Program-made: the position numbers and the translations under genes | Source: Klebsiella phage vB_KaeM_KaOmega | Sequence record: MN013077.1 | Length of the DNA stretch: 64,000 nt | Reading direction: 5' to 3' (one strand) | The notes under the pieces: model-generated | The model's input: the letters and a program-made list of their open reading frames with translations, nothing else | The model's database searches: none | Told to the model about the DNA's origin: nothing | Shown: one piece after another, positions 1-64,000 of the stretch | How positions within the stretch are numbered: position 1 is the stretch's first letter | How the letters are laid out: each line of letters opens with the position of its first letter

Positions 1-633
1 GCTGCACAGAATACCAACTACACTTGGGCCACTGTAGGGACCCCGGGCGTTGTTTACGAGAGGGCCAAAGCCGTAAACGGTCAGATTCGAGATCCTAACA
101 GCGCAGGTGCTCTCCAGGTTGCCGCCATTGTTGCACAAACTGCCGACGGCAAATGGTGGGGTAGTGGTTCTCTCTCTATGCTGGGGGCGAGTAGTTCTGA
201 TTCTGCCGGACCTTCCCTGCAACCTTTGGATAGTATCCCGGTCGGTTGTGAATTGTACGTTTCTCAGATGGTCAGTCAGTACATCCCGGGAATTAACTGG
301 CGTAGGGGTTTGCAGTCATTTATTGTAGACAAGCAGGCTGGAATTTACAAGTCGGCAGGTACTCAAGGAGGGGCGTACTCTCTGTTTAGGAATCTGGCGA
401 CCTCTTCCAGTTCTACTGTTTATACCGATGTTGACCAAGCGATCCTTGATGACGGCGGTATTGATTACGTCGTGGAGGGGTTTGGTGACCAATTCACTGC
501 CTTGGTTACAAACGGCGGTCACATCTTCTGGTGTGGTCGTGGGTACACAGGAACTCAGTGGCCTGTTCCATTCCGTGTTGCAAGTGCATACAATGGTCGT
601 CTGGACGATGAAAAACTCCTTCCTCCAGAGTAA
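1..633 (+). CDS. C-terminal part of a plus-strand protein, possibly tail fibre or receptor-binding-like (partial, continues upstream of window)
   Basis: Frame 1 is open from base 1 to TAA at 631-633. Gly/Ser/Thr-rich C-terminal sequence. Followed directly by an intrinsic terminator. Confidence 0.3.
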   Translation, partial: AAQNTNYTWATVGTPGVVYERAKAVNGQIRDPNSAGALQVAAIVAQTADGKWWGSGSLSMLGASSSDSAGPSLQPLDSIPVGCELYVSQMVSQYIPGINWRRGLQSFIVDKQAGIYKSAGTQGGAYSLFRNLATSSSSTVYTDVDQAILDDGGIDYVVEGFGDQFTALVTNGGHIFWCGRGYTGTQWPVPFRVASAYNGRLDDEKLLPPE

Positions 634-635
634 TA

Positions 636-668
636 AAAAAGGCACCCAATCGGGTGCCTTTTCTTTTA
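636..668. terminator. bidirectional rho-independent terminator between convergent genes
   Basis: GGCACCC-aatc-GGGTGCC hairpin with an A-run on the 5' side and TTTTCTTTT on the 3' side. Confidence 0.6.
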
Positions 669-675
669 TCACAAC

Positions 676-1902
676 TTAAAACGGAATATCGTCATCGAAA
701 TCAACGTCCGGAGGAGTCATGTCAATGTGACCATTGTTGACCGCCGGAGCCTGCTGAGTTTCAACTTTAGGTTGCGGATCAGGTGCAGTCTGAGACTGAG
801 CCGTCTGAACCGTGTTACCACCAGAAGGTTGTTCGCCCTTGACGTATGCGGATACGCCGGGAACAACTTCACTCATCAGCCCACGAGCATAAGCCAGCAG
901 CTTACCAGTGATCTCTTCCGGATTGTCATTCTCGCCAACCTGAATATCACGAGTGGCGTTCAGAACCGCATGGCCTACCATCGCACCCAGATCGTAATCA
1001 GACATACCTTTGTTAGCCGGGTCATTCGCAGCATCCAGTTTCAGATGCTTGGTGACATCATGAACAACCTTGGCTACCTCCACAACCGGAGGGATAGTCA
1101 GACCGCTACGGCGCAGGTTCAGGGCACCGTTCAGTGCATGGCCCGTTTCCATACCGGAGTTGTCCTTCTTGAAACCACCTTTGGAACCGCCCGCCCCTGA
1201 ACCAGCAGAACCTTTTGGACCGTAGGCTTTGAAACCGGACAGCGTACCGTCTTCAGCACGTTGACCCGCCAGGCGACCGCCGATCTGAACCTGAGCAATC
1301 TGCTCTTTGTTCAGAGCAACAGAGACTTCATTACCGTTCTCATCCTTCACCACAGCGCCTGTATCGCTCAGAGAGAGGATTTCTCCGTAAACCTTAGTGG
1401 TTTTGCCACCTGAAGCGTTGGACGGCGCAGAGGACGTCTGAGAGCCACCTGCGTTGCCTGCCGGGGCAGCATCACGGGCACCGGATTTGTCGGTAATGAC
1501 GATCTTGGATTTCTTGCCTTCCGGTGCAGATCGTTCGTTTCCGTCAGCGTCGGTCCACTTGCGGATCTGAACAGGAACACGAATAGCCATACCCGGCTTC
1601 AGATCAATCCACACTTCGCCTTCTTTCACCTGATACTTGTTTTCGTACTTCGGATTCTTAACCTCGTGGGTGCCGAAGCTGATCCACACTTGGTCTTCCC
1701 CGTTCTTAACGAGCAGAGACGCCTTGTGTGTTGCCACGATAGTCTTACCCTTGTTAGGACCCTTGTTGATAGGGGTAATTTTCGGGCTACCGTCCTCGTT
1801 GATGCGCTTAATGTTGATACGCTCGATAGTACCAACCGCCAGGCTTACCGTAGAGTTGTCAATTGGGTTAACTACTTCGGTAATTACTTTAACATCAGAC
1901 AT
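676..1902 (-). CDS. putative ssDNA-binding protein with an E. coli SSB-like C-terminal tail (DVDFDDDIPF)
   Basis: 408-aa ORF with AAGGAG RBS 6 nt upstream. C-terminus DDDIPF is identical to the SSB-Ct protein-interaction tip. Gly-rich linkers as in SSBs. Sits in the replication module. Confidence 0.5.
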   Translation of the reverse strand: MSDVKVITEVVNPIDNSTVSLAVGTIERINIKRINEDGSPKITPINKGPNKGKTIVATHKASLLVKNGEDQVWISFGTHEVKNPKYENKYQVKEGEVWIDLKPGMAIRVPVQIRKWTDADGNERSAPEGKKSKIVITDKSGARDAAPAGNAGGSQTSSAPSNASGGKTTKVYGEILSLSDTGAVVKDENGNEVSVALNKEQIAQVQIGGRLAGQRAEDGTLSGFKAYGPKGSAGSGAGGSKGGFKKDNSGMETGHALNGALNLRRSGLTIPPVVEVAKVVHDVTKHLKLDAANDPANKGMSDYDLGAMVGHAVLNATRDIQVGENDNPEEITGKLLAYARGLMSEVVPGVSAYVKGEQPSGGNTVQTAQSQTAPDPQPKVETQQAPAVNNGHIDMTPPDVDFDDDIPF

Positions 1903-1987
1903 TCACTTCTCCTTCGAGGATAAACAAGGCCCCAGTATTGAGGCCAGAACAACAGGTTACCACATTTACTCAGAATTGCAAGGTGCC

Positions 1988-2173
1988 TTACCAGACACCG
2001 AACCAAACACCAACGCCGTGGACAACACCGACCGGGGCGAAGATAGCGCCAGCAATCAGGAACAGCCAAGATGCAGTTTTGATACACACCACAACGTGGG
2101 TGAACCATGCAACGATGGATGCGATTACCAGTGCCAGCCAACCCAGACCTAAACCTGCCAGTAACTTGTTCAT
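1988..2173 (-). CDS. small membrane protein
   Basis: 61 aa with two hydrophobic helices. AAGGAGAGGA RBS. Confidence 0.4.
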   Translation of the reverse strand: MNKLLAGLGLGWLALVIASIVAWFTHVVVCIKTASWLFLIAGAIFAPVGVVHGVGVWFGVW

Positions 2174-2185
2174 TTCCTCTCCTTT

Positions 2186-2563
2186 TTACAAATAAACGCG
2201 CTGCACCTCTTTGTCTGCTTGATCAAACATCAAGTTTGCAGCATTGACGTCCTTAATCATCTCCTCCGTCATCTGATCCGGGCGGAAGGCCCGCAGTGAA
2301 CGTTTGAAGAGGACCTTCGGATCTTCAGTTACATCTCCCGACACATCGAACATCTTGATGATCATCTTCACCGGAACCTCACGAGAAATCTGCCCGCCGA
2401 CGTTGATGGCGTATGTCGCCCCTACTTCAACTTGACGATGGTCCAGTTCGTACATCAGGTTCAGGTTAACGTATTTGTATTCGTCGCAGCGAGTAATGTT
2501 CTTCTGTGCCTGAACACAAACCCAACCCGGCTCAACAAAAGTGTTATCGAAAATGCTCATCAT
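2186..2563 (-). CDS. hypothetical protein
   Basis: 125-aa ORF that tiles within the leftward operon. Confidence 0.5.
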   Translation of the reverse strand: MMSIFDNTFVEPGWVCVQAQKNITRCDEYKYVNLNLMYELDHRQVEVGATYAINVGGQISREVPVKMIIKMFDVSGDVTEDPKVLFKRSLRAFRPDQMTEEMIKDVNAANLMFDQADKEVQRVYL

Positions 2564-2615
2564 GTCTTCCTCATCGTTTAATGTTGTGACCAGTATACCT
2601 CTGTTTTCTCAGAAG

Positions 2616-3269
2616 TCAACTCACTTTTGAAATAATCAGCTTTTGCACGTAGCCCTGCAACAGGGCGTAAGTTATACCGCCCACATAACTACCGCCAACA
2701 GAGAGTCTCTCCCCGGCACCGAACCAGTTCGGCACGGAAAAGGTCTGCACCTCTCCGCTCACTATATTCCTCACCTTGACCTGGCGAGAATCTGGGTAAG
2801 TTTCTATCCGCAGATTGAAAACCTGACCTTGGTTACCATTGATCGAGCAACGAACATAATTTCCGCTGTTGTCTGTTGGGAACAATTGGTGCCCTCCAAC
2901 CCCGACCATTCCGTAATGCGCCAGTCCGGCGACGATCCTTGTGACGTAATCGCCAGAACACCACACCATCTGGGTTGCAGAAGGACTAAGGCTTTGGAAA
3001 ACAACCTCAATCACCATAGGGTCTGTGGACAGATCCACTGGAGACTGAGTTTGGAAATATCCTTGGCCTTGGGCAGGTATGAACTGCATGACCCTTCCAA
3101 TCCCTGCAACATCGACTATCCTTGGGCCTGCGCCGACCAAAGAGAAGGTGTGGTTTTCAGACCAATCCTTCAAAGTGGTCTCCCCAAGAGCTTGCCGTGT
3201 GGCATCGACATAGAGAATGGCATCCTCTTTGCGGGAAGACCTCCCTATAATCATTATCTCGTTCATCAA
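2616..3269 (-). CDS. hypothetical protein
   Basis: 217-aa ORF. Its start overlaps the stop of the upstream gene. Confidence 0.5.
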   Translation of the reverse strand: MMNEIMIIGRSSRKEDAILYVDATRQALGETTLKDWSENHTFSLVGAGPRIVDVAGIGRVMQFIPAQGQGYFQTQSPVDLSTDPMVIEVVFQSLSPSATQMVWCSGDYVTRIVAGLAHYGMVGVGGHQLFPTDNSGNYVRCSINGNQGQVFNLRIETYPDSRQVKVRNIVSGEVQTFSVPNWFGAGERLSVGGSYVGGITYALLQGYVQKLIISKVS

Positions 3270-3628
3270 TTTCTCCGAGGTTTTAAAACGCCAGATTTTG
3301 AAAGAGGGATCTCATCGGCATCTTTGCCTTTCTCTCCATCTTTCCCGTCCTTTCCTGTCTTACCCTCTGGACCTGCGGGACCAGCCGGACCCGGCACGTA
3401 TACATACTGCGGTTCAGTCAATGCAGAGACAAACAGTAGTATTGCCCAGGCAACGCCATTGACCCACAATGCAGGCCACATCGAAAAGAATACTGATAGG
3501 GCCAAGATCAATACCGCATTGCGGTGATCTCTTCGTCGAGCGATCAAGTATGGTGTCATCCAGAACAACACGAACAGCCATGCAGAACCTGTGAACAAAG
3601 ACCACATCAGATCAACAAATCCTGTCAT
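3266..3628 (-). CDS. membrane protein with collagen-like tripeptide repeats
   Basis: 120 aa with two to three TM helices. Ends in GPAGPAGPEGKTGKDGKDGEKGKD. Confidence 0.5.
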   Translation of the reverse strand: MTGFVDLMWSLFTGSAWLFVLFWMTPYLIARRRDHRNAVLILALSVFFSMWPALWVNGVAWAILLFVSALTEPQYVYVPGPAGPAGPEGKTGKDGKDGEKGKDADEIPLSKSGVLKPRRN

Positions 3629-3921
3629 TTCAGGCCCTCCTGAATCTTAATGCGGAGTATCTCGGCGTCAACGGTGTATGTGTTCTTTACCACGGCGTCA
3701 GAATCCCGGTATCGACACATAACGCCCTTAGCCTCCCCGTTCCGAGGAATAACCCAACTCATGTCGTAATTAGGTTGGCTCCTGCATACCTTGTGCAACT
3801 CAACAACCTCTGTGGGAAAGAGGGACTTCTTCATGCTGTAATGGTCAGGCTTTCCGTCATCGAACAGGTCACAACCGCTAACCAAAAGCGCTACCAGTAG
3901 AATTAATTTCTTCACATCCAC
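3625..3921 (-). CDS. putative lipoprotein
   Basis: Signal peptide with LVSGC lipobox. GTG start preceded by a G-rich RBS. Confidence 0.45.
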   Translation of the reverse strand: MDVKKLILLVALLVSGCDLFDDGKPDHYSMKKSLFPTEVVELHKVCRSQPNYDMSWVIPRNGEAKGVMCRYRDSDAVVKNTYTVDAEILRIKIQEGLK

Positions 3922-4064
3922 CCCGCAAATTTAGAAATTTCTGTGGAGATCATGATCCCCAAGATATACGTCATAGAGAAGGCGACAGTCCAGTACATAA
4001 ATCGGGTTCCCGCCATCGCTACCATAATGAACAATATAACAAAAGTTTCAGGCGCTATCAACAT
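3912..4064 (-). CDS. small hydrophobic protein (50 aa)
   Basis: ATG at 4064 overlaps the upstream stop. Not in the ORF track (<60 aa). Fits the operon-wide overlap pattern. Confidence 0.25.
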   Translation of the reverse strand: MLIAPETFVILFIMVAMAGTRFMYWTVAFSMTYILGIMISTEISKFAGWM

Positions 4065-4480
4065 TTTGTTGCCCCCCTGCGGCGCTTGTCCTCTTCCTCA
4101 TCAACCTCATCCTCTGCCCGGGCCATGATTTGATAAATCGTCTCGGGATTGTCGAGGAACTCGGTATACTTCTTGATCCTGACTGCCAGCTTGCCGCGAA
4201 CCTTACGCTCATGCATCTGTTGATTCTGCATGAATCCCTTCTGGTACAGGAGGAAGTAGTAGACCTGTTTTGCCCTGTTACGATCACAACCGAGTGCGAT
4301 GGCGAAGTCATTGAAGCAGTCACTATCGTGTTTGACCATAAAAATGTCCCAGAACACCTCACGAGCCTTCGCAAGCTCTTCCGGGGTAACTCGGGGCCAC
4401 TCAGGACTACCGTACTTAACACCTTTTGACATCCCGGTGCGAGGCGGCGCTTTAGGGTAAACTTTTCTTGTATTGCTCAT
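4058..4480 (-). CDS. hypothetical protein with acidic C-terminus
   Basis: ATG at 4480 with GAGGAG RBS 8 nt upstream. The track start at 4495 is an alternative TTG. Confidence 0.5.
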   Translation of the reverse strand: MSNTRKVYPKAPPRTGMSKGVKYGSPEWPRVTPEELAKAREVFWDIFMVKHDSDCFNDFAIALGCDRNRAKQVYYFLLYQKGFMQNQQMHERKVRGKLAVRIKKYTEFLDNPETIYQIMARAEDEVDEEEDKRRRGATKC

Positions 4481-4543
4481 TTCATCACTCCTCAAGGTAA
4501 AACGTTATTCCACTGGATGGGGGCCGAAGCCCCCGGATATTAC

Positions 4544-5227
4544 TTAGTCGCAGGACGAGTAGCTTGACCCGCTGTCATATGAACTGGAGTCATATGAACT
4601 GCTGGAAGAACCATAACTCGAACTGCTGTAGCTGTCGTCAGAGGACGAATAGCTCGAACTGTACGTCGATGTCGCAGCAGAACTGCGGCACTCTTCAACC
4701 GGGGCAGTCTGCGCTGCCGGAGTGTCGTCGTTCAGGATCGTCGCGGCGGCATAGCCGTACAGTGCTGCGTTAACAGGATCGATACCGTGAGAAGTCACAT
4801 GACCACCAGTGCTGTGCGGAGTATCGTCCAAGCGACGGGCCGGGGTGCCGGACACTTTCGCCTGTTTGATGAACTGACGCTTCGCTTTCGGCGGCAGGGT
4901 CTTGCCCTTCGCATAAGCTGGCAGTTCCACACCTTTAAGCTGCTCGTTCAGAGGCTTAGGTGGGGTCTTCTCCACCGGGGTCTCACGAACGGTACTACGG
5001 GTTTCTACTGTCACCACACGTTTGGTTTGTTCTGCCAGATCCACAGCGACCACAACTTGATTATCATTCAGTTGCTCATCCACATGAACAGTTTCCGGTT
5101 TGGTGAAGCGGACTTGGTTAACGGTCTGAGTCTGTGACTGTTTGGCGATGTACTCGTCAACCTTCACATCATCGATCTTCGCCGGGGCGAACAGGGCTTT
5201 AACCCACGCTACAAACTTCTTGATCAT
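4544..5227 (-). CDS. hypothetical protein with Ser/Tyr-rich low-complexity C-terminal tail
   Basis: 227 aa. C-terminus is SSYSSSDDSYSSSSYGSSSSSYDSSSYDSGSSYSS. Confidence 0.5.
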   Translation of the reverse strand: MIKKFVAWVKALFAPAKIDDVKVDEYIAKQSQTQTVNQVRFTKPETVHVDEQLNDNQVVVAVDLAEQTKRVVTVETRSTVRETPVEKTPPKPLNEQLKGVELPAYAKGKTLPPKAKRQFIKQAKVSGTPARRLDDTPHSTGGHVTSHGIDPVNAALYGYAAATILNDDTPAAQTAPVEECRSSAATSTYSSSYSSSDDSYSSSSYGSSSSSYDSSSYDSGSSYSSCD

Positions 5228-5439
5228 ACTTTCTCTCCTTCTTCGTTGAGAACAGTCAGCAAATTGGTGCCCAGTAGGCCAGCGGAGATCAGGTCATCAA
5301 TACCCGCCTGCCCGGTAAGTCCGTCCTCAAAACAGTCCGCCAGATTCTCGTTCTCCAGCATCCAGTTGTTGGCGGCTTTTTCGGAGGTGAACAGCAAGCC
5401 TTCATGACCGATGTCCCACTCACAGAAAATCTCAAACAT
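5224..5439 (-). CDS. hypothetical protein
   Basis: 71-aa ORF coupled to its neighbours. Confidence 0.4.
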   Translation of the reverse strand: MFEIFCEWDIGHEGLLFTSEKAANNWMLENENLADCFEDGLTGQAGIDDLISAGLLGTNLLTVLNEEGEKV

Positions 5440-5768
5440 TATCCTCTCCTCTTATCGTAAACTTCCCTCGCCCATTTCACAGCCGCTTCGATAACGTCTC
5501 CGTGACATGGTTGGGGATGACAAAAGCATACCAGATCTCTACCTTCTAAAGCAAGAAGATCTTCAATGGTAATTTTCCCGGACCTGATCTGTCCCCACAA
5601 CCAAACGCGGTAGCGTTCAATTGTGGCCCCTCTCGGCTCTTCTTTCGACAGCTTAAAGGGGTTGGCGAACTTAGACTGCTTTAGCCCGAAGTGGGGCATG
5701 GCGCGACCTATGTACACAGCATTATCCGGGATTACTTTACTCAGGTGGTAAAAGTTAAGTACCGCCAT
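5439..5768 (-). CDS. conserved phage protein (DUF4326-like, CFCHPxPCHGD motif)
   Basis: 109 aa. Motif recalled from the DUF4326 family; function unknown. Confidence 0.4.
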   Translation of the reverse strand: MAVLNFYHLSKVIPDNAVYIGRAMPHFGLKQSKFANPFKLSKEEPRGATIERYRVWLWGQIRSGKITIEDLLALEGRDLVCFCHPQPCHGDVIEAAVKWAREVYDKRRG

Positions 5769-6058
5769 TATCGGTCGGCCTTTAACTTCTTGTCAACCTC
5801 CGCCACCATACGGTTCAGTTCAGCCATTTCTTCGTCCAGCCTCTTGTTGATAGGTTTCCCAAACAACCAGAATTTATCCTTCGCAAAGTCCACCTTGTCG
5901 GCTGTCCACTGACACAGGTCTTCCAGCTTCCCCGCCAAGAAACTGCCAAAGGCAGCAAGCAGGCTGAACGGAATCAGTACCGCACGATGTGGGTTTAGTA
6001 CGATCAGTACGGTGAGAAGAACAATTACTTTACCAAACTTGGTCAGTACCTTCAACAT
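5768..6058 (-). CDS. membrane protein
   Basis: 96 aa with hydrophobic N-terminal segments. Confidence 0.4.
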   Translation of the reverse strand: MLKVLTKFGKVIVLLTVLIVLNPHRAVLIPFSLLAAFGSFLAGKLEDLCQWTADKVDFAKDKFWLFGKPINKRLDEEMAELNRMVAEVDKKLKADR

Positions 6059-6460
6059 TTAATTCCCCTCCAAACGAACATGTGGGTCAGCAAGATCATC
6101 CGACCCGTAATCCCAGAGGTCCATCCCAAAGTGACGGACACCATCCTCTGGCTCGTAGCCCGGTCGGGTGCATGGAGACACCCAAATACCTTCGACATTT
6201 GCTTCGATAAGCCCCTCGACACCAATACGGCTGTATGTCAGGTAAGGGACCAACACCGGGTCTTTTTCGCCGCAACCGCAGTCACAGACCCATACTTTTC
6301 CTTCACCAACATAGGGTAATTTCTCTGCCGGGATGAAGTTTAGCTGCGCCAGAGGGAATCTTTGGATCATCGCCGCCTGGTAGTCCGGGCCTACCAGCCC
6401 GGATACGAAAGCATTGACTTCTTCAGATTGCTTCTCAACGAGTTCGCTGTTATTTAGCAT
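6059..6460 (-). CDS. hypothetical protein
   Basis: 133-aa ORF with a CDCGCGE Cys cluster. Confidence 0.45.
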   Translation of the reverse strand: MLNNSELVEKQSEEVNAFVSGLVGPDYQAAMIQRFPLAQLNFIPAEKLPYVGEGKVWVCDCGCGEKDPVLVPYLTYSRIGVEGLIEANVEGIWVSPCTRPGYEPEDGVRHFGMDLWDYGSDDLADPHVRLEGN

Positions 6461-6797
6461 CCAAAAGCTCCTGCTTGGTTTTTGTGGTTTCGTTCACTTT
6501 CACGTAAACATCCTTAGCGATCGGCTTGTAACAACGATCGTCGGAGAAGATGTATCCGGCCTGTTTGGCTTCGTACTTCTCGCACGTTGCATAGTGGCGC
6601 TTATAGTCGCTGTAGTCCATACGGATGATTAGCGGAGACAAGAGGAACCCCCAAAAAATAACCCCAACCCCCACACCTGCCAGTTTATATTTCCATGACT
6701 CACCGAGGCCCTGTACAAATCCAAAAAGTGCGCCTGCAATCACGAACACCAGGATAAATTCAGCGTTTTGAATCAAAAACTCAAAGAAACCGATCAT
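6450..6797 (-). CDS. membrane protein
   Basis: 115 aa with two or three TM helices. Confidence 0.45.
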   Translation of the reverse strand: MIGFFEFLIQNAEFILVFVIAGALFGFVQGLGESWKYKLAGVGVGVIFWGFLLSPLIIRMDYSDYKRHYATCEKYEAKQAGYIFSDDRCYKPIAKDVYVKVNETTKTKQELLDAK

Positions 6798-6806
6798 CTA
6801 CTTCTC

Positions 6807-6992
6807 CTATTTTAAATTTTTCTGAAGGTTGTCAACTTGATTTTCAAGTTCCTTGGCAAGGGTCAGTGCCTTGTTGTGGTACTTGTCTTTGAACGCCTGC
6901 TTGGTCGTCCATTTCAGCCCGGGGGCTGTGATAATCGCCATCATCAGCGAAATACCAAATAACTTAACGGCTTTTGAGAATAAACCCTTCAT
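6807..6992 (-). CDS. small protein
   Basis: 61-aa ORF. Confidence 0.35.
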   Translation of the reverse strand: MKGLFSKAVKLFGISLMMAIITAPGLKWTTKQAFKDKYHNKALTLAKELENQVDNLQKNLK

Positions 6993-7000
6993 GATCCTCC

Positions 7001-7222
7001 TTAAAAATCAAACTGTTTAGTTAACTTTTTCATCGTGCCTTGATATGACGGGTGCAGTTTGTAATTGCACCCCTTCTCAACACACCAATCCGAAGCCGGG
7101 TTACGAAGAGCCACCAAACCACACCAGGCGCAGACTTGCTTGCCTGCGTGTTTGTCCAGATAGAAGTGGTGACGCTCATAATGGTACTCTTCTTTCTGGC
7201 TCTTGTCTACCTTTTTCACCAT
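7001..7222 (-). CDS. Cys-rich small protein (possible zinc ribbon)
   Basis: 73 aa with CxxC...C..C pattern. Confidence 0.4.
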   Translation of the reverse strand: MVKKVDKSQKEEYHYERHHFYLDKHAGKQVCAWCGLVALRNPASDWCVEKGCNYKLHPSYQGTMKKLTKQFDF

Positions 7223-7890
7223 CCGAATTTCTCCGTGGGGAGATAAACTTGCTGCTGGTTACGCAGCACCAAACGCAGATCCTTTTGTGGCTCAAGGTAG
7301 TCAGTCTCGGTCACACGGATAAGGTAGCGCCAGCCGGGCGCACGGGCCTGCTGTGCGGTGTGAAGTTCCCACCAGTCCCATTCCACCACCTGACCATCGG
7401 GGGCGTTGTAGGTGTCGAGGAGGCCCTTATTATCCATCTCGCAAACCTGACTGGAGATTCCAGCGTACAGGTTCGGGAGGTTCTCTGTGACCAAGTTGAT
7501 ATTGCGTGAGGCAATGAACTTCGTCGGACAGTCTCCGCCAACTACCAGCAGATGGTATCGTGGAGAGTCCGCTCCGATCTGCATGTGGATGTGCGGAGCA
7601 CCCGACGCTGGAGACAGAGTTTTACCACCACGAGGAACACCGTCGGTGTGCCAGCCCGGGATCGCCGGGATCATTCCAGGCATCAGCATGTGGGTCTTAA
7701 CATCAACCACAATATGCTTTTTATCGCCACGGAGATTCATCGCTTGCAGGGCGGCTCGGGTAACATCCCCTCCGAATCGGAAAGCATCATCGAAGGATGC
7801 GTTCCACAGGCCCTGTGTGTTCTTGATGTCGTCCTGAGACGGCTTCTCGATCTTATTGCCAAACTGTACTTCGCCACGGTTAAATTTCAT
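7216..7890 (-). CDS. possible 2OG-Fe(II) oxygenase superfamily protein
   Basis: 224 aa. Contains WHTDG (HxD) plus downstream His residues. Motif-level evidence only. Confidence 0.3.
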   Translation of the reverse strand: MKFNRGEVQFGNKIEKPSQDDIKNTQGLWNASFDDAFRFGGDVTRAALQAMNLRGDKKHIVVDVKTHMLMPGMIPAIPGWHTDGVPRGGKTLSPASGAPHIHMQIGADSPRYHLLVVGGDCPTKFIASRNINLVTENLPNLYAGISSQVCEMDNKGLLDTYNAPDGQVVEWDWWELHTAQQARAPGWRYLIRVTETDYLEPQKDLRLVLRNQQQVYLPTEKFGW

Positions 7891-7899
7891 TTCGTCACC

Positions 7900-8145
7900 T
7901 CATTGATATTGGGCTTTCCAGGTAATTCGTCCGGTCTTGCACACAAACTTATCTTCCACCACCAATCCGCTGAACGCTCCGTCCGGGGCATTGACAACAG
8001 AGTTGACCATTCTCTGCTCCCCGGTCTTTACGCAACCGTCTTGGTAGTCCTGATACTCTTGCATTCCGTAACTGACAAGAGAGATTATAATCAAACAGCC
8101 GATTAAAGTAAACCACAATTTGAACCAAATGCTGCTGTTTTTCAT
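7900..8145 (-). CDS. membrane-anchored small protein
   Basis: 81 aa with an N-terminal TM helix. Confidence 0.4.
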   Translation of the reverse strand: MKNSSIWFKLWFTLIGCLIIISLVSYGMQEYQDYQDGCVKTGEQRMVNSVVNAPDGAFSGLVVEDKFVCKTGRITWKAQYQ

Positions 8146-8375
8146 GATAATACCCCTGCATAAATGTCGATAGCTTCCTCTTTCGAGATGTGTCCGTTTA
8201 CCGTGTGTACTTCCTGTTTCAGGCAGTATTTACACACCCTCGACACCTGAGTTTCATGGCTCTGTGGGACCACATATGTCGGGGTGTCGTGATGCCGGGT
8301 GATCTGAAGGGCCTCTGTTACTCTCCAGTTGTGCATGACACATTCGTCTTTCTTTTTTGTCGTGAACCAACCCAT
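8142..8375 (-). CDS. Cys/His-rich small protein
   Basis: Start re-picked at ATG 8375, 1 nt after the upstream stop, with a G-rich RBS. Confidence 0.4.
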   Translation of the reverse strand: MGWFTTKKKDECVMHNWRVTEALQITRHHDTPTYVVPQSHETQVSRVCKYCLKQEVHTVNGHISKEEAIDIYAGVLS

Positions 8376-8376
8376 C

Positions 8377-8595
8377 TTACACCCCCGGTGGTAAGGTAAC
8401 GCCGCCAACGCTGCGGCAACGTGACAGGTATGCGGTGTTGGCCCGAGTAGCCTGATCCCTAAGCTCGTCGTTCTCTTTGGCTTGGTATTCAATGAACTTT
8501 AGCATTTCCCACAACTTGTCAATAAGTACATCCTTCTTCAAGGATTTCCAGTGTTTACGGAAGGCGACCTCGTCTTCACTCATCAGTCTTTTCAT
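8377..8595 (-). CDS. hypothetical protein
   Basis: Start re-picked at ATG 8595 so that it tiles with the upstream gene. Confidence 0.4.
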   Translation of the reverse strand: MKRLMSEDEVAFRKHWKSLKKDVLIDKLWEMLKFIEYQAKENDELRDQATRANTAYLSRCRSVGGVTLPPGV

Positions 8596-8963
8596 TACAG
8601 TTTCCTCATTTTCTTGATGTTTTTTGGGGACACGTAAGAGATATTGTTGAAAATCTTCATCTCTTCTGTGGTTACGCATACATTATCTGTTTCTGCACAG
8701 AACGTACTGCCGAGCCAAACGTACATGCAGCGATCATCGCCGATGCCGAAGCATGGCTTATCCCGGAGGTCACCGAAGATAAAGTTTTCATCCTTGCCCA
8801 TCGGTTTTCCGTCGATAAAGATAATATACCCATCGTCCTTGAGTTGCTGAATCTCAAAGGCCCGGTCAAAACCCTTCATGAAGCGACGGTATGAAGACTT
8901 ATTCATGAAATCACTTTCGTGAATGATTGCAGAACTTACCTGTGTGATTTTGGTGTTGTTCAT
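8595..8963 (-). CDS. hypothetical protein
   Basis: 122-aa ORF. Confidence 0.45.
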   Translation of the reverse strand: MNNTKITQVSSAIIHESDFMNKSSYRRFMKGFDRAFEIQQLKDDGYIIFIDGKPMGKDENFIFGDLRDKPCFGIGDDRCMYVWLGSTFCAETDNVCVTTEEMKIFNNISYVSPKNIKKMRKL

Positions 8964-9029
8964 GTCTTTTCCTCTTTGTTGTCGATGAGAGGATTATGCG
9001 GGAAATCAGGAGGGAAGTCAACAATTTTG

Positions 9030-9062
9030 TGCAAATAAAAAGGCCACCCGAAGGTGGCCTTA
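9030..9062 (-). terminator. rho-independent terminator (bidirectional hairpin)
   Basis: GGCCACC-cgaa-GGTGGCC, followed by TTTTTATTTG on the minus strand. Confidence 0.55.
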
Positions 9063-9065
9063 ATC

Positions 9066-9467
9066 TTATTCAGCGTCCAGCGCCGCCAGTTCCGCACGAA
9101 GCTCTTCTGGGGTCTTGGATTGAACTTCACGCTGCTCGGCTTCCGCCAGGGCGTTGATCAGTTTCTGACGCTGCGCTGCTTTGGTCTGTGCCGCCACGCG
9201 TTCTGCCGCTTCGGTCTCTTTCACGCCGATCACGTGCTTAACGATCTCCAGCTTCAGTTCCAAGTCTTTACGCACAGCGTTCTTGTTCTGCGACAGGAAA
9301 GACTCTTCCTTCTCTGCATTGATCTGACGGTTGATACCCTTCGCCACTTCGTCCAGCGCCGTCAGTGACAGGTCGAACAGGTCTTCAGTCGCCAGCGACG
9401 CGAAGCGCGGGGAAGCGAAACGGATTTTTGCACGTGCTGCGATTTCAAAGATGTTGGTAGTAGACAT
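9066..9467 (-). CDS. hypothetical coiled-coil protein
   Basis: 133 aa, Ala/Glu/Lys-rich. Confidence 0.5.
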   Translation of the reverse strand: MSTTNIFEIAARAKIRFASPRFASLATEDLFDLSLTALDEVAKGINRQINAEKEESFLSQNKNAVRKDLELKLEIVKHVIGVKETEAAERVAAQTKAAQRQKLINALAEAEQREVQSKTPEELRAELAALDAE

Positions 9468-9528
9468 TGTATTTCTCCTCAGTAATTAAGTTCGGGTTCA
9501 TTATGGGGCCTTTCGGCCCCGTTGTCAA

Positions 9529-11532
9529 TCAGAAAATCACTTTCAGTGTGCGGGTGAATGCACCAGTCACTTTCACCGTCAGTTCGTTACGCTGGGTGTC
9601 GGAGAAGCCCAGGCCTGACAGTTGGTCGTCAGAAGCCGGAACCTTCATCTTACCTGCCAGATGCTCGAACACTTTACGGTGCTCGTTCAGTTCGTTACGC
9701 AGATACTCGTTGTAGAAACCGCGAGTAGTGCCTGGCTGCTTCGCACCTTCCAGCATGAAGAAGTAGTGCTTGTTACCGACTGCCTGACCGTCCCAGTGGT
9801 TAGGTGAGTTCATCACCACGGAAACCTTCTGGAACTGCTCGGTAGCCATGCCCCAAACGTCTTTAGACTGCTTGCTGTGTGGCAGAGATTCGATGACCTC
9901 TACGCCGCCCTTACGGGTATAACGGAAGGTGATCACGTCCACATTGCTGCCGCGAGCCATCGCCTGTGGGCGGTTGAACTCCAGCGTCGTATTGCCATGC
10001 TCCAGTTGCAGAGTAAAGCCAATACGGTCACGAGAGCGGACATTGTACTGATTCACCCACACCTTGTAAATACCTTCTTGGATCTGGTCTTCACGTTCGA
10101 AGATGATGTTCTCAACCGGGTTAAGATCGTCATGTTTGTCCATGCCGTTCATATCCAGATCCAAGTACGCACCAGACCCACGGCGGTTCCCGTAGTACAG
10201 ATGGTCACCACGAGGTGTACGCATGTGCAGGTCGAGGTCATCGCCGTTGCTCCACGCAAGGGAGACACGCAGGGCACCCTCAACTTTACCACCTGCCGCT
10301 TTAACACGCTCTTTGATGGAGTCCGTCACCTCACCGTTGTAAGACCAAGAGAAGTTGTTGTCCCACTTCAGCATGTTTGGTGCATCCGGATATACCGGGG
10401 CCACCAGAGAAACCAGATTACCAGTGTGGCGGTTTTCAACCAGCGCTTCGATGCTTGTCGCCGTCGGCAGAACTTCACGGATGAATTTCTCGATGGAGAT
10501 CTCTTCCACATTTGCCGGGCCTTTCACTGGCTTCTTCGCGCCTTTCAGCAGGTCACCGAACACGTCTGTGGCCTTCTGGGTGCTGCGGTCAGCGAACAGA
10601 ACGTTGTTCACGGTCAGGTCTTCCAGCACAGCGTAGCGGCGTGGCAGAGAGTCCATTAGACCCAGTTCCTGAACCTTCTCTTGTGCCTTTTTGATCATCG
10701 CTTCGGTAACCAGTGCCGTAGGACGCTTGTAGTTTGCCGGGGCCATAACCTTTTCCCAACGCTTAACCGCAGATTCGATATCCATGCCACCGGACAGATC
10801 TTCCAGCAGGGTGCCGATCGCAGTATTACGGAACTTACCTCGCTCGCCCAGCTTCAGGCCGTTTGTCCACACGAACGCTTCTTTACCTGCGGCATCCAGA
10901 GCGTCATATTTGTTCTTCAGGTCGAGGAACAGGTTGACGCTGGCGATCTGCTCGTTACCACGGTACAGGGAACCCTGTGCGTTCAGTTCAATGATCGTTT
11001 CTGCTGCGTCGGCAGTCAGTTCAATCAGGCTGCGCTCCAGAACCTGCACGTTGCTACGAGAGCGGCTCAGGGCAGTTGCGATGTCAGCGTTTGGTTTCAC
11101 AAAGTTCTGCGGCAGAACGGCGTGGAAGTGGTTATACGTCACGACCTGATCGTTTTCCAGAACGTTGCTCTGCGCCGTGCCCACTTTAGTGGTGAAGTGC
11201 AGGAACTCGTCAGCGATCGGTGCTGCATGGATCAGTTTGGACAGTGCGTCAACAACGGTCTGGTAGTAACCCGGCACTTTGATGTCCCAGATGGATACAC
11301 GCTTTCCATCAACGAAGGTCACGACACGACCCACATCACGGATGAACTGTTTGCAGCAGTTGCAGTCGTACTCACGGCGCTCACGGAACACGAGGTTGGT
11401 GCCCGCCGGGAATGAATCCAGATAGTGGTTCCACACCGCATCTTTATCAGCGGCAACTTCAAACAGGCCAGTCTTAGCCATTTTGGTCAGTTGTTTCTGG
11501 ATAGCCAGCACGAAGTTATGATAGTTGTTCAT
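9529..11532 (-). CDS. large hypothetical protein (667 aa), function unknown
   Basis: Long ORF with GAGGAG RBS. No motif I can assign; no ligase KxDG or P-loop recognised. Confidence 0.6.
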   Translation of the reverse strand: MNNYHNFVLAIQKQLTKMAKTGLFEVAADKDAVWNHYLDSFPAGTNLVFRERREYDCNCCKQFIRDVGRVVTFVDGKRVSIWDIKVPGYYQTVVDALSKLIHAAPIADEFLHFTTKVGTAQSNVLENDQVVTYNHFHAVLPQNFVKPNADIATALSRSRSNVQVLERSLIELTADAAETIIELNAQGSLYRGNEQIASVNLFLDLKNKYDALDAAGKEAFVWTNGLKLGERGKFRNTAIGTLLEDLSGGMDIESAVKRWEKVMAPANYKRPTALVTEAMIKKAQEKVQELGLMDSLPRRYAVLEDLTVNNVLFADRSTQKATDVFGDLLKGAKKPVKGPANVEEISIEKFIREVLPTATSIEALVENRHTGNLVSLVAPVYPDAPNMLKWDNNFSWSYNGEVTDSIKERVKAAGGKVEGALRVSLAWSNGDDLDLHMRTPRGDHLYYGNRRGSGAYLDLDMNGMDKHDDLNPVENIIFEREDQIQEGIYKVWVNQYNVRSRDRIGFTLQLEHGNTTLEFNRPQAMARGSNVDVITFRYTRKGGVEVIESLPHSKQSKDVWGMATEQFQKVSVVMNSPNHWDGQAVGNKHYFFMLEGAKQPGTTRGFYNEYLRNELNEHRKVFEHLAGKMKVPASDDQLSGLGFSDTQRNELTVKVTGAFTRTLKVIF

Positions 11533-11563
11533 TTAAATCTCCTCAGTGAATTAATCGGGTTGC

Positions 11564-11848
11564 TTACTTAACTGTTACGAAGTCTACACCAGCTTGCTCA
11601 AGGATGTCAATACGTAATTGACGTTCTTTTTTACGGTAGTCGTTTTTCAGAGACTCCCGCTGTCTGTTAAGGGTATTGTACTGATCATCCGGGAAAATAC
11701 GGATTACCGACTCGGCGGAGAAAATGCCAAGTCCTTCAGCCCGGACCCCTCCATTATTGAGCAGTTTGCCCTTGGCGACAACATAGTATGGGAATACATC
11801 ATACTTCACAATTGCCGTCACTGACGGCAGCAGGTCATCAGGATTCAT
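11564..11848 (-). CDS. hypothetical protein
   Basis: Start re-picked at ATG 11848 (GGAGGG RBS), overlapping the upstream stop. Confidence 0.4.
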   Translation of the reverse strand: MNPDDLLPSVTAIVKYDVFPYYVVAKGKLLNNGGVRAEGLGIFSAESVIRIFPDDQYNTLNRQRESLKNDYRKKERQLRIDILEQAGVDFVTVK

Positions 11849-12029
11849 CAGACTTGCCCTCCACTTTTCCAACATACACCATATCCAGCTTACTGCTGAA
11901 TGTTTCGAGGCCGAGTTCATAAACCCCGTTCTCAACCAGACCAACACCCGGGATTTCGTGGTCAATAACTTTTCCGGTGATGGTCCCGTCAGGGTGAATA
12001 GTCACTTGGGCCAGTGCTTTAAATGACAT
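11838..12029 (-). CDS. hypothetical protein
   Basis: 63-aa ORF. Confidence 0.4.
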   Translation of the reverse strand: MSFKALAQVTIHPDGTITGKVIDHEIPGVGLVENGVYELGLETFSSKLDMVYVGKVEGKSDES

Positions 12030-12186
12030 AATCCGTCTCCTTTATCTTTGTCAGATCTTTTATCAGTTGTGCCAGAGAATAGTTCTTTGCCACCCAGGTG
12101 TTGTCTTTGCCAACTCGTTCCGGGTCACCAAGATATTGCACTATTTCTTCCAGCGTGTCAAACGATTTATTCGGACGAATTTTCAT
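12019..12186 (-). CDS. small basic protein
   Basis: Start re-picked at ATG 12186 with GGAGTGG RBS. Confidence 0.3.
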   Translation of the reverse strand: MKIRPNKSFDTLEEIVQYLGDPERVGKDNTWVAKNYSLAQLIKDLTKIKETDYVI

Positions 12187-12469
12187 TTTTCCACTCCTGA
12201 AACTCCTCCCACTCCGCAAACCAACGGTTGTACTTGGCGAAAGCCTTGTCCGCACGGTCTTTGACGGTAAACTTACCCGGGATGTGGTAAATGTCACCAG
12301 CCATCACCAGTGCCGGGTCGATGCTTCCCGGCCCGACGATCCAGATTTTCCAGTTCGGGGTGAATGGATCGTTGTCGTACTCCAGCCGCATTCCCGCCGG
12401 GGCGTAGTTTTTCTTGGCAAACTTCTCTTTTGCTGCATCAAGCTGGTCGAAGAAATCTTCTTTGTTCAT
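12167..12469 (-). CDS. hypothetical protein
   Basis: 100-aa ORF. Confidence 0.45.
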   Translation of the reverse strand: MNKEDFFDQLDAAKEKFAKKNYAPAGMRLEYDNDPFTPNWKIWIVGPGSIDPALVMAGDIYHIPGKFTVKDRADKAFAKYNRWFAEWEEFQEWKNENSSE

Positions 12470-12691
12470 TTATTCCTCCACTGGGACAGTTAACCCCGCC
12501 ATGTAGTGCCGGGCAACTTGGAGTCCCAGCCTCTCCTGCGGGGTGGACTCATTGAATCCCTCTCCCATCATTTGTCTTAATTGATACTGAGTGACGGCAG
12601 ACTTGATTGTCTCCTCGTAACACTCAATTTCAACCGTGAACTTTACGATTTTCTTGGTCATGGTGACCTCCTTCGTTTCGATAAGGGGCAT
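12470..12691 (-). CDS. hypothetical protein
   Basis: 73-aa ORF. Confidence 0.4.
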   Translation of the reverse strand: MPLIETKEVTMTKKIVKFTVEIECYEETIKSAVTQYQLRQMMGEGFNESTPQERLGLQVARHYMAGLTVPVEE

Positions 12692-12732
12692 ATTACCAGA
12701 ATGAATCTGGACGTCAATACTTTTCTTCAGAT

Positions 12733-12760
12733 AATAAAAAACCGCCCCGAAGGGCGGTTC
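12733..12760 (-). terminator. intrinsic terminator or attenuator downstream of the DNA polymerase gene
   Basis: AACCGCCC-cgaa-GGGCGGTT followed by a T-run on the minus strand. Confidence 0.5.
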
Positions 12761-12763
12761 TGA

Positions 12764-15400
12764 TCAGTGACAATCTCCCCAACTTGTTCCCGTCAGGTAT
12801 TCGCCTGTGATGTGGACTGGAGACTTCATCATCTTCGCAGCCTGTTCAACACATTTCACGACCATTTGTCCCACCGGGCAATGGATGATCGTATAAACAC
12901 CGTTCTCGTCTGGATCACACTTGAACTTACCTTCTTTCACACAGTGACCATCCAGAACCAGACCTTTCGCCAGGCACTGTTCAACAAAGGCTTTTGCCGT
13001 CGCCTCGTCGTTGAACTTCCATTCCTTTTTGAACTTGTGCGGCACCTCAAGCTGGTATTCATCGTGGTAGTAGATGATACGGCGGACGCCTTCATCATAC
13101 CAACCTCGTTTAACCAACTGCCAGTGCAACAGGATACCAACCAAGTCGAACAGGGCGGCACCGCCGTTCTGCTGGTATGCGTTCAGCAGGGAGTGTTTGG
13201 ATCGGGTGTAGATCTTACGACCATCAAGACCGTAGATAAACCGTTTCCCAGTCAACTCCCAGAACTTCTCAAGGGCTTCTTTACGACCTTTCAAGCCGAT
13301 GTTGCTATCCCAGAATGCGTCGATTACCGCCTGTGCTTTGTCGAGGGAAATACCCAACATAGAGGCGATCTTCGCCGCTTGGGCACCGTACATGATGCCA
13401 TATGTTACACCCTTACCTTCACCACGGGAAACCTTCTTGCCTGCTGCTTTGGTATACGCTTCAGCGTTTCGGCTGTGGGCATCCCCGGATTCCATGATGC
13501 GGAGATAAGCGCCCCCGTCGAACTCATAAGCACCCCATGCCGCGATCATACCTTCGAGGTTTGACCCGTCGATACCCACCTGATACTTCCCTTCCGACGC
13601 CTTGAACAGCGCTCGCATTTCCTTGCCCAGCAGAACCTTCTCGTCTGGTTTCGGAACGTTAGCCACGATCGTGTGCTTACGGCGTCCGGTGTTGGTAATA
13701 CCGGAATAACGCGCCGGGAGCTTCCCGTCAATACGCAGTCGTGGGTGGTTCAACCATCCCGTATCAACCTTGTCTTCCTTGAGCGGGTCAAGTACAGAAC
13801 GGCGGTTTCGCAGGGAGAGCCATTTCACGATCTGCTTCGCCATATGACCATCAACCTTCTCAAGGTTAGGGCACAGGCCGCTCATATCCTTCAACTGAGG
13901 AGATGTGGGCAGACCACGGGCTTTACGGCGGAGGAGTTTATACATCTTCTCCTTGTCCTGCCACGCCTTCAGAGTGATCCCGAGGTACTCCAAGATCAAA
14001 TCCCGGTACTCAACTTGGTCCAACTGCTCGATGTACTCACGCACAAGGCCGTCAACCTCGTTGTCAGGGCGCTGTTTCTTAAACTGGTCCTTGGTAACAT
14101 CTTTACTGCGCCACAGTGTAGGCTTCCACCCTGCATCGCGGATCAGGAACTTCTTCACGTCGTCCTGGTTACCGATTCGCATCGGGATCATGATGTCCGG
14201 CATAGTCTGATTCTTCAGGTCCAACATTGCTCGTGCCATGTCCTCTGGTGAGAGAGGGATCAGGGTCGTTTGCTTGTTGTTCTGGTCCCGGATAAACTGT
14301 GGCATCGCTGCCTCATCCTCGACACCATGCTCATTGCAATACTTGATTGCTGCCGCTGTCAGGCTACCATCGGCCTTGAACGACTTCGCCGGAGGCCCTT
14401 TGAAATCGAGGGCCTCCCAGTTGACGTTGTATCCCAACTTCTCAAGCCACTTCCACCCGGTCCCGGACAGGGAGCCGTCACCCTTGAAAGGTTTTGATGG
14501 GAACGTGGGCTGTGCCGACTTCGCCATCTCTTTCTTCGGGAGGTGTGGTTCAACGTCCCCCTCAATGTCACGCATCATTGTGTCGATACGATCACGGAGT
14601 TTCAGAGCCGCCTCTTCGTCGAATGTTACGCCTTGGATCTCCTGCTCGATCATCAGGTAGTCTGTGAGCATACCACGGCGCAGGCCATTCTTCCAGTTGA
14701 TCAGCTTGTACTTCTTGGCGTCCTTATCTTTATCTTCATCCTTGTACATGAAGCGTTTGTCATCCACCAACTTGCCGTCGCAGGCGATCTCCTCCATGAG
14801 GGCCGTCCACACCATTTCGTTGATGATAACGTCTTCGATGATACGATCGCAATACTTCCACAGCGGCAGGCCTCGCCAGTCTTCGATTGCCACTTTTTGG
14901 TTGGCAACACGCATACCCCAGGCTTCCAAGCCGTGGGGGCCGACAGGTTTCATCTTCCCGGTTACCGGGTTCTTTACCATCTCAGGACAGCCACGGGGTA
15001 GTGGTCGGTCCGGGTAAAGAGTTCGAGACATTGATAAAGTATCGAACAGGTTGACCTGTTTGCCGTTCAGGGTGCCCATGCACTTGGGATCACCGAACAT
15101 ATCATACTGCGTCCCCAGCATCTTTTTGAACAGACGTAGGTCGTAGCCGAACAGGTTGTGGATCGCAATTGAGCGAGGCTCAGTCTTGAACCAATCGTTC
15201 AACTCCTCAAAGGTGCGGATCTTGAAGTTCTTCCCTTTCGACTCGATGAACTTGATGGCCTGATCGTACCCTTCCCGGTTGGGATCGAGGAAGATATTCC
15301 AGTTATCGACCTTATACTCCTTGAACAGGATCACGTGAAGCTGGTCCACCTCATCGAGCAGACCGTTCGCTTCCGCATCCCCTACAAACAACCCTTTCAT
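12764..15400 (-). CDS. family A DNA polymerase (T7 gene 5 / Pol I-like) with 3'-5' exonuclease domain
   Basis: Pol A motif B RGEGKGVTYGIMYG and motif C YHDEYQLEV. N-terminal exonuclease-like region. ATG at 15400 with AAGGAGAGAG RBS (track start 15427 is GTG). Confidence 0.9.
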   Translation of the reverse strand: MKGLFVGDAEANGLLDEVDQLHVILFKEYKVDNWNIFLDPNREGYDQAIKFIESKGKNFKIRTFEELNDWFKTEPRSIAIHNLFGYDLRLFKKMLGTQYDMFGDPKCMGTLNGKQVNLFDTLSMSRTLYPDRPLPRGCPEMVKNPVTGKMKPVGPHGLEAWGMRVANQKVAIEDWRGLPLWKYCDRIIEDVIINEMVWTALMEEIACDGKLVDDKRFMYKDEDKDKDAKKYKLINWKNGLRRGMLTDYLMIEQEIQGVTFDEEAALKLRDRIDTMMRDIEGDVEPHLPKKEMAKSAQPTFPSKPFKGDGSLSGTGWKWLEKLGYNVNWEALDFKGPPAKSFKADGSLTAAAIKYCNEHGVEDEAAMPQFIRDQNNKQTTLIPLSPEDMARAMLDLKNQTMPDIMIPMRIGNQDDVKKFLIRDAGWKPTLWRSKDVTKDQFKKQRPDNEVDGLVREYIEQLDQVEYRDLILEYLGITLKAWQDKEKMYKLLRRKARGLPTSPQLKDMSGLCPNLEKVDGHMAKQIVKWLSLRNRRSVLDPLKEDKVDTGWLNHPRLRIDGKLPARYSGITNTGRRKHTIVANVPKPDEKVLLGKEMRALFKASEGKYQVGIDGSNLEGMIAAWGAYEFDGGAYLRIMESGDAHSRNAEAYTKAAGKKVSRGEGKGVTYGIMYGAQAAKIASMLGISLDKAQAVIDAFWDSNIGLKGRKEALEKFWELTGKRFIYGLDGRKIYTRSKHSLLNAYQQNGGAALFDLVGILLHWQLVKRGWYDEGVRRIIYYHDEYQLEVPHKFKKEWKFNDEATAKAFVEQCLAKGLVLDGHCVKEGKFKCDPDENGVYTIIHCPVGQMVVKCVEQAAKMMKSPVHITGEYLTGTSWGDCH

Positions 15401-15487
15401 ACTCTCTCCTTTTTGGCATACCTCCACTCAGGATATCCCAATGCCTCGTAAATATCAACCTATCAATTCCCCCTTGGGAGAAGATCC

Positions 15488-16210
15488 TTAAATTTCTTCG
15501 AACACAGGCCACCAGATACCATTGGTGGATGTCAATGCCGCCGAGTTGCTCGCAAACTGACTGTAGTTAAATGCGTAGGTTGAGTTATCAGGGTAGGTAT
15601 TGTCATACCTGGCTCGGCTAAATGCGTACTGGTTAAGACTTCCCTTTACCAATCCCCAACTTCGTGAGTTAGCAGCGGTAAACTTAGATTTGACCACCTT
15701 CTCTTCATCAGGGACACCCAAGTCCTTGAAGTGTACTTTGGTTTTTGATCCGGCATCCAGTACCCAGAGGTTCAATACAAAATAATCAAACTCAGGAACA
15801 GGCTCAAAGTCCGGGTAATCCATATTGGTGGAGGAGGGATACGTATCCCCTGGTACACCCTCCATCAAACGGACCCGGTAGGTTTTGCCGTTAGCCGCAG
15901 TAAAGGTACGTGTTTGTGGTACAGCGGTCAATCCTTGGGGAATCTGCCCCGGGCCATCAACCCCAAACACCGCGCCTTTGTTGTAAACCCCATTGTAAGT
16001 CCCTCGACCCAAAGGTTGGGAGGGTACAACGATCTCCTTCCCCTTCTTTTTGTAGACGAAGTATTTATACGTCGCCGCCTTTCCTACGTTAAATTCAGGA
16101 GCAAGCTCTGCCTGGAGTGCAGTAAATGTTGCGAAGTCTTCCTCCGGCATTGTCCTTACGTACTCGACGCCCCCGGCTTTTTGGGGAGTTACCATCAACA
16201 TCTCTTGCAT
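15488..16210 (-). CDS. hypothetical protein
   Basis: 240-aa ORF. Confidence 0.5.
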   Translation of the reverse strand: MQEMLMVTPQKAGGVEYVRTMPEEDFATFTALQAELAPEFNVGKAATYKYFVYKKKGKEIVVPSQPLGRGTYNGVYNKGAVFGVDGPGQIPQGLTAVPQTRTFTAANGKTYRVRLMEGVPGDTYPSSTNMDYPDFEPVPEFDYFVLNLWVLDAGSKTKVHFKDLGVPDEEKVVKSKFTAANSRSWGLVKGSLNQYAFSRARYDNTYPDNSTYAFNYSQFASNSAALTSTNGIWWPVFEEI

Positions 16211-16389
16211 CAGTCCTCCAACTTAACCATGCATGAACCGCTTTTCCATTTGCTTACGGTGTCAAGTACCTCCACCTTGGCTTTGTTTCCCTTGATCTGG
16301 CGAATGATTCCGCCCTGAAGCTCATTGTAGCCCCAATAGATCGCCACCTTGTCGCCCTCTTTAAGAGGGGTCCCGCGATAATCAGTCAT
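16211..16389 (-). CDS. small protein (59 aa)
   Basis: Found by hand; TGATG overlap with the downstream gene. Confidence 0.3.
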
Positions 16390-16473
16390 TGTGATTCCTT
16401 ATGTCCAGAATGTACATGACAACACAGAGGAGGCCGACGGCCCCCAAGAACGCCAATCCGACCCAATCTGGCA

Positions 16474-16941
16474 TTAGCTCACCCCGACAGGCTCAATGAA
16501 GTAGTTCTGCCCCTTCTTAACCTGCATGAAGGTCCCCTCTACCCACGTCCCAGAACCTTGAATACGGGTTTCAGAGATGTCATACTTGGTGTTTGGATCA
16601 CGCTTTCGGTGAAGCAGTTGGAGAATCAACTCCAAGCTGTTGAAGGAGATTTTGTATTCGAACCCTTCTTTGTCTTCAAACACGGCTACCGCAGAACTTC
16701 TCCCTTTCTCGGTGTGAGAAAACTGTAGAGACATCTTACGAGTCTCGTGCTCGATCTCTTCGACACGTCTGTTTTCCCCGCCGGGGCGGAATAGGTGATC
16801 AAAATCGCAAAGTGGGAACCGGTCCGCATAAGCAGCCTCTGATTTTGCTGTAAAAGCAAAGCCTTCCCATCCTGTGAACCACTTACCGCCTGACCCGGCT
16901 TCAGCCAGGGCAGGGTATGAACGCTTTTTCAGCTTGCTCAT
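16474..16941 (-). CDS. hypothetical protein
   Basis: 155-aa ORF. Confidence 0.5.
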   Translation of the reverse strand: MSKLKKRSYPALAEAGSGGKWFTGWEGFAFTAKSEAAYADRFPLCDFDHLFRPGGENRRVEEIEHETRKMSLQFSHTEKGRSSAVAVFEDKEGFEYKISFNSLELILQLLHRKRDPNTKYDISETRIQGSGTWVEGTFMQVKKGQNYFIEPVGVS

Positions 16942-17141
16942 TGAGGAACCTCCCGGTAATCGAGCAGTGGGTATCGTTTAGGGTAAATCTCCATCCGGGC
17001 GCACACATTGCAATAGTGCGGATACTTCGGAGGGGAGGTTAAGAAAGCCTCCCCGTTGTTCATCATTTCCCCGGTGCAACCGTTAAACCCGCAATCCATG
17101 TGGACTCTTACTTGAACTACAGGAACAACACGTTCAGTCAT
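16938..17141 (-). CDS. Cys-rich zinc-ribbon-like small protein
   Basis: Start re-picked at ATG 17141. CGFNGC...CNVC. Confidence 0.4.
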   Translation of the reverse strand: MTERVVPVVQVRVHMDCGFNGCTGEMMNNGEAFLTSPPKYPHYCNVCARMEIYPKRYPLLDYREVPQ

Positions 17142-17508
17142 CTGTCCACTCCTTGTCGTACCCGGCACCTTCACGGGTAATGGCAATATGCGGCGCATCG
17201 CAGCCGTCATACCAGTTATCGACAAACATTTTCTCGGACCCTTCTACGATGAACAGACCCGCTTGTCGTAATTCCTCTTGCAGATTGCCAAACATATTGT
17301 CGTTCTGGTCGAAGATCACCAAGCCTGCATCATATGACGGGCCGTCTTCATGACGGTAAACGACCATATCACCACCGTAAGTGATCTTCAGCTTGGAATC
17401 GATCTCGTCAAGCCTGTCGGAAACCTCTTGCCAAGAATCCGTGTGTAGATTGCCCAGTGGTGGGTCCAACAGTGCAATAACCCCTACAGTTACACGTTGT
17501 TCGCTCAT
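17134..17508 (-). CDS. hypothetical acidic protein
   Basis: 124-aa ORF. Confidence 0.45.
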   Translation of the reverse strand: MSEQRVTVGVIALLDPPLGNLHTDSWQEVSDRLDEIDSKLKITYGGDMVVYRHEDGPSYDAGLVIFDQNDNMFGNLQEELRQAGLFIVEGSEKMFVDNWYDGCDAPHIAITREGAGYDKEWTDD

Positions 17509-17531
17509 GAATACTCCTCTCTTTCGCCTAA

Positions 17532-18179
17532 TTAATCAAGAACAAATGGTGCCGTCGGAACCGAGAAATTGCCGTCGTAACGGGCCACCTTTGAAATTCG
17601 GAACTGGTCCAGTGCCCCGAACATGGTCTGCTCGCCGAAACCGATCCTTGAGAAACGGTCAAAGGTACTCCAACCTCCAGAAGCAAAAGGTGTGCCAATA
17701 GAAACACCATTTATGTACAGCTTGGTTGTTCCTGATTTGCTTACAATGGCGACATGTGCCCAGTTGGAAAGGGGCCAAAGGTTACTGCTGAAACTCAAAT
17801 ACCTCAACTGGTCTTGGAGGTAAACGATGTTTTGGTATACCTTCAGACAACTCTGCGTCCCTGTCCCAAAATACATCCACCAAGACGAGGCTACGGACGT
17901 ATTTCTCGACCAAAATTCGATCGTGAAGTCATCGGTGGGTTTGAACACCAGATCGTTTTTAACAGTACCGTCCATTTCAAAATAGCTGGTACTGGTTGTA
18001 CAATCAAAGTATTTGTTGTTGAATTTTCCGTAAGACCCGGCGGCAACTGTGGCGGTCCTCGTAAATGGCCTGCTTGGATTAGCAACATCAATACCGCCCT
18101 TGTCTGCTTGCAGGAGAAGGAGAGTTTTATCTCCCTTCACGCCGCCGCTTGCACCAGCCGCCAAAAGAATTTCCTGCAC
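17532..18179 (-). CDS. concanavalin A-like lectin/LamG-fold protein
   Basis: 215 aa. Beta-rich with aromatic and Gly/Thr pattern typical of jelly-roll lectin domains. Weak inference. Confidence 0.4.
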   Translation of the reverse strand: MQEILLAAGASGGVKGDKTLLLLQADKGGIDVANPSRPFTRTATVAAGSYGKFNNKYFDCTTSTSYFEMDGTVKNDLVFKPTDDFTIEFWSRNTSVASSWWMYFGTGTQSCLKVYQNIVYLQDQLRYLSFSSNLWPLSNWAHVAIVSKSGTTKLYINGVSIGTPFASGGWSTFDRFSRIGFGEQTMFGALDQFRISKVARYDGNFSVPTAPFVLD

Positions 18180-18190
18180 TTTTTTACTCC

Positions 18191-18862
18191 TTAATGATTG
18201 AAGTGGTAAACAGCCCTGGCAAACCCCTCCGGGGTCAGCGATCGTAGCTGTTTGGTCCTCTCCGACTTACCGCCTAAAAACTTCCAGCCCCAGAAGCAGC
18301 CTATATGAGGCACAGGCTTCTTATCAGGCATCACAAAGCCATTCCCTACCCAGAGGCAAGTTTTCTTTGTGTAGGCGTTCCTGTACGGCATTTTTGGGTG
18401 ATACGAGCCTTCAATCTGACTCAGGTATCCGCCATACTCGTAAGGGTCGAAGTAATGGTCCGGCTTACGCCAGAGCGTACTCATTTTCCCAACCGGATTT
18501 TCAACCATCCACGGGCAGTCGAAAACGTTGGCAACACGCTCTACCATTTTAGCATTATCTATCGACTCCATCAACTCTGATTTCGTCCGGGTGTGTTTAG
18601 CCCCGGCGACTGACAGGTTGGTGCAGCTTGGGAATGCAAACATAATGTCCGGCTTAGGGATTCCTGCACCCAACGCAAAGGCCAAGAAATCTTCATCGAT
18701 CCAGCAATTCACATACTGGATGTTAGGATGCTCCCGGCGCAGTTCATACTGCCCGTGATCGGCGGTGTCTGCATTGAAGCAGAACACCTTCCAACCATTG
18801 ATGGCGTACTCATACCCCATGAAGCCTGAGCCATCGAAGAGACTCCAGACGACTTTAGACAT
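18191..18862 (-). CDS. short DNA (cytosine-5)-methyltransferase-like protein
   Basis: Start at ATG 18862 with GGTGAGG RBS. Motif I LFDGSGF, PSC (PC-motif position), ENV motif MVENPVG, and C-terminal LTPEGFARA resembling C5-MTase motif X. Confidence 0.55.
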   Translation of the reverse strand: MSKVVWSLFDGSGFMGYEYAINGWKVFCFNADTADHGQYELRREHPNIQYVNCWIDEDFLAFALGAGIPKPDIMFAFPSCTNLSVAGAKHTRTKSELMESIDNAKMVERVANVFDCPWMVENPVGKMSTLWRKPDHYFDPYEYGGYLSQIEGSYHPKMPYRNAYTKKTCLWVGNGFVMPDKKPVPHIGCFWGWKFLGGKSERTKQLRSLTPEGFARAVYHFNH

Positions 18863-19109
18863 TACCAACCTCACCGTGGATTGTGCAAGGCACATACACA
18901 CTTCGATCCAAGTCATCACGAAGAAGGACCTTGCCCTGACCAAACAGAATGTCATCCTCTTCTGCGGAGATCATGTTCGTCCCGTGTTCGATATAAAAAC
19001 GAAGCTGCCGGATCAGGTAGATGGAATCCATGCCTGAACTGTCCAGCAGATCTTCTTCGTCGTAATCCGCCATGATTCGCTCTTTGTCCAAACGTACCCA
19101 ATATTTCAT
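18855..19109 (-). CDS. hypothetical acidic protein
   Basis: 84-aa ORF. Confidence 0.4.
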   Translation of the reverse strand: MKYWVRLDKERIMADYDEEDLLDSSGMDSIYLIRQLRFYIEHGTNMISAEEDDILFGQGKVLLRDDLDRSVYVPCTIHGEVGNV

Positions 19110-19339
19110 AAGTTTTCTCCTTCAATGTTTACCAGCCTGTCGTTCTGAGAAATGGCGTAGCTTGAGCATCTGGTGTTCCAGGCTTCCAGCGCCGACATCG
19201 GTTTGTAATCGCCCTCGATCTCTGCGAAGCACTCCAAGCACTGAACACGGTCATTCATCCTGACCTCCCTGTTACCCTTGTGCCAAATGGCCTTCGAAGC
19301 ACAGAACGGGCAGGCTTTCAGTGTCATCTTCTTAGCCAT
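19106..19339 (-). CDS. Lar-family restriction-alleviation-like zinc-ribbon protein
   Basis: 77 aa with N-terminal CPFC motif and a second C..C pair, as in the Lar family of Rac prophage. Recalled family signature only. Confidence 0.4.
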   Translation of the reverse strand: MAKKMTLKACPFCASKAIWHKGNREVRMNDRVQCLECFAEIEGDYKPMSALEAWNTRCSSYAISQNDRLVNIEGENL

Positions 19340-19514
19340 GCAGGCGCTCCAAGATGATCCCCGCCTCTTTGGCCTCTTTCACCGGGACATACCCGCCGTA
19401 CCAATCAAGGATAAACTCTTTACCGCCACGGACGAATACTTGGTATCGACCGTTTACCGTCAGGGCCGGGACTTTACGAGTGGTGCTTACCACCCTTACT
19501 GTACCACCCATCAT
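19332..19514 (-). CDS. small protein
   Basis: 60-aa ORF. Confidence 0.35.
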   Translation of the reverse strand: MMGGTVRVVSTTRKVPALTVNGRYQVFVRGGKEFILDWYGGYVPVKEAKEAGIILERLHG

Positions 19515-19666
19515 AGCACACCCCGCGACACCAATCCACCGAAAGTCATCATGACGGCGATGAAGTTGACAGTGAATACTATCCGGCTCCAGATTCCATC
19601 CCCGAATACTTGGGGCCAGTACACTGCAATCAGCATAAAGGCACCATTGGTGACGAGGGCAAGCAT
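19512..19666 (-). CDS. small membrane protein (51 aa)
   Basis: Found by hand. ATG at 19666; stop overlaps the downstream start. Confidence 0.25.
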
Positions 19667-19679
19667 ATCAAAATGATCT

Positions 19680-20036
19680 TTACTCACGGTTAACTCCTTC
19701 CACAGAAATGACTACCAACACCCTCAAAGCACACAAAAGTAGTGCCAGTCCAAAAGTGGATACTACGGCAACAACCAACACAGGCAGCATGTATAAACAC
19801 CCTGTCATTATTGCCCCTGCCAGTGCCGCAATTACAAGCTCAGGGCCTTCGAGTTCAAAAGCTGCATCGCCATACTTTTTGTAGTCATTTCTCAGCATAA
19901 GGAACAGGAAAATAAACGACCAAACCACAATACTGGTCACAACCCAATTGGCGTTGCAAACTGGCTCGATAAATTCCATCCACTTATCAAAGATGACACC
20001 AAAAGCGTGGGTAATCCATTCAAACATAGCAATCAT
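19680..20036 (-). CDS. membrane protein (4 TM)
   Basis: 118-aa hydrophobic ORF. Confidence 0.45.
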   Translation of the reverse strand: MIAMFEWITHAFGVIFDKWMEFIEPVCNANWVVTSIVVWSFIFLFLMLRNDYKKYGDAAFELEGPELVIAALAGAIMTGCLYMLPVLVVAVVSTFGLALLLCALRVLVVISVEGVNRE

Positions 20037-20323
20037 GATCCGTATCTCACCTCATATAAAAACGTATCCAAGTCGGTCTTATCGTCCCAACCTTTAATTG
20101 ACAGCGGCATCAGGCAATTGGGATCAACCACCAACATATCCCCGGCCCGGTCAATGCTCTCCCACCACCCGAACTTATCTTTCTCGACAAGGAACACCAC
20201 CTTGCCTAAGAACTCCGGCTGACCGCCGTGAATAAGGGCGTAGCCACCTGAGAAGAGTTCCCCTTCCGGGGGTAGGCACTTGTCCTTCCGTTTCAAATCA
20301 CTCATTCTCATCCACCTCTGCAA
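20033..20323 (-). CDS. hypothetical protein
   Basis: 96-aa ORF. Confidence 0.4.
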   Translation of the reverse strand: MQRWMRMSDLKRKDKCLPPEGELFSGGYALIHGGQPEFLGKVVFLVEKDKFGWWESIDRAGDMLVVDPNCLMPLSIKGWDDKTDLDTFLYEVRYGS

Positions 20324-20492
20324 AAGTACCGAAGATCGAGTGCTTCGCCCCTACGAACGTCACGTCGCCGGGGAAACGCTCCACGTTCCAAGCCTTGCCA
20401 TTCGGGGCCGTGCCGAGGATTTTGTATTTCTTGCCCGAGGTAAATACTTCCTCAAACCCCTTGTTCACCCGGCAGCACATCAGCATTTTCAT
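20298..20492 (-). CDS. small protein
   Basis: 64-aa ORF. Confidence 0.35.
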   Translation of the reverse strand: MKMLMCCRVNKGFEEVFTSGKKYKILGTAPNGKAWNVERFPGDVTFVGAKHSIFGTFAEVDENE

Positions 20493-20695
20493 TTCTTTGC
20501 CTTCCTCTTTGATTGTGGTTCACATACTCGCGCCCGATAAGCGTTGTACTCAACATAGCGCCAAGTCTTCTTTAAGTGCTCTACCAGTTCCTTCAGGTTC
20601 TCTTCATCCCTAGCCCAGCCGCAGACATAGTAGCAGTCGCCGACTGACATTCGACACTTAACACTGTAATGGGTTTCAAAGCCCTTGTCAAGCAT
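20489..20695 (-). CDS. Cys-containing small basic protein
   Basis: 68-aa ORF. Confidence 0.4.
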   Translation of the reverse strand: MLDKGFETHYSVKCRMSVGDCYYVCGWARDEENLKELVEHLKKTWRYVEYNAYRARVCEPQSKRKAKK

Positions 20696-20870
20696 GATAT
20701 CTCCCCACTATCTCATCCCCAAGTCGGGCTGTCTGCTTAATTTCTTCGAGAATGTAAGAGGCGTGTTCCTTACTGATCGCCATAATGCTGAAGGAGAACT
20801 TCCGGCCCTCGACATCGTTCCACTCGATGGAGTATTCTTTCCACTCCCGACCATCCACGATAACACTCAT
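20688..20870 (-). CDS. small protein
   Basis: 60-aa ORF. Confidence 0.35.
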   Translation of the reverse strand: MSVIVDGREWKEYSIEWNDVEGRKFSFSIMAISKEHASYILEEIKQTARLGDEIVGRYHA

Positions 20871-21007
20871 TTGAGCATCTCCCCGATCATCAGCCCTGTT
20901 ATCATGATCTCTAATGCCCCGAGCATCATCACAATGATCCAGATAACCTCGTCAACAGGTCGCCGTCCGAAGCAATGCGCTATCAATGTTGCCAAGAAAG
21001 TGATCAT
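20868..21007 (-). CDS. small membrane protein (46 aa)
   Basis: Found by hand; ATGA overlaps on both sides. Confidence 0.25.
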
Positions 21008-21300
21008 AATCCCAGTTCCTCCGCAGAATAGATGTCGTTGCCCTCATAACCTTGGAACATGACCATTACCTTTTCACAGCGTCCCCTTTTGGACATAAGT
21101 CGGGGCTTCGGTGCGTTCACCAAGTAGACATCTTTGTTTACCGGGAAGAATTTTGGTTGCCCTTGGCCCGGGGTTGAGAACAAGACCTTACTGTTCTTTG
21201 GGATCTTTTTAACGACCTCGACTGACTGACCAACCATCGACTCAATACCCTCGCGTTCCGCAACAATGTCACGAACTACAGGGACCATTAATTTTACCAT
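21004..21300 (-). CDS. hypothetical protein
   Basis: 98-aa ORF. Confidence 0.4.
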   Translation of the reverse strand: MVKLMVPVVRDIVAEREGIESMVGQSVEVVKKIPKNSKVLFSTPGQGQPKFFPVNKDVYLVNAPKPRLMSKRGRCEKVMVMFQGYEGNDIYSAEELGL

Positions 21301-21355
21301 GATATCCTCCTCTTGATTAATACTTGAAGTCTACAGAAGTTATTGTGGGGTGTCA

Positions 21356-21388
21356 AACGAAAAAAGGCCCCCGAAGGGACCTTTTTAT
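21356..21388 (-). terminator. intrinsic terminator
   Basis: GGUCCC-uucg-GGGGCC stem with a G-U pair, then UUUUUUCGUUUG on the minus strand. Also T-rich on the plus strand. Confidence 0.5.
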
Positions 21389-21903
21389 TATTCTGCGGCG
21401 GCAGCTTGCTCTACTTCCGGCTCCGGGGTGAATACTCGGAACGATGTTTCTGTCTCAATAGAGAACTTGTCTTTGTGACGGCGCAAGAATGCGTACACAG
21501 GTTGGGCCGTGGTGTTGGCATAGGTAAGCATGTCCGCTGGCTGGAACTCCAACGCCGACCTGCCTGACTCCTGCACACGCTGGACCACATTCCTGACTTG
21601 AACGGTGATCACCTCGGCGATGAAATTACGCAGTTCTGTGGATGCAGTTCTGGTCCTGACGAACTCAGCCAAGTGTGGATACAGATACTGCGGGATCGTC
21701 CGGTCCAAAGGGAAGAACTTAGAGTCGTCGGTAACGGACTTAGAATAAGTCACTTCGACGGAATTTCCCAGTCCAGAAAGTAGTGCATTTTGGAAGCTCG
21801 TGGTTACCAACCCTGTAATATCCAAAACCTCGCTGTCCTTCATCGGGGGGATGTCGAAATCGTTACGTTGACCACCACGTTGACGTTCAATAATCATAAA
21901 CAC
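21388..21903 (-). CDS. hypothetical protein
   Basis: 171-aa ORF immediately downstream of the primase-helicase gene. Confidence 0.5.
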   Translation of the reverse strand: MFMIIERQRGGQRNDFDIPPMKDSEVLDITGLVTTSFQNALLSGLGNSVEVTYSKSVTDDSKFFPLDRTIPQYLYPHLAEFVRTRTASTELRNFIAEVITVQVRNVVQRVQESGRSALEFQPADMLTYANTTAQPVYAFLRRHKDKFSIETETSFRVFTPEPEVEQAAAAE

Positions 21904-21933
21904 CTCAAGTTAAATGGGGCCGAAGCCCCGTTA

Positions 21934-24006
21934 TCAGAACGGACACTCATCATCCATGTCATCTTCAGGCATGTCCGGAACATCCGGGATGTCTGGTATT
22001 GCAGAAGTTACTGGCTGAATAGGCTCGGGAGTTTCCTCCTTTACCTCTTCAACTGGTTCGTCCAGGTTCAGATTTTGCTGCTCAACCTGCTGTTCCTTGG
22101 CCTCTTCCTGTGCTGCCAAGAACTGCTCGTCCGCAGGAGGGATGTCATCATCCGTCAGGTCAGATCCGGTCTTATCTTGGTTCTCCGGGGACAGCGGTTG
22201 TGCTGCACTTCCCTTCGGCTCCTGATAAGAGTCGTTACTCGGATCATGTTCCGGGTGAACAGCATACCACTCACGAAGGGTCTCGTATGGACTGTCCAAG
22301 AACCCCTCTGGCGGCTCCAGATAATCACCTGTGTCGATGTCGTAGAACACCGGGAACTTACCCGCACGACCGTGCTTACGGTCATCCAACAGCACAAACC
22401 AAGAGGTGTTGCGCTGCTTCATTGGAAGCTCTGGGTCCTTATTACGCTCAATACCCACCATGTAGTAGGTGTTACGCATCATCGCACGGGAACCAGCAAA
22501 CTGTGCCGACTGAACCTGACCACCGAACTCGTGAGGCTTACCAGTCTCCGGCTTGTTCAGGTGACAGAAGCAACAATACCAGAAGCCCAGTTCCTTCGCA
22601 AGTTTGGAGATTTCATCAGAGAAACGCTCCAACTCTACGTTCGCTTCAGATGCAGACATACCCTGCACCAGACGAGTGATCGGGTCAATGAAGATGTCCT
22701 CACAACCCTCTACGATAACCGCATGGCGGATAGCACCCTTAACCTCGTCCCATACTGCACGACCGTAGTTATTATAGTAGATGATGTTGTCACCTACCTT
22801 GTCGGTCGCCTCAATCAGTTCTTCCTGTTTGAAGTAACCACGCTGACCCTCGAAGACTTCCTCACCCCAGATGTCCCGGTAAGTTCCGTCCTCTTGCGGG
22901 ATCATCACCTTCTCTGCGTTCACGAAATCCTTGTGGTACAGCTTACCAGCGACCTTCTTACACGTGATCTCGTTCTCTTCCTCGAACTTGAACACTGCGG
23001 CCTTACGGCCCTCTGTACCGATGATGTGTTCCACAAGCTGGTTAAGCCACTCGGACTTACCCATCTTAACCCCGGCACCGACGAACATACCTTCCCCGAG
23101 ACGACGGCCCAACGTCAGGCGCGTCATTGTAGGCCAAGGCCATTTCTTCCCGAGTTTAGGGATCTCGTGTGCCTTCTCACGGAACTGAGAGTAGGTCGCA
23201 AAGCCGTCCGGCACGTACTCTTTCGGCTTCATCGCTGCCCAGAAAAGCTGCTGCGCCAAGCCCTTATTGTACATGTCACAAGGGTCCATGTCTTCAGGGA
23301 TATCGACGACTTTCATCTGCGGGATGACAGAATACACTGCCGCCACGGCATCTTTGCCCTTCATGATACCCTTGGCTTTCTCAGTTTCGTTCGCCCGGTC
23401 GGCGTCGAAAGCCACAATGATCTCTTCGAACTTACTCAGGAGCTTATAGTTGTTCTTCTGAGACAGGTTCTGTACTGCGTTGGATGTGCCGTTGGAGATT
23501 GACACAACCGTGAAGTTAGGCTTACGGGCATTGCCGTCCTTCGATTTGTAGTTCTCGCGGAGAACCTGCCACAGAACCGCTGCGTCGTATTCACCTTCTG
23601 TGATGAAGATCATACGTTTGGACGATTTGTTGGCACCCTCCAGACCAAACAGATCACAGGCTACCGATTGGAAGCCGATGGTGCTGAAATGGCCCTTCTG
23701 CTGCTTAGGGATGGTCAGATCGCGCTTCTTAAAGCCGACGATCTTTCCTTCCAAAGTGTATGGAAAATAATGCGCTTCCGGCGTCATACCGTCCTTAGCA
23801 GACAGTTTTGTGCGAATACCGAAGCGTTCAGCCGTCTTCTCATCAATCCCGCGCTCTGGGATCGCCTTGAAGGGATACGTCTTTACATCTTCAACTGTCT
23901 CTTCAACTCGCTGCACACCGCCTCCAAAACCTCGGGTGGTTGACGCCTTCGGGTTGGTGTACCCCGTCTTATATCCACCGAACAACCCTTCACCAAATGT
24001 GCTCAC
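21934..24006 (-). CDS. T7 gp4-like bifunctional DNA primase/helicase (Toprim plus DnaB-like)
   Basis: Toprim motifs ITEGEYDAAV and AFDADRAGE. Walker A GAGVKMGKSEW and helicase motifs. No N-terminal zinc finger. GTG start at 24006 with GGGAGG RBS. Confidence 0.9.
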   Translation of the reverse strand: MSTFGEGLFGGYKTGYTNPKASTTRGFGGGVQRVEETVEDVKTYPFKAIPERGIDEKTAERFGIRTKLSAKDGMTPEAHYFPYTLEGKIVGFKKRDLTIPKQQKGHFSTIGFQSVACDLFGLEGANKSSKRMIFITEGEYDAAVLWQVLRENYKSKDGNARKPNFTVVSISNGTSNAVQNLSQKNNYKLLSKFEEIIVAFDADRANETEKAKGIMKGKDAVAAVYSVIPQMKVVDIPEDMDPCDMYNKGLAQQLFWAAMKPKEYVPDGFATYSQFREKAHEIPKLGKKWPWPTMTRLTLGRRLGEGMFVGAGVKMGKSEWLNQLVEHIIGTEGRKAAVFKFEEENEITCKKVAGKLYHKDFVNAEKVMIPQEDGTYRDIWGEEVFEGQRGYFKQEELIEATDKVGDNIIYYNNYGRAVWDEVKGAIRHAVIVEGCEDIFIDPITRLVQGMSASEANVELERFSDEISKLAKELGFWYCCFCHLNKPETGKPHEFGGQVQSAQFAGSRAMMRNTYYMVGIERNKDPELPMKQRNTSWFVLLDDRKHGRAGKFPVFYDIDTGDYLEPPEGFLDSPYETLREWYAVHPEHDPSNDSYQEPKGSAAQPLSPENQDKTGSDLTDDDIPPADEQFLAAQEEAKEQQVEQQNLNLDEPVEEVKEETPEPIQPVTSAIPDIPDVPDMPEDDMDDECPF

Positions 24007-24182
24007 TTCTTACCTCCCTTTTTCGGAGATTCAACCATTGTGGCAACATAAATCGTACTGCCATTAGGGTTAGTTCCAACAGAAACAGACCCTTGCAAGG
24101 TGTAGCCGTAATCCCTGATCCATTTTCGGATCTGGCGTTCTAACTCCACCGGGTGAGTATACACCAACAGTTTAACTTCCAT
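24006..24182 (-). CDS. small protein (58 aa)
   Basis: Found by hand. ATG at 24182; stop overlaps the GTG of the primase gene. Confidence 0.3.
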
Positions 24183-24457
24183 TAAAAACCCCCGTCTTCT
24201 TCCAAAAACGCACGTGACATTTCGGCATCACGAATTTGAGCCGAGATCTCAGCATAAATCACTTGACGGGGAATGTCAATGTCCAGCACATCACCTTCGA
24301 AGTAGACGGCGACCGAAATGATGTCAAGGTAATCCTCAGCATCCCAGTCGCTTGCGGCATTAGGAATGCCCTTATACAGCATCACTTCGGCTTCGACTAC
24401 AACTTCCTGACCGAAATCCTTGTGAAAATATGGGAACTCTACAGTTGTGCTACGCAT
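24182..24457 (-). CDS. hypothetical acidic protein
   Basis: 91-aa ORF. Confidence 0.45.
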   Translation of the reverse strand: MRSTTVEFPYFHKDFGQEVVVEAEVMLYKGIPNAASDWDAEDYLDIISVAVYFEGDVLDIDIPRQVIYAEISAQIRDAEMSRAFLEEDGGF

Positions 24458-24492
24458 GATAACTCCTTATTGATGATTTCTTAACTGATCTG

Positions 24493-24684
24493 TTACTTCT
24501 TACCGGAAATTTGGTCTTCTCTGACCTGTGTCTTGACTCCATCCGGCATTTCGACCAGATAAGCATTGCAGGTCAAGTATTCCTGTTGAAGCAGGACCTT
24601 ACCTTCCCCACGATAATCCCAGCGCTGATTGCCCTGGTCAAAGAGAACAACGTCGTTGATCTCATAAGCAAAAACAGATTTCAT
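24493..24684 (-). CDS. small protein
   Basis: 63-aa ORF. Confidence 0.35.
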   Translation of the reverse strand: MKSVFAYEINDVVLFDQGNQRWDYRGEGKVLLQQEYLTCNAYLVEMPDGVKTQVREDQISGKK

Positions 24685-24902
24685 CGGAACTCCACCGCAG
24701 ATACCTTTTCGAAGCCATCCTCTGCGAGATGCTTCTCAAACAGCTTCAGTAAACGTTCAGGGGTGGTGCAGGCGCTGCCCGGGTAAATGAGCCACATATA
24801 ACCCTCAGCACAGTTCAGGTTGATGGCGTAGCCCAGCCCTGCGGCCCGATCAAAATCCCCTTCGCCCTTCTTTACCAAACAACGAACATCATTCATTGTC
24901 AA
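24681..24902 (-). CDS. hypothetical protein
   Basis: 73-aa ORF. Confidence 0.4.
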   Translation of the reverse strand: MTMNDVRCLVKKGEGDFDRAAGLGYAINLNCAEGYMWLIYPGSACTTPERLLKLFEKHLAEDGFEKVSAVEFR

Positions 24903-25254
24903 TCACCCTCTTGATAACAACAGTCCCTTTCGGAACAGGGACATACCCCTCGCTCTGGAAATAATCTGAGCCAAATACCCACATAAATTCATGAACATCT
25001 ACGTGAGTAACTTGGTCACCCTCTACAACAAACACGTGTGCGGGGGCTTGATCAACACACGGCCCGATGTATCGGTCAATCACTTTGTTGAACGGCCCGA
25101 GGATTTCAAACTCCAGCAGAGGGAACCGTGAATCATATTCTGCCTTTACCTCGAAGAAGTCGTGAGGACTACTGTCCCACATGCTTGCATACTCAGCAAG
25201 AATCTGCTTGAGTTCCTCGGTAGAATATCCTTTCAGTTGGCGGATCTTCTTCAT
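24889..25254 (-). CDS. hypothetical protein
   Basis: Start re-picked at ATG 25254 to tile with the upstream gene. Confidence 0.4.
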   Translation of the reverse strand: MKKIRQLKGYSTEELKQILAEYASMWDSSPHDFFEVKAEYDSRFPLLEFEILGPFNKVIDRYIGPCVDQAPAHVFVVEGDQVTHVDVHEFMWVFGSDYFQSEGYVPVPKGTVVIKRVIDNE

Positions 25255-25520
25255 GTTGGCCTCGTGTGTGCGTGTTCCGGAACCAGATATTTGGAGATTA
25301 CTCTCCCCAGTTGGGTCCGGCACTGCTGGGTGGCACCATAGGTCTTCACTGTCTCCATGATGTCAGCCAACAATTTGTTGTACAAATCTGGACGGATTCG
25401 AGGAGTTTCACGCTCACACTGTAAAAGCTCATCAATCGCGCTCTCAGCGATTTCTGCCATTTGCTGGGCGTTTCCACGACATGCCTCGTCAAAACGCTCC
25501 CAGTGGCGATCTGCGGTCAT
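25251..25520 (-). CDS. hypothetical protein
   Basis: Start re-picked at ATG 25520. Confidence 0.4.
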   Translation of the reverse strand: MTADRHWERFDEACRGNAQQMAEIAESAIDELLQCERETPRIRPDLYNKLLADIMETVKTYGATQQCRTQLGRVISKYLVPEHAHTRPT

Positions 25521-25524
25521 TCTG

Positions 25525-25692
25525 ATCCTATTCTGCTGCTCGCTTCCCACGGATCTCGATCTCCAGCTTAATATTGATCAACATCTGTTCCAGATCTGCT
25601 TTTTGCTTCTCCACACGGCGAAGGTCATCCCGGCCCAGATCACGCAGTGCCAGCAGGTGGCTCATGGACAATTTGCTCAGGTCTTGGGTCAT
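25525..25692 (-). CDS. small coiled-coil protein (55 aa)
   Basis: Found by hand. ATG at 25692 in ATGA overlap with the upstream stop. Coordinates approximate. Confidence 0.25.
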
Positions 25693-25874
25693 GCTGTCAC
25701 CTCCAGCAGGTCTTCTTTAAAAAGTCCATCGCACAGGCTGTCTTCTTTGTTGAACCACTGACAGCCGTAATTGATTGGGCCAAAGATCCAACTGTTATCG
25801 TACACCTCGCATACGACCATCTTTGGCCCGCCCAGCTTGCATACGACTACATCGCCAACTTTAAATTTAGGCAT
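25689..25874 (-). CDS. small protein
   Basis: 61-aa ORF. Confidence 0.35.
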   Translation of the reverse strand: MPKFKVGDVVVCKLGGPKMVVCEVYDNSWIFGPINYGCQWFNKEDSLCDGLFKEDLLEVTA

Positions 25875-26184
25875 CGAGTGTCCCCATCAGTTGATCTCGG
25901 GAATATACCCGACCTTCCTTCTTATCTTGTTCAGATAAACCCACCAGTTCCTTCAGGGCCGCAGCCTCGCGCTTTGACACGTCAATAGCGAAACAACCCT
26001 CGCCCCGGCGAAGCTCGTCGGAATCGGAACGGTACATGGACCCGGTTTTACCGGAGAAGAAAACGGATTTCTCCGTCATCTTCGTAATCACCGCCATTTC
26101 GAATGGCTTGGCCCCGGCGTTACCCCGGGAAAAGGCGATGTGGTCACCCACACGCGCCTCGATTCCGAAACAATCTTTGATCAA
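25867..26184 (-). CDS. hypothetical protein
   Basis: 105-aa ORF. Confidence 0.45.
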   Translation of the reverse strand: MIKDCFGIEARVGDHIAFSRGNAGAKPFEMAVITKMTEKSVFFSGKTGSMYRSDSDELRRGEGCFAIDVSKREAAALKELVGLSEQDKKEGRVYSRDQLMGTLDA

Positions 26185-27542
26185 ACTTCACCTCCAAAAA
26201 TCTCAGGGAACGTTTCATGATAGAACTTACGGACACCTTGGTCAACAATGATGTCCTTCACACGCAGGCGCTTCATCAGGCGAAGACCTTCGGTGCTCGT
26301 TGCTCGGGACAGCATAACATAGGCTTGACCCGGCGTGAAGGTGCCAAAGCCTAAATCAATGTTCACTTTGCCCAGCGTCAGGCCCTGTGCTTTGTGTCCG
26401 GTGATAGCATACCCCAGTTTGAATGGGAACTGCAAGTATTTCCCGATCTCTTTGTCAACCAGTACGGTTTGCTTCTCCATCACCTTGACAGTCTGCTTGG
26501 TGCCGTCTTCCAGTTCGATCTCTTTTTCAACCTGAACCATCTTTTCTTCCGGGACCTGTGTCACGTTGGTCCACTCGTACTTGCCGATATGGATCGGCTT
26601 GCCGTCAATGTCCACGATGACGAAGGTCTTGGCGATTTTCTTAATGATCCCCACCGTACCGTTAACGTAATCTGGCTCCTTTTTCTTCTGGTCATTGTCG
26701 TTAACAACAATCATGACCTTCAGACCTTCTTTCAGGTTCAGAACTTCGTTGACCGGGCGCTCCGGGAACTCACCTGAGATCTTGGCTTCGAAAACATGAG
26801 GCTCTGCCTTGATCTTCTCGAACTCACGCTGGTTGATTTGCTCTGCCAGTTTGTTGGTGGTTGTCAGAGTGACAGCGCCTGGCAACGCCGGGCCGAAGCA
26901 CTTCTCGTTGAAGTAATCAACTGCCGCACCAACATTATTACCCACACGAATGTTGTTCAGGTGTTCAGCAAACACCGGATCGGTCTGTCGGTGGACCTTC
27001 GGCAGATACGCATTGGTGAAATTCAGTTCGTTCCAGATGTCGCAGCCGAACGGGATTTCATTCCCGTGCAGTTCACGGAACATTGCCGTCTCTTCACGCT
27101 TCAGTACAGGCTTGATCTGGAAGCCGTCGCCAAACATGATGACTTGAAGACCACCAAAAGGCTTATTTACCTTACGATGATAGCGCAGTTTCATGTCGAT
27201 CTCACGCAGCTTGTCACTGCGGGTCATAGAGATCTCGTCAAAGACGATAGCATCTAACGCATCTGACGCCATCAGCATCGCAGGCTTCTTAGACTTCGCT
27301 TTGTAGTCTTCCTTGGTTGTAACACCAAAGGTAAGGCCAAATGCCTTGTGGGTGGTAATGCCGTTAATATTCAGCGCCGCAATCCCGGTTGGTGCAACAA
27401 ACAGGAAGCTGTCGGCAAAGAACTCACGCAGAGTGGCGATCATCAAACTCTTGCCCGAACCGCCCGGGCCTGTGATGAACACGTTTTCACCCGCCATGAT
27501 GGCTCGCATTGCTTCTTCGTTACCAATTACTGTCTTACCCAT
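26181..27542 (-). CDS. Dda/RecD-like SF1B DNA helicase
   Basis: Walker A GPGGSGKS and Walker B VFDEISM. SF1 motifs throughout the 453 aa. Confidence 0.85.
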   Translation of the reverse strand: MGKTVIGNEEAMRAIMAGENVFITGPGGSGKSLMIATLREFFADSFLFVAPTGIAALNINGITTHKAFGLTFGVTTKEDYKAKSKKPAMLMASDALDAIVFDEISMTRSDKLREIDMKLRYHRKVNKPFGGLQVIMFGDGFQIKPVLKREETAMFRELHGNEIPFGCDIWNELNFTNAYLPKVHRQTDPVFAEHLNNIRVGNNVGAAVDYFNEKCFGPALPGAVTLTTTNKLAEQINQREFEKIKAEPHVFEAKISGEFPERPVNEVLNLKEGLKVMIVVNDNDQKKKEPDYVNGTVGIIKKIAKTFVIVDIDGKPIHIGKYEWTNVTQVPEEKMVQVEKEIELEDGTKQTVKVMEKQTVLVDKEIGKYLQFPFKLGYAITGHKAQGLTLGKVNIDLGFGTFTPGQAYVMLSRATSTEGLRLMKRLRVKDIIVDQGVRKFYHETFPEIFGGEV

Positions 27543-27727
27543 TACGCCTCTGCCTCAAATTTTGTGGTACTGATGATTTTGGCCTCAGCGATTTCAATGT
27601 CGGTGTGGCCTTTCTTCGCCAAACGGCTTGCTTTCAGCGTTGCCGCCTGCGGATCGTCAACCTTGGCGCGAACGCTCTGACCATAACCTGCATCAGATGA
27701 TACCAGATAAACAGACTTCTCTTCCAT
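27542..27727 (-). CDS. small protein
   Basis: 61-aa ORF; TAATG overlap with the helicase start. Confidence 0.35.
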   Translation of the reverse strand: MEEKSVYLVSSDAGYGQSVRAKVDDPQAATLKASRLAKKGHTDIEIAEAKIISTTKFEAEA

Positions 27728-27735
27728 AAAACCCC

Positions 27736-27924
27736 TTAATCATGAGTGATGAATGCCAAAATAACCAAAGACAGGAACATCATAGCCGCACCCCAAGCCA
27801 TTAGCCAAGGCACTTGGCTCCCAAACTGCGCCACCACTTCAGGAAAGAAATAATTAGCTCCCCAGCGGGCAGGGAACATCCAAACAGCCAAGAGCGTAAT
27901 GAACCAAATAAACAGATTTCTCAT
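27736..27924 (-). CDS. small membrane protein
   Basis: 62 aa with two TM helices. Confidence 0.35.
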   Translation of the reverse strand: MRNLFIWFITLLAVWMFPARWGANYFFPEVVAQFGSQVPWLMAWGAAMMFLSLVILAFITHD

Positions 27925-28454
27925 GTCGCCTTTTCCTCTTTTGGTTTATAAAACACATGATAGCCGATAGTGGCTGTCTTCGTAAAGAACTTTCTCCAAT
28001 AAGGCTTTACCTTCTTCGTATGGAAGTGGGTTGCGCCATGTGTTGGGTCGAGCTTGTTATACAATACATCATTGTTCCGGATCTTGTAAAGGAATTTCGC
28101 AATATCCTGTGCAACCATCCAAGACTCTTTATCACGGACGGCGTACCCGCTACGGATCATCGTCCAAGAGAATTGAGAGGATTGATACACGACCTTCCTC
28201 ACTGACTCCGGGTAACCGTCATGTTTCAACCTGTTCAGAGTAACAAATCCAACCGCCATCTGTCCACTGATATTTTCCCCACGTGACTCGAAATAAATGT
28301 TGCAGGCCAAAGCATTGACCGACGAGTCATTCTTTTTGCACACATGAACAACCGGGGCGAGCTTTTTCTTCGGTGTATTCTCTTTAGCTAAGGCGGATGC
28401 CGGGGCTAAAGAAAGTACGCTGGCTGCAATGAGGGCAGCGGTGCTCTTTCTCAT
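27921..28454 (-). CDS. secreted cell-wall hydrolase (SleB/Hydrolase_2-like)
   Basis: ATG at 28454 with AGGAG RBS. Signal peptide MRKSTAALIAASVLSLAPASALA. Motif ALACNIYFESRGE...GQMAVGFVTLNR matches the SleB family. Confidence 0.55.
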   Translation of the reverse strand: MRKSTAALIAASVLSLAPASALAKENTPKKKLAPVVHVCKKNDSSVNALACNIYFESRGENISGQMAVGFVTLNRLKHDGYPESVRKVVYQSSQFSWTMIRSGYAVRDKESWMVAQDIAKFLYKIRNNDVLYNKLDPTHGATHFHTKKVKPYWRKFFTKTATIGYHVFYKPKEEKAT

Positions 28455-28503
28455 ACAAACTCCTAAATAAGAAAGGCCCAGTTTATCACTGAGCCTTTGG
28501 AAG

Positions 28504-28905
28504 TCAAGCCTTTTTGGAGGCTTGAGCGAGGACGCCCTTCTTAACATCTTCCCAAAGGGAATTGAGGAAAGGGTCGTTCTTGATCACATCCGGATACCAA
28601 GGCCCGTAGATACGGTATACGGAATCCACAGTGATCGCATACAACTGCCCGCCATTAACTGCGAGGCCAGTTACGTAGCCCGTTCGGACTTGGGTGCCAT
28701 CTTTGCCAGTCTTCCGGCGCTTCGCCTCATTGAACTCGATATAGCCCGTCAATGTAACGATCTTCTCGGGGACTTGCAGGTCGGGCAGCTTTTCATGATT
28801 GATTAGCTGATTACCGGACTTGCTGCCCTCCAGGCAAAGATTACCCCCGTACTTCTTGCCGTACTTCCTGGCAAACTCAGCCATTTTAGTCGTGGACAAT
28901 TTCAC
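28504..28905 (-). CDS. hypothetical protein
   Basis: 133-aa ORF; start uncertain. Confidence 0.4.
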   Translation of the reverse strand: MKLSTTKMAEFARKYGKKYGGNLCLEGSKSGNQLINHEKLPDLQVPEKIVTLTGYIEFNEAKRRKTGKDGTQVRTGYVTGLAVNGGQLYAITVDSVYRIYGPWYPDVIKNDPFLNSLWEDVKKGVLAQASKKA

Positions 28906-29407
28906 TCTCCTTCAGAACATAGATGGTCACATCGAAGTCTCGCAGGCGACCCTCGATCATCCGGGAGATGATACCCCAATCACCCCCGGCAAGTCCAGCC
29001 CCGATTTTAGGCAGACCGATCTTCAGATCGTGGGTTGGCATGTCAAGAATACGACACTTGGCATGAAGAGACACCGCCATCGCTGACAGCGCCGAACGCA
29101 GTGCCCAGTAATCGAGGTCCATCTTACCCTCTTTGCGACCCGTGAAGGTGTACTGGCTGTACAGGTTGTACACCAGCAGACCATTCTCGGAGAACGCGCA
29201 GGATAATGTCCCCAACTTTGCCTTATCTCCCCGTACTGTCATCTGGTCCGCCGTCCATGCCTCTGGGAACGCCTCGGCTATCTTCGGGGCAATACCAGAC
29301 TTCATTGTATTCATGCAGTTGCAGCCGTGGGCGATGACATTCACCTCCCCGGCCTTTGCAGCCGTGATCAGGTTGCCTACCTTGTACCGTATTTTACCAC
29401 ATGGCAT
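28886..29407 (-). CDS. possible macro-domain-like (ADP-ribose binding/processing) protein
   Basis: Start re-picked at ATG 29407. Segment VNVIAHGCNCMNTMKSGIAPKIAEAF resembles the macro-domain glycine-rich ligand loop. Motif-level evidence only. Confidence 0.3.
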   Translation of the reverse strand: MPCGKIRYKVGNLITAAKAGEVNVIAHGCNCMNTMKSGIAPKIAEAFPEAWTADQMTVRGDKAKLGTLSCAFSENGLLVYNLYSQYTFTGRKEGKMDLDYWALRSALSAMAVSLHAKCRILDMPTHDLKIGLPKIGAGLAGGDWGIISRMIEGRLRDFDVTIYVLKESEIVHD

Positions 29408-29408
29408 C

Positions 29409-29621
29409 TTAAAGTTCACCTCGCTTCGCTCTCTGGCAGATCTGGAGAACATCGTAGCACGACTGCTTCACAATCCAAGGCTCCCCACGATACAGGGTGA
29501 TGAGGGTCCCTTTACGATCTGTCCCCTCGATCTGTGTCACTTGTGGGTGAAACTCCCGGATATTTGCAACATCGAGGCAGATCGATTCCTCAGAAGCCAG
29601 TTGATTGAGATATACAAACAT
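29409..29621 (-). CDS. hypothetical protein
   Basis: 70-aa ORF. Confidence 0.35.
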   Translation of the reverse strand: MFVYLNQLASEESICLDVANIREFHPQVTQIEGTDRKGTLITLYRGEPWIVKQSCYDVLQICQRAKRGEL

Positions 29622-29629
29622 GAACCCTC

Positions 29630-29896
29630 CTACAGGTATTGGCTTTCAAGCCACTGCGCCGCCTCGTCAGGTGACTTACAGTCTCGCTTTTCGTTGATGG
29701 TAAACCAGCCGTCGATGCAATTACACGCCCAGTCTTCCTCGTCCTCTTCCTCCGCACGTTCTTGAACCTCAACATGCCAAGTGCCGTCCCAGTTCTGGTC
29801 GATAATTACCTGAACCTCATTGTGGAGTTCTTTTTCCACACGGTCAGCAACCTCATTGAACTGGTCCATAATATCAATTTCATTTTCCACTTTCAA
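29630..29896 (-). CDS. acidic small protein
   Basis: 88 aa with an EEEDEED run. Confidence 0.4.
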   Translation of the reverse strand: MKVENEIDIMDQFNEVADRVEKELHNEVQVIIDQNWDGTWHVEVQERAEEEDEEDWACNCIDGWFTINEKRDCKSPDEAAQWLESQYL

Positions 29897-30257
29897 TCTC
29901 CTTCAGTTTGAGAGACAGAGCCTCAACCTCACGCTTGAGGTCTTCAGCCTTCAACACTGTTCGGGACCACTCTTGGGCTTTATCCATGAGTTGCCTACCA
30001 ATAGCGATCGCCTCTGTAGCGCACACAATTTCGCCTTTACTATAGCGAACCTTGACAGTCCTGTTGTATGGCACAGCACACCAACCCACCGCACCAAGGT
30101 TAGTGTAGTGGCTGAACTTGTACGGCCCCCACACTTTACCCGTCTTTTGGTTGAAGACCCAAAAGTCATCACCCCATTTCAGTTGTGGGTTCCAACTTTT
30201 ATCGATCTCATCCTGATATCGGTAGTCACTCGGTTTGTATTCCGGTCGTCTGCTCAT
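29880..30257 (-). CDS. hypothetical Trp-rich protein
   Basis: 125-aa ORF. Confidence 0.45.
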   Translation of the reverse strand: MSRRPEYKPSDYRYQDEIDKSWNPQLKWGDDFWVFNQKTGKVWGPYKFSHYTNLGAVGWCAVPYNRTVKVRYSKGEIVCATEAIAIGRQLMDKAQEWSRTVLKAEDLKREVEALSLKLKEIESGK

Positions 30258-30700
30258 TCTTCAGACCCCATCATGTTGAGTTTACGGCCCGCCCGCATCT
30301 CTAAAAATGCTTTCAGGTCCCCAAACTTCCCTGTCGCCACCGCTCCCGCTGGCGCTCGGTTGTAGTCCCAGGCTTCCTTCGCCTCCTCGATATCACCAAC
30401 ACGGGCTTCGATCTGCTTTCTCAGAGAATACGCAGAATAGCCAGAACGGATGACTCTGGGCGGAACATAGCGAATAATACCTGCATCAATTGCACGTTGG
30501 GACATTGCGACCTTGTTCCTGTGCATCTTGATACATTTCACTACGTACTCCTCGAACTCTTTCTTGAACGCCGGATGGATCAGTGCCTCCGGGGCATAGA
30601 AATGCACCACACGATATTGACCATCCTCACCTTTGAGGTACTGAATCTCTGGACGACCAAATTGCACTGTCACATCAAAATCTTCAATCGTAAATTTCAT
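30254..30700 (-). CDS. hypothetical protein
   Basis: 148-aa ORF. Confidence 0.5.
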   Translation of the reverse strand: MKFTIEDFDVTVQFGRPEIQYLKGEDGQYRVVHFYAPEALIHPAFKKEFEEYVVKCIKMHRNKVAMSQRAIDAGIIRYVPPRVIRSGYSAYSLRKQIEARVGDIEEAKEAWDYNRAPAGAVATGKFGDLKAFLEMRAGRKLNMMGSEE

Positions 30701-30743
30701 CTAAAAAGCCCTCTCTGTTTCCAATGAGGGCAGATTACATGAC

Positions 30744-30938
30744 TTACTCTTCGGTGTCAACCTTTTCGACGAACACAATGTCGCCATACTTCAGCTTACG
30801 ACGAGAGTCATCGTCATTTTCAACACGGTTCACGTTGAAAGAACCTTTGGCATTAGAGCGTCGCCAGCCGGACGCGCCGCCAAACTGAGTGCATAAAGCA
30901 CGAAAGTCTTCGCTGGACACTTCGATCTTGTGCATCAC
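30744..30938 (-). CDS. small protein
   Basis: 64-aa ORF. Confidence 0.35.
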   Translation of the reverse strand: MMHKIEVSSEDFRALCTQFGGASGWRRSNAKGSFNVNRVENDDDSRRKLKYGDIVFVEKVDTEE

Positions 30939-31282
30939 AGGCTCCCCGGCAGTACCAGTTTAGGACCTTCGCCTTTCTTCGACTCACGGATACGTTCACG
31001 GACATAAACCTCAATGTCGGTAGGACGCCACAGTTCAACCGCAACAACCTGGAATCGACCAATGTGGGCACCGGGCTGCTTGTCCATGTGACTCGCCATC
31101 AGCTTCGCACTGTCTTCATCGGCAAACACTGCCTTCACGGTGATCGCATGACCGTCATCCGTTTGACCGAGGCTCATGGAGGGCACGTTGTGCCCGGCGG
31201 CAGTATCATCAATCGCAAACATGAGGGTAGTCCCGCCAACGGTATTAGTCAGTTCCATCAATTTTCTCCACAGTTGTGTCAA
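30935..31282 (-). CDS. hypothetical protein
   Basis: 115-aa ORF. Confidence 0.45.
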   Translation of the reverse strand: MTQLWRKLMELTNTVGGTTLMFAIDDTAAGHNVPSMSLGQTDDGHAITVKAVFADEDSAKLMASHMDKQPGAHIGRFQVVAVELWRPTDIEVYVRERIRESKKGEGPKLVLPGSL

Positions 31283-31511
31283 GAGAGGCCATAAAACAAC
31301 GGCCCTCGTCTCCGCCGAACGGGATCATTACGACCGCGCCGACGATAATTGCATCATCACTCGCCAGAATATCCTGGCCCATGATGGGTTTGCCGTTAAG
31401 GTCGAAATCAGTCACGTACTTAAACGTGTCTCCTACCTTAATATCTCGTGCCAAAACTTGCATCAGGTCACCCCACGCACACTTCGTACCAGCCACATTT
31501 TGTGCATTCAC
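31245..31511 (-). CDS. hypothetical protein (start uncertain, possibly ATG 31463)
   Basis: 88-aa ORF that overlaps its neighbour unless the shorter start is used. Confidence 0.35.
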   Translation of the reverse strand: MNAQNVAGTKCAWGDLMQVLARDIKVGDTFKYVTDFDLNGKPIMGQDILASDDAIIVGAVVMIPFGGDEGRCFMASLDTTVEKIDGTD

Positions 31512-31587
31512 GAACGAAAGCGTGGACGCTACCTGTGGTTACGAACTTGTGTTGACAATTTTGTTGCTTCACAGACTTTACTGTCAT
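31468..31587 (-). CDS. tiny Cys-rich protein (39 aa, C..H...C..C)
   Basis: Short form of track ORF 31468..31659. Tiles exactly: ATGA overlap at 31584-31587. Confidence 0.25.
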   Translation of the reverse strand: MTVKSVKQQNCQHKFVTTGSVHAFVRECTKCGWYEVCVG

Positions 31588-31928
31588 ACAACACCCCTTG
31601 GTTTTACCAGTTCCAGATCCGACTGCGGGATGAAATAGAACCCGCTGCGATAGAACCACTCGTACCCGTCGCTGCCTTCCTGCACCTCGGCATCGCTCAC
31701 ATAAAACGACTTCCCGTTGAACTTATCGCGTACAAAGTCTCCACGGGTGAACGCCGGGATACCACACTTACGGACGTGATAAAGCTCATGACGAACTCCC
31801 TCAAACGCCCCACGGAGATCCATAACCTCACGAAGTTCGAACTCCACATCCTCTTCGTCGTTACCTATCCCGTGGATCTTGGCATCAATCCGGGTCAGCA
31901 GGTCCTCTACTGTATCCCAATCTGTCAT
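31584..31928 (-). CDS. hypothetical protein
   Basis: 114-aa ORF. Confidence 0.45.
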   Translation of the reverse strand: MTDWDTVEDLLTRIDAKIHGIGNDEEDVEFELREVMDLRGAFEGVRHELYHVRKCGIPAFTRGDFVRDKFNGKSFYVSDAEVQEGSDGYEWFYRSGFYFIPQSDLELVKPRGVV

Positions 31929-32656
31929 CCTTTGTCCTCCAGCGCCAGTGGCTTCATGCCAAGAGCCTTCATCCCAGTACGCTGGATCAGGCTGTTCAAG
32001 GATGCCTCTATCTCCGCATTGGCACGGGCCATGACCGTCTCTGAGTGCTCAGTGAAGGTCTGTAAAGCATAGGCTGTCACTTCTGGCAGCTTGGCATGGA
32101 TGGTCTGGAACTTCTCCATCGCCGCCTGCAACTCACCCTTGTTGGCCTTTCCCTTGGCAATCAGCGCCGACAGGGCTTCAAGACCCTCTGCGTGGCGTTT
32201 CATCATGATCTTGAGAGATGCCTCAATCTCACGGTTAGCCTGCTCGGTACTGGTGTTCTGTCCATCAATAAGTGGAAGATTACCCTGTCCATGTGGGGTA
32301 ATGTAACGCAAAGTGCATGGTACACCATTACCACTGTGGGATGCAACCAGGCCAGCCCATTGGTATGCCGTCAGTTCCAGTTCCAGCACACGGCCTCCAC
32401 GGCTCTGCGGCTGGCTGCGGTAGTTAGGGATACCGTAGGCCGTCTCTTCATACGCCAGGTCGATACGGAGCGCTATGCGCTCGTTATGGATGATGTCTGA
32501 ACCAAACATCTCGGTATTGCCACCTGACGGGTGGGTCAGTGTGATTCGACCATACGCCGGGTGCTCTTGAATAATACGATCACAACCCGAACCTGTCATT
32601 TCTGAACGGATCGTTGGTCGCTCCTTCGGATAAGGTTTGCTTTGTTCTTTACTCAT
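31925..32656 (-). CDS. hypothetical protein
   Basis: 243-aa ORF. Confidence 0.5.
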   Translation of the reverse strand: MSKEQSKPYPKERPTIRSEMTGSGCDRIIQEHPAYGRITLTHPSGGNTEMFGSDIIHNERIALRIDLAYEETAYGIPNYRSQPQSRGGRVLELELTAYQWAGLVASHSGNGVPCTLRYITPHGQGNLPLIDGQNTSTEQANREIEASLKIMMKRHAEGLEALSALIAKGKANKGELQAAMEKFQTIHAKLPEVTAYALQTFTEHSETVMARANAEIEASLNSLIQRTGMKALGMKPLALEDKG

Positions 32657-32877
32657 TTCACCACCTTCACCACGTACCCCGAAGTTTTCTTTGTCTTGCG
32701 AACAGAACCACCATCGGTGATGTACTCAATGCTCGCCATATTCAAAGCCTTCGAGAAGCCGATAATCTTGCCACGAGACATCCCGTGACGGTTATACTCA
32801 GTAAACACCACTTCATCACCGATTGCAAGTGGGTTTCCGACAAAATCATTCATTTCCATTCGCTCGCTGCTCCTCAA
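32653..32877 (-). CDS. small protein
   Basis: 74-aa ORF. Confidence 0.4.
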   Translation of the reverse strand: MRSSERMEMNDFVGNPLAIGDEVVFTEYNRHGMSRGKIIGFSKALNMASIEYITDGGSVRKTKKTSGYVVKVVK

Positions 32878-33082
32878 AAAACAGTTCGTCTGCCATGTCG
32901 TTTAAGACTTGGGCCAGTTCCCGGGCCTTCTCACGGGTGAGGAACATATACTCCTCTCCAAGACAACATGGACCACCTGTCCGGCGGACAGACAATACAA
33001 TCTGGCGATACCCGCGAGGCTCGACCACCGCTGTGGTGGAAGAGTATTTGTCTTCACGTTCACCATCAATAAACTTTTTCAT
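32846..33082 (-). CDS. hypothetical protein
   Basis: 78-aa ORF. Confidence 0.4.
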   Translation of the reverse strand: MKKFIDGEREDKYSSTTAVVEPRGYRQIVLSVRRTGGPCCLGEEYMFLTREKARELAQVLNDMADELFFEEQRANGNE

Positions 33083-34062
33083 TTCTTCCCCTTACGCTTA
33101 AATTTGTTGTGGCCTTTACCACGGCGCAGTTTGCCCTGCTCCCAGTCACGTGCTGGCTTGTCCAGCTTGGCAATGGCAGCGAAGTCTTTGAAGTTCCATG
33201 TGTCGAAAGAGTCAAGACAAACTGTCTCTTCGCTGTAGTGTTCAGCCAAGAGCTTTGCCATCTTTCCAAAGCCCAACCCTCCACCACCAATAATAGCGAC
33301 TTTCCGGAGCTTGCTTTCGTACATCTCGATTGCCTTTTCCACAGAGATCTCGTCAAGCTGCGACATGTCCAAGTCTTTCTTCTTTCCGCCGTACATTAAG
33401 GTGTACAATGCAGTCTTCAATGCGGGTTTGGTGCCAAAGTAGATCTCCACCTTATATTCTTTTGCCAAGGCTGTCAACTGTGACATCAAGTCTGTACAGG
33501 CACGGGCCACAATGTTGGCATCCGGGATGGCCTCGATGAACATCGGTGGCGCGGGCCAACCCAGAGATTTTTCAGTCTCTCGGTTACGTTCCAAGGTAGC
33601 CTTCAGGCGAGATAACTCCCCCTCGTCATCCACCAGGTCCGTGACCTTGAAGATCATCGGGTGCTTACGGATCTTCAGTGCCGGGTCCTCGCCAGAGATA
33701 TTCAGATCTGGACGGTGAACATCGGCTTTGCAGAGTGTCTCCAAGCGAGACCAATCAATATCGCTTTCCATACGGATGAAGACATCGCCATCTTTTGGCG
33801 GCACATATGTCTTGTTGAGGCGCGGCAGGTGGTCCATATCCAGAATTACTCGGCGGACATCGCTTGGTGAGTCGCTCCCAAAATCACAGGCCCAACCGAC
33901 AATTTCCTTCACCTTATCCATATCAAATTCCAAGTCCAACTCACGCTGCTTACGGATATTCTCCAAGTGTTGCTTGAAGAAAGGGTCCTCGACAAAGACA
34001 CCTTCATCCATGTTTGCACGGGCTTCTTCGAAAGTCTGACCTTGGGATTTGAAATTGTTCAT
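33079..34062 (-). CDS. hypothetical protein with C-terminal glycine-rich nucleotide-binding-like loop
   Basis: 327 aa. Contains VAIIGGGGLGFGKM (Rossmann or P-loop-like). Function unknown. Confidence 0.5.
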   Translation of the reverse strand: MNNFKSQGQTFEEARANMDEGVFVEDPFFKQHLENIRKQRELDLEFDMDKVKEIVGWACDFGSDSPSDVRRVILDMDHLPRLNKTYVPPKDGDVFIRMESDIDWSRLETLCKADVHRPDLNISGEDPALKIRKHPMIFKVTDLVDDEGELSRLKATLERNRETEKSLGWPAPPMFIEAIPDANIVARACTDLMSQLTALAKEYKVEIYFGTKPALKTALYTLMYGGKKKDLDMSQLDEISVEKAIEMYESKLRKVAIIGGGGLGFGKMAKLLAEHYSEETVCLDSFDTWNFKDFAAIAKLDKPARDWEQGKLRRGKGHNKFKRKGKK

Positions 34063-34119
34063 GTTTACTTCCTCATTTGTGTTGGTATGGGGCCATATTA
34101 CAGGCCCCGATCTCTACTG

Positions 34120-34383
34120 TCAACTGAATTTTAATACTTCAGTGAAAAACTGGAAGAGAACCTGTGGAAGGATGATGATGACGAACAGGCGCACAGGCAT
34201 CCAGACCGCAGTGTGCCAAGTGAACAACCCACGGGTAGCCGGGCTGAACAGATAGCGAATACGACGGGCGGTCGCAAACACTTCGTTAACCCAACCATAG
34301 ATGATCCAGAACACACCAAAGAACAGCACAAAAATCAGAGCTTCCGGTGGGGTTACGGTGAAGAAATTAATTAGCGCTTGCAT
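34120..34383 (-). CDS. membrane protein
   Basis: 87 aa with two or three TM helices. Confidence 0.4.
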   Translation of the reverse strand: MQALINFFTVTPPEALIFVLFFGVFWIIYGWVNEVFATARRIRYLFSPATRGLFTWHTAVWMPVRLFVIIILPQVLFQFFTEVLKFS

Positions 34384-34648
34384 AAGTCTCCCTTAAATCA
34401 GATTCACATTGATAGAAATTATATGTCGGAACATAGTACACCCAAGAGTGCAATAAATCCGACCAGAACATCCCTTGCACTACAAACTCATGACCCTCTG
34501 TTGAAGAGTCCCCGCCACAGATAGCCACTGGCGTACCGCAACGGTATTTCGGCATCCCGAAATTCTTTATCGCCCAACGGTCATGCTGGCACAAATCTTT
34601 ACCGAAGTAAAGCCCCAATGTGTCCAGTTCGACTTCATTAGTACCCAT
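34367..34648 (-). CDS. Cys-containing hypothetical protein
   Basis: Start re-picked at ATG 34648. Confidence 0.4.
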   Translation of the reverse strand: MGTNEVELDTLGLYFGKDLCQHDRWAIKNFGMPKYRCGTPVAICGGDSSTEGHEFVVQGMFWSDLLHSWVYYVPTYNFYQCESDLRETYASAN

Positions 34649-34907
34649 AGTCTTTACCCTCGTCGATTGTGGTAACGGTATCCCGGTGTTTACCATGAGG
34701 GTATTCTGTTGTTACTTGGGCATTAGGACAATAGACAACCTTCAAGTTGCTAACCCCAGAACCCTTGACCTTGAAGATCTCACAGTCCATCTCCTTCAGT
34801 TTTTGAGGGAGGATGTACTCTTCAGTCATATTCTGCGGCGTGTTGTCACAGCCTGCCAAGGCAAACCCCATCAATGCCGCCATTAATATTAGCCGTGTAC
34901 GCTTCAT
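34638..34907 (-). CDS. lipoprotein
   Basis: Signal peptide with LAGC lipobox. Confidence 0.45.
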   Translation of the reverse strand: MKRTRLILMAALMGFALAGCDNTPQNMTEEYILPQKLKEMDCEIFKVKGSGVSNLKVVYCPNAQVTTEYPHGKHRDTVTTIDEGKDYGY

Positions 34908-35092
34908 TCTTTCTCCTTCTTAACGGTATATCCACGACCTTGTAAGAACAGGACGCAGTATTTTTCAAGAACATGAGAGAATATTCCCATGTCATGTAAC
35001 TCATTTTTGTCAATAACAAAGCCCACGAGGCGTTTGTCATCCTCATTCATTTTTGGTGTGTTGCACAACCGCAGATTAAGACTATCCATCAT
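34904..35092 (-). CDS. small protein
   Basis: 62-aa ORF. Confidence 0.35.
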   Translation of the reverse strand: MMDSLNLRLCNTPKMNEDDKRLVGFVIDKNELHDMGIFSHVLEKYCVLFLQGRGYTVKKEKE

Positions 35093-35388
35093 ACCTCCGA
35101 GTATGAATAAAAGGCCCTTATAATCACGATCTCCAGTTTAAGGCCGGGATTATCTCTTGTCAACGAATTTTTCTTTCTCTGTGCATTCTCCAAATCACAA
35201 AAGACTTGAAATTTTTTATTAATATCGGGAAGGGTATCGCACCCTTTTATTTTTACAGCATAGTAAACGTCACCGCCCTTCAGTTGCTGCCCCAGCTTAT
35301 GCTGGAACCAAGCGTTAAAGTGGTCGGGTGTTGTGTCAATTGGTTCCGGGAACAGCCTCAGCCACCAACCTTTTAGCATCTTTTTCAT
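35089..35388 (-). CDS. hypothetical protein
   Basis: Start re-picked at ATG 35388 (ATGA overlap). Confidence 0.4.
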   Translation of the reverse strand: MKKMLKGWWLRLFPEPIDTTPDHFNAWFQHKLGQQLKGGDVYYAVKIKGCDTLPDINKKFQVFCDLENAQRKKNSLTRDNPGLKLEIVIIRAFYSYSEV

Positions 35389-35615
35389 CCGTGGCACTCC
35401 ACGCGATAGTGCCATTCTTCAGACCAATGGCGTGTCTCATCGGAAGAGTACACATACAAAACCGAATTTTTGCTCGTCGAAAAGAATTTCTGGATCGATT
35501 TTTCATTTACCGGGGTCCCATCTTCAAGAAAGAAACCATCCAGAAGAATTGCCAAGCCTTTTCTGGTCTTGGATACAGAAACGTTGTAACCTTCATCAAC
35601 GGTGGTGTAGATCAT
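35385..35615 (-). CDS. hypothetical protein
   Basis: 76-aa ORF. Confidence 0.4.
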   Translation of the reverse strand: MIYTTVDEGYNVSVSKTRKGLAILLDGFFLEDGTPVNEKSIQKFFSTSKNSVLYVYSSDETRHWSEEWHYRVECHG

Positions 35616-36142
35616 TAGTCGTCATCCTCATTTTTGTATCGGCTACCCTTGACATTAAAACCAACATCAGCCAAGGCATGAGCAGGCAGTCTGCCATCAT
35701 CTGTCCAAAAACTCAAGGACTTTTTCTTCTCTTCCAATTCCTTATCCATCAGGGCCAATAAGACTGCCGGATTAGTCTTCGGCATAGCCTGCTGGCATTT
35801 GGAAAGCGCGGCATTGAACTGGCGGGTAATGATATCGATCTGGTCCACCATGTCAAGTTCATCCATCGCTTCTTTACACACACAGCAGTGACCAATGTTT
35901 TTGTATTCATCCTGCCCGGTGCGGTGGCTGTACTGCTTCTTCTGGATAGGGAGCGCCCGGCGACCACAGTAAGCACACGCCCGCATTCGATCACCCTTGC
36001 CGAGGGTGGCTGTTGGGCGGAGACCTTCTTTGGTGCTGTCCCAACCTTTATGGTTTCCATTACGCCCGTACATCCAAGAGAAGAACTTTTGTGCTCTCTC
36101 ATCGACATGATCTTCGCCTGCGTGTTCTGTGTGTTCAAACAT
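35615..36142 (-). CDS. Cys/His-rich protein (zinc-finger or HNH-like?)
   Basis: 175 aa. CAYCGRR...HCCVCKE cluster. Second gene of the leftward operon. Confidence 0.45.
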   Translation of the reverse strand: MFEHTEHAGEDHVDERAQKFFSWMYGRNGNHKGWDSTKEGLRPTATLGKGDRMRACAYCGRRALPIQKKQYSHRTGQDEYKNIGHCCVCKEAMDELDMVDQIDIITRQFNAALSKCQQAMPKTNPAVLLALMDKELEEKKKSLSFWTDDGRLPAHALADVGFNVKGSRYKNEDDD

Positions 36143-36341
36143 TCCCCTCTCCTTTCATAAATTGAGCGAATGCCAACAAGTCCGCCGGAGACATGTGCTT
36201 TACATACGCCCCGTACTCACCATACAAGTTCTCCAAGACTTCCGGGCATTTGCCGGGGTGGAAGCCGAGGTTCTGGAGATTCTCGATAGTGGTGGCGATC
36301 AGCAGTAATTTTTTGAAGTCTTCTTCTTTCATTCTTAACAT
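36135..36341 (-). CDS. first gene of the leftward operon, hypothetical
   Basis: 68 aa. GAGGAA RBS. Promoter lies directly upstream. Confidence 0.45.
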   Translation of the reverse strand: MLRMKEEDFKKLLLIATTIENLQNLGFHPGKCPEVLENLYGEYGAYVKHMSPADLLAFAQFMKGEGNV

Positions 36342-36372
36342 TTATCGTTCCTCGTCTGTGTTTGATGAGAGT

Positions 36373-36401
36373 AATATACAGGGTCTCGATCGAGAAATCA
36401 A
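36373..36401 (-). promoter_or_regulatory. sigma70-like promoter for the leftward operon (TTGATT-17-TATATT)
   Basis: Minus-strand -35 TTGATT (plus-strand 36396-36401) and -10 TATATT (36373-36378) with a 17-nt spacer. The spacer contains the palindrome TCTCGATCGAGA. Confidence 0.5.
36384..36395. promoter_or_regulatory. perfect 12-bp palindrome TCTCGATCGAGA (candidate operator)
   Basis: Self-complementary. Lies inside the promoter spacer in the divergent control region. Degenerate copies at 47.7-47.9 kb. Confidence 0.5.
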
Positions 36402-36404
36402 TAC

Positions 36405-36433
36405 TTGAATCGTATTTTTGTTCATGCTACCTT
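36405..36433 (+). promoter_or_regulatory. candidate rightward promoter (TTGAAT-17-TACCTT)
   Basis: Weak -10. Positioned about 30 nt upstream of the HD-hydrolase gene. Confidence 0.3.
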
Positions 36434-36464
36434 ATTGTTCACTAAACATGAACAGGAGAGCACC

Positions 36465-37028
36465 ATGAACAAAGTCTTATCCCCGGCAGAGCAGCTTGCC
36501 ATGATGATCAAGCTGGCAGCAACCCACCATATGAAGCAATTCGATAAGGGTGGTCGCCCTTACGTCCTGCACGTCCTGAAGGTGATGCATTACCTTAAAG
36601 ACAAGGATGATGACGAACTCAACTGTATCGCGGTTGGTCACGATCTGATTGAAGACACCCCGGTTCAACAGTGCGATCTGGAACGCTTAGGTATCTCAGA
36701 TCGTGTTATCGACGGGATCACTCGATTGACCAAAATTCCGTTCCAGTCACATGATGAATACCTGAAGGACATTCTGAAGAGCCATGACGCCTGCCGTGTT
36801 AAACTCGCAGACCTGCGCCACAACACAGATATCCGCCGTCTGAAAGGTTTGCGTCAAAAAGACTTGCAGAGAATCCAAAAGTACCATAAAATGCACATGC
36901 AGATTAAGGACATGATTGCATGGTACGAAGACAACCATTTGAGCATGTTCTCTTTCCCGGGTGATTACTTTGATGCCCGCAACGAGCAGGTAAAATCAAT
37001 CATGGAGAAAGAATACGATGCGAATTAA
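36465..37028 (+). CDS. HD-domain (p)ppGpp hydrolase-like protein (SpoT/Mesh1-type)
   Basis: ATG at 36465 with AGGAGAG RBS. HD motifs HHMKQFDKGGRPYVLHVLKV, VGHDLIEDT and KLADLRHN match the RelA/SpoT hydrolase domain. Confidence 0.7.
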   Translation: MNKVLSPAEQLAMMIKLAATHHMKQFDKGGRPYVLHVLKVMHYLKDKDDDELNCIAVGHDLIEDTPVQQCDLERLGISDRVIDGITRLTKIPFQSHDEYLKDILKSHDACRVKLADLRHNTDIRRLKGLRQKDLQRIQKYHKMHMQIKDMIAWYEDNHLSMFSFPGDYFDARNEQVKSIMEKEYDAN

Positions 37029-37178
37029 AGTTTTAGATGCCCCGCTGGGGCATAAGTTTGACCCGGACACTCACTATCGGGTGTTCCGTCCGACAGAACC
37101 AGGCAAGGCTTTCGTTGTTGATGATGACTGCGAGGCTTGCTTCTTGAACGATATGGAATGGGAGGAGGTGACAAGTGA
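37017..37178 (+). CDS. small protein (53 aa)
   Basis: Found by hand. ATG overlaps the end of the HD gene. Contains DCEAC. Confidence 0.25.
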
Positions 37179-37378
37179 AAGTTGAAATCATTGAGCGCGG
37201 TACGGATGTATTGTTAGCCAGTCGTGATACTTGCATGGGTGGGTTTGTTTGTCCACGTAAGAATGAGCTGATCTACGCAGGCGGTGGTACGTATGTTGTC
37301 CGAGAAGTAAAGTTCTTTTATTATGACGCCATTGGCGGCAATGATGACTTCGTAGAAGTCTTGGTGGATGCAGAATGA
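37175..37378 (+). CDS. hypothetical protein
   Basis: GTG start with GGAGGAGG RBS. Confidence 0.4.
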   Translation: MKVEIIERGTDVLLASRDTCMGGFVCPRKNELIYAGGGTYVVREVKFFYYDAIGGNDDFVEVLVDAE

Positions 37379-37905
37379 AAAAGACCCTGAGCATTGAACC
37401 AGTTGTTTCTACGTACCTCGGTCGCCCCTATGGTATGGGTGACGATTCTGTACTTGACGATGGTGACTGGCTGGATCTGGAAGATGACAAGCAGTATACG
37501 ATCACACGCCTTGGGTGCCGGATCAACGGCAAAGAGCCGGAGGAAGTGTACTGTCTCTATTACTTCCTTCACGCCATGAAGCCGGGTTGGAAGGGTGATT
37601 ACCAAAAAGGTTGGACGTGGGATTCTTTCTTCACCTGTTCCTGTGGACACGGCGGCTGTGCCGGGTATCACGAGAACGTTCGTATCCACCGTAAGAAGGC
37701 CACAGTCCGGGTGATGGGTAAGGTGTCAGACGGATACAAAGACGGGGTTGTGGGGACCGGACAGGACGTTGTATACTTCGACAAGAAGCAATGGGACGGT
37801 GTACGGGAATATTATCTCGACCTGTTCCGCAATAACCCGGAAGGTATCTTCCAAGATAACGAAATGTTCTTCACCGGGCGATTTGGCCTGGCAACATGGG
37901 GTTGA
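37375..37905 (+). CDS. hypothetical protein
   Basis: 176 aa. CSCGHGGCAGYHE Cys/His cluster. Confidence 0.5.
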   Translation: MKKTLSIEPVVSTYLGRPYGMGDDSVLDDGDWLDLEDDKQYTITRLGCRINGKEPEEVYCLYYFLHAMKPGWKGDYQKGWTWDSFFTCSCGHGGCAGYHENVRIHRKKATVRVMGKVSDGYKDGVVGTGQDVVYFDKKQWDGVREYYLDLFRNNPEGIFQDNEMFFTGRFGLATWG

Positions 37906-37907
37906 GA

Positions 37908-38522
37908 ATGAAGCGTACCAAAGTAATGAACAAAGCGCGATTCCGCAAATCCTTTTTGGGCTTTGCTGTCGCGGCTGTTGTAACCTTCACCCTGTCCGGC
38001 TGTGAGCAGGCTGACGAAACGGTGAAGCTGTACATGAACTCTGAGCAGTGTGCCAAAGAAAGTGGCAATACTCTCGAACAGTGCCAAACTGCGGAGAAAG
38101 AAGCCCAAAAGGTTGCCGCAGAAACGGCACCGAAGTTTGGGACGTATGCGGAGTGCTACGAAGAGTTTGGCAGTATGTGTCAGCACAACACAGCGGCTGC
38201 TGCCAGCACGGGCGGAGAATCGCCGTGGATGCCTCTGATGATGGGTTACATGCTGGGCAATATGATGGGGTCAAGTAACTCTTATCACGCAGCCCCGATG
38301 TACCAGAGCCGTTCTGGTAAGTGGGTTGACAACAAGGCCCGATCTTACGACATCAAACCTGGAAAGTCGTTCAAGGTTACGAAGTCTGCGATCAAACCAA
38401 AGGTTGAGGCTCCGCGATCCACTTGGTCAGGTTCCAAATCCGGCTTTTCTTCGTCCAAGACAACCACCCGTGGCGGGTTCGGTTCCTCTGTGGGGCGTAG
38501 CAGCAGTTCTTTTGGTGGATAA
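37908..38522 (+). CDS. lipoprotein
   Basis: Signal peptide with LSGC lipobox. Ser/Gly-rich C-terminus. Confidence 0.5.
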   Translation: MKRTKVMNKARFRKSFLGFAVAAVVTFTLSGCEQADETVKLYMNSEQCAKESGNTLEQCQTAEKEAQKVAAETAPKFGTYAECYEEFGSMCQHNTAAAASTGGESPWMPLMMGYMLGNMMGSSNSYHAAPMYQSRSGKWVDNKARSYDIKPGKSFKVTKSAIKPKVEAPRSTWSGSKSGFSSSKTTTRGGFGSSVGRSSSSFGG

Positions 38523-38587
38523 AAGTATTGACTTATCAGATGGCCCATATATAATGGGCCTCATTGACAACAAAGAGGAGAAATTCA

Positions 38588-39826
38588 ATGCAGCAGACTT
38601 ACAAACGTACTGACCAGACCATGTTTAAGAAACGAATCAGTATCCGACAGATGGAAGATCTGATCCGCCTTGGTGCCCGTATCGGTAAAACCACCTTCTT
38701 CTTCGGTGGAGCAGGTCTCGGTAAGTCCCAAAAAGTGTTGCAGGTAGCCAACAACATGTTCCCCCACCGCATCGGGGACAACCTGTGTGACGTTCGTCTG
38801 TCTGACAAAGAACCGCAGGATATCGCAGGCATCCCGGTTCCGGTGACCTATTTCGACCAAGTTCAGGGTAAAGAAGTAACCCGTACCGTGTACGCATGTC
38901 CGAGTTTCTGGCCCACCGACCCAAACTGGGAAGGTATTGTATTCTTGGATGAACTGCCGAACGCAATGCTGGGCACTCAGCACTCTGCGTATCAGGTTAT
39001 TCTCGACCACGTTGCAGGTGACCACCGCTTCCCAAAAGGTTGTGTGTTCGTTGGGGCAGGTAACCGTGATACCGACAACGCTGGCACTACCGAAATGCCG
39101 GGTCCGCTGGTTAACCGTATGATCATGGCGGAAGTTGAATACAACCTGGATGTGTGGATCGAGGACTTTGCAGTCCCATTCAAACTGCACCCGCACGTAA
39201 TCGGCTTCCTGAAGCAGTTCCCGGAACATTTCTACACTGGTGACGTAGAGAAGCGCTCTACTCCTGTGTTTGCATCACCTCGTCAGTGGAAAACTGTATC
39301 TGACATCCTGTACGATTACGAGGTGCAGAAGGACGAATACATCACCGAGATCGCGATCGCAGGTTCTGTCGGAGAGGGTCTGGAAACTGCTGTTCTGGCA
39401 TACCATTTACGTGCCGCCGAACTTCCAAAGGTAGAAGACATCTTCTCTGGAAAGACTAAGAAACACGAACTGTCTCGTGAGAAGAATGACCTGGTTTACG
39501 TACTGGCGCAGACCTGCTTACGTCAACTGGAAAAAGAAGTGATGGACAACAGCATGAATGATGACGAGTTTATCGAACGTGCGAGCAACTTCCTGAACTT
39601 CATGTTTAATAACTACTACAAGGCGAATAAAGATACACTCATCGCACTGATGATCGGTATCTTCCGTGCATCTAATACGGAGCAACAGGCTGTCTTGAGC
39701 CTGAACCCGAAACGTACCAAGATGATCCCGGCGCTACGTAAGAACTGCGAAGCTGTTATGACGATCGTGATGGAATACCAGACCCGTTACGGTAAAATCA
39801 TGGAAGATTTCAACGTTAAGGCTTGA
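38588..39826 (+). CDS. MoxR-like AAA+ ATPase (AAA_5 type)
   Basis: ATG at 38588 with AGAGGAG RBS. Walker A GGAGLGKS, Walker B VFLDELPNA, sensor VGAGN. Confidence 0.75.
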   Translation: MQQTYKRTDQTMFKKRISIRQMEDLIRLGARIGKTTFFFGGAGLGKSQKVLQVANNMFPHRIGDNLCDVRLSDKEPQDIAGIPVPVTYFDQVQGKEVTRTVYACPSFWPTDPNWEGIVFLDELPNAMLGTQHSAYQVILDHVAGDHRFPKGCVFVGAGNRDTDNAGTTEMPGPLVNRMIMAEVEYNLDVWIEDFAVPFKLHPHVIGFLKQFPEHFYTGDVEKRSTPVFASPRQWKTVSDILYDYEVQKDEYITEIAIAGSVGEGLETAVLAYHLRAAELPKVEDIFSGKTKKHELSREKNDLVYVLAQTCLRQLEKEVMDNSMNDDEFIERASNFLNFMFNNYYKANKDTLIALMIGIFRASNTEQQAVLSLNPKRTKMIPALRKNCEAVMTIVMEYQTRYGKIMEDFNVKA

Positions 39827-39892
39827 CATCACAATGTGAACTGATAAAATTGGGTCATCTTTCGAGATGGCCCTTTTTCTTTTGGAGGAAAT

Positions 39893-41449
39893 ATGTTCGA
39901 TAATATCATGAGTGCCGAGGAGCTTGAGCTTGCCAACGCAAATACAGAAGAGGCAGAGAAACTCCTTGAGGCTGCAAGTCTTCAACTGATGCGCTACAAG
40001 CCCTTCTACGGGGTAATGTTGGCATCAATGCCGATCACCCGTGCCACGGAGACCATCAACACGATGGCTACCAACGGGCGTGACTTGTTTTATTCCCCAG
40101 AGTTCGTTGCGGGGATGTGTGACAAGCGTAAGGCGCTGGTAAAACAGCGTATTGACCAGCAGGTCAAGGACAAGAAAAAGAACGCAGAGATGAAGTTAAT
40201 GATCGATGTGTTTTATCGTCGCAAGACTGCCCGTGAGGTGGCCTTGGTTCTGGAGCACGAATGCGATCACGTGGTTTCTGAGCACATGTACCGTGGGAAA
40301 GGATACAACTTCGCGCTGTTCAACATCGCAGCCGACCATCGTATCAACACGAACGCTGTTCTGAACCACACAACGAATAATGAAATGGGTACAGCCTGGT
40401 TCCCTCTGGGTGCCAAAACGGTGTTCGACCCAGACAAAGAGTTTGGCTTCATGAAGTGGGCATACTGTGATTTCCAGTACGCAGATATGTATGCCGAGCA
40501 GATCTATGAACTTCTCGTTAAGCAGACTCCTCCCCCTCCACCGAGCGGTGGTGGCAGCGGTGCATCGGGTAGCGGGGAAGAGGGCAAAGGTGATTCCGGT
40601 GATCAGGGGAATGGCCCGATGGGTACTGATCAACACCCAAATGCAGACGGGACCTTCAGCGAACAAGATGGGGAGGACGACCTGTCCAAAGCAATGGGTA
40701 CTGATCCGGGGGCGATGAAGCCACTCACTCAGGAACAGAAGAATTATAACGATACGGTAATGCGCCGGGCAATCGAAAACGCTGTTCAGGCAGCAGGCAA
40801 GGGAGCGCCAGCAGATGCTCGTAAGTTTGTGGAAGAAGCCGGAAAACCGAAGGTTAACTACCTGCGACTGTTACGTCGGACAATTGAGCGATTGTTCAAA
40901 GACAACGTTTCATACCGTCGTTTAAACCGCCGTAGTTACTCCCTGACGCGATCTTTGCGTCAAGCAGGGTATCTTACTTCCCGGCAGACGATCGGCCTTC
41001 CTTCGTACACTAAGGCCAAGACAATCCGTGCCCACGTGTTCTTCGACGTGTCTGGATCGTTCACCGATGATCTTTTGGGGCCAACTAAACGTGAGATCAA
41101 GGGATTGTGCAATCAATATGAGGACTTTGAGGTCACAATGGCGGCTTGGTCCACAAAGGTTGGTAACATTTGCACGTACACGAAGAAGAACCTGAAGGAG
41201 ATTGATAACTATAAGATCCAAACGACTTACGGGACGGACGTGAAGTGCGTGTTCGAATGTCTTGATGAGCTTGACAAAGAGCCGGACCAGATTGTAATCT
41301 ATACAGATGGTTACTTCTCTGATGTATCTCAGACCAAAAACTGGGCGGAGAAGTATGGCAAGAAGACTCTGTGGATCATTTTGGGCCGTCATGGGCCTGA
41401 ATGGACTCCACCGTTTGGAACTGCAATTGACTTTGACAAATACCTGTAA
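39893..41449 (+). CDS. VWA-domain protein with N-terminal HExxH metallopeptidase-like domain (DUF2201-like)
   Basis: HECDH motif (HExxH). C-terminal MIDAS motif FFDVSGS. Classic partner of MoxR ATPases. Confidence 0.7.
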   Translation: MFDNIMSAEELELANANTEEAEKLLEAASLQLMRYKPFYGVMLASMPITRATETINTMATNGRDLFYSPEFVAGMCDKRKALVKQRIDQQVKDKKKNAEMKLMIDVFYRRKTAREVALVLEHECDHVVSEHMYRGKGYNFALFNIAADHRINTNAVLNHTTNNEMGTAWFPLGAKTVFDPDKEFGFMKWAYCDFQYADMYAEQIYELLVKQTPPPPPSGGGSGASGSGEEGKGDSGDQGNGPMGTDQHPNADGTFSEQDGEDDLSKAMGTDPGAMKPLTQEQKNYNDTVMRRAIENAVQAAGKGAPADARKFVEEAGKPKVNYLRLLRRTIERLFKDNVSYRRLNRRSYSLTRSLRQAGYLTSRQTIGLPSYTKAKTIRAHVFFDVSGSFTDDLLGPTKREIKGLCNQYEDFEVTMAAWSTKVGNICTYTKKNLKEIDNYKIQTTYGTDVKCVFECLDELDKEPDQIVIYTDGYFSDVSQTKNWAEKYGKKTLWIILGRHGPEWTPPFGTAIDFDKYL

Positions 41450-41457
41450 GGAGAATT

Positions 41458-41835
41458 ATGTCACAGTACGGTTATCAATTGGAGTGTGGTCGCCGGGGGG
41501 CGACCCTCTCTGTCTTCCGCTTGGATGCATCCGGCGGCGTGGAGTACACCTGGAGAGCGATTTTCAACAGCCGGGGTATGGAAGTGGTAAGGTCTACAGG
41601 GGAGGGTATTGAAACTCAACTGGCGCACTTTGAGACATTCCTGTACCCAGACTGTGTTGAAGAGGATGAACTGGCATTCGTGGATCTTCTTTCGATGTCT
41701 CCTGTGGAGGAGGACCATGATTTTATCCGGTTGTGTTCCTTCTTGGTTGCCAAGTGGGCAGCGGGCCACAATGAAGAAATGTTGCACGATGTAATTCGTC
41801 CCACACTCAAAAAGTGGTCGGAAGTGACAACATGA
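41458..41835 (+). CDS. hypothetical protein
   Basis: 125-aa ORF with RBS AAGGAG. Confidence 0.5.
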   Translation: MSQYGYQLECGRRGATLSVFRLDASGGVEYTWRAIFNSRGMEVVRSTGEGIETQLAHFETFLYPDCVEEDELAFVDLLSMSPVEEDHDFIRLCSFLVAKWAAGHNEEMLHDVIRPTLKKWSEVTT

Positions 41836-42075
41836 CCATGTAGCCCTACGGGACACACGAAGTAATAATAGATCTAACACCTTCGCTACGCTCACCCATC
41901 CGGGCCTACGGGGTGTTGATCTGATCTTATAATAAAACTTCCCCACTCACATTCGTTCGGGGTCAGTTTTATTAAATTTCTTCGAAATTGTCATTGACAA
42001 CAACATTCCCTTCATGTATCTTTGTGTTCAAGGGAGATGACTCCCACACAACAAATAACATGAAGGAGAGACAAT

Positions 42076-42318
42076 ATGAGAGTACGTCAGCATCGTGGTT
42101 CACTGGTGGAAAGCCTGAAGACAGTTAAGCAGATCCCTGCCACCAAAGAAGCGTTGGCAGATCACATCAACATGGTGATGGATTTCCCTGTTAAGTTTGG
42201 ACCTGGCTCCATCAGCCTGATCCATCAGGGTATGGATGATCGAATCGGTTGGGATACTTATCTCATCACGGTTTCAGGTTTGGGTGTGTTTGGTTATTGT
42301 GATGAGGAGGTCAAATGA
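42076..42318 (+). CDS. hypothetical protein
   Basis: 80 aa. AAGGAGAGA RBS. Confidence 0.45.
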   Translation: MRVRQHRGSLVESLKTVKQIPATKEALADHINMVMDFPVKFGPGSISLIHQGMDDRIGWDTYLITVSGLGVFGYCDEEVK

Positions 42319-42407
42319 ACGTCCTGTTCGCAGGTATTGTATTGATCCTCGTTGTGGATTTCTTCTATTCAAAATATCGAAGGAATCCATATGGAACTTG
42401 GGGATAA
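42315..42407 (+). CDS. tiny membrane peptide (30 aa)
   Basis: GAGGAGG RBS; ATGA overlap with the upstream gene. Confidence 0.3.
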   Translation: MNVLFAGIVLILVVDFFYSKYRRNPYGTWG

Positions 42408-42513
42408 GATCTCAATAGGTCTTGTGCTCCTTGGTGGATCTATGCTACTGTTTGGACTGATCGGAAAGATCATTATGTTCTTCATAACACTCTGTGGAGG
42501 TTTCAGTGGGTAA
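42391..42513 (+). CDS. tiny membrane peptide (40 aa)
   Basis: Hydrophobic sequence; AAGGA RBS. Confidence 0.3.
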   Translation: MELGDKISIGLVLLGGSMLLFGLIGKIIMFFITLCGGFSG

Positions 42514-42627
42514 TATTAAATGGTGGGCACTAATGCCTGCGGCAAATGAGGACGAAGGTGGCGACGGGAAACGTGCGGCTGCACAGCAGTATTTTTGGTG
42601 GCCTTCTAACGTACAACCGGGGGCGTA

Positions 42628-42978
42628 ATGGAAAACATCGTATTTTATTCCCTTTGGGCACTGGCTTCAGTTGTCGGGGTATGGCGTATGATCAACCTGA
42701 TGTCCATGTCCGGTCGCGTGGGTAACGACGATCGTGTGATGGTCCTCTTCATCCTCACGCCAGCCAGTCTCCTGATGACTCCGGTCATACTGGTTGTGGA
42801 ACTTCTGTTCTGGGTAGGGAAGAAGATTGACAACTTCCGGGAATCTCCCCGCTACGTGACTTGGAAGATCCAACGTCAGATTCGTAAACGTCGCCGGGGG
42901 CCTCTGGTTCGTGTTGTTGAGCATCTGTACAATAAGCGTAAGGAGAAGGCACGTGAAAAAGGCGTATCTGAAGTATAA
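42628..42978 (+). CDS. membrane protein with basic C-terminus
   Basis: 116 aa with three TM helices. Confidence 0.45.
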   Translation: MENIVFYSLWALASVVGVWRMINLMSMSGRVGNDDRVMVLFILTPASLLMTPVILVVELLFWVGKKIDNFRESPRYVTWKIQRQIRKRRRGPLVRVVEHLYNKRKEKAREKGVSEV

Positions 42979-43111
42979 ATGGCGCTTCTGGGAGCATACT
43001 TTGGTTTTTACTGGGTGGCTCTTCGGATACGGTCATGATGTGTACTACGGTGTGAAGGATAGCCGCAACAAGGCATACTTCGCCTATACTTTCCACAAGG
43101 GGCGAGCATGA
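42953..43111 (+). CDS. small protein (GTG start)
   Basis: AAGGAG RBS. Short form of track ORF 42911..43111. Confidence 0.25.
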   Translation: MKKAYLKYKWRFWEHTLVFTGWLFGYGHDVYYGVKDSRNKAYFAYTFHKGRA

Positions 43112-43350
43112 ACCTCGGGAAAAACCAAATCGGGGTATTGAAGTGTCTCGGAGATGGGCGTTACGGGTATATCGCTTTTCCTTGGGGCTGCGGGTGGGTG
43201 TGGAACACCCGACAAGGGACGATCAAGATCCTTGAAACTCTGGTCAAAAAGGGCCTGGTTGATAAGGGTACATATACAACCGAAGAGGGTAAGTCTTACC
43301 CTCAATATACCATCTCTCACGCCGGGGAAGTGTACCTCCTCGGAAGATAA
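43108..43350 (+). CDS. hypothetical protein
   Basis: 80-aa ORF. Confidence 0.45.
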   Translation: MNLGKNQIGVLKCLGDGRYGYIAFPWGCGWVWNTRQGTIKILETLVKKGLVDKGTYTTEEGKSYPQYTISHAGEVYLLGR

Positions 43351-43380
43351 CAGCACAATCCTATTGATAAAGGAACAGAT

Positions 43381-43578
43381 AATGGCTAAACTAACTAAAC
43401 CCCAGCAAAAATTCCTGCTGGCTGCGCTCGGCGGTGACCACAATCGTGACCTGAAGGGAAAGGTCCAAGATAACTTGGCTTCCCAAGGACTGATCCGTTA
43501 TCTTCCGCCGTTTGGCTGGGTTCTCACCGCAGAGGGCGGGGAAATTGCCCGTGAACTGGAGGCCCGTCGTGCAGATTA
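43381..43578 (+). CDS. small protein
   Basis: ATG at 43381 with AAAGGAA RBS. Confidence 0.4.
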
Positions 43579-44108
43579 AGCGTTCCACAATCGAGAAGAT
43601 CCGTATCGAAGACATTCAGGATTCACATCGCCTTGACCCAGTTGAGGTTATTGTGGAGAATTTTGAACCGGGTGCTGGCAAGATTACTATCTCTTGCTAC
43701 GGTCAGGTCTGGACAGGCTTTTGGGGAAGCATGGGCGGCACAGTGGAGGAGTTCTTCCAACGTGTCTCCAATGACTATCTGATCGATAAGATGTCTGACT
43801 ACCGGGCAACAGAGCCGGACCCGGATAAAGACCCAGAGTATCTGAAGTCTTTGATCCTGAAACACCGACGTTCCCGAGACATCACCAAAGACCAGGCGAA
43901 GCAGGCGTGGTACTACGTTGATAGCTACGGGCCGGATCGTAACTCTCTTTGTTACGGCTACGTTCCGGAGGAGTTGCAGGTTATCGAGGGTATGTGTGAA
44001 CCTTGGTACTTTGACTGGCCTCAAATCCCAAGCACTAACTACGCATACCTGGGGCGTATTCTTGATCTCGTTCGTGAAGTTATAAAACCCGGAGGAAACA
44101 ATGAATAA
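43569..44108 (+). CDS. hypothetical protein
   Basis: GTG start at 43569 with TGGAGG RBS; overlaps the upstream stop. Confidence 0.45.
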   Translation: MQIKRSTIEKIRIEDIQDSHRLDPVEVIVENFEPGAGKITISCYGQVWTGFWGSMGGTVEEFFQRVSNDYLIDKMSDYRATEPDPDKDPEYLKSLILKHRRSRDITKDQAKQAWYYVDSYGPDRNSLCYGYVPEELQVIEGMCEPWYFDWPQIPSTNYAYLGRILDLVREVIKPGGNNE

Positions 44109-44310
44109 GGTACGCTGTACGTATGTCGAAGAGGATATGGAATGCCACTTCACCGTCGGTAAAGAATATACCTGTAAGGTTGACGAGTCGGCAGCAGATC
44201 CTGACTCAATGATTGTCATTGGCGAGGATAAGGAGACGTGGTACGCCGAACGCTTAGATGACAATAACGTATCTCTGTTGGGCATTTTCGTAAAATTTGA
44301 GTTTATTTAA
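44101..44310 (+). CDS. small protein
   Basis: 69 aa; GGAGGAAA RBS. Confidence 0.4.
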   Translation: MNKVRCTYVEEDMECHFTVGKEYTCKVDESAADPDSMIVIGEDKETWYAERLDDNNVSLLGIFVKFEFI

Positions 44311-44313
44311 TGA

Positions 44314-44348
44314 AAAGGGGTTGACTTCGGTCAGCCCCTTTTGTTATT
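44314..44348 (+). terminator. rho-independent terminator
   Basis: AGGGGTTGAC-ttcg-GTCAGCCCCT followed by TTTTGTTATT. Confidence 0.7.
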
Positions 44349-44388
44349 CTTACTTCATCGAAACGAAACAGACAAAAGGAACGACAAA

Positions 44389-44613
44389 ATGAGCATGAAG
44401 AAAAAAGCAAATGACCTGGCGCGTATCGCCAAACAGAAAGGCCACATCGAGGCAGTACGTCGCCTGCAACTGGCTCTTGAACTGGAAATGCGTGACGCTG
44501 GCATCAAAGGTGTTGACGCTGAACTGGCAAAGCTGAACGCGACAATCGGGTTCTACGAGGACTCAATCGGTGGTCAGTACGACAATGCCCTATTCGAACT
44601 GGAGGATATGTAA
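44389..44613 (+). CDS. hypothetical protein
   Basis: ATG at 44389 with AAAGGAA RBS. Confidence 0.45.
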   Translation: MSMKKKANDLARIAKQKGHIEAVRRLQLALELEMRDAGIKGVDAELAKLNATIGFYEDSIGGQYDNALFELEDM

Positions 44614-44801
44614 TGGCTAAGATTGTCCTGTCAGAAGGTGCAAGCTGGGTAGTTGAGCGCCTGCCCAATTCTGTGTACGATAAGGTTAAAAAAGAGATCG
44701 AGGACTTTCTCGAACTGAAGATGTTACAGGTTGGATATGACCAAGGCATTCGTATGTCATTCAACGAAGAAAAACCTGCACGTTTGGAGCGTAAACCATG
44801 A
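44613..44801 (+). CDS. small protein
   Basis: TAATG overlap with the upstream gene. Confidence 0.4.
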   Translation: MAKIVLSEGASWVVERLPNSVYDKVKKEIEDFLELKMLQVGYDQGIRMSFNEEKPARLERKP

Positions 44802-45160
44802 ACATTAAGACAATCGTCCCGCAGTACATGGTTCGTCAAGGTCTGGGTGACTGTGAGTGCCACATTAACGACTCCTGTGACTGTATGCCGGAGTTGATTC
44901 TGACCAAGAACGGCCTGTCCGGGTTTGGTGTTGGGTACTGGACCTACACCGATGAAACCTGCCCGAAGTCGATTGACTCGTGGGGCAAGGCGTACTGGTG
45001 CGAGTTCCTCGGACTGCCGGGCTTCTGGGCAATGGGTGAAGATGACGCAGCAGAAACTTTGCTCAAACAGCTTGACCTGATGGGTCAGTGTGCTACAATC
45101 AATTTCAGAAACACGAAGGCGGCATCCGCCGCTATCAATGAACTGGAGAAAAATAAATGA
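44798..45160 (+). CDS. hypothetical Cys-rich protein
   Basis: 120-aa ORF. Confidence 0.5.
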   Translation: MNIKTIVPQYMVRQGLGDCECHINDSCDCMPELILTKNGLSGFGVGYWTYTDETCPKSIDSWGKAYWCEFLGLPGFWAMGEDDAAETLLKQLDLMGQCATINFRNTKAASAAINELEKNK

Positions 45161-45501
45161 ACCACATCTTCGATAACATCAAGAACTTAGAGGCCCTGGC
45201 AGATCTTTGCCAGAAAGATATTCGCCAATACCAAGCTATGCGTACTGGCGGTGCCGAGCGATGGGAGATGGATGCATTCATTCCCCAAATGGATGACAAC
45301 AACTACGCATTCACCGAAGCCGTGCGTAAGCTGAACCTGGACAACCAAGACGAGATGATTAAATTCATCAAGGCCATCAAGGCGCTCGGCGCGGTTGAGA
45401 CACTGGAGCGTATGCAGGAGAGCGAGGAGTTTTCCACATTCGTAAACATCCGCCTTGAAGGCTGGGTAAACCGTATCACTTCGGAGGTTACTGATGACTA
45501 A
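45157..45501 (+). CDS. hypothetical protein
   Basis: 114-aa ORF. Confidence 0.5.
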   Translation: MNHIFDNIKNLEALADLCQKDIRQYQAMRTGGAERWEMDAFIPQMDDNNYAFTEAVRKLNLDNQDEMIKFIKAIKALGAVETLERMQESEEFSTFVNIRLEGWVNRITSEVTDD

Positions 45502-45721
45502 GTTGATCCCGCAGAAAGAAGCTGCTAAACTTATCAACCGGGCCTATGAGTTGACCAAGGCACACCCTCAGTTACGTGTGGGCCAGAACCTCTGGAACTA
45601 CGTCAACGAGGACTACCCGGACGTGGCAGCACTGTTTCATGGTGGGGAGCATGATTTCTTCTACCAACCGAATGCGGCAGTATCCGTGGAAACATTCCTT
45701 ATCTATTATGTGGAGAAATAA
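45494..45721 (+). CDS. hypothetical protein
   Basis: 75-aa ORF. Confidence 0.45.
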   Translation: MTKLIPQKEAAKLINRAYELTKAHPQLRVGQNLWNYVNEDYPDVAALFHGGEHDFFYQPNAAVSVETFLIYYVEK

Positions 45722-45723
45722 TA

Positions 45724-45995
45724 TGAAAGACCTGAAAATCACACGCACCATCAGCACCGGGGTTATGTTCTTCGTCCCTCATGATGAAGACCGTTATGAC
45801 GAAATTGAAACCACGATCCTGAATGAGTTCATCGACCTCGATTGTGGATCTGTCGCGCTCCATGCTGACGATGCCGAGTTCTGCCAGTATTACCTGACTG
45901 CCGACATCGAGGATGAAGAAGAGTTCCACAAAGTGTGCCAGTGGCTTCTGAAGCGCATGGAAGAACTGGGGACCACACTGGATTTCGTATCATGA
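45724..45995 (+). CDS. acidic protein
   Basis: ATG at 45724 with GGAG RBS. Confidence 0.4.
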
Positions 45996-46219
45996 CAAAG
46001 TACGTTTTCTTGTCCAACATCATGTACAACAGCATGGCTATCCGCCGGGTTCGTTGGTGGCATAAGCTGTTCGGTCATGCAGGGGAAGTTGTCCTTGATT
46101 ACGTATATGTAAATCAGGTTGACAATGAGGACGGGTTCCGCAAGGCGGTTATCTACTTCCGTAATCGGGGCCTGGAGGCCCAGGTTATGGGTATGAAAAT
46201 GCACAAGGGTATCGTATGA
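45992..46219 (+). CDS. hypothetical protein
   Basis: ATGA overlap with the upstream gene. Confidence 0.4.
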   Translation: MTKYVFLSNIMYNSMAIRRVRWWHKLFGHAGEVVLDYVYVNQVDNEDGFRKAVIYFRNRGLEAQVMGMKMHKGIV

Positions 46220-46488
46220 TCTGCTACGACAAATATGGTAAGATGACACCCGAGTTTCAGGCTTACCAACAAGAGGCTTGGGACAAGCTGCGGGCCATTG
46301 CCGGACAACTGACGAAGCAAGCTATTGCCAGTGGCGTTTGTCCCAATGCGATGCGGGATACAATGACCAAGGCCATCGAGTGCGGGTGTGTTGTTGCCAG
46401 TGCGGAGGTCTTCGTTGAAGATAACAAGAAGGATGTGCCCAAGAAAGGCTCTCCTGACTGGCACATGGGGTTCGTGAACGGACTTTGA
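46216..46488 (+). CDS. hypothetical protein
   Basis: 90-aa ORF. Confidence 0.45.
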   Translation: MICYDKYGKMTPEFQAYQQEAWDKLRAIAGQLTKQAIASGVCPNAMRDTMTKAIECGCVVASAEVFVEDNKKDVPKKGSPDWHMGFVNGL

Positions 46489-46546
46489 TAAATCATACCG
46501 GGAGAGGCTTGCGCCTCTCCTGATGCGTTACAGGAGCAAATAGAGC

Positions 46547-47407
46547 ATGTCCTCATTTGATGCGGTTTTCTTACACGGTGTTGCTGACTATTCCAAGGGC
46601 ACCAGCCCAACACCCGAGATCCCGGACTGGAAAAATTTACAGCGCCGCCTAGCCGATGTGGAAAAGACTGCCAAGACTGAATGGCAGAACAACGATGCAA
46701 TAGCGTCAGACATTAGCGACATTGCCAGTGACTTTGATTTCGACTCTTCCCTTGAGGATTTCGTAATCAGGGCAAATGATAAGATAGACCATCTGCACCA
46801 AGGTATCCGCGATGCCAGCTATGATCTCAATACCAACTGGGACCCAGATGGGATGACACGTGATCAGATGGTGACTTTTGTCGAGAACCTTAAAGATCAC
46901 CTCCAAGAATACCTTCCAAACTCCCAGAAAATGAGGGAGGTTGCTATCGGTTGGTACGGCTACGAGGTGGCCCGATTTGTTCAGGAGTATCATCCACTGG
47001 GCCAAGCATGGCTCTGCTACACACATGACGACACATATATGGGTGATTTGCACGACTCCAAGCTGGGTGACCTTGCTATCAAGGCTTGTGCCAATGGAAT
47101 CCTGAGATTCACAACCCAATGGGTTCCTGGTTACCTGCACTTTACCAGTGACAATAGGATTGTCATGGGTGACAGGGAAGGTCAGGGCGGTCTCGTGATG
47201 AAGGTGGATGAGTTCAGGACATACTTCGAAGACTGGAGGCGACCAACAGAAGAGGAGATTGGCCTGTTTGATGTTCTCCACCCGGGGGCAAACTGGTCGG
47301 TATTCCGATACCTGCGTGACTACGAAGGGAAGAACTATATATCGAACAAAAAGATCATTACCACCATCCCAACAAACAGTTTGATTTCTGTGAGCACAGC
47401 CCTGTGA
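46547..47407 (+). CDS. hypothetical protein (last gene of the rightward operon)
   Basis: 286-aa ORF. Confidence 0.5.
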   Translation: MSSFDAVFLHGVADYSKGTSPTPEIPDWKNLQRRLADVEKTAKTEWQNNDAIASDISDIASDFDFDSSLEDFVIRANDKIDHLHQGIRDASYDLNTNWDPDGMTRDQMVTFVENLKDHLQEYLPNSQKMREVAIGWYGYEVARFVQEYHPLGQAWLCYTHDDTYMGDLHDSKLGDLAIKACANGILRFTTQWVPGYLHFTSDNRIVMGDREGQGGLVMKVDEFRTYFEDWRRPTEEEIGLFDVLHPGANWSVFRYLRDYEGKNYISNKKIITTIPTNSLISVSTAL

Positions 47408-47409
47408 TA

Positions 47410-48350
47410 TTTGTGAGCCAAGGACGGCTCAGATTTCAGATCGGTTTTCGATTTGATATTTGTACCTGATATTTGTGTAGATATTTGAAATCAGATTTCA
47501 ACTCGAAATTCAATTTGAGATTTTATTTGGTATGGCCCGGCGGGCCGGAACCCAGATCTGATTTCTTTTTCAGATTTACTGACCAATGTACCAAACTGAC
47601 TGACCTTTGGTCAATACCTATTGCATCATAAATGTTACATTAAGGGGCTTATGACTCGTTAATGACACATAAACGTTACATAGTGAGAGTTATCCTCTGT
47701 CAGAAAATTTGAGGGTCTCGATCGACTTTTCATTTTGCCGATCGTATTTTCTGTACAGCCCGGCTGTCCGGGGTCTCGATAGAAAAATCGGGGTCTCGAT
47801 CGGTTTTTCGATTTCCAGATCGTATTCTCGATACAGGTACAGGTCTCACGCCGGGGTCTCGATCGAAAGTTCAAAACCCAAAACGTATTCTCAAAATCTA
47901 TACAGAGGTGAAAATCGAAATGCAAATCGTTATCATTATCACGTCGCCCGGGTCGGAATGAGAATCGTTCTCATTTGCAAATGTAACTGATAATCATTCG
48001 CATTTAGGTTGTTGAATGAGAATCATTCTCATCTCCAGAATAGCGGGCAGGTCCGGTGATTGTCTCCGGGTCAATTCTCCCCGCTATGTGTATAATATAA
48101 CCCAGGCCCGGCCCGGTGGCAAGCGTCTTTACAGTTCTTTACAAAACTATTTTAGGCGAACTACCGGCGATCCACCTTCCGACCTGGCCCCGGTGCCCGG
48201 TACGTTAGCCCCGCCTTTTCGCCGTGGGGTGGCGTCTCCTCTCCTGTATGTGTACATTATGCACCAGGCCAGCCGGGCCGTCAATACCAAAATCAAAATA
48301 AATTTTTCTTGACCCACCAGGCCAGCCGGGCCACAATGCAGGCACACCAA
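47410..48350. repeat. non-coding repeat/regulatory region
   Basis: AT-rich iterons: GATATTTG x3 and CAGATTTC x4 (47440-47570). Four GGGTCTCGATCG(A) units each followed by CGTATTYTC..TACAG (47712-47900). Two AATGAGAA-N3-TTCTCATT palindromes (47957-47975, 48015-48032). CCAGGCCMGCCGGGCC x3. Confidence 0.6.
48308..48336 (+). promoter_or_regulatory. sigma70 promoter (TTGACC-17-CACAAT)
   Basis: First promoter of the early array; GC-rich spacer. Confidence 0.5.
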
Positions 48351-48367
48351 CAAAAGGAGATCGACCC

Positions 48368-48700
48368 ATGCAACAGACGAAATATTTTATTGAAGGAACA
48401 GCCGCCGCCCACGCCGGGCAGATCCGCGCCTGCCGCTACAATAAAGAAGAGAACCGCCGGGAATGGTTCGCCGGGTTCGATAGTGTGGATCGTGGCTATG
48501 CCGTGTTTAAGATCCTCCCTGGTCCCGGCGCTGTTAAGCTGGCTGACCTGGACCCCGTTTATATTGGTGGCGTTAAACAATGCCAAGATCGCGCCGTTAC
48601 CCTGCAACAGGCAGACCGCGCCGGGCGCTATGTCATTTATGATATGGCAACGGGCAAGCCGTACCAGGAAAGCACAAAATTAAATTACAAAAATATTTAA
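48368..48700 (+). CDS. early small protein
   Basis: 110 aa; AAAAGGAG RBS. Confidence 0.5.
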   Translation: MQQTKYFIEGTAAAHAGQIRACRYNKEENRREWFAGFDSVDRGYAVFKILPGPGAVKLADLDPVYIGGVKQCQDRAVTLQQADRAGRYVIYDMATGKPYQESTKLNYKNI

Positions 48701-48708
48701 AATAATGC

Positions 48709-48737
48709 TTGACGGGGCCGACGATAGGCCCCATAAT
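48709..48737 (+). promoter_or_regulatory. strong sigma70 promoter with spacer hairpin (TTGACG-GGGCC-N7-GGCCC-CATAAT)
   Basis: Consensus -35 and -10 with a 17-nt spacer and AT-rich UP element. Confidence 0.7.
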
Positions 48738-48789
48738 TAACCACATAGCGACGCACACCGCGCCGCACTAACAAAGAGAGACCGTCATC

Positions 48790-49227
48790 ATGTTACATTC
48801 AATCAATAAAGAGCAAAAACTGTACGTCCTGAAGTGTGGCAACGGCTTTACCTGCTATGGGTTCGAAGTGCTGGACACAAACGCCCGCAAGGTTAAACAG
48901 TGGTTAGAATCTGAAGGTGCAACAGTCGAGGATCTCCCATATCGCAAGGGCACAAAGAAGCATTATAAAGCCTGTCAAGATATGATCGCCGCTGGTTGTG
49001 CTTATCATGCCAGAACGGGCAAACGCTGCCTTGCTGGACTCACCAAACAATTAAAGGGCCTGGAGGGTCGCCGGGTAGAGGTTGTCACCATGTACGGCGA
49101 AAAACGCCGCTTTATTGTGGGCCGTTCTACTGGCTGGATGCCTGCCCACTTAGAGATCGCCCGCGTCAACAGTAGCGGCGGCATGAGTGCAGAGCAGGAA
49201 TATAAATCTGTAACTATCGTAAAATAA
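48790..49227 (+). CDS. early protein (145 aa)
   Basis: Conserved leader CATAGCGACGCACACCGCGCCGCAC..GAGAGACCGT. Confidence 0.5.
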   Translation: MLHSINKEQKLYVLKCGNGFTCYGFEVLDTNARKVKQWLESEGATVEDLPYRKGTKKHYKACQDMIAAGCAYHARTGKRCLAGLTKQLKGLEGRRVEVVTMYGEKRRFIVGRSTGWMPAHLEIARVNSSGGMSAEQEYKSVTIVK

Positions 49228-49230
49228 ACG

Positions 49231-49259
49231 TTGACACCGGGGCCACCTAGCCCCATAAT
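49231..49259 (+). promoter_or_regulatory. sigma70 promoter with GGGGCC/GGCCCC spacer hairpin
   Basis: TTGACA-17-CATAAT. Confidence 0.7.
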
Positions 49260-49309
49260 ACAAACAAGCCCGGCAAATGGTGCCCGGCAAAATCAGAGAG
49301 TAAAAGAAA

Positions 49310-49531
49310 ATGGCTAAAGTAACCTATAAAAAATCACGTGGCGTTTCCTCTGTTAACCTGGCGGCGGTTGTAACCCTGCCCGCATACCGTACCCGTGACG
49401 AGGCGCGCGCCGTTGCCAGTAAGATCCGCGCCGCTGGCGTGACCCCGACAACGCCAACCAAAACGGCGGACGGCTGGCGAGTTACCGCAAAGCATAACGG
49501 CGGCACACTTTCCCGCAACACTCACCGCTAA
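49310..49531 (+). CDS. early small basic protein
   Basis: 73-aa ORF. Confidence 0.45.
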   Translation: MAKVTYKKSRGVSSVNLAAVVTLPAYRTRDEARAVASKIRAAGVTPTTPTKTADGWRVTAKHNGGTLSRNTHR

Positions 49532-49540
49532 CCAATTGCA

Positions 49541-49562
49541 GGCCCCCGGCGGGGGCCTTTCG
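49541..49562 (+). terminator. hairpin with weak T-tract (possible terminator or processing site)
   Basis: GGCCCCCG-GCGGGGGCC followed by TTTCGTGT. Confidence 0.35.
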
Positions 49563-49577
49563 TGTGGAGTCAGTAAC

Positions 49578-49922
49578 ATGACCAAACAGATCTACCATGT
49601 ACCGATCACGCCGCTTTTCCGTTGTCATATCTTTTATGACTGTAATGATCTTGCGGGGCAATGGATCGGCGATACCGATCAACAATATGATTTCCCGGAA
49701 TGGGACGAACTAAACCGCCGTGTAAGCAACGCCGCACACAATGCCGATCCTGATAGCCTGGCGGACGTGGAACACTTCCCCGGCGGGGCCGCTTGTTTTC
49801 CTTATATTGAGATCACCGCGCCAACGTGGGCGCTATGTAAAGCGATGGGCGACGCCGTGATCCGTTGCATCCTGGACAATGGCGGGATCGTCGAACCAAA
49901 AGACAACGGAATAAATATTTAA
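49578..49922 (+). CDS. early protein
   Basis: ATG at 49578. Confidence 0.4.
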   Translation: MTKQIYHVPITPLFRCHIFYDCNDLAGQWIGDTDQQYDFPEWDELNRRVSNAAHNADPDSLADVEHFPGGAACFPYIEITAPTWALCKAMGDAVIRCILDNGGIVEPKDNGINI

Positions 49923-49941
49923 ATTATTTTCGTTTTAGGGG

Positions 49942-49970
49942 TTGACGCCCGGCGGCGTTACCCTCATAAT
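49942..49970 (+). promoter_or_regulatory. sigma70 promoter (TTGACG-17-CATAAT)
   Basis: Consensus hexamers. Confidence 0.6.
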
Positions 49971-50022
49971 GTATCACATAGGGCGACGGAATAACCCGCC
50001 GCCAAAACCAAAAGGTAACAGT

Positions 50023-50262
50023 ATGCAAACCGTAATGATTAGCCACCCGGATCACGCTTCAGACTTCTACGCCCCGATTTACGCGCCGCTTGAATGGCAA
50101 CGCGCCGGACTGCAAAAAACCGCCACGGGCTACGGCACAAAGATCCCGACGTCCTACATGTTGGACTATCAAGGCAAGCGCCGCCGGATCTACGTTGACC
50201 AGTACAGCAACAGCGGCCACACTTACATAATGATCAAAGGCGAAAAAATTACGGTCTGCTAA
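50023..50262 (+). CDS. early small protein
   Basis: ATG at 50023; leader CACATAGGGCGACGG... Confidence 0.45.
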   Translation: MQTVMISHPDHASDFYAPIYAPLEWQRAGLQKTATGYGTKIPTSYMLDYQGKRRRIYVDQYSNSGHTYIMIKGEKITVC

Positions 50263-50271
50263 AAATAATTG

Positions 50272-50301
50272 TTGACCAGGGGCCGGGTTAGGCCCCATAA
50301 T
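50272..50301 (+). promoter_or_regulatory. sigma70 promoter with spacer hairpin
   Basis: TTGACC-18-CATAAT. Spacer GGGGCC-gggtta-GGCCCC. Confidence 0.7.
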
Positions 50302-50333
50302 ACCAGACATACCAAACAAACGAGGCTTTAAAA

Positions 50334-50564
50334 ATGAATCTGACTACTATCGGCGCTAACCAAACTATGATCACCCTGGCAAATGGCGCACAGGTTTTCT
50401 TTTCCTACAATACCCCGGTTGCGGCATACCTGCCCGGCGAGGGCTACTTGGTGACCGCCACAAAGCACAGCGCCACCACCTCAAAGCATGTTAACGCTTG
50501 GGCTGGCAAAGGTTGCGAGACCCGCCCACAGGAATTTTTTGATAATCTGATTAAATCCGCTTGA
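50334..50564 (+). CDS. early small protein
   Basis: 76-aa ORF. Confidence 0.45.
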   Translation: MNLTTIGANQTMITLANGAQVFFSYNTPVAAYLPGEGYLVTATKHSATTSKHVNAWAGKGCETRPQEFFDNLIKSA

Positions 50565-50590
50565 CGTTGGTTTATGCTGGGGTATATAAT
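50561..50590 (+). promoter_or_regulatory. sigma70 promoter (TTGACG-18-TATAAT)
   Basis: Consensus hexamers, no hairpin. Confidence 0.6.
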
Positions 50591-50642
50591 CCCCGGCATA
50601 GGCAAGCGAAAGCAAACAACCAAACCGAAAGGATAGTAAACG

Positions 50643-51023
50643 ATGAACATTATCAACACTGTAAACGCTAACGAAATCAAAGAAATTTCCGTAACTGGTA
50701 AACGTTGGTTCCAACGTAGCGCCGGGAACACTTACCACAGTGTAAGCCTGGCGGCGCTGGTATCCGTAGAAGTGGCGGACCGTTTAGGCGCTAACCAATA
50801 CGGAAACAAGTCCGGCGACGTGTGGATCGACCTGGCTTATGTTGGTTTCGCTTATGGGTATGAGCGCGGATTTGAACAAACCGCATTAAGTGCAATGATC
50901 GAGGCGGTGAAGGATTCCCCGGCGGCGTGGCGTAAAATGGTTTACGCTTGCCAGGCGGCGGCGGATCTGGGGGTTGTTTACACTGATAACGTTTACGACG
51001 TAAGCCGCAAAAAAGATTTATAA
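50643..51023 (+). CDS. early protein
   Basis: 126-aa ORF. Confidence 0.5.
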   Translation: MNIINTVNANEIKEISVTGKRWFQRSAGNTYHSVSLAALVSVEVADRLGANQYGNKSGDVWIDLAYVGFAYGYERGFEQTALSAMIEAVKDSPAAWRKMVYACQAAADLGVVYTDNVYDVSRKKDL

Positions 51024-51029
51024 TTGTGG

Positions 51030-51059
51030 TTGACACGGGGCCGGGTTAGGCCCCATAAT
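51030..51059 (+). promoter_or_regulatory. sigma70 promoter with spacer hairpin
   Basis: TTGACA-18-CATAAT. Confidence 0.7.
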
Positions 51060-51091
51060 ACCCGCACACCAACAGAAAAGAGATTCACACC

Positions 51092-51301
51092 ATGATCAAC
51101 GAACAGCAAGTAAACGACGTTAAACATGAGGCTTACCAGGTGGCGATCCGTAGCGGTTCCCGCGCCGCCTTTAATCTGGTTGTTGAGTTGTACCCAGAGC
51201 AGGCGCAAAATATCTTGATGCAGGTATCCGTTTTACTGGAGGCGACAAAGCACACCAAATTAAGCGCCGGGATCGACCGCCTCGCAAATAGTTTAAAATA
51301 G
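51092..51301 (+). CDS. early small protein
   Basis: 69-aa ORF. Confidence 0.45.
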   Translation: MINEQQVNDVKHEAYQVAIRSGSRAAFNLVVELYPEQAQNILMQVSVLLEATKHTKLSAGIDRLANSLK

Positions 51302-51304
51302 TTG

Positions 51305-51333
51305 TTGACATCGGGGCCACCCGGCCCCATAAT
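51305..51333 (+). promoter_or_regulatory. sigma70 promoter with spacer hairpin
   Basis: TTGACA-17-CATAAT. Confidence 0.7.
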
Positions 51334-51383
51334 CTGATACATAGCGACGCACAACGCGCCGCACAAAATAGAGAGACCGTAAA

Positions 51384-51749
51384 ATGACTACTTCCACCAA
51401 AAACACCGCCGCTACTGCCGCCGTTCGCGCTTACGTTGTATCTGTTATCGACTTTGAAGGCACCGACGCCGAAAAGCTGAAATTTTTCTTTGATACCCTG
51501 CAATCTGAATACGGGCACGAGGTTAGCCGCTTGGGTCCACAACGCGCCATCACGGAATATCTTCGCGGCCTGCCGTCGTCAATCAATCATGCTTTTATGA
51601 ATCATGAGATCCTTGATCTTTTGTCTGAATGGGGTTACATTCATTTCCACACCACAGCAGCCCAGGAAGAATGGGAGTTAGATCAGTATTGGACACGTTT
51701 GGCGGGTTCTCTGATTATTCAGGCACGTAAGCACGGGGTGATTGAATGA
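51384..51749 (+). CDS. early protein
   Basis: 121-aa ORF. Confidence 0.5.
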   Translation: MTTSTKNTAATAAVRAYVVSVIDFEGTDAEKLKFFFDTLQSEYGHEVSRLGPQRAITEYLRGLPSSINHAFMNHEILDLLSEWGYIHFHTTAAQEEWELDQYWTRLAGSLIIQARKHGVIE

Positions 51750-52060
51750 TTACAGTTCTAACCTTGATCGGGTTAGCGGCGGCGGCGCTGTACTGCGTCG
51801 CCACTTACAAGGCGTCAGTTTGGCGGAAGGGTCAAAAAATGTACGGCTATTTTGAATATGAGTACAAAGGGGAGAAGGGATCAAGCCGGGACTATGGCGC
51901 GATGTTAGAGATCGATATGGTTGGCGCTATGAATTATCGCCAGGAGTTAGGCGCGGCGATCACTTATGAAGTTTATGATCCCTCAGAAGAGAAGATCGGG
52001 GAGATAATTGATCAACGTTACTATATGGAACAGCAACAAAACAAACGCCGGAGAAAATGA
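51746..52060 (+). CDS. early membrane-anchored protein
   Basis: 104 aa with an N-terminal TM helix. Confidence 0.45.
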   Translation: MITVLTLIGLAAAALYCVATYKASVWRKGQKMYGYFEYEYKGEKGSSRDYGAMLEIDMVGAMNYRQELGAAITYEVYDPSEEKIGEIIDQRYYMEQQQNKRRRK

Positions 52061-52062
52061 GA

Positions 52063-52197
52063 ATGATTCACACTAATATTAACCGCGATAAACAACCGCG
52101 CCGCGCCCGTCTCTCATATGCTGAAGCAGGCGAGCGCCTGCAACGTGAGAAGGCCAACAAACAACAGCGCCGTAAAACGCGCTATAACTGGGAGTAA
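52063..52197 (+). CDS. tiny basic protein (44 aa)
   Basis: Found by hand; GGAG RBS. Confidence 0.25.
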   Translation: MIHTNINRDKQPRRARLSYAEAGERLQREKANKQQRRKTRYNWE

Positions 52198-52243
52198 CCG
52201 CCCCCGGCATGGAAACACCAGGCCAAACCGTTTAAACCGCACA

Positions 52244-52270
52244 GGGGGCCGCTTAGGCCCCTTATTTTTG
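52244..52270 (+). terminator. rho-independent terminator
   Basis: GGGGCC-gctta-GGCCCC followed by TTATTTTT. Confidence 0.6.
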
Positions 52271-52286
52271 ATCTACGGGGTACACA

Positions 52287-52514
52287 ATGCAAAACCTTTA
52301 CAGCATGACCGAATTTATCCGATTGTTAGCAGGTCGCCCGATGGGGTTTACCTGCCTTTACCTGGTAACCGACGGCAAAGGCTATCGTATAACGTCCAAA
52401 TCATTAGCCGCCATTGCAGCGCGGGAAGGGGTGAAGATCTCCACCTCCCAGGCGCTGATTGTGGACCCGGCGACCGTGGCGACGATTGAGGCGATCCGGG
52501 TTACCGTAAAATAA
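52287..52514 (+). CDS. early small protein
   Basis: 75-aa ORF; no dedicated promoter seen. Confidence 0.4.
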   Translation: MQNLYSMTEFIRLLAGRPMGFTCLYLVTDGKGYRITSKSLAAIAAREGVKISTSQALIVDPATVATIEAIRVTVK

Positions 52515-52538
52515 TTTAAAATATTTTCATCCTGGGGC

Positions 52539-52567
52539 TTGACGTCCGGCCCCGGTTCCCCCATAAT
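52539..52567 (+). promoter_or_regulatory. sigma70 promoter (TTGACG-17-CATAAT)
   Basis: Spacer CCGGCCCCGG. Confidence 0.65.
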
Positions 52568-52617
52568 CTAACCCATAGCGACGCACACCGCGCCGCACAA
52601 ACAAAAGAGAGACCGTT

Positions 52618-53034
52618 ATGACTTCCCCAATTTTCCGTATCAAATCAGGCTTATCGGCTTACGCATTATCTTGCGGTTACTTCCAGCGTATCGAGTCAGA
52701 GATCACCGGGGAAGATATCCGGGTTGACCTTTGGCATGAGTCGGGCCACTTCCACGCCCGCGCCCACAATTTTACAACCTCCACTCGGATCGAATGGGTA
52801 ACAGAAAGTAACCTTGACGACGCCCGCACACAATGGGCCGCGCTTGTCAAACAAATTTTTGGCGACGTGATCCGCACCATTAAAAAGGATAAGCGCTACA
52901 CCGTAAACCGTGAGTTTGCCGGAGAGTCATCACCCGCTTATGTGACCCGCTTTTGTGGCGAATGGGTATCAAACAGCGATACCGCGCCCGGCGCATGGGT
53001 AAAAGCCGCCGAACACAACGCCGAAAGAATTTAA
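52618..53034 (+). CDS. early protein
   Basis: 138-aa ORF. Confidence 0.5.
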   Translation: MTSPIFRIKSGLSAYALSCGYFQRIESEITGEDIRVDLWHESGHFHARAHNFTTSTRIEWVTESNLDDARTQWAALVKQIFGDVIRTIKKDKRYTVNREFAGESSPAYVTRFCGEWVSNSDTAPGAWVKAAEHNAERI

Positions 53035-53043
53035 AAATAATTG

Positions 53044-53072
53044 TTGACGGGGCCGACGATAGGCCCCATAAT
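53044..53072 (+). promoter_or_regulatory. sigma70 promoter with spacer hairpin (identical to the one at 48709)
   Basis: TTGACGGGGCCGACGATAGGCCCCATAAT. Confidence 0.7.
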
Positions 53073-53103
53073 ACCCACAGATAAGCAAACCGGAGTTAGA
53101 CCA

Positions 53104-53256
53104 ATGAAACATTATCTTGTAAACATTCCTGGCGTGGCTGGCCCGCTTAAAGTTTTCGGCTATGATGAACAGGACGCAAGAAAGCGCCTACGTGATCGGG
53201 AAGGTTTCGGATCACGCCTCCCACGGGGCACAAAATTTTATTTGCAAAACGCTTGA
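53104..53256 (+). CDS. tiny protein (50 aa)
   Basis: ATG at 53104. Confidence 0.35.
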   Translation: MKHYLVNIPGVAGPLKVFGYDEQDARKRLRDREGFGSRLPRGTKFYLQNA

Positions 53257-53282
53257 CGTGTGGTTATGCCGTCCCTTACAAT
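53253..53282 (+). promoter_or_regulatory. sigma70 promoter (TTGACG-17/18-TACAAT)
   Basis: Leader ACAAACGA...AACGAGG. Confidence 0.55.
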
Positions 53283-53334
53283 GACGGCATAGACAAACGA
53301 AAGCAAACCAGACAACCAAACGAGGGTTACAATT

Positions 53335-53586
53335 ATGTTTGAAGTATTCGCCGGAATGTGTTTTTATGCTGCCGCCGCTTTAAAACAGTGTGATGATTAC
53401 ACCGTTGAAGCATACGATGATCAATTAACGTGTGAGATCGTCGCCAATGGCTACCGTCAGGACCCGCGCTGGATTAACCCGGCTTGCATACCGGGGCCGG
53501 AAGTGGAAGCAATGCCGGAGGGTGATCCGTGGCTTGAACCTGTACCGCCTGCCGATCATTTCAATGTTAACCCGGCACAAAAATAA
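53335..53586 (+). CDS. early small protein
   Basis: 83-aa ORF. Confidence 0.45.
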   Translation: MFEVFAGMCFYAAAALKQCDDYTVEAYDDQLTCEIVANGYRQDPRWINPACIPGPEVEAMPEGDPWLEPVPPADHFNVNPAQK

Positions 53587-53589
53587 TTG

Positions 53590-53617
53590 TTGACGTGTGG
53601 TTATAGGTCTGTATAAT
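53590..53617 (+). promoter_or_regulatory. sigma70 promoter (TTGACG-16-TATAAT)
   Basis: Consensus hexamers. Confidence 0.6.
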
Positions 53618-53660
53618 GCGGACCTATAGACAAACGAAACGCCACCAAACGAGGCACAAA

Positions 53661-54020
53661 ATGAAATCATACGCTGAAGCTATCGCCACCCGTCCCGATC
53701 TCCTGGTAAAGGGTGATCTATTCCTTACGCTGGAGACTTTCGATTTTTCCCGTGATATCAACGGCAATACGATCAACAAATATCGCGCCGCGCTTGTCTC
53801 AGGCGACGAACAAAGCGTTTTAAACTGGTACGCCGCCGCCAATGAGCTGGAGATCCTCAAATCACCTTATCGCCGTGAACAGTCCCATAATGACGGCGCA
53901 AGCGCCGCCCTTTATCGCTTGGGCTTGCTGGGGTACGAACTGGAATACATTACCACACAATACGGCCCCGGCAAGCGCCGCGCCTATCGAATTTTCTACC
54001 GTGTAAAGAATGCAAAATAA
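53661..54020 (+). CDS. early protein
   Basis: ATG at 53661. Confidence 0.45.
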   Translation: MKSYAEAIATRPDLLVKGDLFLTLETFDFSRDINGNTINKYRAALVSGDEQSVLNWYAAANELEILKSPYRREQSHNDGASAALYRLGLLGYELEYITTQYGPGKRRAYRIFYRVKNAK

Positions 54021-54023
54021 GTA

Positions 54024-54052
54024 TTGACCAGGGGCCGGAAAGGCCCCATAAT
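54024..54052 (+). promoter_or_regulatory. sigma70 promoter with spacer hairpin
   Basis: TTGACC-17-CATAAT. Spacer GGGGCC-ggaaa-GGCCCC. Confidence 0.7.
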
Positions 54053-54088
54053 ACCAGACATACCCAAACAGGCATAAGAGGCCACAAA

Positions 54089-54268
54089 ATGAAATCATCT
54101 TTACTTTTCGCCCTGGTTGACATCGTGATCGGCAACGGTTGCGGGCAACATACTTTCATAGCTAACCGCCCCTATCCGCTGAAGTCATTGCAGGCCGACG
54201 CCCGCCTAACCGCCGGGCAGATCCGCCGCTACTTTCGTGAACCACACCCGGCAAAAAGTGCAAAATAA
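54089..54268 (+). CDS. tiny protein (59 aa)
   Basis: AAGAGG RBS. Confidence 0.35.
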   Translation: MKSSLLFALVDIVIGNGCGQHTFIANRPYPLKSLQADARLTAGQIRRYFREPHPAKSAK

Positions 54269-54271
54269 TTG

Positions 54272-54301
54272 TTGACGCCGGGCACCGTCCCGGCTTACAA
54301 T
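54272..54301 (+). promoter_or_regulatory. sigma70 promoter (TTGACG-17-TACAAT)
   Basis: Spacer CCGGG-N7-CCCGG. Confidence 0.55.
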
Positions 54302-54330
54302 GACCTCACACAAACAAACGAGGCTATAAC

Positions 54331-54627
54331 ATGCAACAGGCTAACACTCTTTTCATTCTGGCAAACGTAGCGGATCACGTCGTGGCTTCATTGTCTAACG
54401 TGGCGGGCACCGTCCAGATCATTTGCCGCCATATGGATGACAAAGCGCCGAACCGCTTACAAATCAACGTAGACCGCGCCGGGAAAGAATTTGTGATCTC
54501 TTATGACGCTATCTACAACGGCAAGCGGATCACGCAAGCAAAAAGCCAGCCTATCCCCGGCGATTTTGTCCAGGACGTGATCGCCGATATCGTAAACGAC
54601 ACGATCCCAGCGGGGGCCGCTGTATGA
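54331..54627 (+). CDS. early protein
   Basis: 98-aa ORF. Confidence 0.45.
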   Translation: MQQANTLFILANVADHVVASLSNVAGTVQIICRHMDDKAPNRLQINVDRAGKEFVISYDAIYNGKRITQAKSQPIPGDFVQDVIADIVNDTIPAGAAV

Positions 54628-54779
54628 ATCCGCATAAACTTTTAATCACCAGCTACACCAGCAAGGCGGATCGCCGTGAAACTTTGGACCGCTTAACCCG
54701 CTATTATCAGGAGGCCGGGCACAATAAGACAACCGCCCGCGCCCTGGCTAAAAAACGTTTACGTTTTGGTAAAAATTAG
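54624..54779 (+). CDS. tiny basic protein (51 aa)
   Basis: ATGA overlap with the upstream gene. Confidence 0.3.
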   Translation: MNPHKLLITSYTSKADRRETLDRLTRYYQEAGHNKTTARALAKKRLRFGKN

Positions 54780-54780
54780 C

Positions 54781-54809
54781 TTGACGCCCGGCCCGAAAGG
54801 GCCGATAAT
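54781..54809 (+). promoter_or_regulatory. sigma70 promoter (TTGACG-17-GATAAT)
   Basis: Spacer GGCCC-gaaa-GGGCC. Confidence 0.6.
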
Positions 54810-54861
54810 CTCTCACATAGGGCGGGGAATGGTTCCCCGCATTATCTAAGAGGTTATGAAC

Positions 54862-55014
54862 ATGTTTACTTTGATGACTTGGGAACACGAATCAAGCGCC
54901 CCGATCCGCCGGACCTTTGAAAACTTATGCGCTGCTTATCGCCTGGCGCAAGGCGGTTACTATAAAGCCCAAATCATCGACGAAAACAATATTGTAATGT
55001 ACGAATTTAAATGA
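54862..55014 (+). CDS. tiny protein (50 aa)
   Basis: AAGAGG RBS. Leader hairpin GGGCGGGGAATGGTTCCCCGC. Confidence 0.35.
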   Translation: MFTLMTWEHESSAPIRRTFENLCAAYRLAQGGYYKAQIIDENNIVMYEFK

Positions 55015-55043
55015 TTGACATCCGGCCCGAAAGGGCCGATAAT
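55015..55043 (+). promoter_or_regulatory. sigma70 promoter (TTGACA-17-GATAAT)
   Basis: Near-identical to the promoter at 54781. Confidence 0.6.
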
Positions 55044-55076
55044 GACCCCCACACCAAACAAAAGAGAGACCGTAAA

Positions 55077-55283
55077 ATGATTACTATGATTCTGCAAAAG
55101 TCCCGCCTGATTGATGTTACCGTCACCCTGTCCGCTTGCGGTGAATCATCCCGCCGGGCCGATCATTACCAGGTTACCGCTGTAAGCGACAACGGCGCGA
55201 TCCTGCTGTCTGAGGCGACCCCCGCGCTACATGAGGCATTTTTGACTTATTCGAAGTGGAAAGGGCCGGAAGAAATAAAATAA
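55077..55283 (+). CDS. early small protein
   Basis: ATG at 55077 with GAGAGACCGT leader. Confidence 0.45.
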   Translation: MITMILQKSRLIDVTVTLSACGESSRRADHYQVTAVSDNGAILLSEATPALHEAFLTYSKWKGPEEIK

Positions 55284-55290
55284 AAAGTAG

Positions 55291-55319
55291 TTGACGGCGG
55301 GGCCGATAGGCCCCATAAT
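55291..55319 (+). promoter_or_regulatory. sigma70 promoter with spacer hairpin
   Basis: TTGACG-17-CATAAT. Confidence 0.7.
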
Positions 55320-55353
55320 ACCACCACACCAAACGAATAAAGAGAATCACAAA

Positions 55354-55608
55354 ATGTTAAAATTCATCAAATCACTTTTCACCCGTACCGCCCCGGCTTG
55401 CAAGTTGCCACCCCTGGAGGCGAAAGGTGTGATCGCTCGCAAAGTCTCAGAATTGTTTATCATTTCATTGGTTCACAATGGCGGCGACTGTTACGAAATC
55501 ATCGAAATGGGCCGCTACACTAAAACAGGATCAAGCCGTGTCCGCTACGGTGAACACCGCGCCCGGAATCATTTTGATTCTGTATGCTGTATGGTCGGTG
55601 CAAAATAA
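55354..55608 (+). CDS. early small protein
   Basis: ATG at 55354. Confidence 0.45.
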   Translation: MLKFIKSLFTRTAPACKLPPLEAKGVIARKVSELFIISLVHNGGDCYEIIEMGRYTKTGSSRVRYGEHRARNHFDSVCCMVGAK

Positions 55609-55611
55609 ACC

Positions 55612-55640
55612 TTGACGGGGCCAACGTTAGGCCCCATAAT
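55612..55640 (+). promoter_or_regulatory. sigma70 promoter with spacer hairpin
   Basis: TTGACG-GGGCC-N7-GGCCC-CATAAT. Confidence 0.7.
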
Positions 55641-55690
55641 GTATCACACAGGGCGACACAACGCCGCCCACAAACAAAAGGCAGACCGTT

Positions 55691-56053
55691 ATGATCTTCA
55701 ATATCACCGAACTGAAAAAGAAAATGTCAGAGATGCTCTTCAATATTAGTGAATACGGGCACCCGTCCTACACTATCTTTGAGGCTGTTTTGTCAAAGTG
55801 CCAAAAGTTCGAATTAGTGATCGAGGTTGTACCGGGTCGCCTCCTGAAGTTGGGATCTGGCAAGTGGGGTTATAAACTTGATGCCTACGTCCAACAGTTA
55901 GCCGCCGGGGCCGATCCTATGGCAGATGATTATTGCGATGATGCCGACACTATCGCAAGCGTGGACGGTGAATATTGCCGGACAAAGGCGGCGCTTTTTG
56001 AAGCGATCAGCGAAGTTATCAACGAAGCAAAAGAAAACGTAATAACACGATAA
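55691..56053 (+). CDS. early protein
   Basis: 120-aa ORF. Confidence 0.5.
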   Translation: MIFNITELKKKMSEMLFNISEYGHPSYTIFEAVLSKCQKFELVIEVVPGRLLKLGSGKWGYKLDAYVQQLAAGADPMADDYCDDADTIASVDGEYCRTKAALFEAISEVINEAKENVITR

Positions 56054-56067
56054 GCTAAAAAGAATTG

Positions 56068-56097
56068 TTGACGCCGGGAAGCGTTACGGGTTATACT
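56068..56097 (+). promoter_or_regulatory. sigma70 promoter (TTGACG-17/18-TATACT)
   Basis: Spacer CCGGG..CGGG. Confidence 0.5.
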
Positions 56098-56145
56098 CTT
56101 TTCATCGGGTCACAACAGACCACAACAAACAAAGAGAGAAACAAA

Positions 56146-56223
56146 ATGAGCGTAATCTTCCTAGTATCTGTTTTCGTAGCTATTGCATCTTCTACCGCAA
56201 TTTGTATCAAACTGGGATACTAA
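56146..56223 (+). CDS. tiny hydrophobic peptide (25 aa, MSVIFLVSVFVAIASSTAICIKLGY)
   Basis: AAAGAGAGA RBS. Directly downstream of the promoter. Confidence 0.3.
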   Translation: MSVIFLVSVFVAIASSTAICIKLGY

Positions 56224-56227
56224 TTAA

Positions 56228-56620
56228 ATGACTACTTTCAACGTTTTACACTTAAACGCTTTTATCGCGGGTTACATTGAGGCAATGTTTTTTGCAGAGT
56301 CCGCCACCGATAGCGACGGCGAAGAGATCGAAAGTTTAGCCGGGTATGAGTTAAGCGCTGAAGCCCTGGACGCTGCCCGCATGGATTGTGCCCGCTTTAT
56401 GGACGTTGCGCCTCTGTTACTCAAAGGGGCAATGCTGGCAGGGGTTGACTATGACCACACCCAGGCGGGCCGGGATCTATGGTTTAGCCGTCAAGGGCAC
56501 GGCGTAGGATTCTGGGATCGCGGACTTGGGGCGATCGGTGATAAACTCCACGACGTGGCGAAGACTTTCGGATCAAAAAATCTGTTTATCAATGATGCCG
56601 GATTTATTGAGGTAGAATAA
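56228..56620 (+). CDS. early protein
   Basis: 130-aa ORF. Confidence 0.45.
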   Translation: MTTFNVLHLNAFIAGYIEAMFFAESATDSDGEEIESLAGYELSAEALDAARMDCARFMDVAPLLLKGAMLAGVDYDHTQAGRDLWFSRQGHGVGFWDRGLGAIGDKLHDVAKTFGSKNLFINDAGFIEVE

Positions 56621-57081
56621 TGAACCTTACAGATCTGAAGTATTACGACGAATTGACCCCAGCGGCGCAAGCTGAAGCCCGGCGCAACGTTGCCGCTAGT
56701 GTGCAGACTCACCACGGGCGGGAAATCGGAAAGGCGTTTTTTAAATTCCAGCGGGACCCAAACAAGGCGATCAATGACCCGCTGCACATCCGCCGGATCA
56801 TCAATGGCGGCGAAGCGTGGCGCAAGATCCGCCAGGAGGGCGACGCCTATCTAATCCGCTTTATCCGGTCCAATAAAGTGATCTTTACTGATTGCGGGGC
56901 GTATGTAGCGTATGTGGACGCCTTCACAATGTTTATTGATGGGTTGGAATACATACCCACAGCCGAACAGCAAAAGACTCTTAGAACGCCTTACATCGAC
57001 GTTAACGGGCGGGGGCCTGCGTTTCATGATTGGCTATACCGTATGCACCACAAAATAAAGTTTTTCATGATCCGGGGTTGA
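56620..57081 (+). CDS. early protein
   Basis: 153-aa ORF. Confidence 0.5.
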   Translation: MNLTDLKYYDELTPAAQAEARRNVAASVQTHHGREIGKAFFKFQRDPNKAINDPLHIRRIINGGEAWRKIRQEGDAYLIRFIRSNKVIFTDCGAYVAYVDAFTMFIDGLEYIPTAEQQKTLRTPYIDVNGRGPAFHDWLYRMHHKIKFFMIRG

Positions 57082-57106
57082 CACCCGGCGGAATAGGGCC
57101 GATAAT
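57078..57106 (+). promoter_or_regulatory. sigma70 promoter (TTGACA-17-GATAAT)
   Basis: Leader hairpin GGGCGGGGAATGGTCCCCGG, as at 54820. Confidence 0.6.
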
Positions 57107-57159
57107 GTCTCTCATAGGGCGGGGAATGGTCCCCGGCCCAATGAACTGGAGTCAGTACA

Positions 57160-57411
57160 ATGGAAATCAAACACGTAATTTCTGCAAACGTCGCCGTTTT
57201 AGGTTCTGTAAGTGAAACCCGTGTGAGTCTGGCGAAATGGTGCGCCGCTCAAACTTTCGGGAGTTACGGCGAAAAGGTAACAGAGGTTAAGCGCTTGCTT
57301 TCCTTTGGCAACGTGGGCCGCAAGTTGTTAACAGAGGATATCGCCCGCCGGGTTGAGATCCATTATTCACTTGCTCAAATCATCGTAAAAGAGATCGAAA
57401 GCGCAATTTAA
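57160..57411 (+). CDS. early small protein
   Basis: 83-aa ORF. Confidence 0.45.
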   Translation: MEIKHVISANVAVLGSVSETRVSLAKWCAAQTFGSYGEKVTEVKRLLSFGNVGRKLLTEDIARRVEIHYSLAQIIVKEIESAI

Positions 57412-57449
57412 CCCGGCCCGGCCCCGAAAGGGGCCAAAAGGAAAATAAA

Positions 57450-57629
57450 ATGACTTATTTCAGAAACTTAGAAAACGGGCATTATTACACCATATCCGCC
57501 GGGCGGGTTCGTTGGTGGCTGGATCATTCTGCCGTGTGGGTCCGTAGTGAACATCTAAAGCCGTGTGACCTTGCCCACTATCCGTATATTGGAACCACCA
57601 CCGGACCAGGGGCCGAAAATGGGCGCTAA
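57450..57629 (+). CDS. tiny protein (59 aa)
   Basis: Preceded by a GGCCCC-gaaa-GGGGCC hairpin with no promoter hexamers. Confidence 0.3.
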   Translation: MTYFRNLENGHYYTISAGRVRWWLDHSAVWVRSEHLKPCDLAHYPYIGTTTGPGAENGR

Positions 57630-57843
57630 TACCCGCAACCGCTACGGCATAACGCGCCGTTTCGGGGTCTGCTATATGCTGGCAGATGATCCACAATACA
57701 GGGCATTGCTGGAGGCTTACCAGGTCACCAAACTGGACGCCCAAAAGGGCCGGGCCGAACATGCCGCCCACGTAGCGAACATCAAAGCGTTACACGAATT
57801 TTTAGCCGTCGCTGAAAAGCGCCACGACATCCGCCACCGTTGA
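57619..57843 (+). CDS. small basic protein
   Basis: ATG at 57619 overlaps the upstream stop. Confidence 0.35.
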   Translation: MGANTRNRYGITRRFGVCYMLADDPQYRALLEAYQVTKLDAQKGRAEHAAHVANIKALHEFLAVAEKRHDIRHR

Positions 57844-57854
57844 GAGTGCAAACC

Positions 57855-58049
57855 ATGATCACAGAATCCGAGATCCGCCAAACGTTAGCCGCCTTGCGTT
57901 ACCTCCACGCCTTGCGCCGGGCAAGTGATCCGACTTATGCCGGGTCATGCCTGGCTAACGATGCCGAAAACGGGATCGCCACACTGAAAGAATTAAACGA
58001 CCGCATGAGCGACAGCGACCGATCCGACTTCATAGGGGGCGAAATATGA
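57855..58049 (+). CDS. small protein
   Basis: ATG at 57855. Confidence 0.4.
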   Translation: MITESEIRQTLAALRYLHALRRASDPTYAGSCLANDAENGIATLKELNDRMSDSDRSDFIGGEI

Positions 58050-58246
58050 TCGACTTATCCGGCGTGAAGCCTGGCGATCTGGTCTGGGCCTTTGACTATC
58101 CGACCGATCCACCGTATGACGTTTGCAACGCTTGCAAACTGGAGTATTTGAACACCGGGAAAAATGAGTACCAGTTACGCCGCCCGGATAACGGCGTGAT
58201 CGTTTACTTTCGCTACATCGCACCAATTGAAGGGGCCAAACCATGA
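58046..58246 (+). CDS. small protein
   Basis: 66-aa ORF. Confidence 0.4.
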   Translation: MIDLSGVKPGDLVWAFDYPTDPPYDVCNACKLEYLNTGKNEYQLRRPDNGVIVYFRYIAPIEGAKP

Positions 58247-58557
58247 TCGCCATTACGCCAACCGTTTTAGATTGGTATCGCCAACAGATCGCGCCGCCGC
58301 TGGCTATCTTCAAACAGGCAGAAAGCAAACAGCGCCGGATCTCCATTCATGAGATCATCACCCTTAACGCCGGGGCGGTCCCGTTCAATCCTGGGGCGGG
58401 TCGCAACATGGGCAACACGTTAGCGCTTTTGAGTTTACGCCGGAAACGGTCCGCCCTTACCTTGGATTCACTCCGCATGATGGGAGATCCGCACCGGGTA
58501 ACAGGTCGCCGGATCGCCAGGGCCTGGGAACGGGCAAACGGTCGAAAGGTTGTATAA
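58243..58557 (+). CDS. hypothetical basic protein
   Basis: 104-aa ORF. Confidence 0.45.
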   Translation: MIAITPTVLDWYRQQIAPPLAIFKQAESKQRRISIHEIITLNAGAVPFNPGAGRNMGNTLALLSLRRKRSALTLDSLRMMGDPHRVTGRRIARAWERANGRKVV

Positions 58558-58975
58558 AATAACAGTGTTTACAGGGGTTGAATTGTTCGCCCCTTTTTGT
58601 TATCCTTTTTTCATGCGATGGCACCTGATGCAGGGGGAGACAAACACCGGACCTGCCCGCTATTCAGGAAGGCGGACCGGACCTGGGTCTCTCCGGATAG
58701 ATGAGAATGGTTATCATTCCCAATCAAATCAAATACATACTTTCAAACCGTTGTCAAATTTATTTCGTACTCCTGTATAAATGTACATGGTTCTAAAACG
58801 TCCTGAATCGCGTTTTAAGCCGTTTTCCCCTTACCCGGTATCCTACATCATAAAAATATAGATCTCTCGAAATCGGACTTTCGCACTTTTTGCCCTTGCA
58901 AACGTAAAAATTTTATGTTAGACCTGAAGGGCTGAAAGCCGGGTTTACGTTGACAAAACTTTACAATTCTCCCTA

Positions 58976-59003
58976 TTGCATCGATCCGCCATTGTGCTAT
59001 TAT
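58976..59003 (+). promoter_or_regulatory. candidate sigma70 promoter (TTGCAT-16-TATTAT)
   Basis: Upstream of gene 59057; leader is of the GGGCGGC family. Confidence 0.4.
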
Positions 59004-59056
59004 TTATCACGTAGGGCGGCAATGACGCGACGGCCCGCAGAGAGGAGACAGTAAAA

Positions 59057-59428
59057 ATGAACCTGACCAACTTCAACCGCTACTACATCCGCGACGAACA
59101 GGCAAACGCTTTTGGGTACGATCGTTCGTTCGAAATGCAACAGCACGTAGGCGGCGCAAAGTTACACGTTGAAACTGTTACCTTTGAAAACTATTTTATG
59201 GCGACCTTTGACAATGGTTTACAGATCTCCATTGAGTACAAAGGCGGCGTGATGACTCTCGCCACTGAGGATAAATTCCGCAAAAAAGATCTTTTGAATC
59301 ATCCAGGTTTTGCCAGCAACAAAGAATTATTGATTAAAATTTATATCCGCTGGGTAGTGGGCCGCATCGCAACAGAAGAGCAGATCGCCGCCCTGGTGGA
59401 TCTGGCTCTGAATCTGGATTTAAATTAA
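59057..59428 (+). CDS. early protein
   Basis: 123 aa; GAGAGGAG RBS. Confidence 0.5.
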   Translation: MNLTNFNRYYIRDEQANAFGYDRSFEMQQHVGGAKLHVETVTFENYFMATFDNGLQISIEYKGGVMTLATEDKFRKKDLLNHPGFASNKELLIKIYIRWVVGRIATEEQIAALVDLALNLDLN

Positions 59429-59431
59429 TAG

Positions 59432-59460
59432 TTGACAAGGGGCCGGAAAGGCCCCATAAT
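59432..59460 (+). promoter_or_regulatory. sigma70 promoter with spacer hairpin
   Basis: TTGACA-17-CATAAT; identical core to the promoter at 54024. Confidence 0.7.
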
Positions 59461-59505
59461 ACCCACTCAAGCAACAAACCACTAAGAACACTGGAGACCG
59501 TAAAA

Positions 59506-59820
59506 ATGACCAAATCTAAATTTTTCGAAATGCTGGATCGCTACCTGTCAAGCCATAACGAGTGGGCCAAACTTGGCAACGGTTACGACTCATACAAGGC
59601 CGAACAGTTAAAACCTTATGTTTTCCATGAGGACCCGGCGAACCTGGAGAAATGGAAAGCTAAAGATCCGTCCTATCCTTGGACCGCTCACGCTTCAGGT
59701 TTTACCCTGGCTGATTGTTGGCATGTTGAGGTAATGCAACATAAAACCGCTGAAGCGGCAGAAAAGCAAAACAAAATTTTCACCCGCTGGATCGCAGACT
59801 ATCAAAAGGCCCGCGCTTAA
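59506..59820 (+). CDS. early protein
   Basis: 104-aa ORF. Confidence 0.5.
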   Translation: MTKSKFFEMLDRYLSSHNEWAKLGNGYDSYKAEQLKPYVFHEDPANLEKWKAKDPSYPWTAHASGFTLADCWHVEVMQHKTAEAAEKQNKIFTRWIADYQKARA

Positions 59821-60065
59821 TGTCCCGGCTTTTTAAAATCAATCTTCCATTGTGGGCCGCTTTAGCGGTCCTCATTGCCTTTTTTGGCGATACGGTCAAC
59901 AATTGGATTTTGTCCGCTGTACTTGGACCGGATCAACTGGTCACAACATTTTTAAACGCTTTCGGCGCTACACTGGCAACGGCCCGCCTTGCCTATCGTG
60001 GCAAATCAATAAACCGTTATGATCTGGCGCTATCACTGCCCGCCCTGGTTACCTGCCTAAACTGA
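59820..60065 (+). CDS. membrane protein
   Basis: 81 aa with two TM helices. Confidence 0.45.
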   Translation: MSRLFKINLPLWAALAVLIAFFGDTVNNWILSAVLGPDQLVTTFLNAFGATLATARLAYRGKSINRYDLALSLPALVTCLN

Positions 60066-60067
60066 AG

Positions 60068-60093
60068 AGGCCCGCCACCCCGGCGGGCTTTTT
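60068..60093 (+). terminator. rho-independent terminator
   Basis: GCCCGCC-acccc-GGCGGGC followed by TTTTTGTT. Confidence 0.75.
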
Positions 60094-60122
60094 GTTGCAT
60101 CCAGATCCGTGACCTGTTATAA
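60094..60122 (+). promoter_or_regulatory. sigma70 promoter (TTGCAT-17-TATAAT)
   Basis: Near-perfect consensus. Confidence 0.65.
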
Positions 60123-60169
60123 TACTTACTCACCCGGCAACCGGGCCAAACAACTGGAGACCGTAAAAC

Positions 60170-60370
60170 ATGACAACCGCCAACCGCCTGATCGATGTTC
60201 TGAATGATGCAAAGGCAAACCGTTTAGCCGTGGCAATCAAAGAAGAGGCAAACGGGCTGATCCTGGCAAGTGTTACCGATGGCTGTTACACTGAATCATT
60301 CCATGCTGATACACTGGAGTATCTCGCCCACAGATTAGAAATGATCGTTGACGATTGGCGGCTATTGTGA
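60170..60370 (+). CDS. last small protein of the rightward array
   Basis: 66-aa ORF. Confidence 0.45.
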   Translation: MTTANRLIDVLNDAKANRLAVAIKEEANGLILASVTDGCYTESFHADTLEYLAHRLEMIVDDWRLL

Positions 60371-60385
60371 TCCGACCAAACCAAA

Positions 60386-60414
60386 CAGGCCCGGCATAGT
60401 CCGGGCTTTTTAGT
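60386..60414 (+). terminator. rho-independent terminator
   Basis: GGCCCGG-cata-GTCCGGGC followed by TTTTTAGTG. Confidence 0.65.
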
Positions 60415-60666
60415 GCCTGCAATCCGGCCCGGTATTGGTCCGACTCCCCCAGCCTATAAGCCCTTATCATTTAACATTGTGGAAATCAACATCTAATTTT
60501 ATTCATAAAAACATGCATAATTGAATACAGGAGGCGCTAACCCACTAGCCAGGGTTGAGAGTAGCGGGCCGCATAGGGCCTTACAGCGCGTTTTAGCCCC
60601 TATTGACTTCTATCTGCAAACGTGTATCAGGCCACAACTGACTAAATCACCTTTTCTTTACATAAC

Positions 60667-60697
60667 TTGACACTATTTATTCATTTATCTGCATAAT
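60667..60697 (+). promoter_or_regulatory. candidate promoter (TTGACA-17-TGCATAAT) in the non-coding region
   Basis: No downstream ORF. Points toward the inverted-repeat-flanked element. Confidence 0.3.
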
Positions 60698-60762
60698 GCG
60701 AGAATGATTATCATTTACAATCAATAACTTAACTTTTTATTGACTTCTGACAAAACACGGTT

Positions 60763-60911
60763 TTACGTTCCCACGGATCAAGGGAGGGCGCGCCGGAGGC
60801 GCGACCAATAGAAAACAGGTAACGAACCCTCCCCCGTTGCTAGCTCGCAACGGTTTAGGCTTACGTTCCCACGGTCAAGGGATGACCGCTATCACCTGTT
60901 TTCTATTGGTC
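60763..60911. other. structured element: two 23-nt direct repeats plus an 18-bp perfect inverted repeat (GACCAATAGAAAACAGGT / ACCTGTTTTCTATTGGTC) enclosing about 73 nt with internal palindromes
   Basis: Direct repeats at 60763-60785 and 60861-60883. Inverted-repeat arms at 60803-60820 and 60894-60911. Internal GGGAGGG..CCCTCCC and CGTTGC..GCAACG pairings. Confidence 0.5.
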
Positions 60912-61149
60912 ATTTGTGATTGAAAATCACGTAAAGTCAAGTTTTATTTTACAAATGAGAGTTATTCTTATCTGCATAAAGATTGGTTTTATCTGCATAA
61001 ATACGTAAACAGGCGGACCCGGTACGGGCCGGAGGGCCTGAGAGGAGAGGGCCTTTATTGCTCACAAAACAGCCGAAAGCGTAGCTTTTGCCTGGCAAAA
61101 TTCACTCTTCGTGTCAAGCGAAAAATAATTTTTTTTCTTTTTTCGTAAA

Positions 61150-61295
61150 CGATAATGATTCTCATCCGAGAACCATTCTCAAAGGGCGAATGCGAGTCAT
61201 TCTCATTGGCATTCCACAACGTGAGTGAGACTCATTCTCATCTAGGCCACGGCTGGCGGGCCTCTCCACGTGTTGGGAATGATTATCATTATCCC
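61150..61295. repeat. cluster of TTCTCAT(T) half-sites and an AATGATTATCATT palindrome
   Basis: Four TTCTCAT half-sites between 61159 and 61241. Palindrome at 61278-61290. The same AATGATTATCATT also at 60705-60717. Confidence 0.5.
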
Positions 61296-61897
61296 GAGTG
61301 CGTATAAGGTGTATTATGTTAAATGGGGAAATGTTGGGGGAGGCACACCACAGCCCGGCTGTCAATAAGAGAAGTGTAAAGATGGGCAAGATGGTAGACA
61401 TTTTGTGACTTTGATCGCGTAAAGTTAGGGGCTACCGATCGGGATTCAAGATTGGGAGGGAGAGGCTAAGTAATTGATTATTAAGGATATTTGGGAAAAA
61501 TAACAGGTGCCCCTCCCCACCCCTGTTCGCCATGCCTGGCAGCTATATCCATACGCTGAGATATTTTTCTGGTTTCTGGGCAAGAAGGGCCACCCCTGAT
61601 CGCGTTCTAAAAATTTTGGCGGGAGGGTATTTTGACATAAAAAGAGGGTACACCCAACGGGAGCGCCTCTTCAGGCGTCCCTTGATATTTGGGCAATGTG
61701 GGAATACAGACGGGTACGTCTCTGTGGGAACAGGTATACCCGGCGGGAGAGGGCCTCCCGGACGGGGTATGGCGCTCGCAGAGTTATCAACAGGACAGAA
61801 CACACGTTCGCCTCTTCAGGCAGTGGGTTAGACTCAAGTGGGACTCTTTAGGCCCTGTCAGGTCTACCAGTGTGGGAAACAAAATCCCGGAGGGAAG

Positions 61898-61924
61898 ATA
61901 CAAAAAAGGCCCGCAAAGGGCCTA
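61898..61924 (-). terminator. rho-independent terminator for the leftward gene
   Basis: GGCCC-gcaaa-GGGCC followed by a T-run on the minus strand. Confidence 0.6.
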
Positions 61925-61930
61925 TGTGGA

Positions 61931-62260
61931 TCACCGGATAGGGAAGTGGGCTTCCTTCAGGTTGCAATTGACGTGTCTGCGGATAGCCATCCACCCGATG
62001 TGACCAAATCCGTTCAGTTCTTCCTCGAACTGCTTCAGCTTCGCCCGGAGGACTGGGTACTCAACCCCAACCTGACCGGAAGATGTTCTGGTCATACATA
62101 TAGTGTGGCACAGATCCATTAGGGCCTCGGACCTGCGCTTATTGTTCCGGGTAACCTGACGAATGGCGTTGGCCTTCCTCAGTTCTTTGATATCTTTGTT
62201 CCAACGGTGGGCAATGGCAGGTCTACAAGGGCAGGTTTGACTCTTCAGGTGTGGTTTCAT
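61931..62260 (-). CDS. Cys/His-rich protein, possible HNH-like nuclease or zinc finger
   Basis: 109 aa. CPCRPAIAHRW ... LCHTIC. AAGAGGA RBS; own promoter. Confidence 0.4.
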   Translation of the reverse strand: MKPHLKSQTCPCRPAIAHRWNKDIKELRKANAIRQVTRNNKRRSEALMDLCHTICMTRTSSGQVGVEYPVLRAKLKQFEEELNGFGHIGWMAIRRHVNCNLKEAHFPIR

Positions 62261-62296
62261 AGGTGTTCCTCTTTGGCATGTTTGGAATATGTGGGA

Positions 62297-62325
62297 AGTA
62301 TACTGGTGTTTTGGGAAGGAGTCAA
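62297..62325 (-). promoter_or_regulatory. sigma70 promoter on the minus strand (TTGACT-17-TATACT) with adjacent GGGCC-gaaa-GGCCC hairpin
   Basis: Minus-strand -35 is plus 62320-62325; -10 is plus 62297-62302. Confidence 0.55.
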
Positions 62326-62341
62326 GGGCCTTTCGGCCCTT

Positions 62342-62632
62342 TTATACGATTTCGAAGGATTTGCGAAACAGGTTCATGTGGTCATTGAGGAAGACCCATG
62401 TGGCACTGTCTCCCTGCTCATAATCGTCGTTGTACACAACCACGATATCATATGGTGGGAATTTGTCAGCATATGTGGTGGTCCGGAACCTGTAGGCCTG
62501 CCCAACCTGGAATCCATGCCCGTTGTGCTCAAGGCACCGGGCAACCCCGAACTCCGGAACAGGGAAGTATAACTGCGTCCATGTGGGTCGTGGCGGGCGC
62601 GTAGGGACGTTCCAACGATATGCCTTAGACAT
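62342..62632 (-). CDS. hypothetical protein
   Basis: 96-aa ORF. Confidence 0.45.
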   Translation of the reverse strand: MSKAYRWNVPTRPPRPTWTQLYFPVPEFGVARCLEHNGHGFQVGQAYRFRTTTYADKFPPYDIVVVYNDDYEQGDSATWVFLNDHMNLFRKSFEIV

Positions 62633-62837
62633 TCACTTTCTCCAGCCAAAAGCCGCTCAGATCGGGCCGCAGGGGGTTAATCGGACCATCATCACGGATG
62701 ATGTATTCCGGATTTCCATCGTTGTCGTAGAGCATACGTGCGCCCTCGTCAACGTAGATGTACCGAAGCTCTTTCTGGGTATACCCATACTGCGGGTACT
62801 GTTCCACAACCTTGACTTCCCGTGATGCATTAGTCAT
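62625..62837 (-). CDS. small protein
   Basis: 70-aa ORF. Confidence 0.4.
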   Translation of the reverse strand: MTNASREVKVVEQYPQYGYTQKELRYIYVDEGARMLYDNDGNPEYIIRDDGPINPLRPDLSGFWLEKVNV

Positions 62838-62846
62838 GCTACCTCC

Positions 62847-63062
62847 TCAGTAAATGGTCTTTGCCGCTTCCATTCCGGCGTCAGTGATCTTCCAGAATGT
62901 CCCCTGAATATCTTTACAATACCCCAGCTTTTCAAGGCCCCGCATAGTTCTTGTCGGGGGCTTATCATACACAACCGTCAAATATCCCGGTCCGTACTGA
63001 TGTGCAGTCCACAACCTCAGTAACCAATCTTTCTGTGATGGTGTCATGACGAAGCCTTCCAC
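62847..63062 (-). CDS. small protein
   Basis: 71-aa ORF. Confidence 0.4.
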   Translation of the reverse strand: MEGFVMTPSQKDWLLRLWTAHQYGPGYLTVVYDKPPTRTMRGLEKLGYCKDIQGTFWKITDAGMEAAKTIY

Positions 63063-63382
63063 CCGGCGTTCCAGCCGAAGTCATAGTCAGTGACGGGTTT
63101 TGCGTTCGGTCCTTTATATCCGCCCGGCGGGCAGTCGCCCTCGAAGTGCTTCAAAGCATCAACGTAGCCAACATACCAGTCTCGTGGCTTATCGTTTGTC
63201 GGATACCATGCCTCACGCAAGACGAATTGACGCCACAGTTCCTGGATAGTGGCTACGTGTTCACGGTGGTAATATCCCGAGTTGTAGAGGTTATGCTCTC
63301 CATTATACAGCGCGTCGAAGACGCGCTTCTCCAGCACTACCTCTTCGTCGCTGTCGGGGAGAATTGGCTCGATATTATCCAC
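63044..63382 (-). CDS. hypothetical protein
   Basis: 112-aa ORF. Confidence 0.45.
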   Translation of the reverse strand: MDNIEPILPDSDEEVVLEKRVFDALYNGEHNLYNSGYYHREHVATIQELWRQFVLREAWYPTNDKPRDWYVGYVDALKHFEGDCPPGGYKGPNAKPVTDYDFGWNAGWKASS

Positions 63383-63391
63383 AGAAACTCC

Positions 63392-63667
63392 TTAGTTATC
63401 AACAGGTTCGCCACTATGGCGGGTTGTTGGAATCAGCACCGCTTGTTGACCTACGCCTACCACAATTTGGAAACGTGGATCACGCCGTGGGTCTGGTTTC
63501 GCCAACATTTCCCGCAACTCGTCCGGGTTAGCTTCCCGGTACGTGTAGTTCAAGTCGGTTATGATGCAGAACGTTTCGGCAATCTCTCTTGCTATTTCCT
63601 TGTCCGGGCAAACTGCAAGCAGCTTTCCTGACGGGTCCAGTATGCTGTGTGCTGCGAGATCCATCAC
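63392..63667 (-). CDS. hypothetical protein
   Basis: 91-aa ORF. Confidence 0.45.
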   Translation of the reverse strand: MMDLAAHSILDPSGKLLAVCPDKEIAREIAETFCIITDLNYTYREANPDELREMLAKPDPRRDPRFQIVVGVGQQAVLIPTTRHSGEPVDN

Positions 63668-63849
63668 AAAACCTCCGGGGGTGTGTAGTCACACTCCAGC
63701 AGGGCCAGAAGCTGATTCAGCTTCAGGTGCCCGGTGATCACGTGCTTCTCTTCCGACAGGTCTTCTTTTGAAGTCAGGAAGACGACGGTAATCGGCAGCG
63801 AACGCTCACAAGACTGATAGAAGTGAGTCAGAACTTTGTCATTTCTCAT
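63664..63849 (-). CDS. small protein
   Basis: ATG at 63849. Confidence 0.35.
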   Translation of the reverse strand: MRNDKVLTHFYQSCERSLPITVVFLTSKEDLSEEKHVITGHLKLNQLLALLECDYTPPEVL

Positions 63850-64000
63850 CAGCAATCTCCCAGACGCCGCATGAAGCTGGCTACGTCATCTTCGTTCGCC
63901 GGGCGGATAATGACCACGAGATGACCACGATACTTCCGGGCCACGAACTCTGCCTGACCCCAGTTGTACGTCATGGCACGGATGTTCCCGTTGATGTCCT
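63850..64000 (-). CDS. C-terminal part of a leftward gene (partial, continues beyond window)
   Basis: Open minus-strand frame to the window end; stop overlaps the next start. Confidence 0.35.

Follow-up and report, generated by a model that had tools for sequence, protein, structure and literature searches.

A directional two-box sequence module shared by a divergent promoter region and an early non-coding region in a Certrevirus genome

The window analyzed here is the whole 64,000-nucleotide stretch of DNA from Klebsiella phage vB_KaeM_KaOmega (sequence record MN013077.1), a phage of the Certrevirus type (Vequintavirinae, rV5-like myovirus). Around the two loci described below, the window is ~96% identical to Enterobacter phage vB_ExiM_F1M1E, and 79–88% identical to Cronobacter phages CR9, CR3, and PBES 02. 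A leftward gene cluster extends from 36341 down to ~680 and includes, according to Pfam, a family A DNA polymerase, a PIF1 helicase, and DnaB-like helicases; rightward genes start at 36465. Further to the right, positions 47408–48367 (~960 bp) contain no convincing gene, and include a 74% A+T stretch at 47450–47500. The small-gene early region comes next, with ~20 strong TTGAC(G/A)-17-CATAAT promoters between 48.7 and 59.5 kb. These early-region sites agree with the published Certrevirus early promoter, AAAA-N4-TGTTGAC-N17-TATAAT (PMC7344957).

Between the two divergent genes, upstream of both predicted transcription starts, lies the sequence in which a preliminary description of this DNA had noticed a perfect palindrome, placed in the 17-nt spacer of a minus-strand TTGATT/TATATT promoter and preceded by GGG. 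All of this was confirmed in the sequence. The palindrome, TCTCGATCGAGA, has its sole exact copy in the window at 36384–36395, with GGG directly before it. The features of the locus are given below; the leftward and rightward promoters are referred to as P_L and P_R, and the two parts of the module as box 1 and box 2.

36373–36378, minus strand: −10 element of P_L, TATATT (TATAGT, TATAAT, or TATGAT in relatives, also spaced by 17 nt)
36381–36392, plus strand: box 1 (GGGTCTCGATCG), wholly within the 17-nt P_L spacer; CTCGATC is invariant in 6/7 Certrevirus divergent regions
36384–36395, no strand assigned: perfect 12-bp palindrome TCTCGATCGAGA, made up of box 1 and the extension AGA, the latter due to chance or weakly favored
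36396–36401, minus strand: −35 element of P_L, TTGATT, within the N18 linker; AAATCAA is invariant in 7/7 genomes
36405–36410, plus strand: −35 element of P_R, TTGAAT, back to back with the P_L −35 element and within the N18 linker; TTG is invariant in 7/7 genomes
36411–36419, plus strand: box 2 (CGTATTTTT), the first nine bases of the 17-nt P_R spacer; absent in P7_Pc
36425–36433, plus strand: extended −10 element of P_R, TGc + TACCTT; TTGTTCATG.TA is invariant in 7/7 genomes, P7_Pc included
36436–36454, plus strand: inverted repeat TGTTCA-N7-TGAACA, directly next to the Shine-Dalgarno sequence (AGGAG) in the leader of the first rightward gene, whose ATG is at 36465

Both are predicted σ70 promoters. 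P_L (TTGATT-17-TATATT) scores 9/12, and its architecture is found in 7/7 genomes despite differing left-hand genes, as expected of a σ70 promoter. P_R (TTGAAT-17-TGcTACCTT) has the elements of a predicted σ70 extended −10 promoter and is likewise conserved in 7/7 genomes; it was not listed by our consensus scan because its −10 element scores just 3/6. In the seven-genome alignment, the TTG of P_R is invariant 3–4 nt to the right of AAATCAA. The 17-nt length of the P_L spacer in all genomes sets this promoter apart from MerR-type promoters, in which a dyad operator occupies an over-long spacer of 19–20 bp. The preliminary description had P_L driving the whole 36-kb operon, a claim that is difficult to maintain, since the leftward cluster contains ~17 further minus-strand σ70-like sites scoring at least 10/12, several of which outscore P_L.

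The 18-nt linker that separates the two boxes consists of 3 nt, the P_L −35 element, another 3 nt, and the P_R −35 element. Since the boxes fill both promoter spacers and the linker holds both −35 elements, a protein bound to the module would have to contend with RNA polymerase at both promoters, either by competing with it or by remodeling it. P_L carries the motif in its spacer in 6/7 Certrevirus genomes. In the seventh, P7_Pc, the sequence differs at both boxes, while both divergent promoters are retained, as are the Shine-Dalgarno sequence and start codon of the first rightward gene. The leader inverted repeat is kept in 6/7 genomes, and its GTTCAC...CATGAAC is among the features present in P7_Pc. 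The retention of both promoters by a phage lacking the boxes suggests that the boxes at the divergent locus are regulatory additions rather than core promoter elements. Box 2 at this locus also contains a TATTTT of its own (36413–36418) that could be an alternative −10 element.

The second locus is located within the ~960-bp non-coding stretch. The preliminary description had reported four degenerate copies of the palindrome core there, each followed by CGTATT(T/C)TC. Exact matches to GGGTCTCGATCG start at 36381, 47713, 47791, and 47854, and a copy with 1 mismatch starts at 47771, so that three of the array copies are exact, and only one deviates. The CGTATTYTC partner is carried by 3/4 array copies, the copy at 47771 being truncated by the next one. 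The features of the array and the DNA that adjoins it are as follows.

47713–47751, plus strand: module A, GGGTCTCGATCG-N18-CGTATTTTC, 52.3 bits
47771–47782, plus strand: truncated copy A' (GGGTCTCGATAG) without box 2, 20.6 bits; relatives have GGGTCTCGGTACAG
47791–47829, plus strand: module B, GGGTCTCGATCG-N18-CGTATTCTC, followed by a conserved tail, GATACAGGTACAGGTCTC, 56.6 bits
47854–47892, plus strand: module C, GGGTCTCGATCG-N18-CGTATTCTC, followed by AAAATCTATACAG, 50.5 bits
47919–48033, no strand assigned: Fur-box-like palindrome cluster, directly downstream of the array, with AATGAGAATCGTTCTCATT at 47957, ACTGATAATCATTCGCATT at 47986, and AATGAGAATCATTCTCATC at 48015
48035–48260, no strand assigned: near-invariant GC-rich non-coding element, always preceded by the array

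All five copies of box 1 are on the plus strand, and in 4/4 full copies the distance from the 12-mer to CGTATT is exactly 18 nt, in the same orientation. The module can thus be written as GGGTCTCGATCG-N18-CGTATTYTC, an oriented, asymmetric, two-box sequence of ~39 bp, in which the core of box 1 is CTCGATCG. Neither the fixed 18-nt spacing nor the position of box 2 in the spacer of a conserved rightward promoter had been noticed in the preliminary description. Box 1 is among the few 12-mers present in at least four copies in the window; the remaining ones appear to be fragments of the repeated early promoters. A position-weight matrix built from the modules was used to scan ~146 kb (the window, and positions 1–50 kb and 100–150 kb of F1M1E). 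The four full modules scored 50–57 bits and the truncated copy 20.6 bits, while no other site in the ~146 kb reached 0, and 30 shuffles gave at most 9.9. In the ~146 kb of this genome type that were scanned, the module is thus confined to two loci, the divergent promoters and the array. In 22 distinct modules from 12 sources, CTCGATC is invariant, GGGT and G are strong, and so are TTC ~8 nt beyond box 1 and CGTATT.T.

The array is the more widespread of the two loci. All three modules are present in 7/7 Certrevirus genomes examined (CR3, CR9, DU_PP_I, phiTE, CB7, P7_Pc, and F1M1E). Seunavirus phages PVP-SE1 and 4MG have three copies of GTACTCGATC(G/A)-N18-CGTATTTTTTC, and Vequintavirus rV5 has three modules of the form GTACTCGATCT-N18-(T/C)G(A/G)ATTTTC. 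Exactly 3 hits were obtained in each of 6 IMG/VR contigs, which were independent of matrix building; a scan of IMG/VR with a loose 14-base pattern was too unspecific and was not used. The spacing between modules is 58–78 bp and differs between genera. In every case, the array lies upstream of the Fur-box-like palindrome cluster and the near-invariant non-coding element. The adjoining 286-aa protein of CR9 or phiTE is 46–55% identical to that of the window, versus 77–89% DNA identity for the non-coding region, and it is thus the non-coding DNA that is the constrained part. The motif common to the two loci is thus genuine, lies outside coding sequence, and is strongly selected.

The copy at the divergent locus, on the other hand, is found only in Certrevirus. 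It is missing from P7_Pc, whose array is intact, and from Seunavirus 4MG, which has an ordinary TTGATT-17-TATGCT promoter in its place. Where present, the divergent copy varies: the palindrome site reads TCTCGATCAACA in DU_PP_I, which breaks the symmetry, and TACTCGATCGA(T/C)A in POP17 and CB7, and the CR3 copy has no GGG. The array also shows some variation. Box 2 is lost, and box 1 retained, in modules A and B of phiTE and CB7, module C being the only one to keep box 2 in these two phages; TATTCG is found in module C of one IMG/VR contig. Judged by this distribution, the array is the ancestral, subfamily-wide location, and the divergent copy is an optional Certrevirus add-on. The array copies can, therefore, hardly be degenerate echoes of the palindrome, as had been supposed earlier: the array is the older element, and P7_Pc does without the palindromic copy.

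In all three genera, GATC is part of each box 1, although the array region is not enriched in GATC. Since this phage type encodes an N6-adenine methyltransferase, binding of the module could possibly be methylation-sensitive, as at Dam-controlled sites of the P1 pac, pap, or SeqA type, which depend on adenine methylation of clustered GATC.

Confinement of the motif to two transcription-control regions makes a common trans-acting factor the natural reading. We tentatively favor the view that a putative factor binds the module and thereby controls rightward initiation, as well as a switch between the two promoters at the divergent locus. A sequence-specific factor, encoded by the phage or the host, would read box 1, the 18-bp linker, and CGTATTYTC. 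In the array, the three tandem modules would be factor-dependent rightward promoters, and the TATTYT of box 2 would be a −10 element of the TAnnnT type. Box 1 would then be at −44 to −33, the usual position of activators that replace a missing −35 element. Transcription from the array would continue through the Fur-box cluster and the invariant non-coding element to the early genes. Binding at the divergent locus would, in the simplest case, shut off P_L and change rightward initiation, and would thereby link this locus with whatever state the early control region is in.

Several features of the array are consistent with promoter function. In the genera compared, the box 2 hexamer begins with T, A, or G, but its A (−11) and last T (−7), the two critical −10 positions, never vary. 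A CA dinucleotide that would be the expected start follows the hexamer at a distance of 7 nt in modules A and B. No plus-strand σ70 site scoring above 9/12 was found from the upstream gene to the Fur-like cluster. Phages of the sister subfamily Stephanstirmvirinae (KP13-16 and FBKp34) have the homologous Fur-like cluster and invariant element without the module; ahead of these, they have two consensus promoters, TTGACA-17-CATAAT and TGGACA-17-CATAAT. With promoters at the same place in Stephanstirmvirinae and no better plus-strand site in this part of the window, rightward transcription seems to be wanted at this position, and the modules would be the sole candidates to provide it in Vequintavirinae. 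Counting against promoter function are the phiTE and CB7 modules A and B, which lack box 2; the divergent locus, where box 2 is in the spacer and not at −10; and the copy number, since four copies per genome are few for a promoter class. In addition, when part of module C is aligned with the FBKp34 promoter, the register is one in which TATACA would be the −10 element instead of TATTCT.

Box 1 could alternatively act together with box 2 as a pure bipartite operator, at which a phage or host repressor shuts both divergent promoters. The triple array would then be a high-avidity cluster that blocks or tunes transcription across the non-coding region in either direction, and the modules would have no promoter activity of their own. 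We regard this as possible, though rather doubtful. It is in line with the location of box 1 in the P_L spacer and of box 2 in the P_R spacer, and with the architecturally complete promoters that P7_Pc has without the boxes. The array modules have no σ70 −35 element in the P_R register, and extra TCTCGAT-like sites occur in the array at 20-, 32-, and 31-nt intervals. The near-invariant element, moreover, contains two conserved leftward σ70-like promoters (48122–48094 and 48284–48256) that point towards the array. A repressor would not, however, require the strict single orientation of the modules or the −10-like invariants of box 2. Further, the neighboring genes include no repressor (CR3 has the site but lacks the 68-aa first leftward gene), and there is no promoter within the array to repress. 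Leftward promoters inside the array were considered and rejected, because their −10 positions did not fit.

The preliminary description had taken the palindrome for an operator that coordinates the leftward operon with the early region. The shared non-coding motif at two control regions bears this out in part; the claims of symmetry and of a single promoter find no support. That a dimeric repressor or activator binds the palindrome as a symmetric operator, with the array as weaker, half-matching copies, is in our opinion unlikely. An exact palindrome does lie in a promoter spacer, and CTCGATCGAG-type palindromes of 10–12 bp recur in a few other modules (CR3 module C, DU_PP_I module C, and PVP-SE1 module 3). 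A dyad operator would be expected to have both half-sites conserved, and this is not what we observed: in the 22 modules, the right half (AGA) contributes ~0–0.8 bit per position versus 1–2 bits for the left half, and the palindrome is broken in DU_PP_I. Instead, GGG and the left half are conserved asymmetrically, with one orientation for all copies, and in 3/4 full copies of the window the palindrome extends no further than CGATCG or TCGATCGA. It is also the array that holds the ancestral and better conserved copies, three in number. Perfect 12-bp palindromes are, besides, nothing unusual in the window, where 5 are observed versus 15.6 expected. Nor was the adjacent regulator expected of a dyad operator found. 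A mild preference for A/G after box 1 is possible. As far as conservation can tell, symmetry is not what selection maintains, and the conserved unit is the directional two-box module.

A broader view would treat the modules, the Fur-like cluster, and the near-invariant 100–230-nt element as one ancient ~1-kb control center, common to rV5-like and phi92-like phages, in which the modules dock a host or virion-delivered factor that gates the first post-entry events. Gating might consist of, for example, staged DNA entry or an iron/Fur-sensitive launch of the early programme, and recruitment of the divergent copy would have placed the replication and HD-hydrolase operons under the same gate. We consider this proposal improbable. 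Through the palindrome cluster, the center would be partly common to the injection-stop region of T5-like phages: in a BLAST search, window positions 47957–48032 matched that region. Repeat Region 3, the injection-stop region in the left terminal repeat of T5 (bioRxiv 10.1101/866236), resembles the region studied here as a large, highly conserved untranslated region rich in direct repeats and palindromes. What the two regions have in common is, however, the cluster of Fur-box-like palindromes; the CTCGATCG module is not included. In its place, T5-like phages carry GTCGGATTTGCACA repeats, a LexA box, and DnaA boxes, and their score with the module matrix is nil. There are 12 Fur-box-like matches in the window, versus 0.05 expected; the cluster is context and no part of the module.

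Replication origins offer another parallel. Iteron plasmids such as F (RepE) and pSC101 (RepA) have direct repeats at the origin and an inverted-repeat operator at the rep promoter. Likewise, direct repeats are found here at one locus, beside a 74% A+T stretch in a ~960-bp non-coding region, and a palindromic variant is found in the promoter that heads the DNA polymerase/helicase cluster; both loci, in addition, are at turns of the cumulative GC skew. The modules would then be iterons, and the palindromic copy an autoregulatory operator of the replication-gene cluster. This seems quite improbable to us. Unlike the plasmid operator, the palindromic copy is optional in close relatives, being absent in P7_Pc and Seunavirus, and the ~40-bp modules are unphased, as their 58–78 bp spacing is variable between genera. 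There is a single DnaA-box match (48087) in place of a DnaA-box cluster, and no initiator gene candidate was found by Pfam. Gene orientation explains the GC-skew turns.

Finally, an RNA-level element or a short coding repeat (ORF 47709–47990) is highly improbable: most Certrevirus genomes have one plus-strand frame that stays open through the array, with spacings of 78 and 63 nt that are multiples of three, and the G-U-rich pairing between copies A' and B was flagged as terminator-like, but the ORF has no ribosome-binding site and only a TTG start, the spacings in PVP-SE1 and rV5 (67 and 65 nt) put the repeats out of frame, third-position wobble is not seen in the invariant blocks of three genera, the divergent copy is upstream of both predicted starts, and no Rfam family matches.

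A search for the factor itself, which the favored factor-binding reading calls for, gave no candidate. No sigma or helix-turn-helix domain was found by Pfam in 150 ORFs of the window, and no homologues of MotA or AsiA. Flanking genes have no DNA-binding annotation in Pfam or PHROGs, and PHROGs lists the neighbors as being of unknown function; the small ORFs after the HD gene gave no match. Three individual proteins were considered and set aside. One is the 68-aa product of the first leftward gene, which CR3 does not have although it carries the site. The weak winged-helix protein gp104 of 4MG, encoded next to the HD gene, has no homologue here. The 286-aa upstream protein is Certrevirus-only and fast-evolving, and thus does not qualify as a cross-genus factor. 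Sites for IHF and LexA are absent at both loci. In the whole window, no Rfam family matched at gathering thresholds, and positions 47300–48500 gave chance-level hits alone. Positions 47900–48270 have no match in E. coli genomes, and a host origin is thus not backed. The idea that the array region is a pseudo-ToxI locus was rejected: phiTE has a large homologous non-coding gap, but its published escape locus is at 106.7 kb.

Of known regulatory systems, the immI region of P22 resembles the divergent locus in its arrangement. The Arc operator there is located between the −35 and −10 elements of Pant, overlapping the divergent Pmnt promoter. In both cases, a factor site in a promoter spacer overlaps divergent promoters, such that one binding event affects, or in our case would affect, both directions. 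The Arc site, however, is 21 bp long, partly symmetric, present once, and next to the gene of its repressor, whereas the module is asymmetric and two-box and recurs as a triple array at another place in the genome, and a search for its repressor gene found none.

The array modules are more reminiscent of the T4 MotA middle promoters and the PhoB pho-box promoters, which are activator-dependent and have no −35 element. The likeness lies in a TAnnnT-type −10 element with a conserved upstream box at a fixed distance instead of the −35 element. The MotA box, TGCTTtA, is centered at −30, 11–13 nt upstream of the TAnnnT −10 element. The box of the module differs in that it would be at −44 to −33 and ends 20 nt upstream of TATTYT, and in that it occurs in four copies per genome; TGCTTnA was found at neither locus, which argues against MotA promoters proper. 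Closer to home, the published Certrevirus early promoter (PMC7344957) is also a repeated motif ahead of rightward genes in the same phages, but it is of another sequence and class than the two-box module.

The two-box module is not mentioned in the paper on the Certrevirus phage CB7 (PMC7344957) or in that on rV5 (PMC3606486); the latter marks a box as non-coding, and reports no promoters found at one divergent junction. A literature search returned nothing on motifs of the CTCGATCG type, and nothing on the non-coding region of rV5-like phages. Going by the comparisons presented here, the module is a previously undescribed, real, and strongly conserved cis-regulatory element. The surrounding ~1-kb untranslated control region, which is conserved far better than the neighboring proteins, may be the more novel object.

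Phages of the rV5-like group (Vequintavirinae) are used widely in phage therapy and biocontrol, and published accounts of their transcription control consist of σ70-like and putative late promoters only. No other regulatory sequence in these genomes is as sharply defined as the module, with its four copies, fixed geometry, and conservation in three genera. P7_Pc provides a natural knock-out of one module copy, and CTATATAG is suggested as a mutant form of the box 1 core. The module is a precise bait for the missing regulator, and a target for tests of switching between early, replication, and non-coding RNA transcription in these phages.

The usual relation between coding and non-coding conservation is strikingly reversed next to the module array. 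Upstream of the array lies a Certrevirus-specific gene of 286 aa (46547-47407); the identity of its protein drops to 46% in Cronobacter phage CR9, whereas the adjoining non-coding DNA (47408-48367) is still ~89% identical. Several features were located in this DNA and elsewhere in the window:

47531-47550, GC hairpin
47919-48033, cluster of Fur-box-like palindromes of the AATGAGAATCATTCTCATT type; also at 52056, 58700, 60700, and 61148-61293
48035-48260, GC-rich non-coding element, with its core at 48140-48240
48122-48094 and 48284-48256, leftward, conserved sigma-70 promoters by the GC-rich element
60370-61530, second untranslated region, ~1.1 kb
60390-60412, strong terminator ahead of the second untranslated region

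The upstream part of the array's untranslated region (47408-47700) is also highly conserved. Besides the GC hairpin, it contains three copies of GATATTTG, two copies of a GTTACAT(T/A)A..G..TTATG repeat, and, within a 74% A+T stretch, repeats of the TCAGATTTC type. No function was apparent for the repeats of this segment.

Public records place short hypothetical proteins over DNA of the modules. In Enterobacter phage F1M1E, they cover the divergent-locus module and the array (14814-14909 and 26047-26544 of L001, our handle for its sequence); in the Seunavirus PVP-SE1, gp202 and gp203 lie over module DNA (1034-1461 of L018). In all these cases, regulatory DNA has very probably been miscalled as coding.

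At three or fewer mismatches, the window contains 12 matches to the AATGAGAATCATTCTCATT-type palindrome, with 0.05 expected, and three sites matching the E. coli Fur consensus GATAATGATAATCATTATC, with 0.01 expected. A similar cluster is present in Stephanstirmvirinae. In T5-like phages, one lies in the left terminal repeat, at its untranslated end, beside a perfect LexA box, DnaA boxes, and five GTCGGATTTGCACA repeats; the publication on T5 enters these elements as palindromes and repeats, without mention of Fur (bioRxiv 10.1101/866236). Several Fur-like boxes, together with GC-rich hairpins and three copies of TTATCTGCATAA, were also found in the second untranslated region.

Early promoters (48094-48337 and 48.7-59.5 kb) have unusual spacers in common, which are GC-rich and partly palindromic (CCAGGCCAGCCGGGCC, GGCCCCATAAT); AGGCCCCATAAT occurs eight times in the window. 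The published early promoter consensus comprises the hexamers and UP element only (PMC7344957). At the divergent locus, the leader (36420-36454) of the first rightward gene, which codes for an HD-domain SpoT-like hydrolase, contains an inverted repeat, TGTTCA-N7-TGAACA, kept in six of seven Certrevirus genomes. An outer pair, GTTCATG/CATGAAC, abuts the Shine-Dalgarno sequence. The inverted repeat may form a hairpin in the RNA or serve as a second operator.

In the GC-rich element, ~100 nt are nearly unchanged across Vequintavirinae and Stephanstirmvirinae, with more than 400 phage records matching, and no Rfam family corresponds to it. In one hairpin, a G-C pair is exchanged for A-T by compensatory change, and the loop varies in length. 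The conserved leftward promoters suggest that the element may be transcribed toward the module array. The element could represent a new non-coding RNA of phages or else act at the DNA level.

Follow-up and report, generated by a model that had tools for sequence, protein, structure and literature searches.

Aph1 from Bacteroides caccae (7SMG) cleaves pApp, ppApp and pppApp with undetectable activity on ppGpp, and the Aph family is defined by homology to its C-terminal 53 residues (PMC10083569). All 12 of the Aph homologues that were purified acted on ppApp, and ppGpp activity, of modest extent, was seen in only two (PMC10083569). The family signature comprises D24, R96, D116, R119, K133 and Y134, of which R96 alone is not near the active site; specificity comes from D24 and R119, and mutating these two residues widens activity to ppGpp (PMC10083569). 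[quoted passage not shown]

Several SAHs are known to neutralise toxic small alarmone synthetases (toxSAS). [quoted passage not shown] The PaSpo SAH of Salmonella phage SSU5 also neutralises all toxSAS, and Jimmy et al. proposed that SAHs let phages bypass toxSAS defences (PMC7229694). The SAHs ATfaRel and MESH1 strip pyrophosphate from toxSAS-modified tRNA, with aminoacylation restored (Kurata et al., 10.1101/2021.04.30.441581). On the defence side, CapRel-SJ46 is an anti-phage system triggered by a capsid protein, and CapRel-Ebc from Enterobacter chengduensis is one of three fused CapRel systems assayed for phage defence in E. coli (PMC9712102). In the literature that we searched, no demonstration was found of phage protection by a phage SAH during infection.

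Here we describe an SAH gene in a 64-kb stretch of the Klebsiella phage vB_KaeM_KaOmega genome (MN013077.1), referred to below as the window. In this region, identity is 96.5% with Enterobacter phage vB_ExiM_F1M1E and its siblings, which are Enterobacter and Pantoea phages, and 79–83% with Cronobacter phages CR9, CR3 and PBES 02. These relatives are Certrevirus lytic myophages with genomes of about 150 kb, and the window belongs to a Certrevirus-like (Vequintavirinae) lytic myophage. Our preferred reading, to which we assign a probability of roughly 60%, is that the gene encodes a stand-alone Aph1-like SAH that strips adenosine 3'-pyrophosphate from (pp)pApp and/or tRNA CCA ends and thereby counters CapRel/FaRel-type abortive infection. 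The features on which the analysis draws are collected in Table 1.

Table 1 Features of the hydrolase locus, with positions counted from the first letter of the window
Feature	Position	Strand	Basis
Putative rightward promoter (-35 TTGAAT, 17-nt spacer, extended -10 TGcTACCTT)	36405..36433	+	intergenic alignment
Shine-Dalgarno AGGAGA, 7 nt 5' of the ATG	36452..36457	+	read from sequence
SAH gene, Aph1-like / PbcSpo-like, 187 aa	36465..37028	+	ORF, RBS, homology, model, dN/dS
H22 codon, first metal/catalytic His of the RSH hydrolase domain	36528..36530	+	His in 119/120 homologues, Aph1, SeRel
D27 codon, equivalent to Aph1 D24, adenine-vs-guanine specificity residue (Arg in Rel/SpoT)	36543..36545	+	Asp in 119/120 homologues
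H59-D60 (HD) to E63-D64 (ED) codons	36639..36656	+	120/120 homologues, Aph1, SeRel, PVP-SE1 gp220
K113-LADLRH-N120 codons, KLADLRHN motif	36801..36824	+	K113, D116, H119, N120 invariant
D122-I-R-R125 codons, equivalent to Aph1 D116 and R119, specificity residues	36828..36839	+	120/120 homologues
K139-Y140 codons, equivalent to Aph1 K133-Y134	36879..36884	+	K in 116/120, Y in 120/120 homologues
C-terminal extension, residues 150-187: end of long helix 131-156 and helix 165-181	36912..37025	+	alignment, model
Four downstream genes (55, 67, 176 and 208 aa), the last a DUF1190 protein	37018..38522	+	ORF coordinates, Pfam

The bounds of the plus-strand open reading frame are exact, from the ATG at 36465 to the TAA at 37026–37028, and the GGAG of its ribosome-binding site is conserved in the intergenic alignment with F1M1E, CR9 and CR8. 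A TTG at 36405, which would give a 207-aa form, was considered as an alternative start and rejected: it has no annotated counterpart in the relatives, the ribosome-binding site stands before the ATG at 36465, and the alignment shows the extra stretch upstream to be non-coding. Antisense open reading frames within the gene are short (53–63 aa), and all coding evidence gathered concerns the plus-strand frame. Strong purifying selection acts on the gene: dN/dS is 0.024 in the comparison with F1M1E and 0.062 in that with CR9. Its base composition is the same as that of its surroundings and so gives no sign of recent acquisition, and PADLOC returned no match for the protein, which is thus not part of a catalogued defence system.

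Database searches placed the product among RelA/SpoT-homologue (RSH) hydrolases. Pfam HD_4 scored below threshold (16.7 bits against a gathering threshold of 27.2) and was by itself insufficient for the call, so that NCBIfam, PDB and PHROG searches were needed. The NCBIfam spoT_relA profile was matched through its hydrolase part (E 4e-11) over only positions 3–135 of 687, and PHROG 990, 'metal-dependent phosphohydrolase', was matched at E 2e-60. In a PDB sequence search Aph1 was the top match (E 1.3e-17), followed by Rel/SpoT hydrolase domains (E 1e-10 to 1e-11), RelH (E 9e-7) and Mesh1 (E 0.009); PaSAH was undetected in this search, even at E <= 1. The protein consists of a single domain and carries no synthetase, TGS or ACT domains.

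The original prediction had proposed a SpoT/Mesh1 hydrolase fold bearing HD motifs, and this is what we find. The full RSH catalytic set (H22, H36, H59-D60, E63-D64 and the KLADLRHN motif) is present and is invariant or near-invariant in the 120 closest database homologues; KLADLRHN aligns with KLADRLHN of SeRel, with two residues swapped, and with KLHDLEDN of Aph1. An AlphaFold2 model built from an alignment of 61 sequences has a pLDDT of 92.9 and superposes on Aph1 with a TM score of 0.90 (normalised to Aph1), an rmsd of 1.8 A and 32% identity. All 31 Foldseek matches at E <= 0.001 are chains of Aph1, MESH1, PaSAH, RelH or other SAH, SpoT or Rel, and MESH1, PaSAH, RelH and SpoT were likewise matched at a probability of 1.0. 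The protein is therefore a stand-alone RelA/SpoT-homologue HD hydrolase, that is, a small alarmone hydrolase.

The substrate pocket resembles that of the Aph family. Of the six Aph signature residues, five are retained (D27, D122, R125, K139 and Y140), including all five that lie close to the active site; the sixth, Aph1 R96, corresponds to D102 here and to Gly in most close homologues. The region Y90–E143 of Aph1 aligns without gaps with residues 96–149 (37% identity, E 3e-8, BLASTP). Around D27 the pocket motif reads QFDKGGRPY, beginning at Q25, against QVRKSGEPY in SeRel. This residue pattern would predict an adenosine 3'-pyrophosphohydrolase rather than a ppGpp hydrolase, as judged from homology. 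The specificity call draws on five residues together with homology.

The original prediction had instead taken (p)ppGpp as the substrate. A (p)ppGpp hydrolase would lower host ppGpp and blunt the stringent response, so that rRNA, tRNA and nucleotide synthesis stay high for the phage, and it would be in keeping with a fold and catalytic residues that are those of SpoT, Rel and Mesh1, with the frequent annotation of relatives as guanosine-3',5'-bis(diphosphate) 3'-pyrophosphohydrolase or RelA/SpoT family protein, with the modest ppGpp activity of two of the 12 Aph homologues tested, and with a link between alarmone accumulation and phage infection drawn in the discussion of PMC7229694. Yet the residues that contact guanine in Rel (R43, R44 and S45 of TtRel, 'RKS') are replaced by D27-K28-G29, which puts an Asp in place of the guanine-stacking Arg, and D27, D122 and R125 are the residues by which Aph1 rejects ppGpp (PMC10083569). 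Sequence similarity to Aph1 also exceeds that to any (p)ppGpp hydrolase by about six orders of magnitude in E value. Hydrolysis of ppGpp is thus disfavoured by the Aph1-like pocket, and a role in the stringent response is not favoured either; we consider this reading unlikely. Still more doubtful is action on some other 3'-phosphorylated nucleotide, such as NADPH, pAp/PAPS or a 3'-modified signal of another defence system, by analogy with metazoan MESH1, which doubles as an NADPH phosphatase. MESH1 complexes with NADPH (5vxa) and PAPS (9chy) are among the structural matches, SAHs are described as metabolically promiscuous (PMC9765508), and the C-terminal extension is unexplained. MESH1 is, however, a much weaker match than Aph1 in both sequence (E 0.009 against 1e-17) and structure (rmsd >6 A against 1.8 A), and the phenotype demonstrated for the orthologue is toxSAS neutralisation (PMC7229694).

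Aph1 itself, the closest solved relative, acts as an immunity protein (PMC10083569), which raises the question of whether the KaOmega hydrolase protects the phage from a (p)ppApp-synthetase toxin of its own, as Aph1 does with MuF-fused Apk2 in temperate Bacteroides phages and as in pneumococcal phages. Pneumococcal prophages carry a homologous hydrolase two genes past the MuF toxin, and a homologue is found in 35 Streptococcus phage records. The locus nevertheless argues against such a role, which we regard as highly improbable. In tblastn searches with the C-terminal domain of the pneumococcal MuF toxin, a single type of query, neither the window nor any Vequintavirinae record yielded a MuF-Apk homologue, all matches being to phages of Streptococcus, Ralstonia and Pasteurellaceae; within the window, which covers 64 kb of a genome of ~150 kb, this one synthetase query gave only a match at noise level (E 0.078) on the non-coding strand. 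The hydrolase gene is flanked by genes for small proteins without known function and not by head-morphogenesis genes, and the phage group consists of lytic myoviruses. Nor was an RSH synthetase found among the neighbours; Pfam failed to recognise the synthetase domain even in the positive control. Since a cognate synthetase toxin was not found, we describe the hydrolase as stand-alone; many large lytic phages have comparable stand-alone copies, among them Aeromonas T4-like, Klebsiella, Salmonella and Erwinia phages and a cyanophage-like contig.

The adenosine 3'-pyrophosphohydrolase reading that we prefer also draws on the PVP-SE1 enzyme. The KaOmega gene is orthologous to that of PVP-SE1 gp220, to which its product is 57% identical over 147 residues (E 1e-58) and which is the sole homologue in the PVP-SE1 genome. 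By proxy of this identity to an SAH placed in PbcSpo (PMC7229694), the KaOmega hydrolase would belong to the same subfamily. The suggestion in the original prediction that the gene counters alarmone-based abortive-infection signalling thus comes close to what was found for the PVP-SE1 relative. That neutralisation says little about specificity, because ATfaRel and MESH1 also neutralise toxSAS yet are not adenine-specific; the toxSAS target on tRNA, the terminal adenosine, would suit an adenine-type pocket. CapRel defence systems occur within the host range, as CapRel-Ebc comes from Enterobacter and the window is nearly identical to Enterobacter and Pantoea phages.

We infer the substrate preference, the timing of expression and the benefit in infection of the KaOmega hydrolase, and propose the following mechanism. 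H22, H59-D60 and D116 would bind a metal ion that activates water to break the 3'-pyrophosphate ester in an adenosine bearing a 3'-pyrophosphate; the base would sit in a pocket formed by D27, D122, R125, K139 and Y140, predicted to be of the Aph1 adenine type and not of the Rel/SpoT/Mesh1 guanine type. In the infected cell the substrates would be (pp)pApp, as produced by toxic alarmone synthetases, and/or tRNA carrying a pyrophosphate on its 3'-terminal A76 through the action of toxSAS toxins of the CapRel/PhRel/FaRel2 type. Expressed from the first position in the rightward gene block, the hydrolase would reverse these modifications, ATP/purine metabolism and tRNA charging would be restored, and the phage might thereby evade toxSAS-based abortive infection.

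Gene order agrees with this placement. A switch from minus- to plus-strand genes lies at a 123-bp gap before the hydrolase gene in all annotated relatives (CR9, CR8, F1M1E and SSBI34), and the plus-strand genes past it begin with the hydrolase gene. The four genes downstream overlap one another or abut, in the same order in these four relatives, and are probably co-transcribed with the hydrolase gene, which does not imply a functional link; they are followed by genes for a MoxR-like ATPase and a DUF2201 metallopeptidase/VWA protein, and a consensus scan placed the next promoter at 38528–38555. The gene is thus first in a rightward block, as originally proposed; its promoter is putative. The candidate sequence is weak, agreeing with the consensus at 7 of 12 positions, and the consensus scan gave no call there; it is kept in F1M1E and CR9, aligns with a variant in CR8 (TTGCAT and TGgTACTTT) and with a better promoter match in SSBI34 (TTGACA-17-AATAAT), and may serve as the promoter of the rightward block. 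The leader also contains an imperfect inverted repeat of 25 nt (36417–36441 / 36449–36473), whose predicted RNA fold (-17.9 kcal/mol, z -3.35) buries the ribosome-binding site and the ATG. The hairpin overlaps the putative -10 element and is only partially conserved, and it could matter only if transcription begins further upstream.

The protein differs from most of its homologues in its C-terminal extension of ~37 aa, which is modelled by AlphaFold2 at high confidence, with an added helix at 165–181, and is a feature of the Certrevirus clade, being kept in CR9, CR8, SSBI34 and phiTE. It is absent from Aph1, PVP-SE1 gp220 and most homologues, which are ~148 aa long and include PVP-SE1-like and Aeromonas T4-like proteins and one in a 160-kb cyanophage-like contig. 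Because of the extension, oligomeric state and substrate access may differ from those of Aph1. More tentatively, and with much less confidence than in the preferred reading as a whole, we suggest that in large lytic phages the pocket may serve mainly for tRNA A76 and not for free (pp)pApp, so that the enzyme would chiefly repair tRNA 3' ends against CapRel-type defences, with residues 150–187 as a tRNA-binding or oligomerisation element and possibly hairpin-gated expression. The window contains no tRNA genes and so offers no local link to tRNA biology. A fusion partner, hinted at by PHROG profiles of 374–413 residues, was looked for and rejected, as the N-terminal parts of phiTE_055 and gp219 have no homologue in the window. 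The 413-aa product phiTE_055 has the hydrolase fused to, or annotated with, an upstream module resembling an AP2/HNH-type homing endonuclease; this module and PVP-SE1 gp219 are unrelated.

Earlier publications already describe the family, its occurrence in phages, the subfamily and its anti-toxSAS activity, and the KaOmega hydrolase is a further member; only the clade-specific extension and the possible leader hairpin are distinctive. The PVP-SE1-type enzyme is now extended to Certrevirus phages of Enterobacter, Cronobacter, Pantoea and Pectobacterium, in which the gene is annotated as 'hypothetical protein' in several cases and wrongly as '(p)ppGpp synthase' or 'GTP pyrophosphokinase' in some. 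A ppGpp-hydrolase label would misdirect experiments, as the substrate predicted from the residue pattern is ppApp or pyrophosphorylated tRNA. Stand-alone phage alarmone hydrolases have been proposed as an escape from toxSAS (CapRel/FaRel), with tests so far confined to plasmid co-expression. This phage group is genetically tractable and some of its host genera have CapRel homologues.

Among known enzymes, Aph1 is the closest solved relative in both sequence and fold, at only ~32% identity. Both have a compact core that lacks Rel's N-terminal helix 0, but Aph1 is a 149-aa tetramer with a compact eight-helix protomer that lacks the C-terminal helix 9, whereas the KaOmega hydrolase has 187 aa and, in the model, an extra C-terminal helix, and Aph1 D113 is replaced by His119, as in Rel. 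Aph1 is an immunity protein encoded in a temperate phage beside MuF-Apk2, its cognate toxin, whereas the KaOmega gene resides in a lytic myophage with no cognate toxin. The SpoT/Rel hydrolase domains and Mesh1 share the HD fold and the catalytic His, HD, ED and D...N residues, but their guanine-binding residues are replaced in the KaOmega hydrolase and the similarity is far below that to Aph1. PaSpo SAH and PaSAH are stand-alone SAHs of the same fold that belong to a different SAH subfamily. ATfaRel of Cellulomonas marina is a PbcSpo SAH and the type IV antitoxin of the FaRel toxSAS, and the PVP-SE1 SAH is in the same subfamily (PMC7229694); by means of its hydrolase activity ATfaRel counteracts every class of toxSAS (10.1101/2021.04.30.441581) and, unlike the KaOmega hydrolase, is operonic with its toxin. 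PVP-SE1 gp220 differs in its length of 169 aa without the C-terminal extension and in being second in its block, behind gp219, a homologue of which is absent from the window. It shares all catalytic and Aph-signature residues with the KaOmega hydrolase, comes from a phage of the same subfamily, Vequintavirinae, and likewise lies past a divergent junction and upstream of a MoxR-like ATPase gene, both enzymes being stand-alone with no adjacent toxin.

The divergent intergenic region ahead of the hydrolase gene carries a perfect palindrome, TCTCGATCGAGA, placed between the -35 and -10 of a leftward promoter-like site (coordinates in the table). Comparison of this region with relatives found the palindrome unchanged in Enterobacter phage F1M1E and Cronobacter phage CR9, with one change in Cronobacter phage CR8, and it could be an operator. 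An imperfect inverted repeat spans the start of the hydrolase gene; folded as RNA it gives -17.9 kcal/mol (z -3.35), and both the AGGAGA RBS and the ATG are sequestered in the predicted structure. Because the repeat also overlaps the putative extended -10 element (TGcTACCTT) of the rightward promoter, it would be either a leader hairpin, with transcription starting upstream, or a site acting at the DNA level. Its inner stem is not preserved in CR9 in the comparison with relatives.

Features of the window and of related records (coordinates are those of each record)
Feature	Record	Position	Remarks
Palindrome	window	36384-36395	12 bp, perfect
Promoter-like site	window	36401-36373	leftward, TTGATT-17-TATATT
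Inverted repeat	window	36417-36473	25 nt, 76% complementary
DUF1190 protein	window	37896-38522	hydrophobic N-terminal stretch
Promoter-like site	window	38528-38555	near-consensus sigma-70, 11/12 positions; before ATPase gene
ATPase	window	38564-39826	MoxR-like by annotation of relatives; no Pfam match in window copy
Promoter-like site	window	39823-39850	near-consensus sigma-70, 11/12 positions; before DUF2201 gene
Terminator-like hairpin	window	39852-39873	strong, with T-run; immediately after preceding site
DUF2201 putative metallopeptidase	window	39893-41449	VWA-like domain
gp219	PVP-SE1 (L002)	1479-2507	directly upstream of SAH gene
phiTE_055	Pectobacterium phage phiTE (L005)	2311-3552	413 aa
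Hydrolase homologue	JGI metagenome contig, 160 kb (L008)	6001-6450	149 aa, 56% identity

Downstream of the hydrolase gene, the DUF1190, ATPase and DUF2201 genes form a conserved trio, and in PVP-SE1 and phiTE the SAH gene is likewise followed by the gene for this same ATPase. The two internal promoter-like sites and the terminator-like hairpin indicate that the rightward block after the strand switch is probably several transcription units.

Orthologues in PcCB7V, UPEC06, vB_SmaM-Kashira and pEp_SNUABM_01 are labelled 'GTP pyrophosphokinase' or 'putative (p)ppGpp synthase'; since the only domain of the 187-aa window protein that they match is the hydrolase domain, these synthetase names look like annotation errors spread between records. 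The RefSeq name of PVP-SE1 gp219, 'thymidylate kinase', appears unsupported, as the protein has no Pfam match at E <= 0.01; no homologue of it was found within the 64-kb window.

As annotated, phiTE_055 is a long form of 413 aa whose last 184 residues are the orthologous hydrolase; this accounts for the 374-413 positions of the PHROG 30929 and 990 profiles. Its first ~225 residues resemble an AP2/HNH-type homing-endonuclease module, match nothing in Pfam and share no similarity with gp219. Around the metagenome homologue are numerous small genes, HNH endonucleases and a gene for a ferredoxin-dependent bilin reductase, a setting that looks like that of a cyanomyophage; Aph-like hydrolases of the stand-alone kind thus recur in large lytic phages that are unrelated.

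Follow-up and report, generated by a model that had tools for sequence, protein, structure and literature searches.

Promoter-early-stem-loop (PeSL) cassettes have been described in the T4-like phages RB49 and phi1 (Arbiol 2010, PMC2839356). [quoted passage not shown] Reporter assays demonstrated promoter as well as terminator-like activity, and one RB49 stem-loop cut downstream lacZ roughly like rrnB T1 (PMC2839356). In Certrevirus, a genus-wide early promoter AAAA-N3-TGTTGAC-N17-TATAAT has been reported, without mention of hairpins at early promoters (Buttimer 2020, PMC7344957).

The window analysed here is a 64,000-nt stretch of Klebsiella phage vB_KaeM_KaOmega (MN013077.1). Matches of 84-97% identity to Certrevirus relatives, and the alignment of 81-87% of 48300-60420 to Certrevirus early regions at 91-97% identity, indicate that KaOmega is a Certrevirus (Vequintavirinae), an rV5-like myovirus, and that 48300-60420 is its early, highly plastic gene region. 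This array holds 36 small + strand ORFs (25-153 aa, spanning 48368-60370) and about 23 sigma70-type promoters, confirming the co-directional small-gene array described in an earlier note on this DNA. The statement that none of the products is recognisable was nearly right. A PHROG search of the 36 ORFs matched 32 families, and none of the 25 listed has a functional description, but Pfam identified T4 Gp30.7 at 59057-59428 (E = 1.8e-43) and, besides this, only one DUF7170 and a sub-threshold SPOR match. As the earlier note presumed, the products may be effectors of host takeover or anti-defence.

Twenty-one promoters of the array have the form TTGAC(N), a 16-18-nt spacer and (C/G/T)A(T/C)A(A/C)T, and all matches at 10 or more of the 12 positions are on the + strand. 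Two further promoters, of TTGCAT type, were read directly from the sequence at 58976 and 60095. About 15 of the 21 are preceded by an A-rich AAAATAAttg tract, in which the upstream gene usually has its stop codon; this codon lies -4 to +24 nt (median 3) from the -35. Both the consensus-like boxes and the AT-rich, UP-like element proposed earlier were found. The order within a cassette is the upstream stop codon in the A-rich tract, the -35 TTGAC(A/G), a GC stem-loop, the -10 (C/G/T)ATAAT and a C/A-rich unstructured leader, to which a 5' stem-loop is added in some cassettes; the next gene then follows with its SD and ATG.

The claim of more than 20 TTGAC-GGGGCC-GGCCCC-ATAAT cassettes, each with a perfect GC stem-loop in the spacer, was real but overstated, and is partly confirmed (Table 1). 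More than 20 promoters are present, but the exact form occurs only nine times in the array, with a tenth copy outside it on the - strand (9500-9528), and loops are 4-7 nt, not 5-7 nt. Among the roughly 23 promoters, the hairpin lies wholly in the spacer in 13 (at least 5 bp), crosses the -10 in three (50561, 53253 and 53590) and crosses or overlaps the -35 in three (49942, 52539 and 57078), whereas 48309 and 56068 have weak stems of 4-5 bp at most. Four of the spacer hairpins have other stems, namely GGGGC/GCCCC, CGGCCC/GGGCCG (twice) and GCCGGG/CCCGGC. The pattern TTGAC-N0-4-GGGGCC-N4-7-GGCCCCATAAT was found 10 times in the whole window versus 0 times in 100 shuffles, and a perfect hairpin with 5 or more bp in 13 of 20 array spacers, where composition-matched shuffles predict 1.5. 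As the earlier note had observed, the spacer hairpins lack a T-run; what follows them is the -10 hexamer. In the GGGGCC and CGGCCC types, the 3' arm without exception stops right at the first base of this hexamer, which could reflect a promoter-linked role or merely common descent of the copies.

Table 1. Cassettes, hairpins and related features of the KaOmega window.
Position	Strand	Feature	Remarks
48300..60420	+	Early "hyperplastic" gene array, 36 co-directional ORFs and ~23 promoter cassettes	From ORF and gap table
48309..48337	+	First array promoter, TTGACC-17-CACAAT; only a 4-bp GGCC/GGCC stem	Overlaps divergent - strand promoter 48284-48256
48709..48737	+	Spacer hairpin GGGGCC(gacgata)GGCCCC, then ATAAT	Family D6; downstream 5'UTR stem GCGACGC..GCGCCGC at ~48748-48766
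49231..49259	+	Spacer hairpin GGGGC(caccta)GCCCC, 5 bp	
49540..49558	+	Promoterless-gap hairpin AGGCCCCC(ggc)GGGGGCCT, then TTCGTG	Terminator-like
49942..49970	+	Cassette, -35-overlapping hairpin TGACGCC(cggc)GGCGTTA	Hairpin at 49943-49960
50272..50301	+	Spacer hairpin GGGGCC(gggtta)GGCCCC	
50561..50603	+	Hairpin across -10, GTTTATGCTGGGG(tatataat)CCCCGGCATAGGC	Folding z = -4.8; upstream gene's stop TGA inside -35
51030..51059	+	Spacer hairpin GGGGCC(gggtta)GGCCCC	
51305..51333	+	Spacer hairpin GGGGCC(accc)GGCCCC	Homology to 6 of 7 relatives stops at 51309, inside -35
52243..52263	+	Intrinsic terminator, promoterless gap, AGGGGGCC(gctta)GGCCCCTT, then ATTTTTG	GGGGCC/GGCCCC stem
52532..52567	+	Hairpin across -35, CTGGGGCT(tgacgtcc)GGCCCCGG	Promoter TTGACG-17-CATAAT at 52539
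53044..53072	+	Spacer hairpin GGGGCC(gacgata)GGCCCC	
53253..53292	+	Hairpin across -10, TTATGCCGTC(ccttacaat)GACGGCATAG	Folding z = -2.9; upstream stop codon TGA within -35
53590..53629	+	Hairpin across -10, TATAGGTC(tgtataatgcg)GACCTATA	
54024..54052	+	Spacer hairpin GGGGCC(ggaaa)GGCCCC	
54272..54301	+	Spacer hairpin GCCGGG(caccgt)CCCGGC, then T + TACAAT	
54781..54840	+	Spacer hairpin CGGCCC(gaaa)GGGCCG, then ATAAT; left repeat beside gene 20	z = -3.9; also 5'UTR hairpin GCGGGGAA(tgg)TTCCCCGC
54856..55014	+	Gene 20, 52 aa	Cassette on either side
55015..55043	+	Spacer hairpin CGGCCC(gaaa)GGGCCG, then ATAAT; right repeat beside gene 20	z = -3.5
55291..55319	+	Spacer hairpin GGGGCC(gata)GGCCCC	
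55612..55669	+	Spacer hairpin GGGGCC(aacgtta)GGCCCC	5'UTR stem GGGCG..CGCCC
56068..56097	+	Promoter TTGACG-18-TATACT	Weak 4-5 bp stem only
57072..57135	+	Hairpin across -35, CCGGG(gttgaca)CCCGG	Promoter TTGACA-17-GATAAT at 57078; downstream 5'UTR hairpin CGGGGA(atgg)TCCCCG
57420..57435	+	Promoterless-gap hairpin GGCCCC(gaaa)GGGGCC	No T-run
58976..59003	+	Promoter TTGCAT-16-TATTAT of Gp30.7-like gene; no spacer hairpin	Read from sequence; follows a 499-nt non-coding gap
59432..59460	+	Spacer hairpin GGGGCC(ggaaa)GGCCCC	
60065..60123 (incl. promoter)	+	Canonical terminator GCCCGCC(acccc)GGCGGGC, then TTTTTG	T-run enters -35 of promoter TTGCAT-17-TATAAT (60095-60123)
60389..60406	+	Terminator GCCCGG(catagt)CCGGGC, then TTTTTAG	Array end
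9500..9528	-	Out-of-array cassette TGA-TTGACA-ac-GGGGCC(gaaa)GGCCCC-ATAAT	Between - strand ORFs of 667 aa and 133 aa

The whole layout (A-rich stop, promoter, stem-loop, SD, ATG) matches that of the RB49 and phi1 PeSLs, and RB49 tttaaaataaatgcTTGACGgggatc-gcga-gatccccTATACT and KaOmega tttaaaataatgcTTGACGgggcc-gacgata-ggccccATAAT are nearly superimposable. The likeness to T4 PeSL cassettes drawn in the earlier note is correct. The stem-loop inside the spacer, presented there as a departure, is none, because this is, together with the -10 itself, where PeSL stem-loops are most often found (PMC2839356). PeSLs were defined in T4-like phages, whereas KaOmega belongs to a different lineage; the same design was seen in three lineages, Vequintavirinae, Krischvirus RB49 and Pakpunavirus. 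The KaOmega cassettes are real, but the kind of element is largely known. These findings support the reading that many promoters of sigma70 type, each accompanied by a GC stem-loop, drive an early gene array. We consider it probable that the region is a Certrevirus early plastic region in which nearly every intergenic gap is a PeSL-type composite cassette, working by the mechanism proposed below.

Across eight genomes, 76 of 143 cassettes have a spacer hairpin with a stem of 5 bp or more, versus 11.5 in shuffles. Complementary stems of 11 types were counted, and 23 different loops of 3-7 nt; the stems covary and the loops vary freely. Furthermore, orthologues of the across-the--10 family have compensatory changes at 8 of 13 consensus pairs. 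This indicates that pairing itself is under selection. The GC palindromes might instead be duplex-DNA operators, bound by a dimeric phage or host protein for timed shut-off of the early promoters. The inverted repeats are located where a repressor would block RNA polymerase, the shared 3'-arm end of the two commonest stem types would fit, phages of this kind must have an early shut-off, and an Srd-like anti-sigma candidate is known from rV5 (PMC3606486). However, the 11 stem types, the 23 loops and the three hairpin positions (spacer, across -10, across -35) make it unlikely that one sequence-specific repressor has its operator here; with pairing conserved and sequence not, a single such protein would not recognise all of them. 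Identical stems in promoterless gaps with T-runs behind them, and GNRA loops on the sense strand only (see below), which are unexpected at a symmetric duplex site, likewise make operators quite improbable.

Every gap of at least 38 nt contains a GC hairpin, including three promoterless gaps, where it usually has a T-run. A T-rich tail follows five of the six array GC hairpins that are not nested in a promoter, and one of these (52243-52263) has the GGGGCC/GGCCCC stem. The hairpin is missing at promoters 48309 and 58976, neither of which closely follows a co-directional gene. The hairpin thus tracks the gap and not the promoter. Four-nt loops in distinct cassettes are GNRA in 7 of 16 cases and the complement of GNRA in none, and non-Watson-Crick stem pairs are mostly G.T and less often A.C, counts that were taken over related sequences, so that the events are not independent. 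When read-through RNA was folded, the hairpin was the sole structure ahead of an unstructured leader. All three observations are hints of a structure formed by the sense strand. Single-cassette folding z-scores were modest for some spacer hairpins (-0.7, -1.6).

The same strand-specific biases would also fit the non-template DNA strand. The hairpin could then act in DNA, as a cruciform or non-template-strand hairpin that makes initiation depend on supercoiling or single-strand binding proteins and, in the across-the--10 cases, offers the -10 to sigma70 as a single-stranded loop. The early promoters of phage N4 are 5-7 bp hairpins extruded with supercoiling and SSB, an engineered E. coli promoter with a palindromic spacer is reportedly regulated by cruciform extrusion, and 19 of the 23 KaOmega promoters have a hairpin within or around core elements. 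We nevertheless find this unlikely. With arms of 5-9 bp and loops of 4-11 nt, a cruciform is energetically unfavourable, the array promoters are of ordinary sigma70 type, and the position of the hairpin relative to the promoter is not fixed. The T-runs behind the same stems at promoterless sites also speak against it, as do related promoters in phage SSBI34, which work with AT-rich, hairpin-free spacers. The relative CB7 was reported to encode no RNA polymerase (PMC7344957).

Since the hairpins are intercistronic in RNA that must often be polycistronic, they could be RNase III sites at which early RNA is cut into stable monocistronic messages, as the early RNA of T7 is. RNase III needs a helix of about 20 bp, roughly two helical turns, and the idea is very improbable because the stems are far shorter, with 5-9 perfect pairs (at most 13 bp counting G.U) and without a T7-type internal loop. 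In addition, an Rfam search across the whole window matched no family.

Cassette duplication and shuffling, also suggested earlier, is supported by synteny. In comparison with seven relatives, 42 of 109 homology breakpoints, again non-independent events, fall in cassette windows covering 14% of the region, and gene replacements among relatives have their breaks at cassettes. Exemplified by gene 20, where the flanking cassettes share the same core: CB7, which lacks the gene, has one chimeric cassette in place of KaOmega's cassette-gene 20-cassette. The gene 20 product is 50% identical to RB49p053, whose gene sits behind an RB49 PeSL. Many cassette copies are near-identical paralogues (families D1-D8). 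These copies and the evident recombination between cassettes, together with the same stem occurring as a true terminator, would also be expected if the hairpin were functionless, either a passenger of a successful promoter cassette or a relic of terminators that promoters were built onto. This is improbable, considering that pairing is kept through differing stem sequences and compensatory changes between orthologues, that stems stay perfect while loops drift, that the design recurs in three lineages, and that G+C is 74% in array spacers against about 50% in the genome.

Returning to the PeSL-type cassette, the RB49 promoters have been shown to be active, whereas for the KaOmega array we infer promoter use, timing and 3' ends. 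The near-consensus elements suggest that unmodified host E-sigma70 would fire at each cassette right after infection. The resulting transcript would exclude its own cassette's hairpin, which would arise only in read-through RNA from upstream promoters. There it may attenuate transcription or work as a leaky terminator stem, and it may also protect the 3' end of the upstream message; attenuation would keep transcription from building up over some 20 strong tandem promoters. The hairpin may be placed inside the promoter because the gaps are just 62-103 nt and the spacer is the promoter's only sequence-free stretch; at promoterless sites the same stems usually bear a T-run instead. Spacer hairpins are followed by AUAAU and across-the--10 hairpins by an A/C-rich tail without U. 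By the usual rules both would be poor intrinsic terminators, so the hairpins may attenuate weakly or affect RNA stability alone. Furthermore, the repeated cassettes would provide portable homology, 30-50 bp long, for the exchange, loss and gain of ORF modules, which the genome comparison supports. Most likely, each cassette joins an early promoter to an element that attenuates read-through or protects 3' ends, and also serves as portable homology for the shuffling of early genes.

The region at 48300-60420 could be aligned across 81-87% of its length, with 91-97% identity, to the Enterobacter phages SS-2025 and vB_ExiM_F1M1E, and more patchily (29-79% covered, 84-90% identity) to the Cronobacter phages PBES 02, CR3, CR8 and CR9, the Pectobacterium phages phiTE and CB7, and others. 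The records of annotated relatives belong to the Vequintavirinae, genus Certrevirus, and nearly all annotation of the matching stretch in the Certrevirus records reads 'hypothetical protein'. ORF calling with SD-like motifs, combined with reading of the sequence, revealed 36 small co-directional genes, numbered here in their order (see the table). The PHROG families matched by these ORFs are without known function and only three Pfam families were hit; gene 33 encodes a T4 Gp30.7-family protein. In the whole window, Rfam gave no match at the gathering threshold and no tRNA or tmRNA gene was found. In 44000-64000, Tandem Repeats Finder returned nothing relevant, and repeats resembling ToxI, of the phiTE escape type, are absent; the cassette region is therefore not a tandem array.

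A scan for TTGAC, a spacer of 16-18 nt and a hexamer near TATAAT located 21 promoters in the array. An independent consensus scan, with a threshold of at least 10 of 12 positions, predicted 20 sites with 10-11 matches, all on the + strand and with spacers of 16-18 nt, and two extra promoters were recognised by eye. The combination of such a promoter with a GC hairpin in an intergenic gap is referred to as a cassette and named by the coordinate of its -35 box. The earlier note had counted more than 20 near-identical cassettes of the GGGGCC form. This is too high, since the exact form, TTGAC-N0-4-GGGGCC-N4-7-GGCCCCATAAT, occurs ten times in the window (and never in shuffles), nine times inside the region and once outside it.

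The promoter array as such has already been published. A putative sigma70-like Certrevirus promoter, AAAA(N3)TGTTGAC(N17)TATAAT, concentrated among short hypothetical ORFs, was reported by Buttimer et al. 2020 with 13 sites in CB7, 21 in CR3, 21 in CR8 and 13 in CR9 (PMC7344957). The promoters of the window are the same sites, likewise clustered in the short-ORF region, and orthologous cassettes are present in CB7, CR3, CR9, phiTE, PBES02 and F1M1E. The terms 'stem', 'hairpin' and 'palindrom' do not occur in that study, where the spacer is handled as N17 and the sites are not linked to gene shuffling or to the promoter-early stem-loop (PeSL) cassettes of T4-like phages. For rV5, 33 promoters and 20 terminators have been listed, again with no hairpins in promoters (PMC3606486). 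An ONT-cappable-seq study of Pseudomonas phages does not deal with promoter-internal hairpins, and a literature search found no transcript map for any Vequintavirinae phage.

In thirteen promoters the spacer encloses an entire perfect GC hairpin of 5 bp or more, the stems being GGGGCC/GGCCCC (nine), GGGGC/GCCCC (one), CGGCCC/GGGCCG (two) and GCCGGG/CCCGGC (one). In the others the hairpin takes in the -10 or the -35 or is weak or absent, and in one a canonical terminator abuts the -35 (see the table). The free energies of the cassette hairpins range from -7 to -21 kcal/mol, and the G+C content of the spacers is 74%, as against about 50% for the genome. Composition-matched shuffles gave 1.5 spacer hairpins of at least 5 bp where the window has 13 in 20 promoters, and in eight related genomes 76 of 143 cassettes have one, compared to 11.5 in shuffles. 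The spacer hairpins are thus a genuine feature, far above chance. Outside the array, two further promoter-like sites have their -10 in the loop of a GC hairpin.

The gaps between the genes have a compact and recurrent anatomy. Relative to the -35, the upstream stop codon is positioned at -4 to +24 nt (median 3); a TGA stop falls within or abuts TTGAC four times, and the A-rich 'UP-like' tract AAAATAA usually holds the TAA stop together with the final codons of the preceding gene. The ATG, which is preceded by GAGG or GGAG as SD-like motif, is 29-53 nt beyond the last base of the -10, and this distance takes two forms, a short one of about 30-36 nt with an unstructured C/A-rich leader and a long one of about 43-53 nt. 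Most of the long leaders have a stem after a conserved CATAG, which is the probable transcription start site. In five of these 5'UTR stems one particular position is consistently an A.C mismatch (GCGACGC..GCGCCGC, GGCGACGG..CCGCCGCC, GGGCGAC..GCCGCCC); it is an ordinary A-U pair in phage SSBI34 (GGGCGAC..GTCGCCC), and the mismatch would read as G.U on the antisense strand.

A GC hairpin is present in all intergenic gaps of at least 38 nt, with or without a promoter, and is absent where genes overlap or abut. The array's first promoter, 48309, and promoter 58976, which follows a 499-nt non-coding gap, have no co-directional gene directly upstream, and both are without hairpin. Six hairpins of the region are not nested in a promoter, and five of them have T-rich tails; most hairpins whose tail is not taken by a -10 carry a T-run. 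The one at 52243 has a stem identical to that of the cassettes and is a canonical terminator by its sequence. It is the only GC gap hairpin of the region flagged on the + strand by a terminator scan; those at 49540, 60070 and 60389 also have T-rich tails.

The array is flanked by elements of other kinds. Palindromic boxes, tGAGAAT-N-ATTCTCa, occur on both sides (14 at up to two mismatches, 2.7 in shuffles). We compared them to the E. coli Fur-box 19-mer consensus, GATAATGATAATCATTATC; sites matching at 13 or more of the 19 positions number 36, against 7.7 in shuffles. The boxes may serve as operators, either of Fur or of a dimeric phage regulator, and one of them directly follows the -10 of a TTGACA-N19-CATAAT promoter. 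On the left, two divergent promoters have one 17-nt sequence in common as spacer (CACCAGGCCAGCCGGGC on the + strand), which is consequently opposite in orientation relative to each promoter. Immediately left of the array, three copies of a 54-nt unit (CGGGGTCTCGATCG...CGTATTCTC...ACAG; 69-70% identity to the reference copy, 63-78 nt apart) overlap a - strand ORF. To the right, 60420-61700 has few ORFs, is dense in repeats (TTACGTTCCCACGG twice, TTTATCTGCATAA three times) and gave no Rfam match; it could be an origin, a packaging site or a stretch of non-coding RNA genes. It may correspond to the 'non-coding' box on the map of rV5 (PMC3606486).

Positions in the window of the genes, promoters, hairpins and flanking elements
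Feature	Position	Strand	Details
Small genes	48368-60370	+	36 genes, 25-153 aa
Gene 20	54856-55014		52 aa; between cassettes 54781 and 55015
Promoters from scan	48309-59432	+	21 sites
Promoters seen by eye	58976, 60095		-35 TTGCAT
-10 hexamer is hairpin loop	50561, 53253, 53590		Stem 8-9 bp
Hairpin across or overlapping -35	49942, 52539, 57078
Hairpin absent or weak	48309, 56068, 58976		Weak stem 4-5 bp
Canonical terminator abutting -35	60095
GC hairpins not nested in a promoter	49540, 52243, 57420, 58573, 60070, 60389
Canonical terminator form	52243-52263	+	GGGGCC/GGCCCC, then ATTTTTG
Exact GGGGCC cassette outside region	9500-9528	-
-10 in hairpin loop, outside array	34089-34123	-	GGGGCC(tgtaatat)GGCCCC
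-10 in hairpin loop, outside array	38528-38560	+	GGCCCAT(atata)ATGGGCC
5'UTR stems with A.C mismatch	48748-48766, 49982-50003, 51344-51362, 52579-52597, 55651-55669
Palindromic boxes	47685-48034, 58703-58715, 60700-61287		tGAGAAT-N-ATTCTCa
Best boxes against Fur-box 19-mer	61275; 60700; 58703 and 47922		17/19; 16/19; 15/19 each
Promoter followed by box 60700	60667		TTGACA-N19-CATAAT
Perfect 18-nt inverted repeat	60803-60820 / 60894-60911
Divergent promoters	48284-48256	-	TTGACG-17-CATAAT
Divergent promoters	48309-48337	+	TTGACC-17-CACAAT
54-nt units	47711-47905		Three copies
ORF overlapped by 54-nt units	47659-47925	-

The pairing of the hairpins was tested by shuffles and by counts of stem types, and, in the family whose hairpin crosses the -10, by RNAalifold. 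No single structure could be annotated on a MAFFT alignment of all spacer-hairpin cassettes, as loops of different length displace the 5' arm. The 40 distinct spacer-hairpin cassettes in eight genomes have 11 stem types, each of them perfectly self-complementary (among them GGGGCG/CGCCCC and, flipped, GGCCCC/GGGGCC in Salmonella phage SSBI34), and 23 different loop sequences of 3-7 nt. RNAalifold recovers the hairpin of the across-the--10 family, with compensatory double changes in 8 of 13 pairs, one inner pair occurring as GC, UA, CG and GU. Orthologous promoters can also have wholly different hairpins between the same flanks, exemplified by cassette 54781, where CGGCCC-gaaa-GGGCCG is replaced by GCCGGGA-accg-TCCCGGC in PBES02, CR3 and CR9. 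The nested hairpins thus appear to be kept by covariation, which fits poorly with the view that they are purely passive passengers of the promoters. Another proposal, that the GC palindromes act as duplex operators, would account for palindromes within promoters, but it also fits poorly, given the many stem sequences and positions and the copies that occur without a promoter.

Seven of sixteen 4-base loops are GNRA and none is the complement, and non-Watson-Crick pairs within good stems are mostly G.T, not A.C. The latter list is weak evidence, drawn from a stem finder that omits the 7-nt-loop GGGGCC cassettes, and the strand and pairing counts are only suggestive, being taken over related sequences. 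They are weak hints that favour a structure of the sense strand. A cruciform in DNA, or a hairpin in the non-template strand, is disfavoured by the shortness of the arms.

When the gaps were folded as read-through RNA, the hairpin was the sole stable structure, followed by an open leader. Single-sequence folding z-scores span -0.7 to -4.8, so that the folding argument depends on the ensemble rather than on individual copies. The hairpins resemble intrinsic terminators in their GC-rich stems of 5-8 bp, loops of 3-7 nt and position 10-25 nt after a stop codon, and the identical stem is found in terminator form within the array. Unlike intrinsic terminators, the promoter-embedded hairpins lack a U-rich tract; the T-run is replaced by the -10 (AUAAU) or, in the across-the--10 cases, by the A/C-rich leader (ACAAACG), and full termination is therefore not expected.

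We propose that host E-sigma70 would start at each cassette, so that the hairpin would be missing from the transcript of its own cassette and be made in read-through RNA only. There it could attenuate transcription or protect the 3' end of the upstream message, and in either case would limit the build-up of read-through along the array. Within gaps as short as 62-103 nt, the spacer would host the hairpin as the only part of the promoter that is free in sequence. The attenuator reading has its main weak point in the tails, since AUAAU or A/C-rich sequence makes for a poor intrinsic terminator. The hairpins had also been suggested to be RNase III processing sites. Such a site is about 20 bp of (interrupted) double-stranded RNA, and the perfect stems here are 5-9 bp, the longest reaching 13 bp with G.U pairs, which rules this out in practice.

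Short GC hairpins are also part of the early promoters of phage N4, where the extruded DNA is recognised by a virion-carried, T7-like single-subunit RNA polymerase and sigma70 boxes are absent. The promoters of the window, in contrast, have consensus -35 and -10 boxes of the sigma70 type, and the relative CB7 was reported to be without an RNA polymerase gene (PMC7344957); we rate an N4-type promoter low.

The closest counterparts are the PeSLs, defined in the T4-like phages RB49 and phi1 (Arbiol, Comeau, Kutateladze, Adamia and Krisch 2010, PMC2839356; see also Comeau 2014, PMC4122927). [quoted passage not shown] One stem-loop from these phages cut lacZ expression like rrnB T1, about 13,000 Miller units were measured for one PeSL promoter, and recombination between PeSLs explained indels and produced mini-circles during infection, as reported for RB49 and phi1 only (PMC2839356). 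The cassettes of the window have the same parts in the same order: a stop in an AT-rich tract just before the -35, a predicted near-consensus sigma70 promoter (TTGACA, 17 nt, TATAAT), a G-run/C-run stem-loop, and an SD and ATG at the 3' end. They too cluster beside small, function-unassigned genes in a plastic region, of which relatives cover 29-87%, and they bound indels and gene replacements among relatives. The location of the stem-loop inside the spacer had been put forward as the one departure from PeSLs. This difference falls, as Arbiol et al. describe the same placement: PeSL stem-loops are commonest within the spacer or across the -10, can also overlap the -35, and may flank the promoter.

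The differences that do exist are of other kinds. The carrier belongs to the Vequintavirinae and not the Straboviridae, although occurrence in T4-like phages is where PeSLs were described rather than a mechanistic criterion. The stems are GGGGCC/GGCCCC, CGGCCC/GGGCCG and GCCGGG/CCCGGC, whereas PeSLs have GGGGATC/GATCCCC, and the -10 is usually CATAAT or GATAAT because the final base of the stem is the first base of the hexamer. Reporter activity and mini-circles are on record for RB49 and phi1 only. In the searchable literature, PeSLs come up for T4-likes only, or as passing citations.

A direct comparison was made by applying the scan used for the window to about 100 kb of RB49. This revealed cassettes strikingly like those of the window, such as tttaaaaaaagttgTTGACAggggatc-acc-gatccccTATACTacacacataccgaaacg and, across the -10, ATGGGAGTA(gtatta)TACTCCCAT. 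Flank sequence is shared as well (AAAATAA..TTGACG, ACACATACCAAAC), and the entire upstream half of the RB49 cassette tttaaaataaatgcTTGACGgggatcgcgagatccccTATACT is common with 48695-48718. By its sequence this cassette, a spacer-hairpin promoter directly ahead of the gene, drives RB49p053 (33115-33335 in L008, the RB49 sequence used here), which is 50% identical to the product of gene 20 (25 of 50 residues, E = 1e-15). A small gene together with such a cassette is thus common to two phage families. The cassettes of the window are a new lineage-level member of the PeSL type, on a published promoter set, and not a new class of element.

In support of this, homology between relatives tends to break at cassettes. 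BLAST of the region against seven relatives gave 109 internal homology boundaries. Windows from -25 to +60 around the -35 boxes account for 14% of the region and contain 42 of these boundaries; as many boundaries are inherited, the independent events number fewer than 42. Where genes 2, 5, 16, 20, 23 and 33 are replaced or absent, the limits of the change are cassettes, or a cassette and a start codon; for gene 9 they are a cassette upstream and the gene 10 junction on its other side. In six of the seven relatives homology is lost inside the -35 at 51309. CB7 lacks gene 20 and has a single chimeric cassette left, with the upstream flank of 54781 and the downstream flank of 55015, the crossover being the core common to both, TTGAC-N-CCGGCCCG..GGGCCGATAAT. 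Such sequences point to recombination at the cassettes, and the cassette-bounded breakpoints together with the CB7 chimera read as the PeSL signature.

The exact GGGGCC cassette was also found in IMG/VR, in multiple copies in contigs of 142-153 kb and once each in several contigs of 91-98 kb and two of about 20 kb. Pseudomonas Pakpunavirus makes up one group of these contigs, with L019 matching vB_PaeM_C2-10_Ab02 at 100% identity. Four of the group (L011, L017, L019 and L031; 91-94 kb) have early promoters of the form TTGACA-N16-TAGAAT whose -10 is spanned by a hairpin of 8-9 bp, GGCCATTC(ctgta)GAATGGCC, as well as one GGGGCCC(gaaaa)GGGCCCC-ATAAT cassette per genome. A PeSL-like design is therefore also present in Pseudomonas myoviruses. 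In L015, an IMG/VR contig of about 90 kb with no megablast match among GenBank phages, TTGACA-AAGGCCC-gaaa-GGGCCTT-TATTAT cassettes lie on both sides of a homologue of gene 25. Found across these contigs, promoter-embedded hairpins look like a general habit of large sigma70-using virulent phages.

This distribution bears on a further reading, in which the stem-loop, as single-stranded or extruded DNA, would be a recognition structure for structure-specific recombination or nicking and not mainly an RNA attenuator, the cassettes being integron-like and mobile across virulent phage families. If true, it would explain the same architecture in Straboviridae (RB49), Vequintavirinae and Pakpunavirus, the near-identical UP/-35 halves in RB49 and this phage, and the small gene that both have behind such cassettes. 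We consider this reading very improbable.

As PeSL-type elements, the cassettes are moderately interesting for comparative phage genomics. They extend the type past the T4-like phages to rV5-like phages, and apparently to Pakpunavirus too, with one cassette-flanked gene common across phage families. For the annotation of Vequintavirinae, they provide a rule for promoters, terminators and module boundaries. The natural set of covarying hairpins, which differ in stem, loop and position, is a test bed for the role of the spacer hairpin, also in T4-likes. The findings favour the idea that large virulent phages relying on host sigma70 use such cassettes as a general tool, one that would allow small accessory genes to be expressed, insulated and exchanged.
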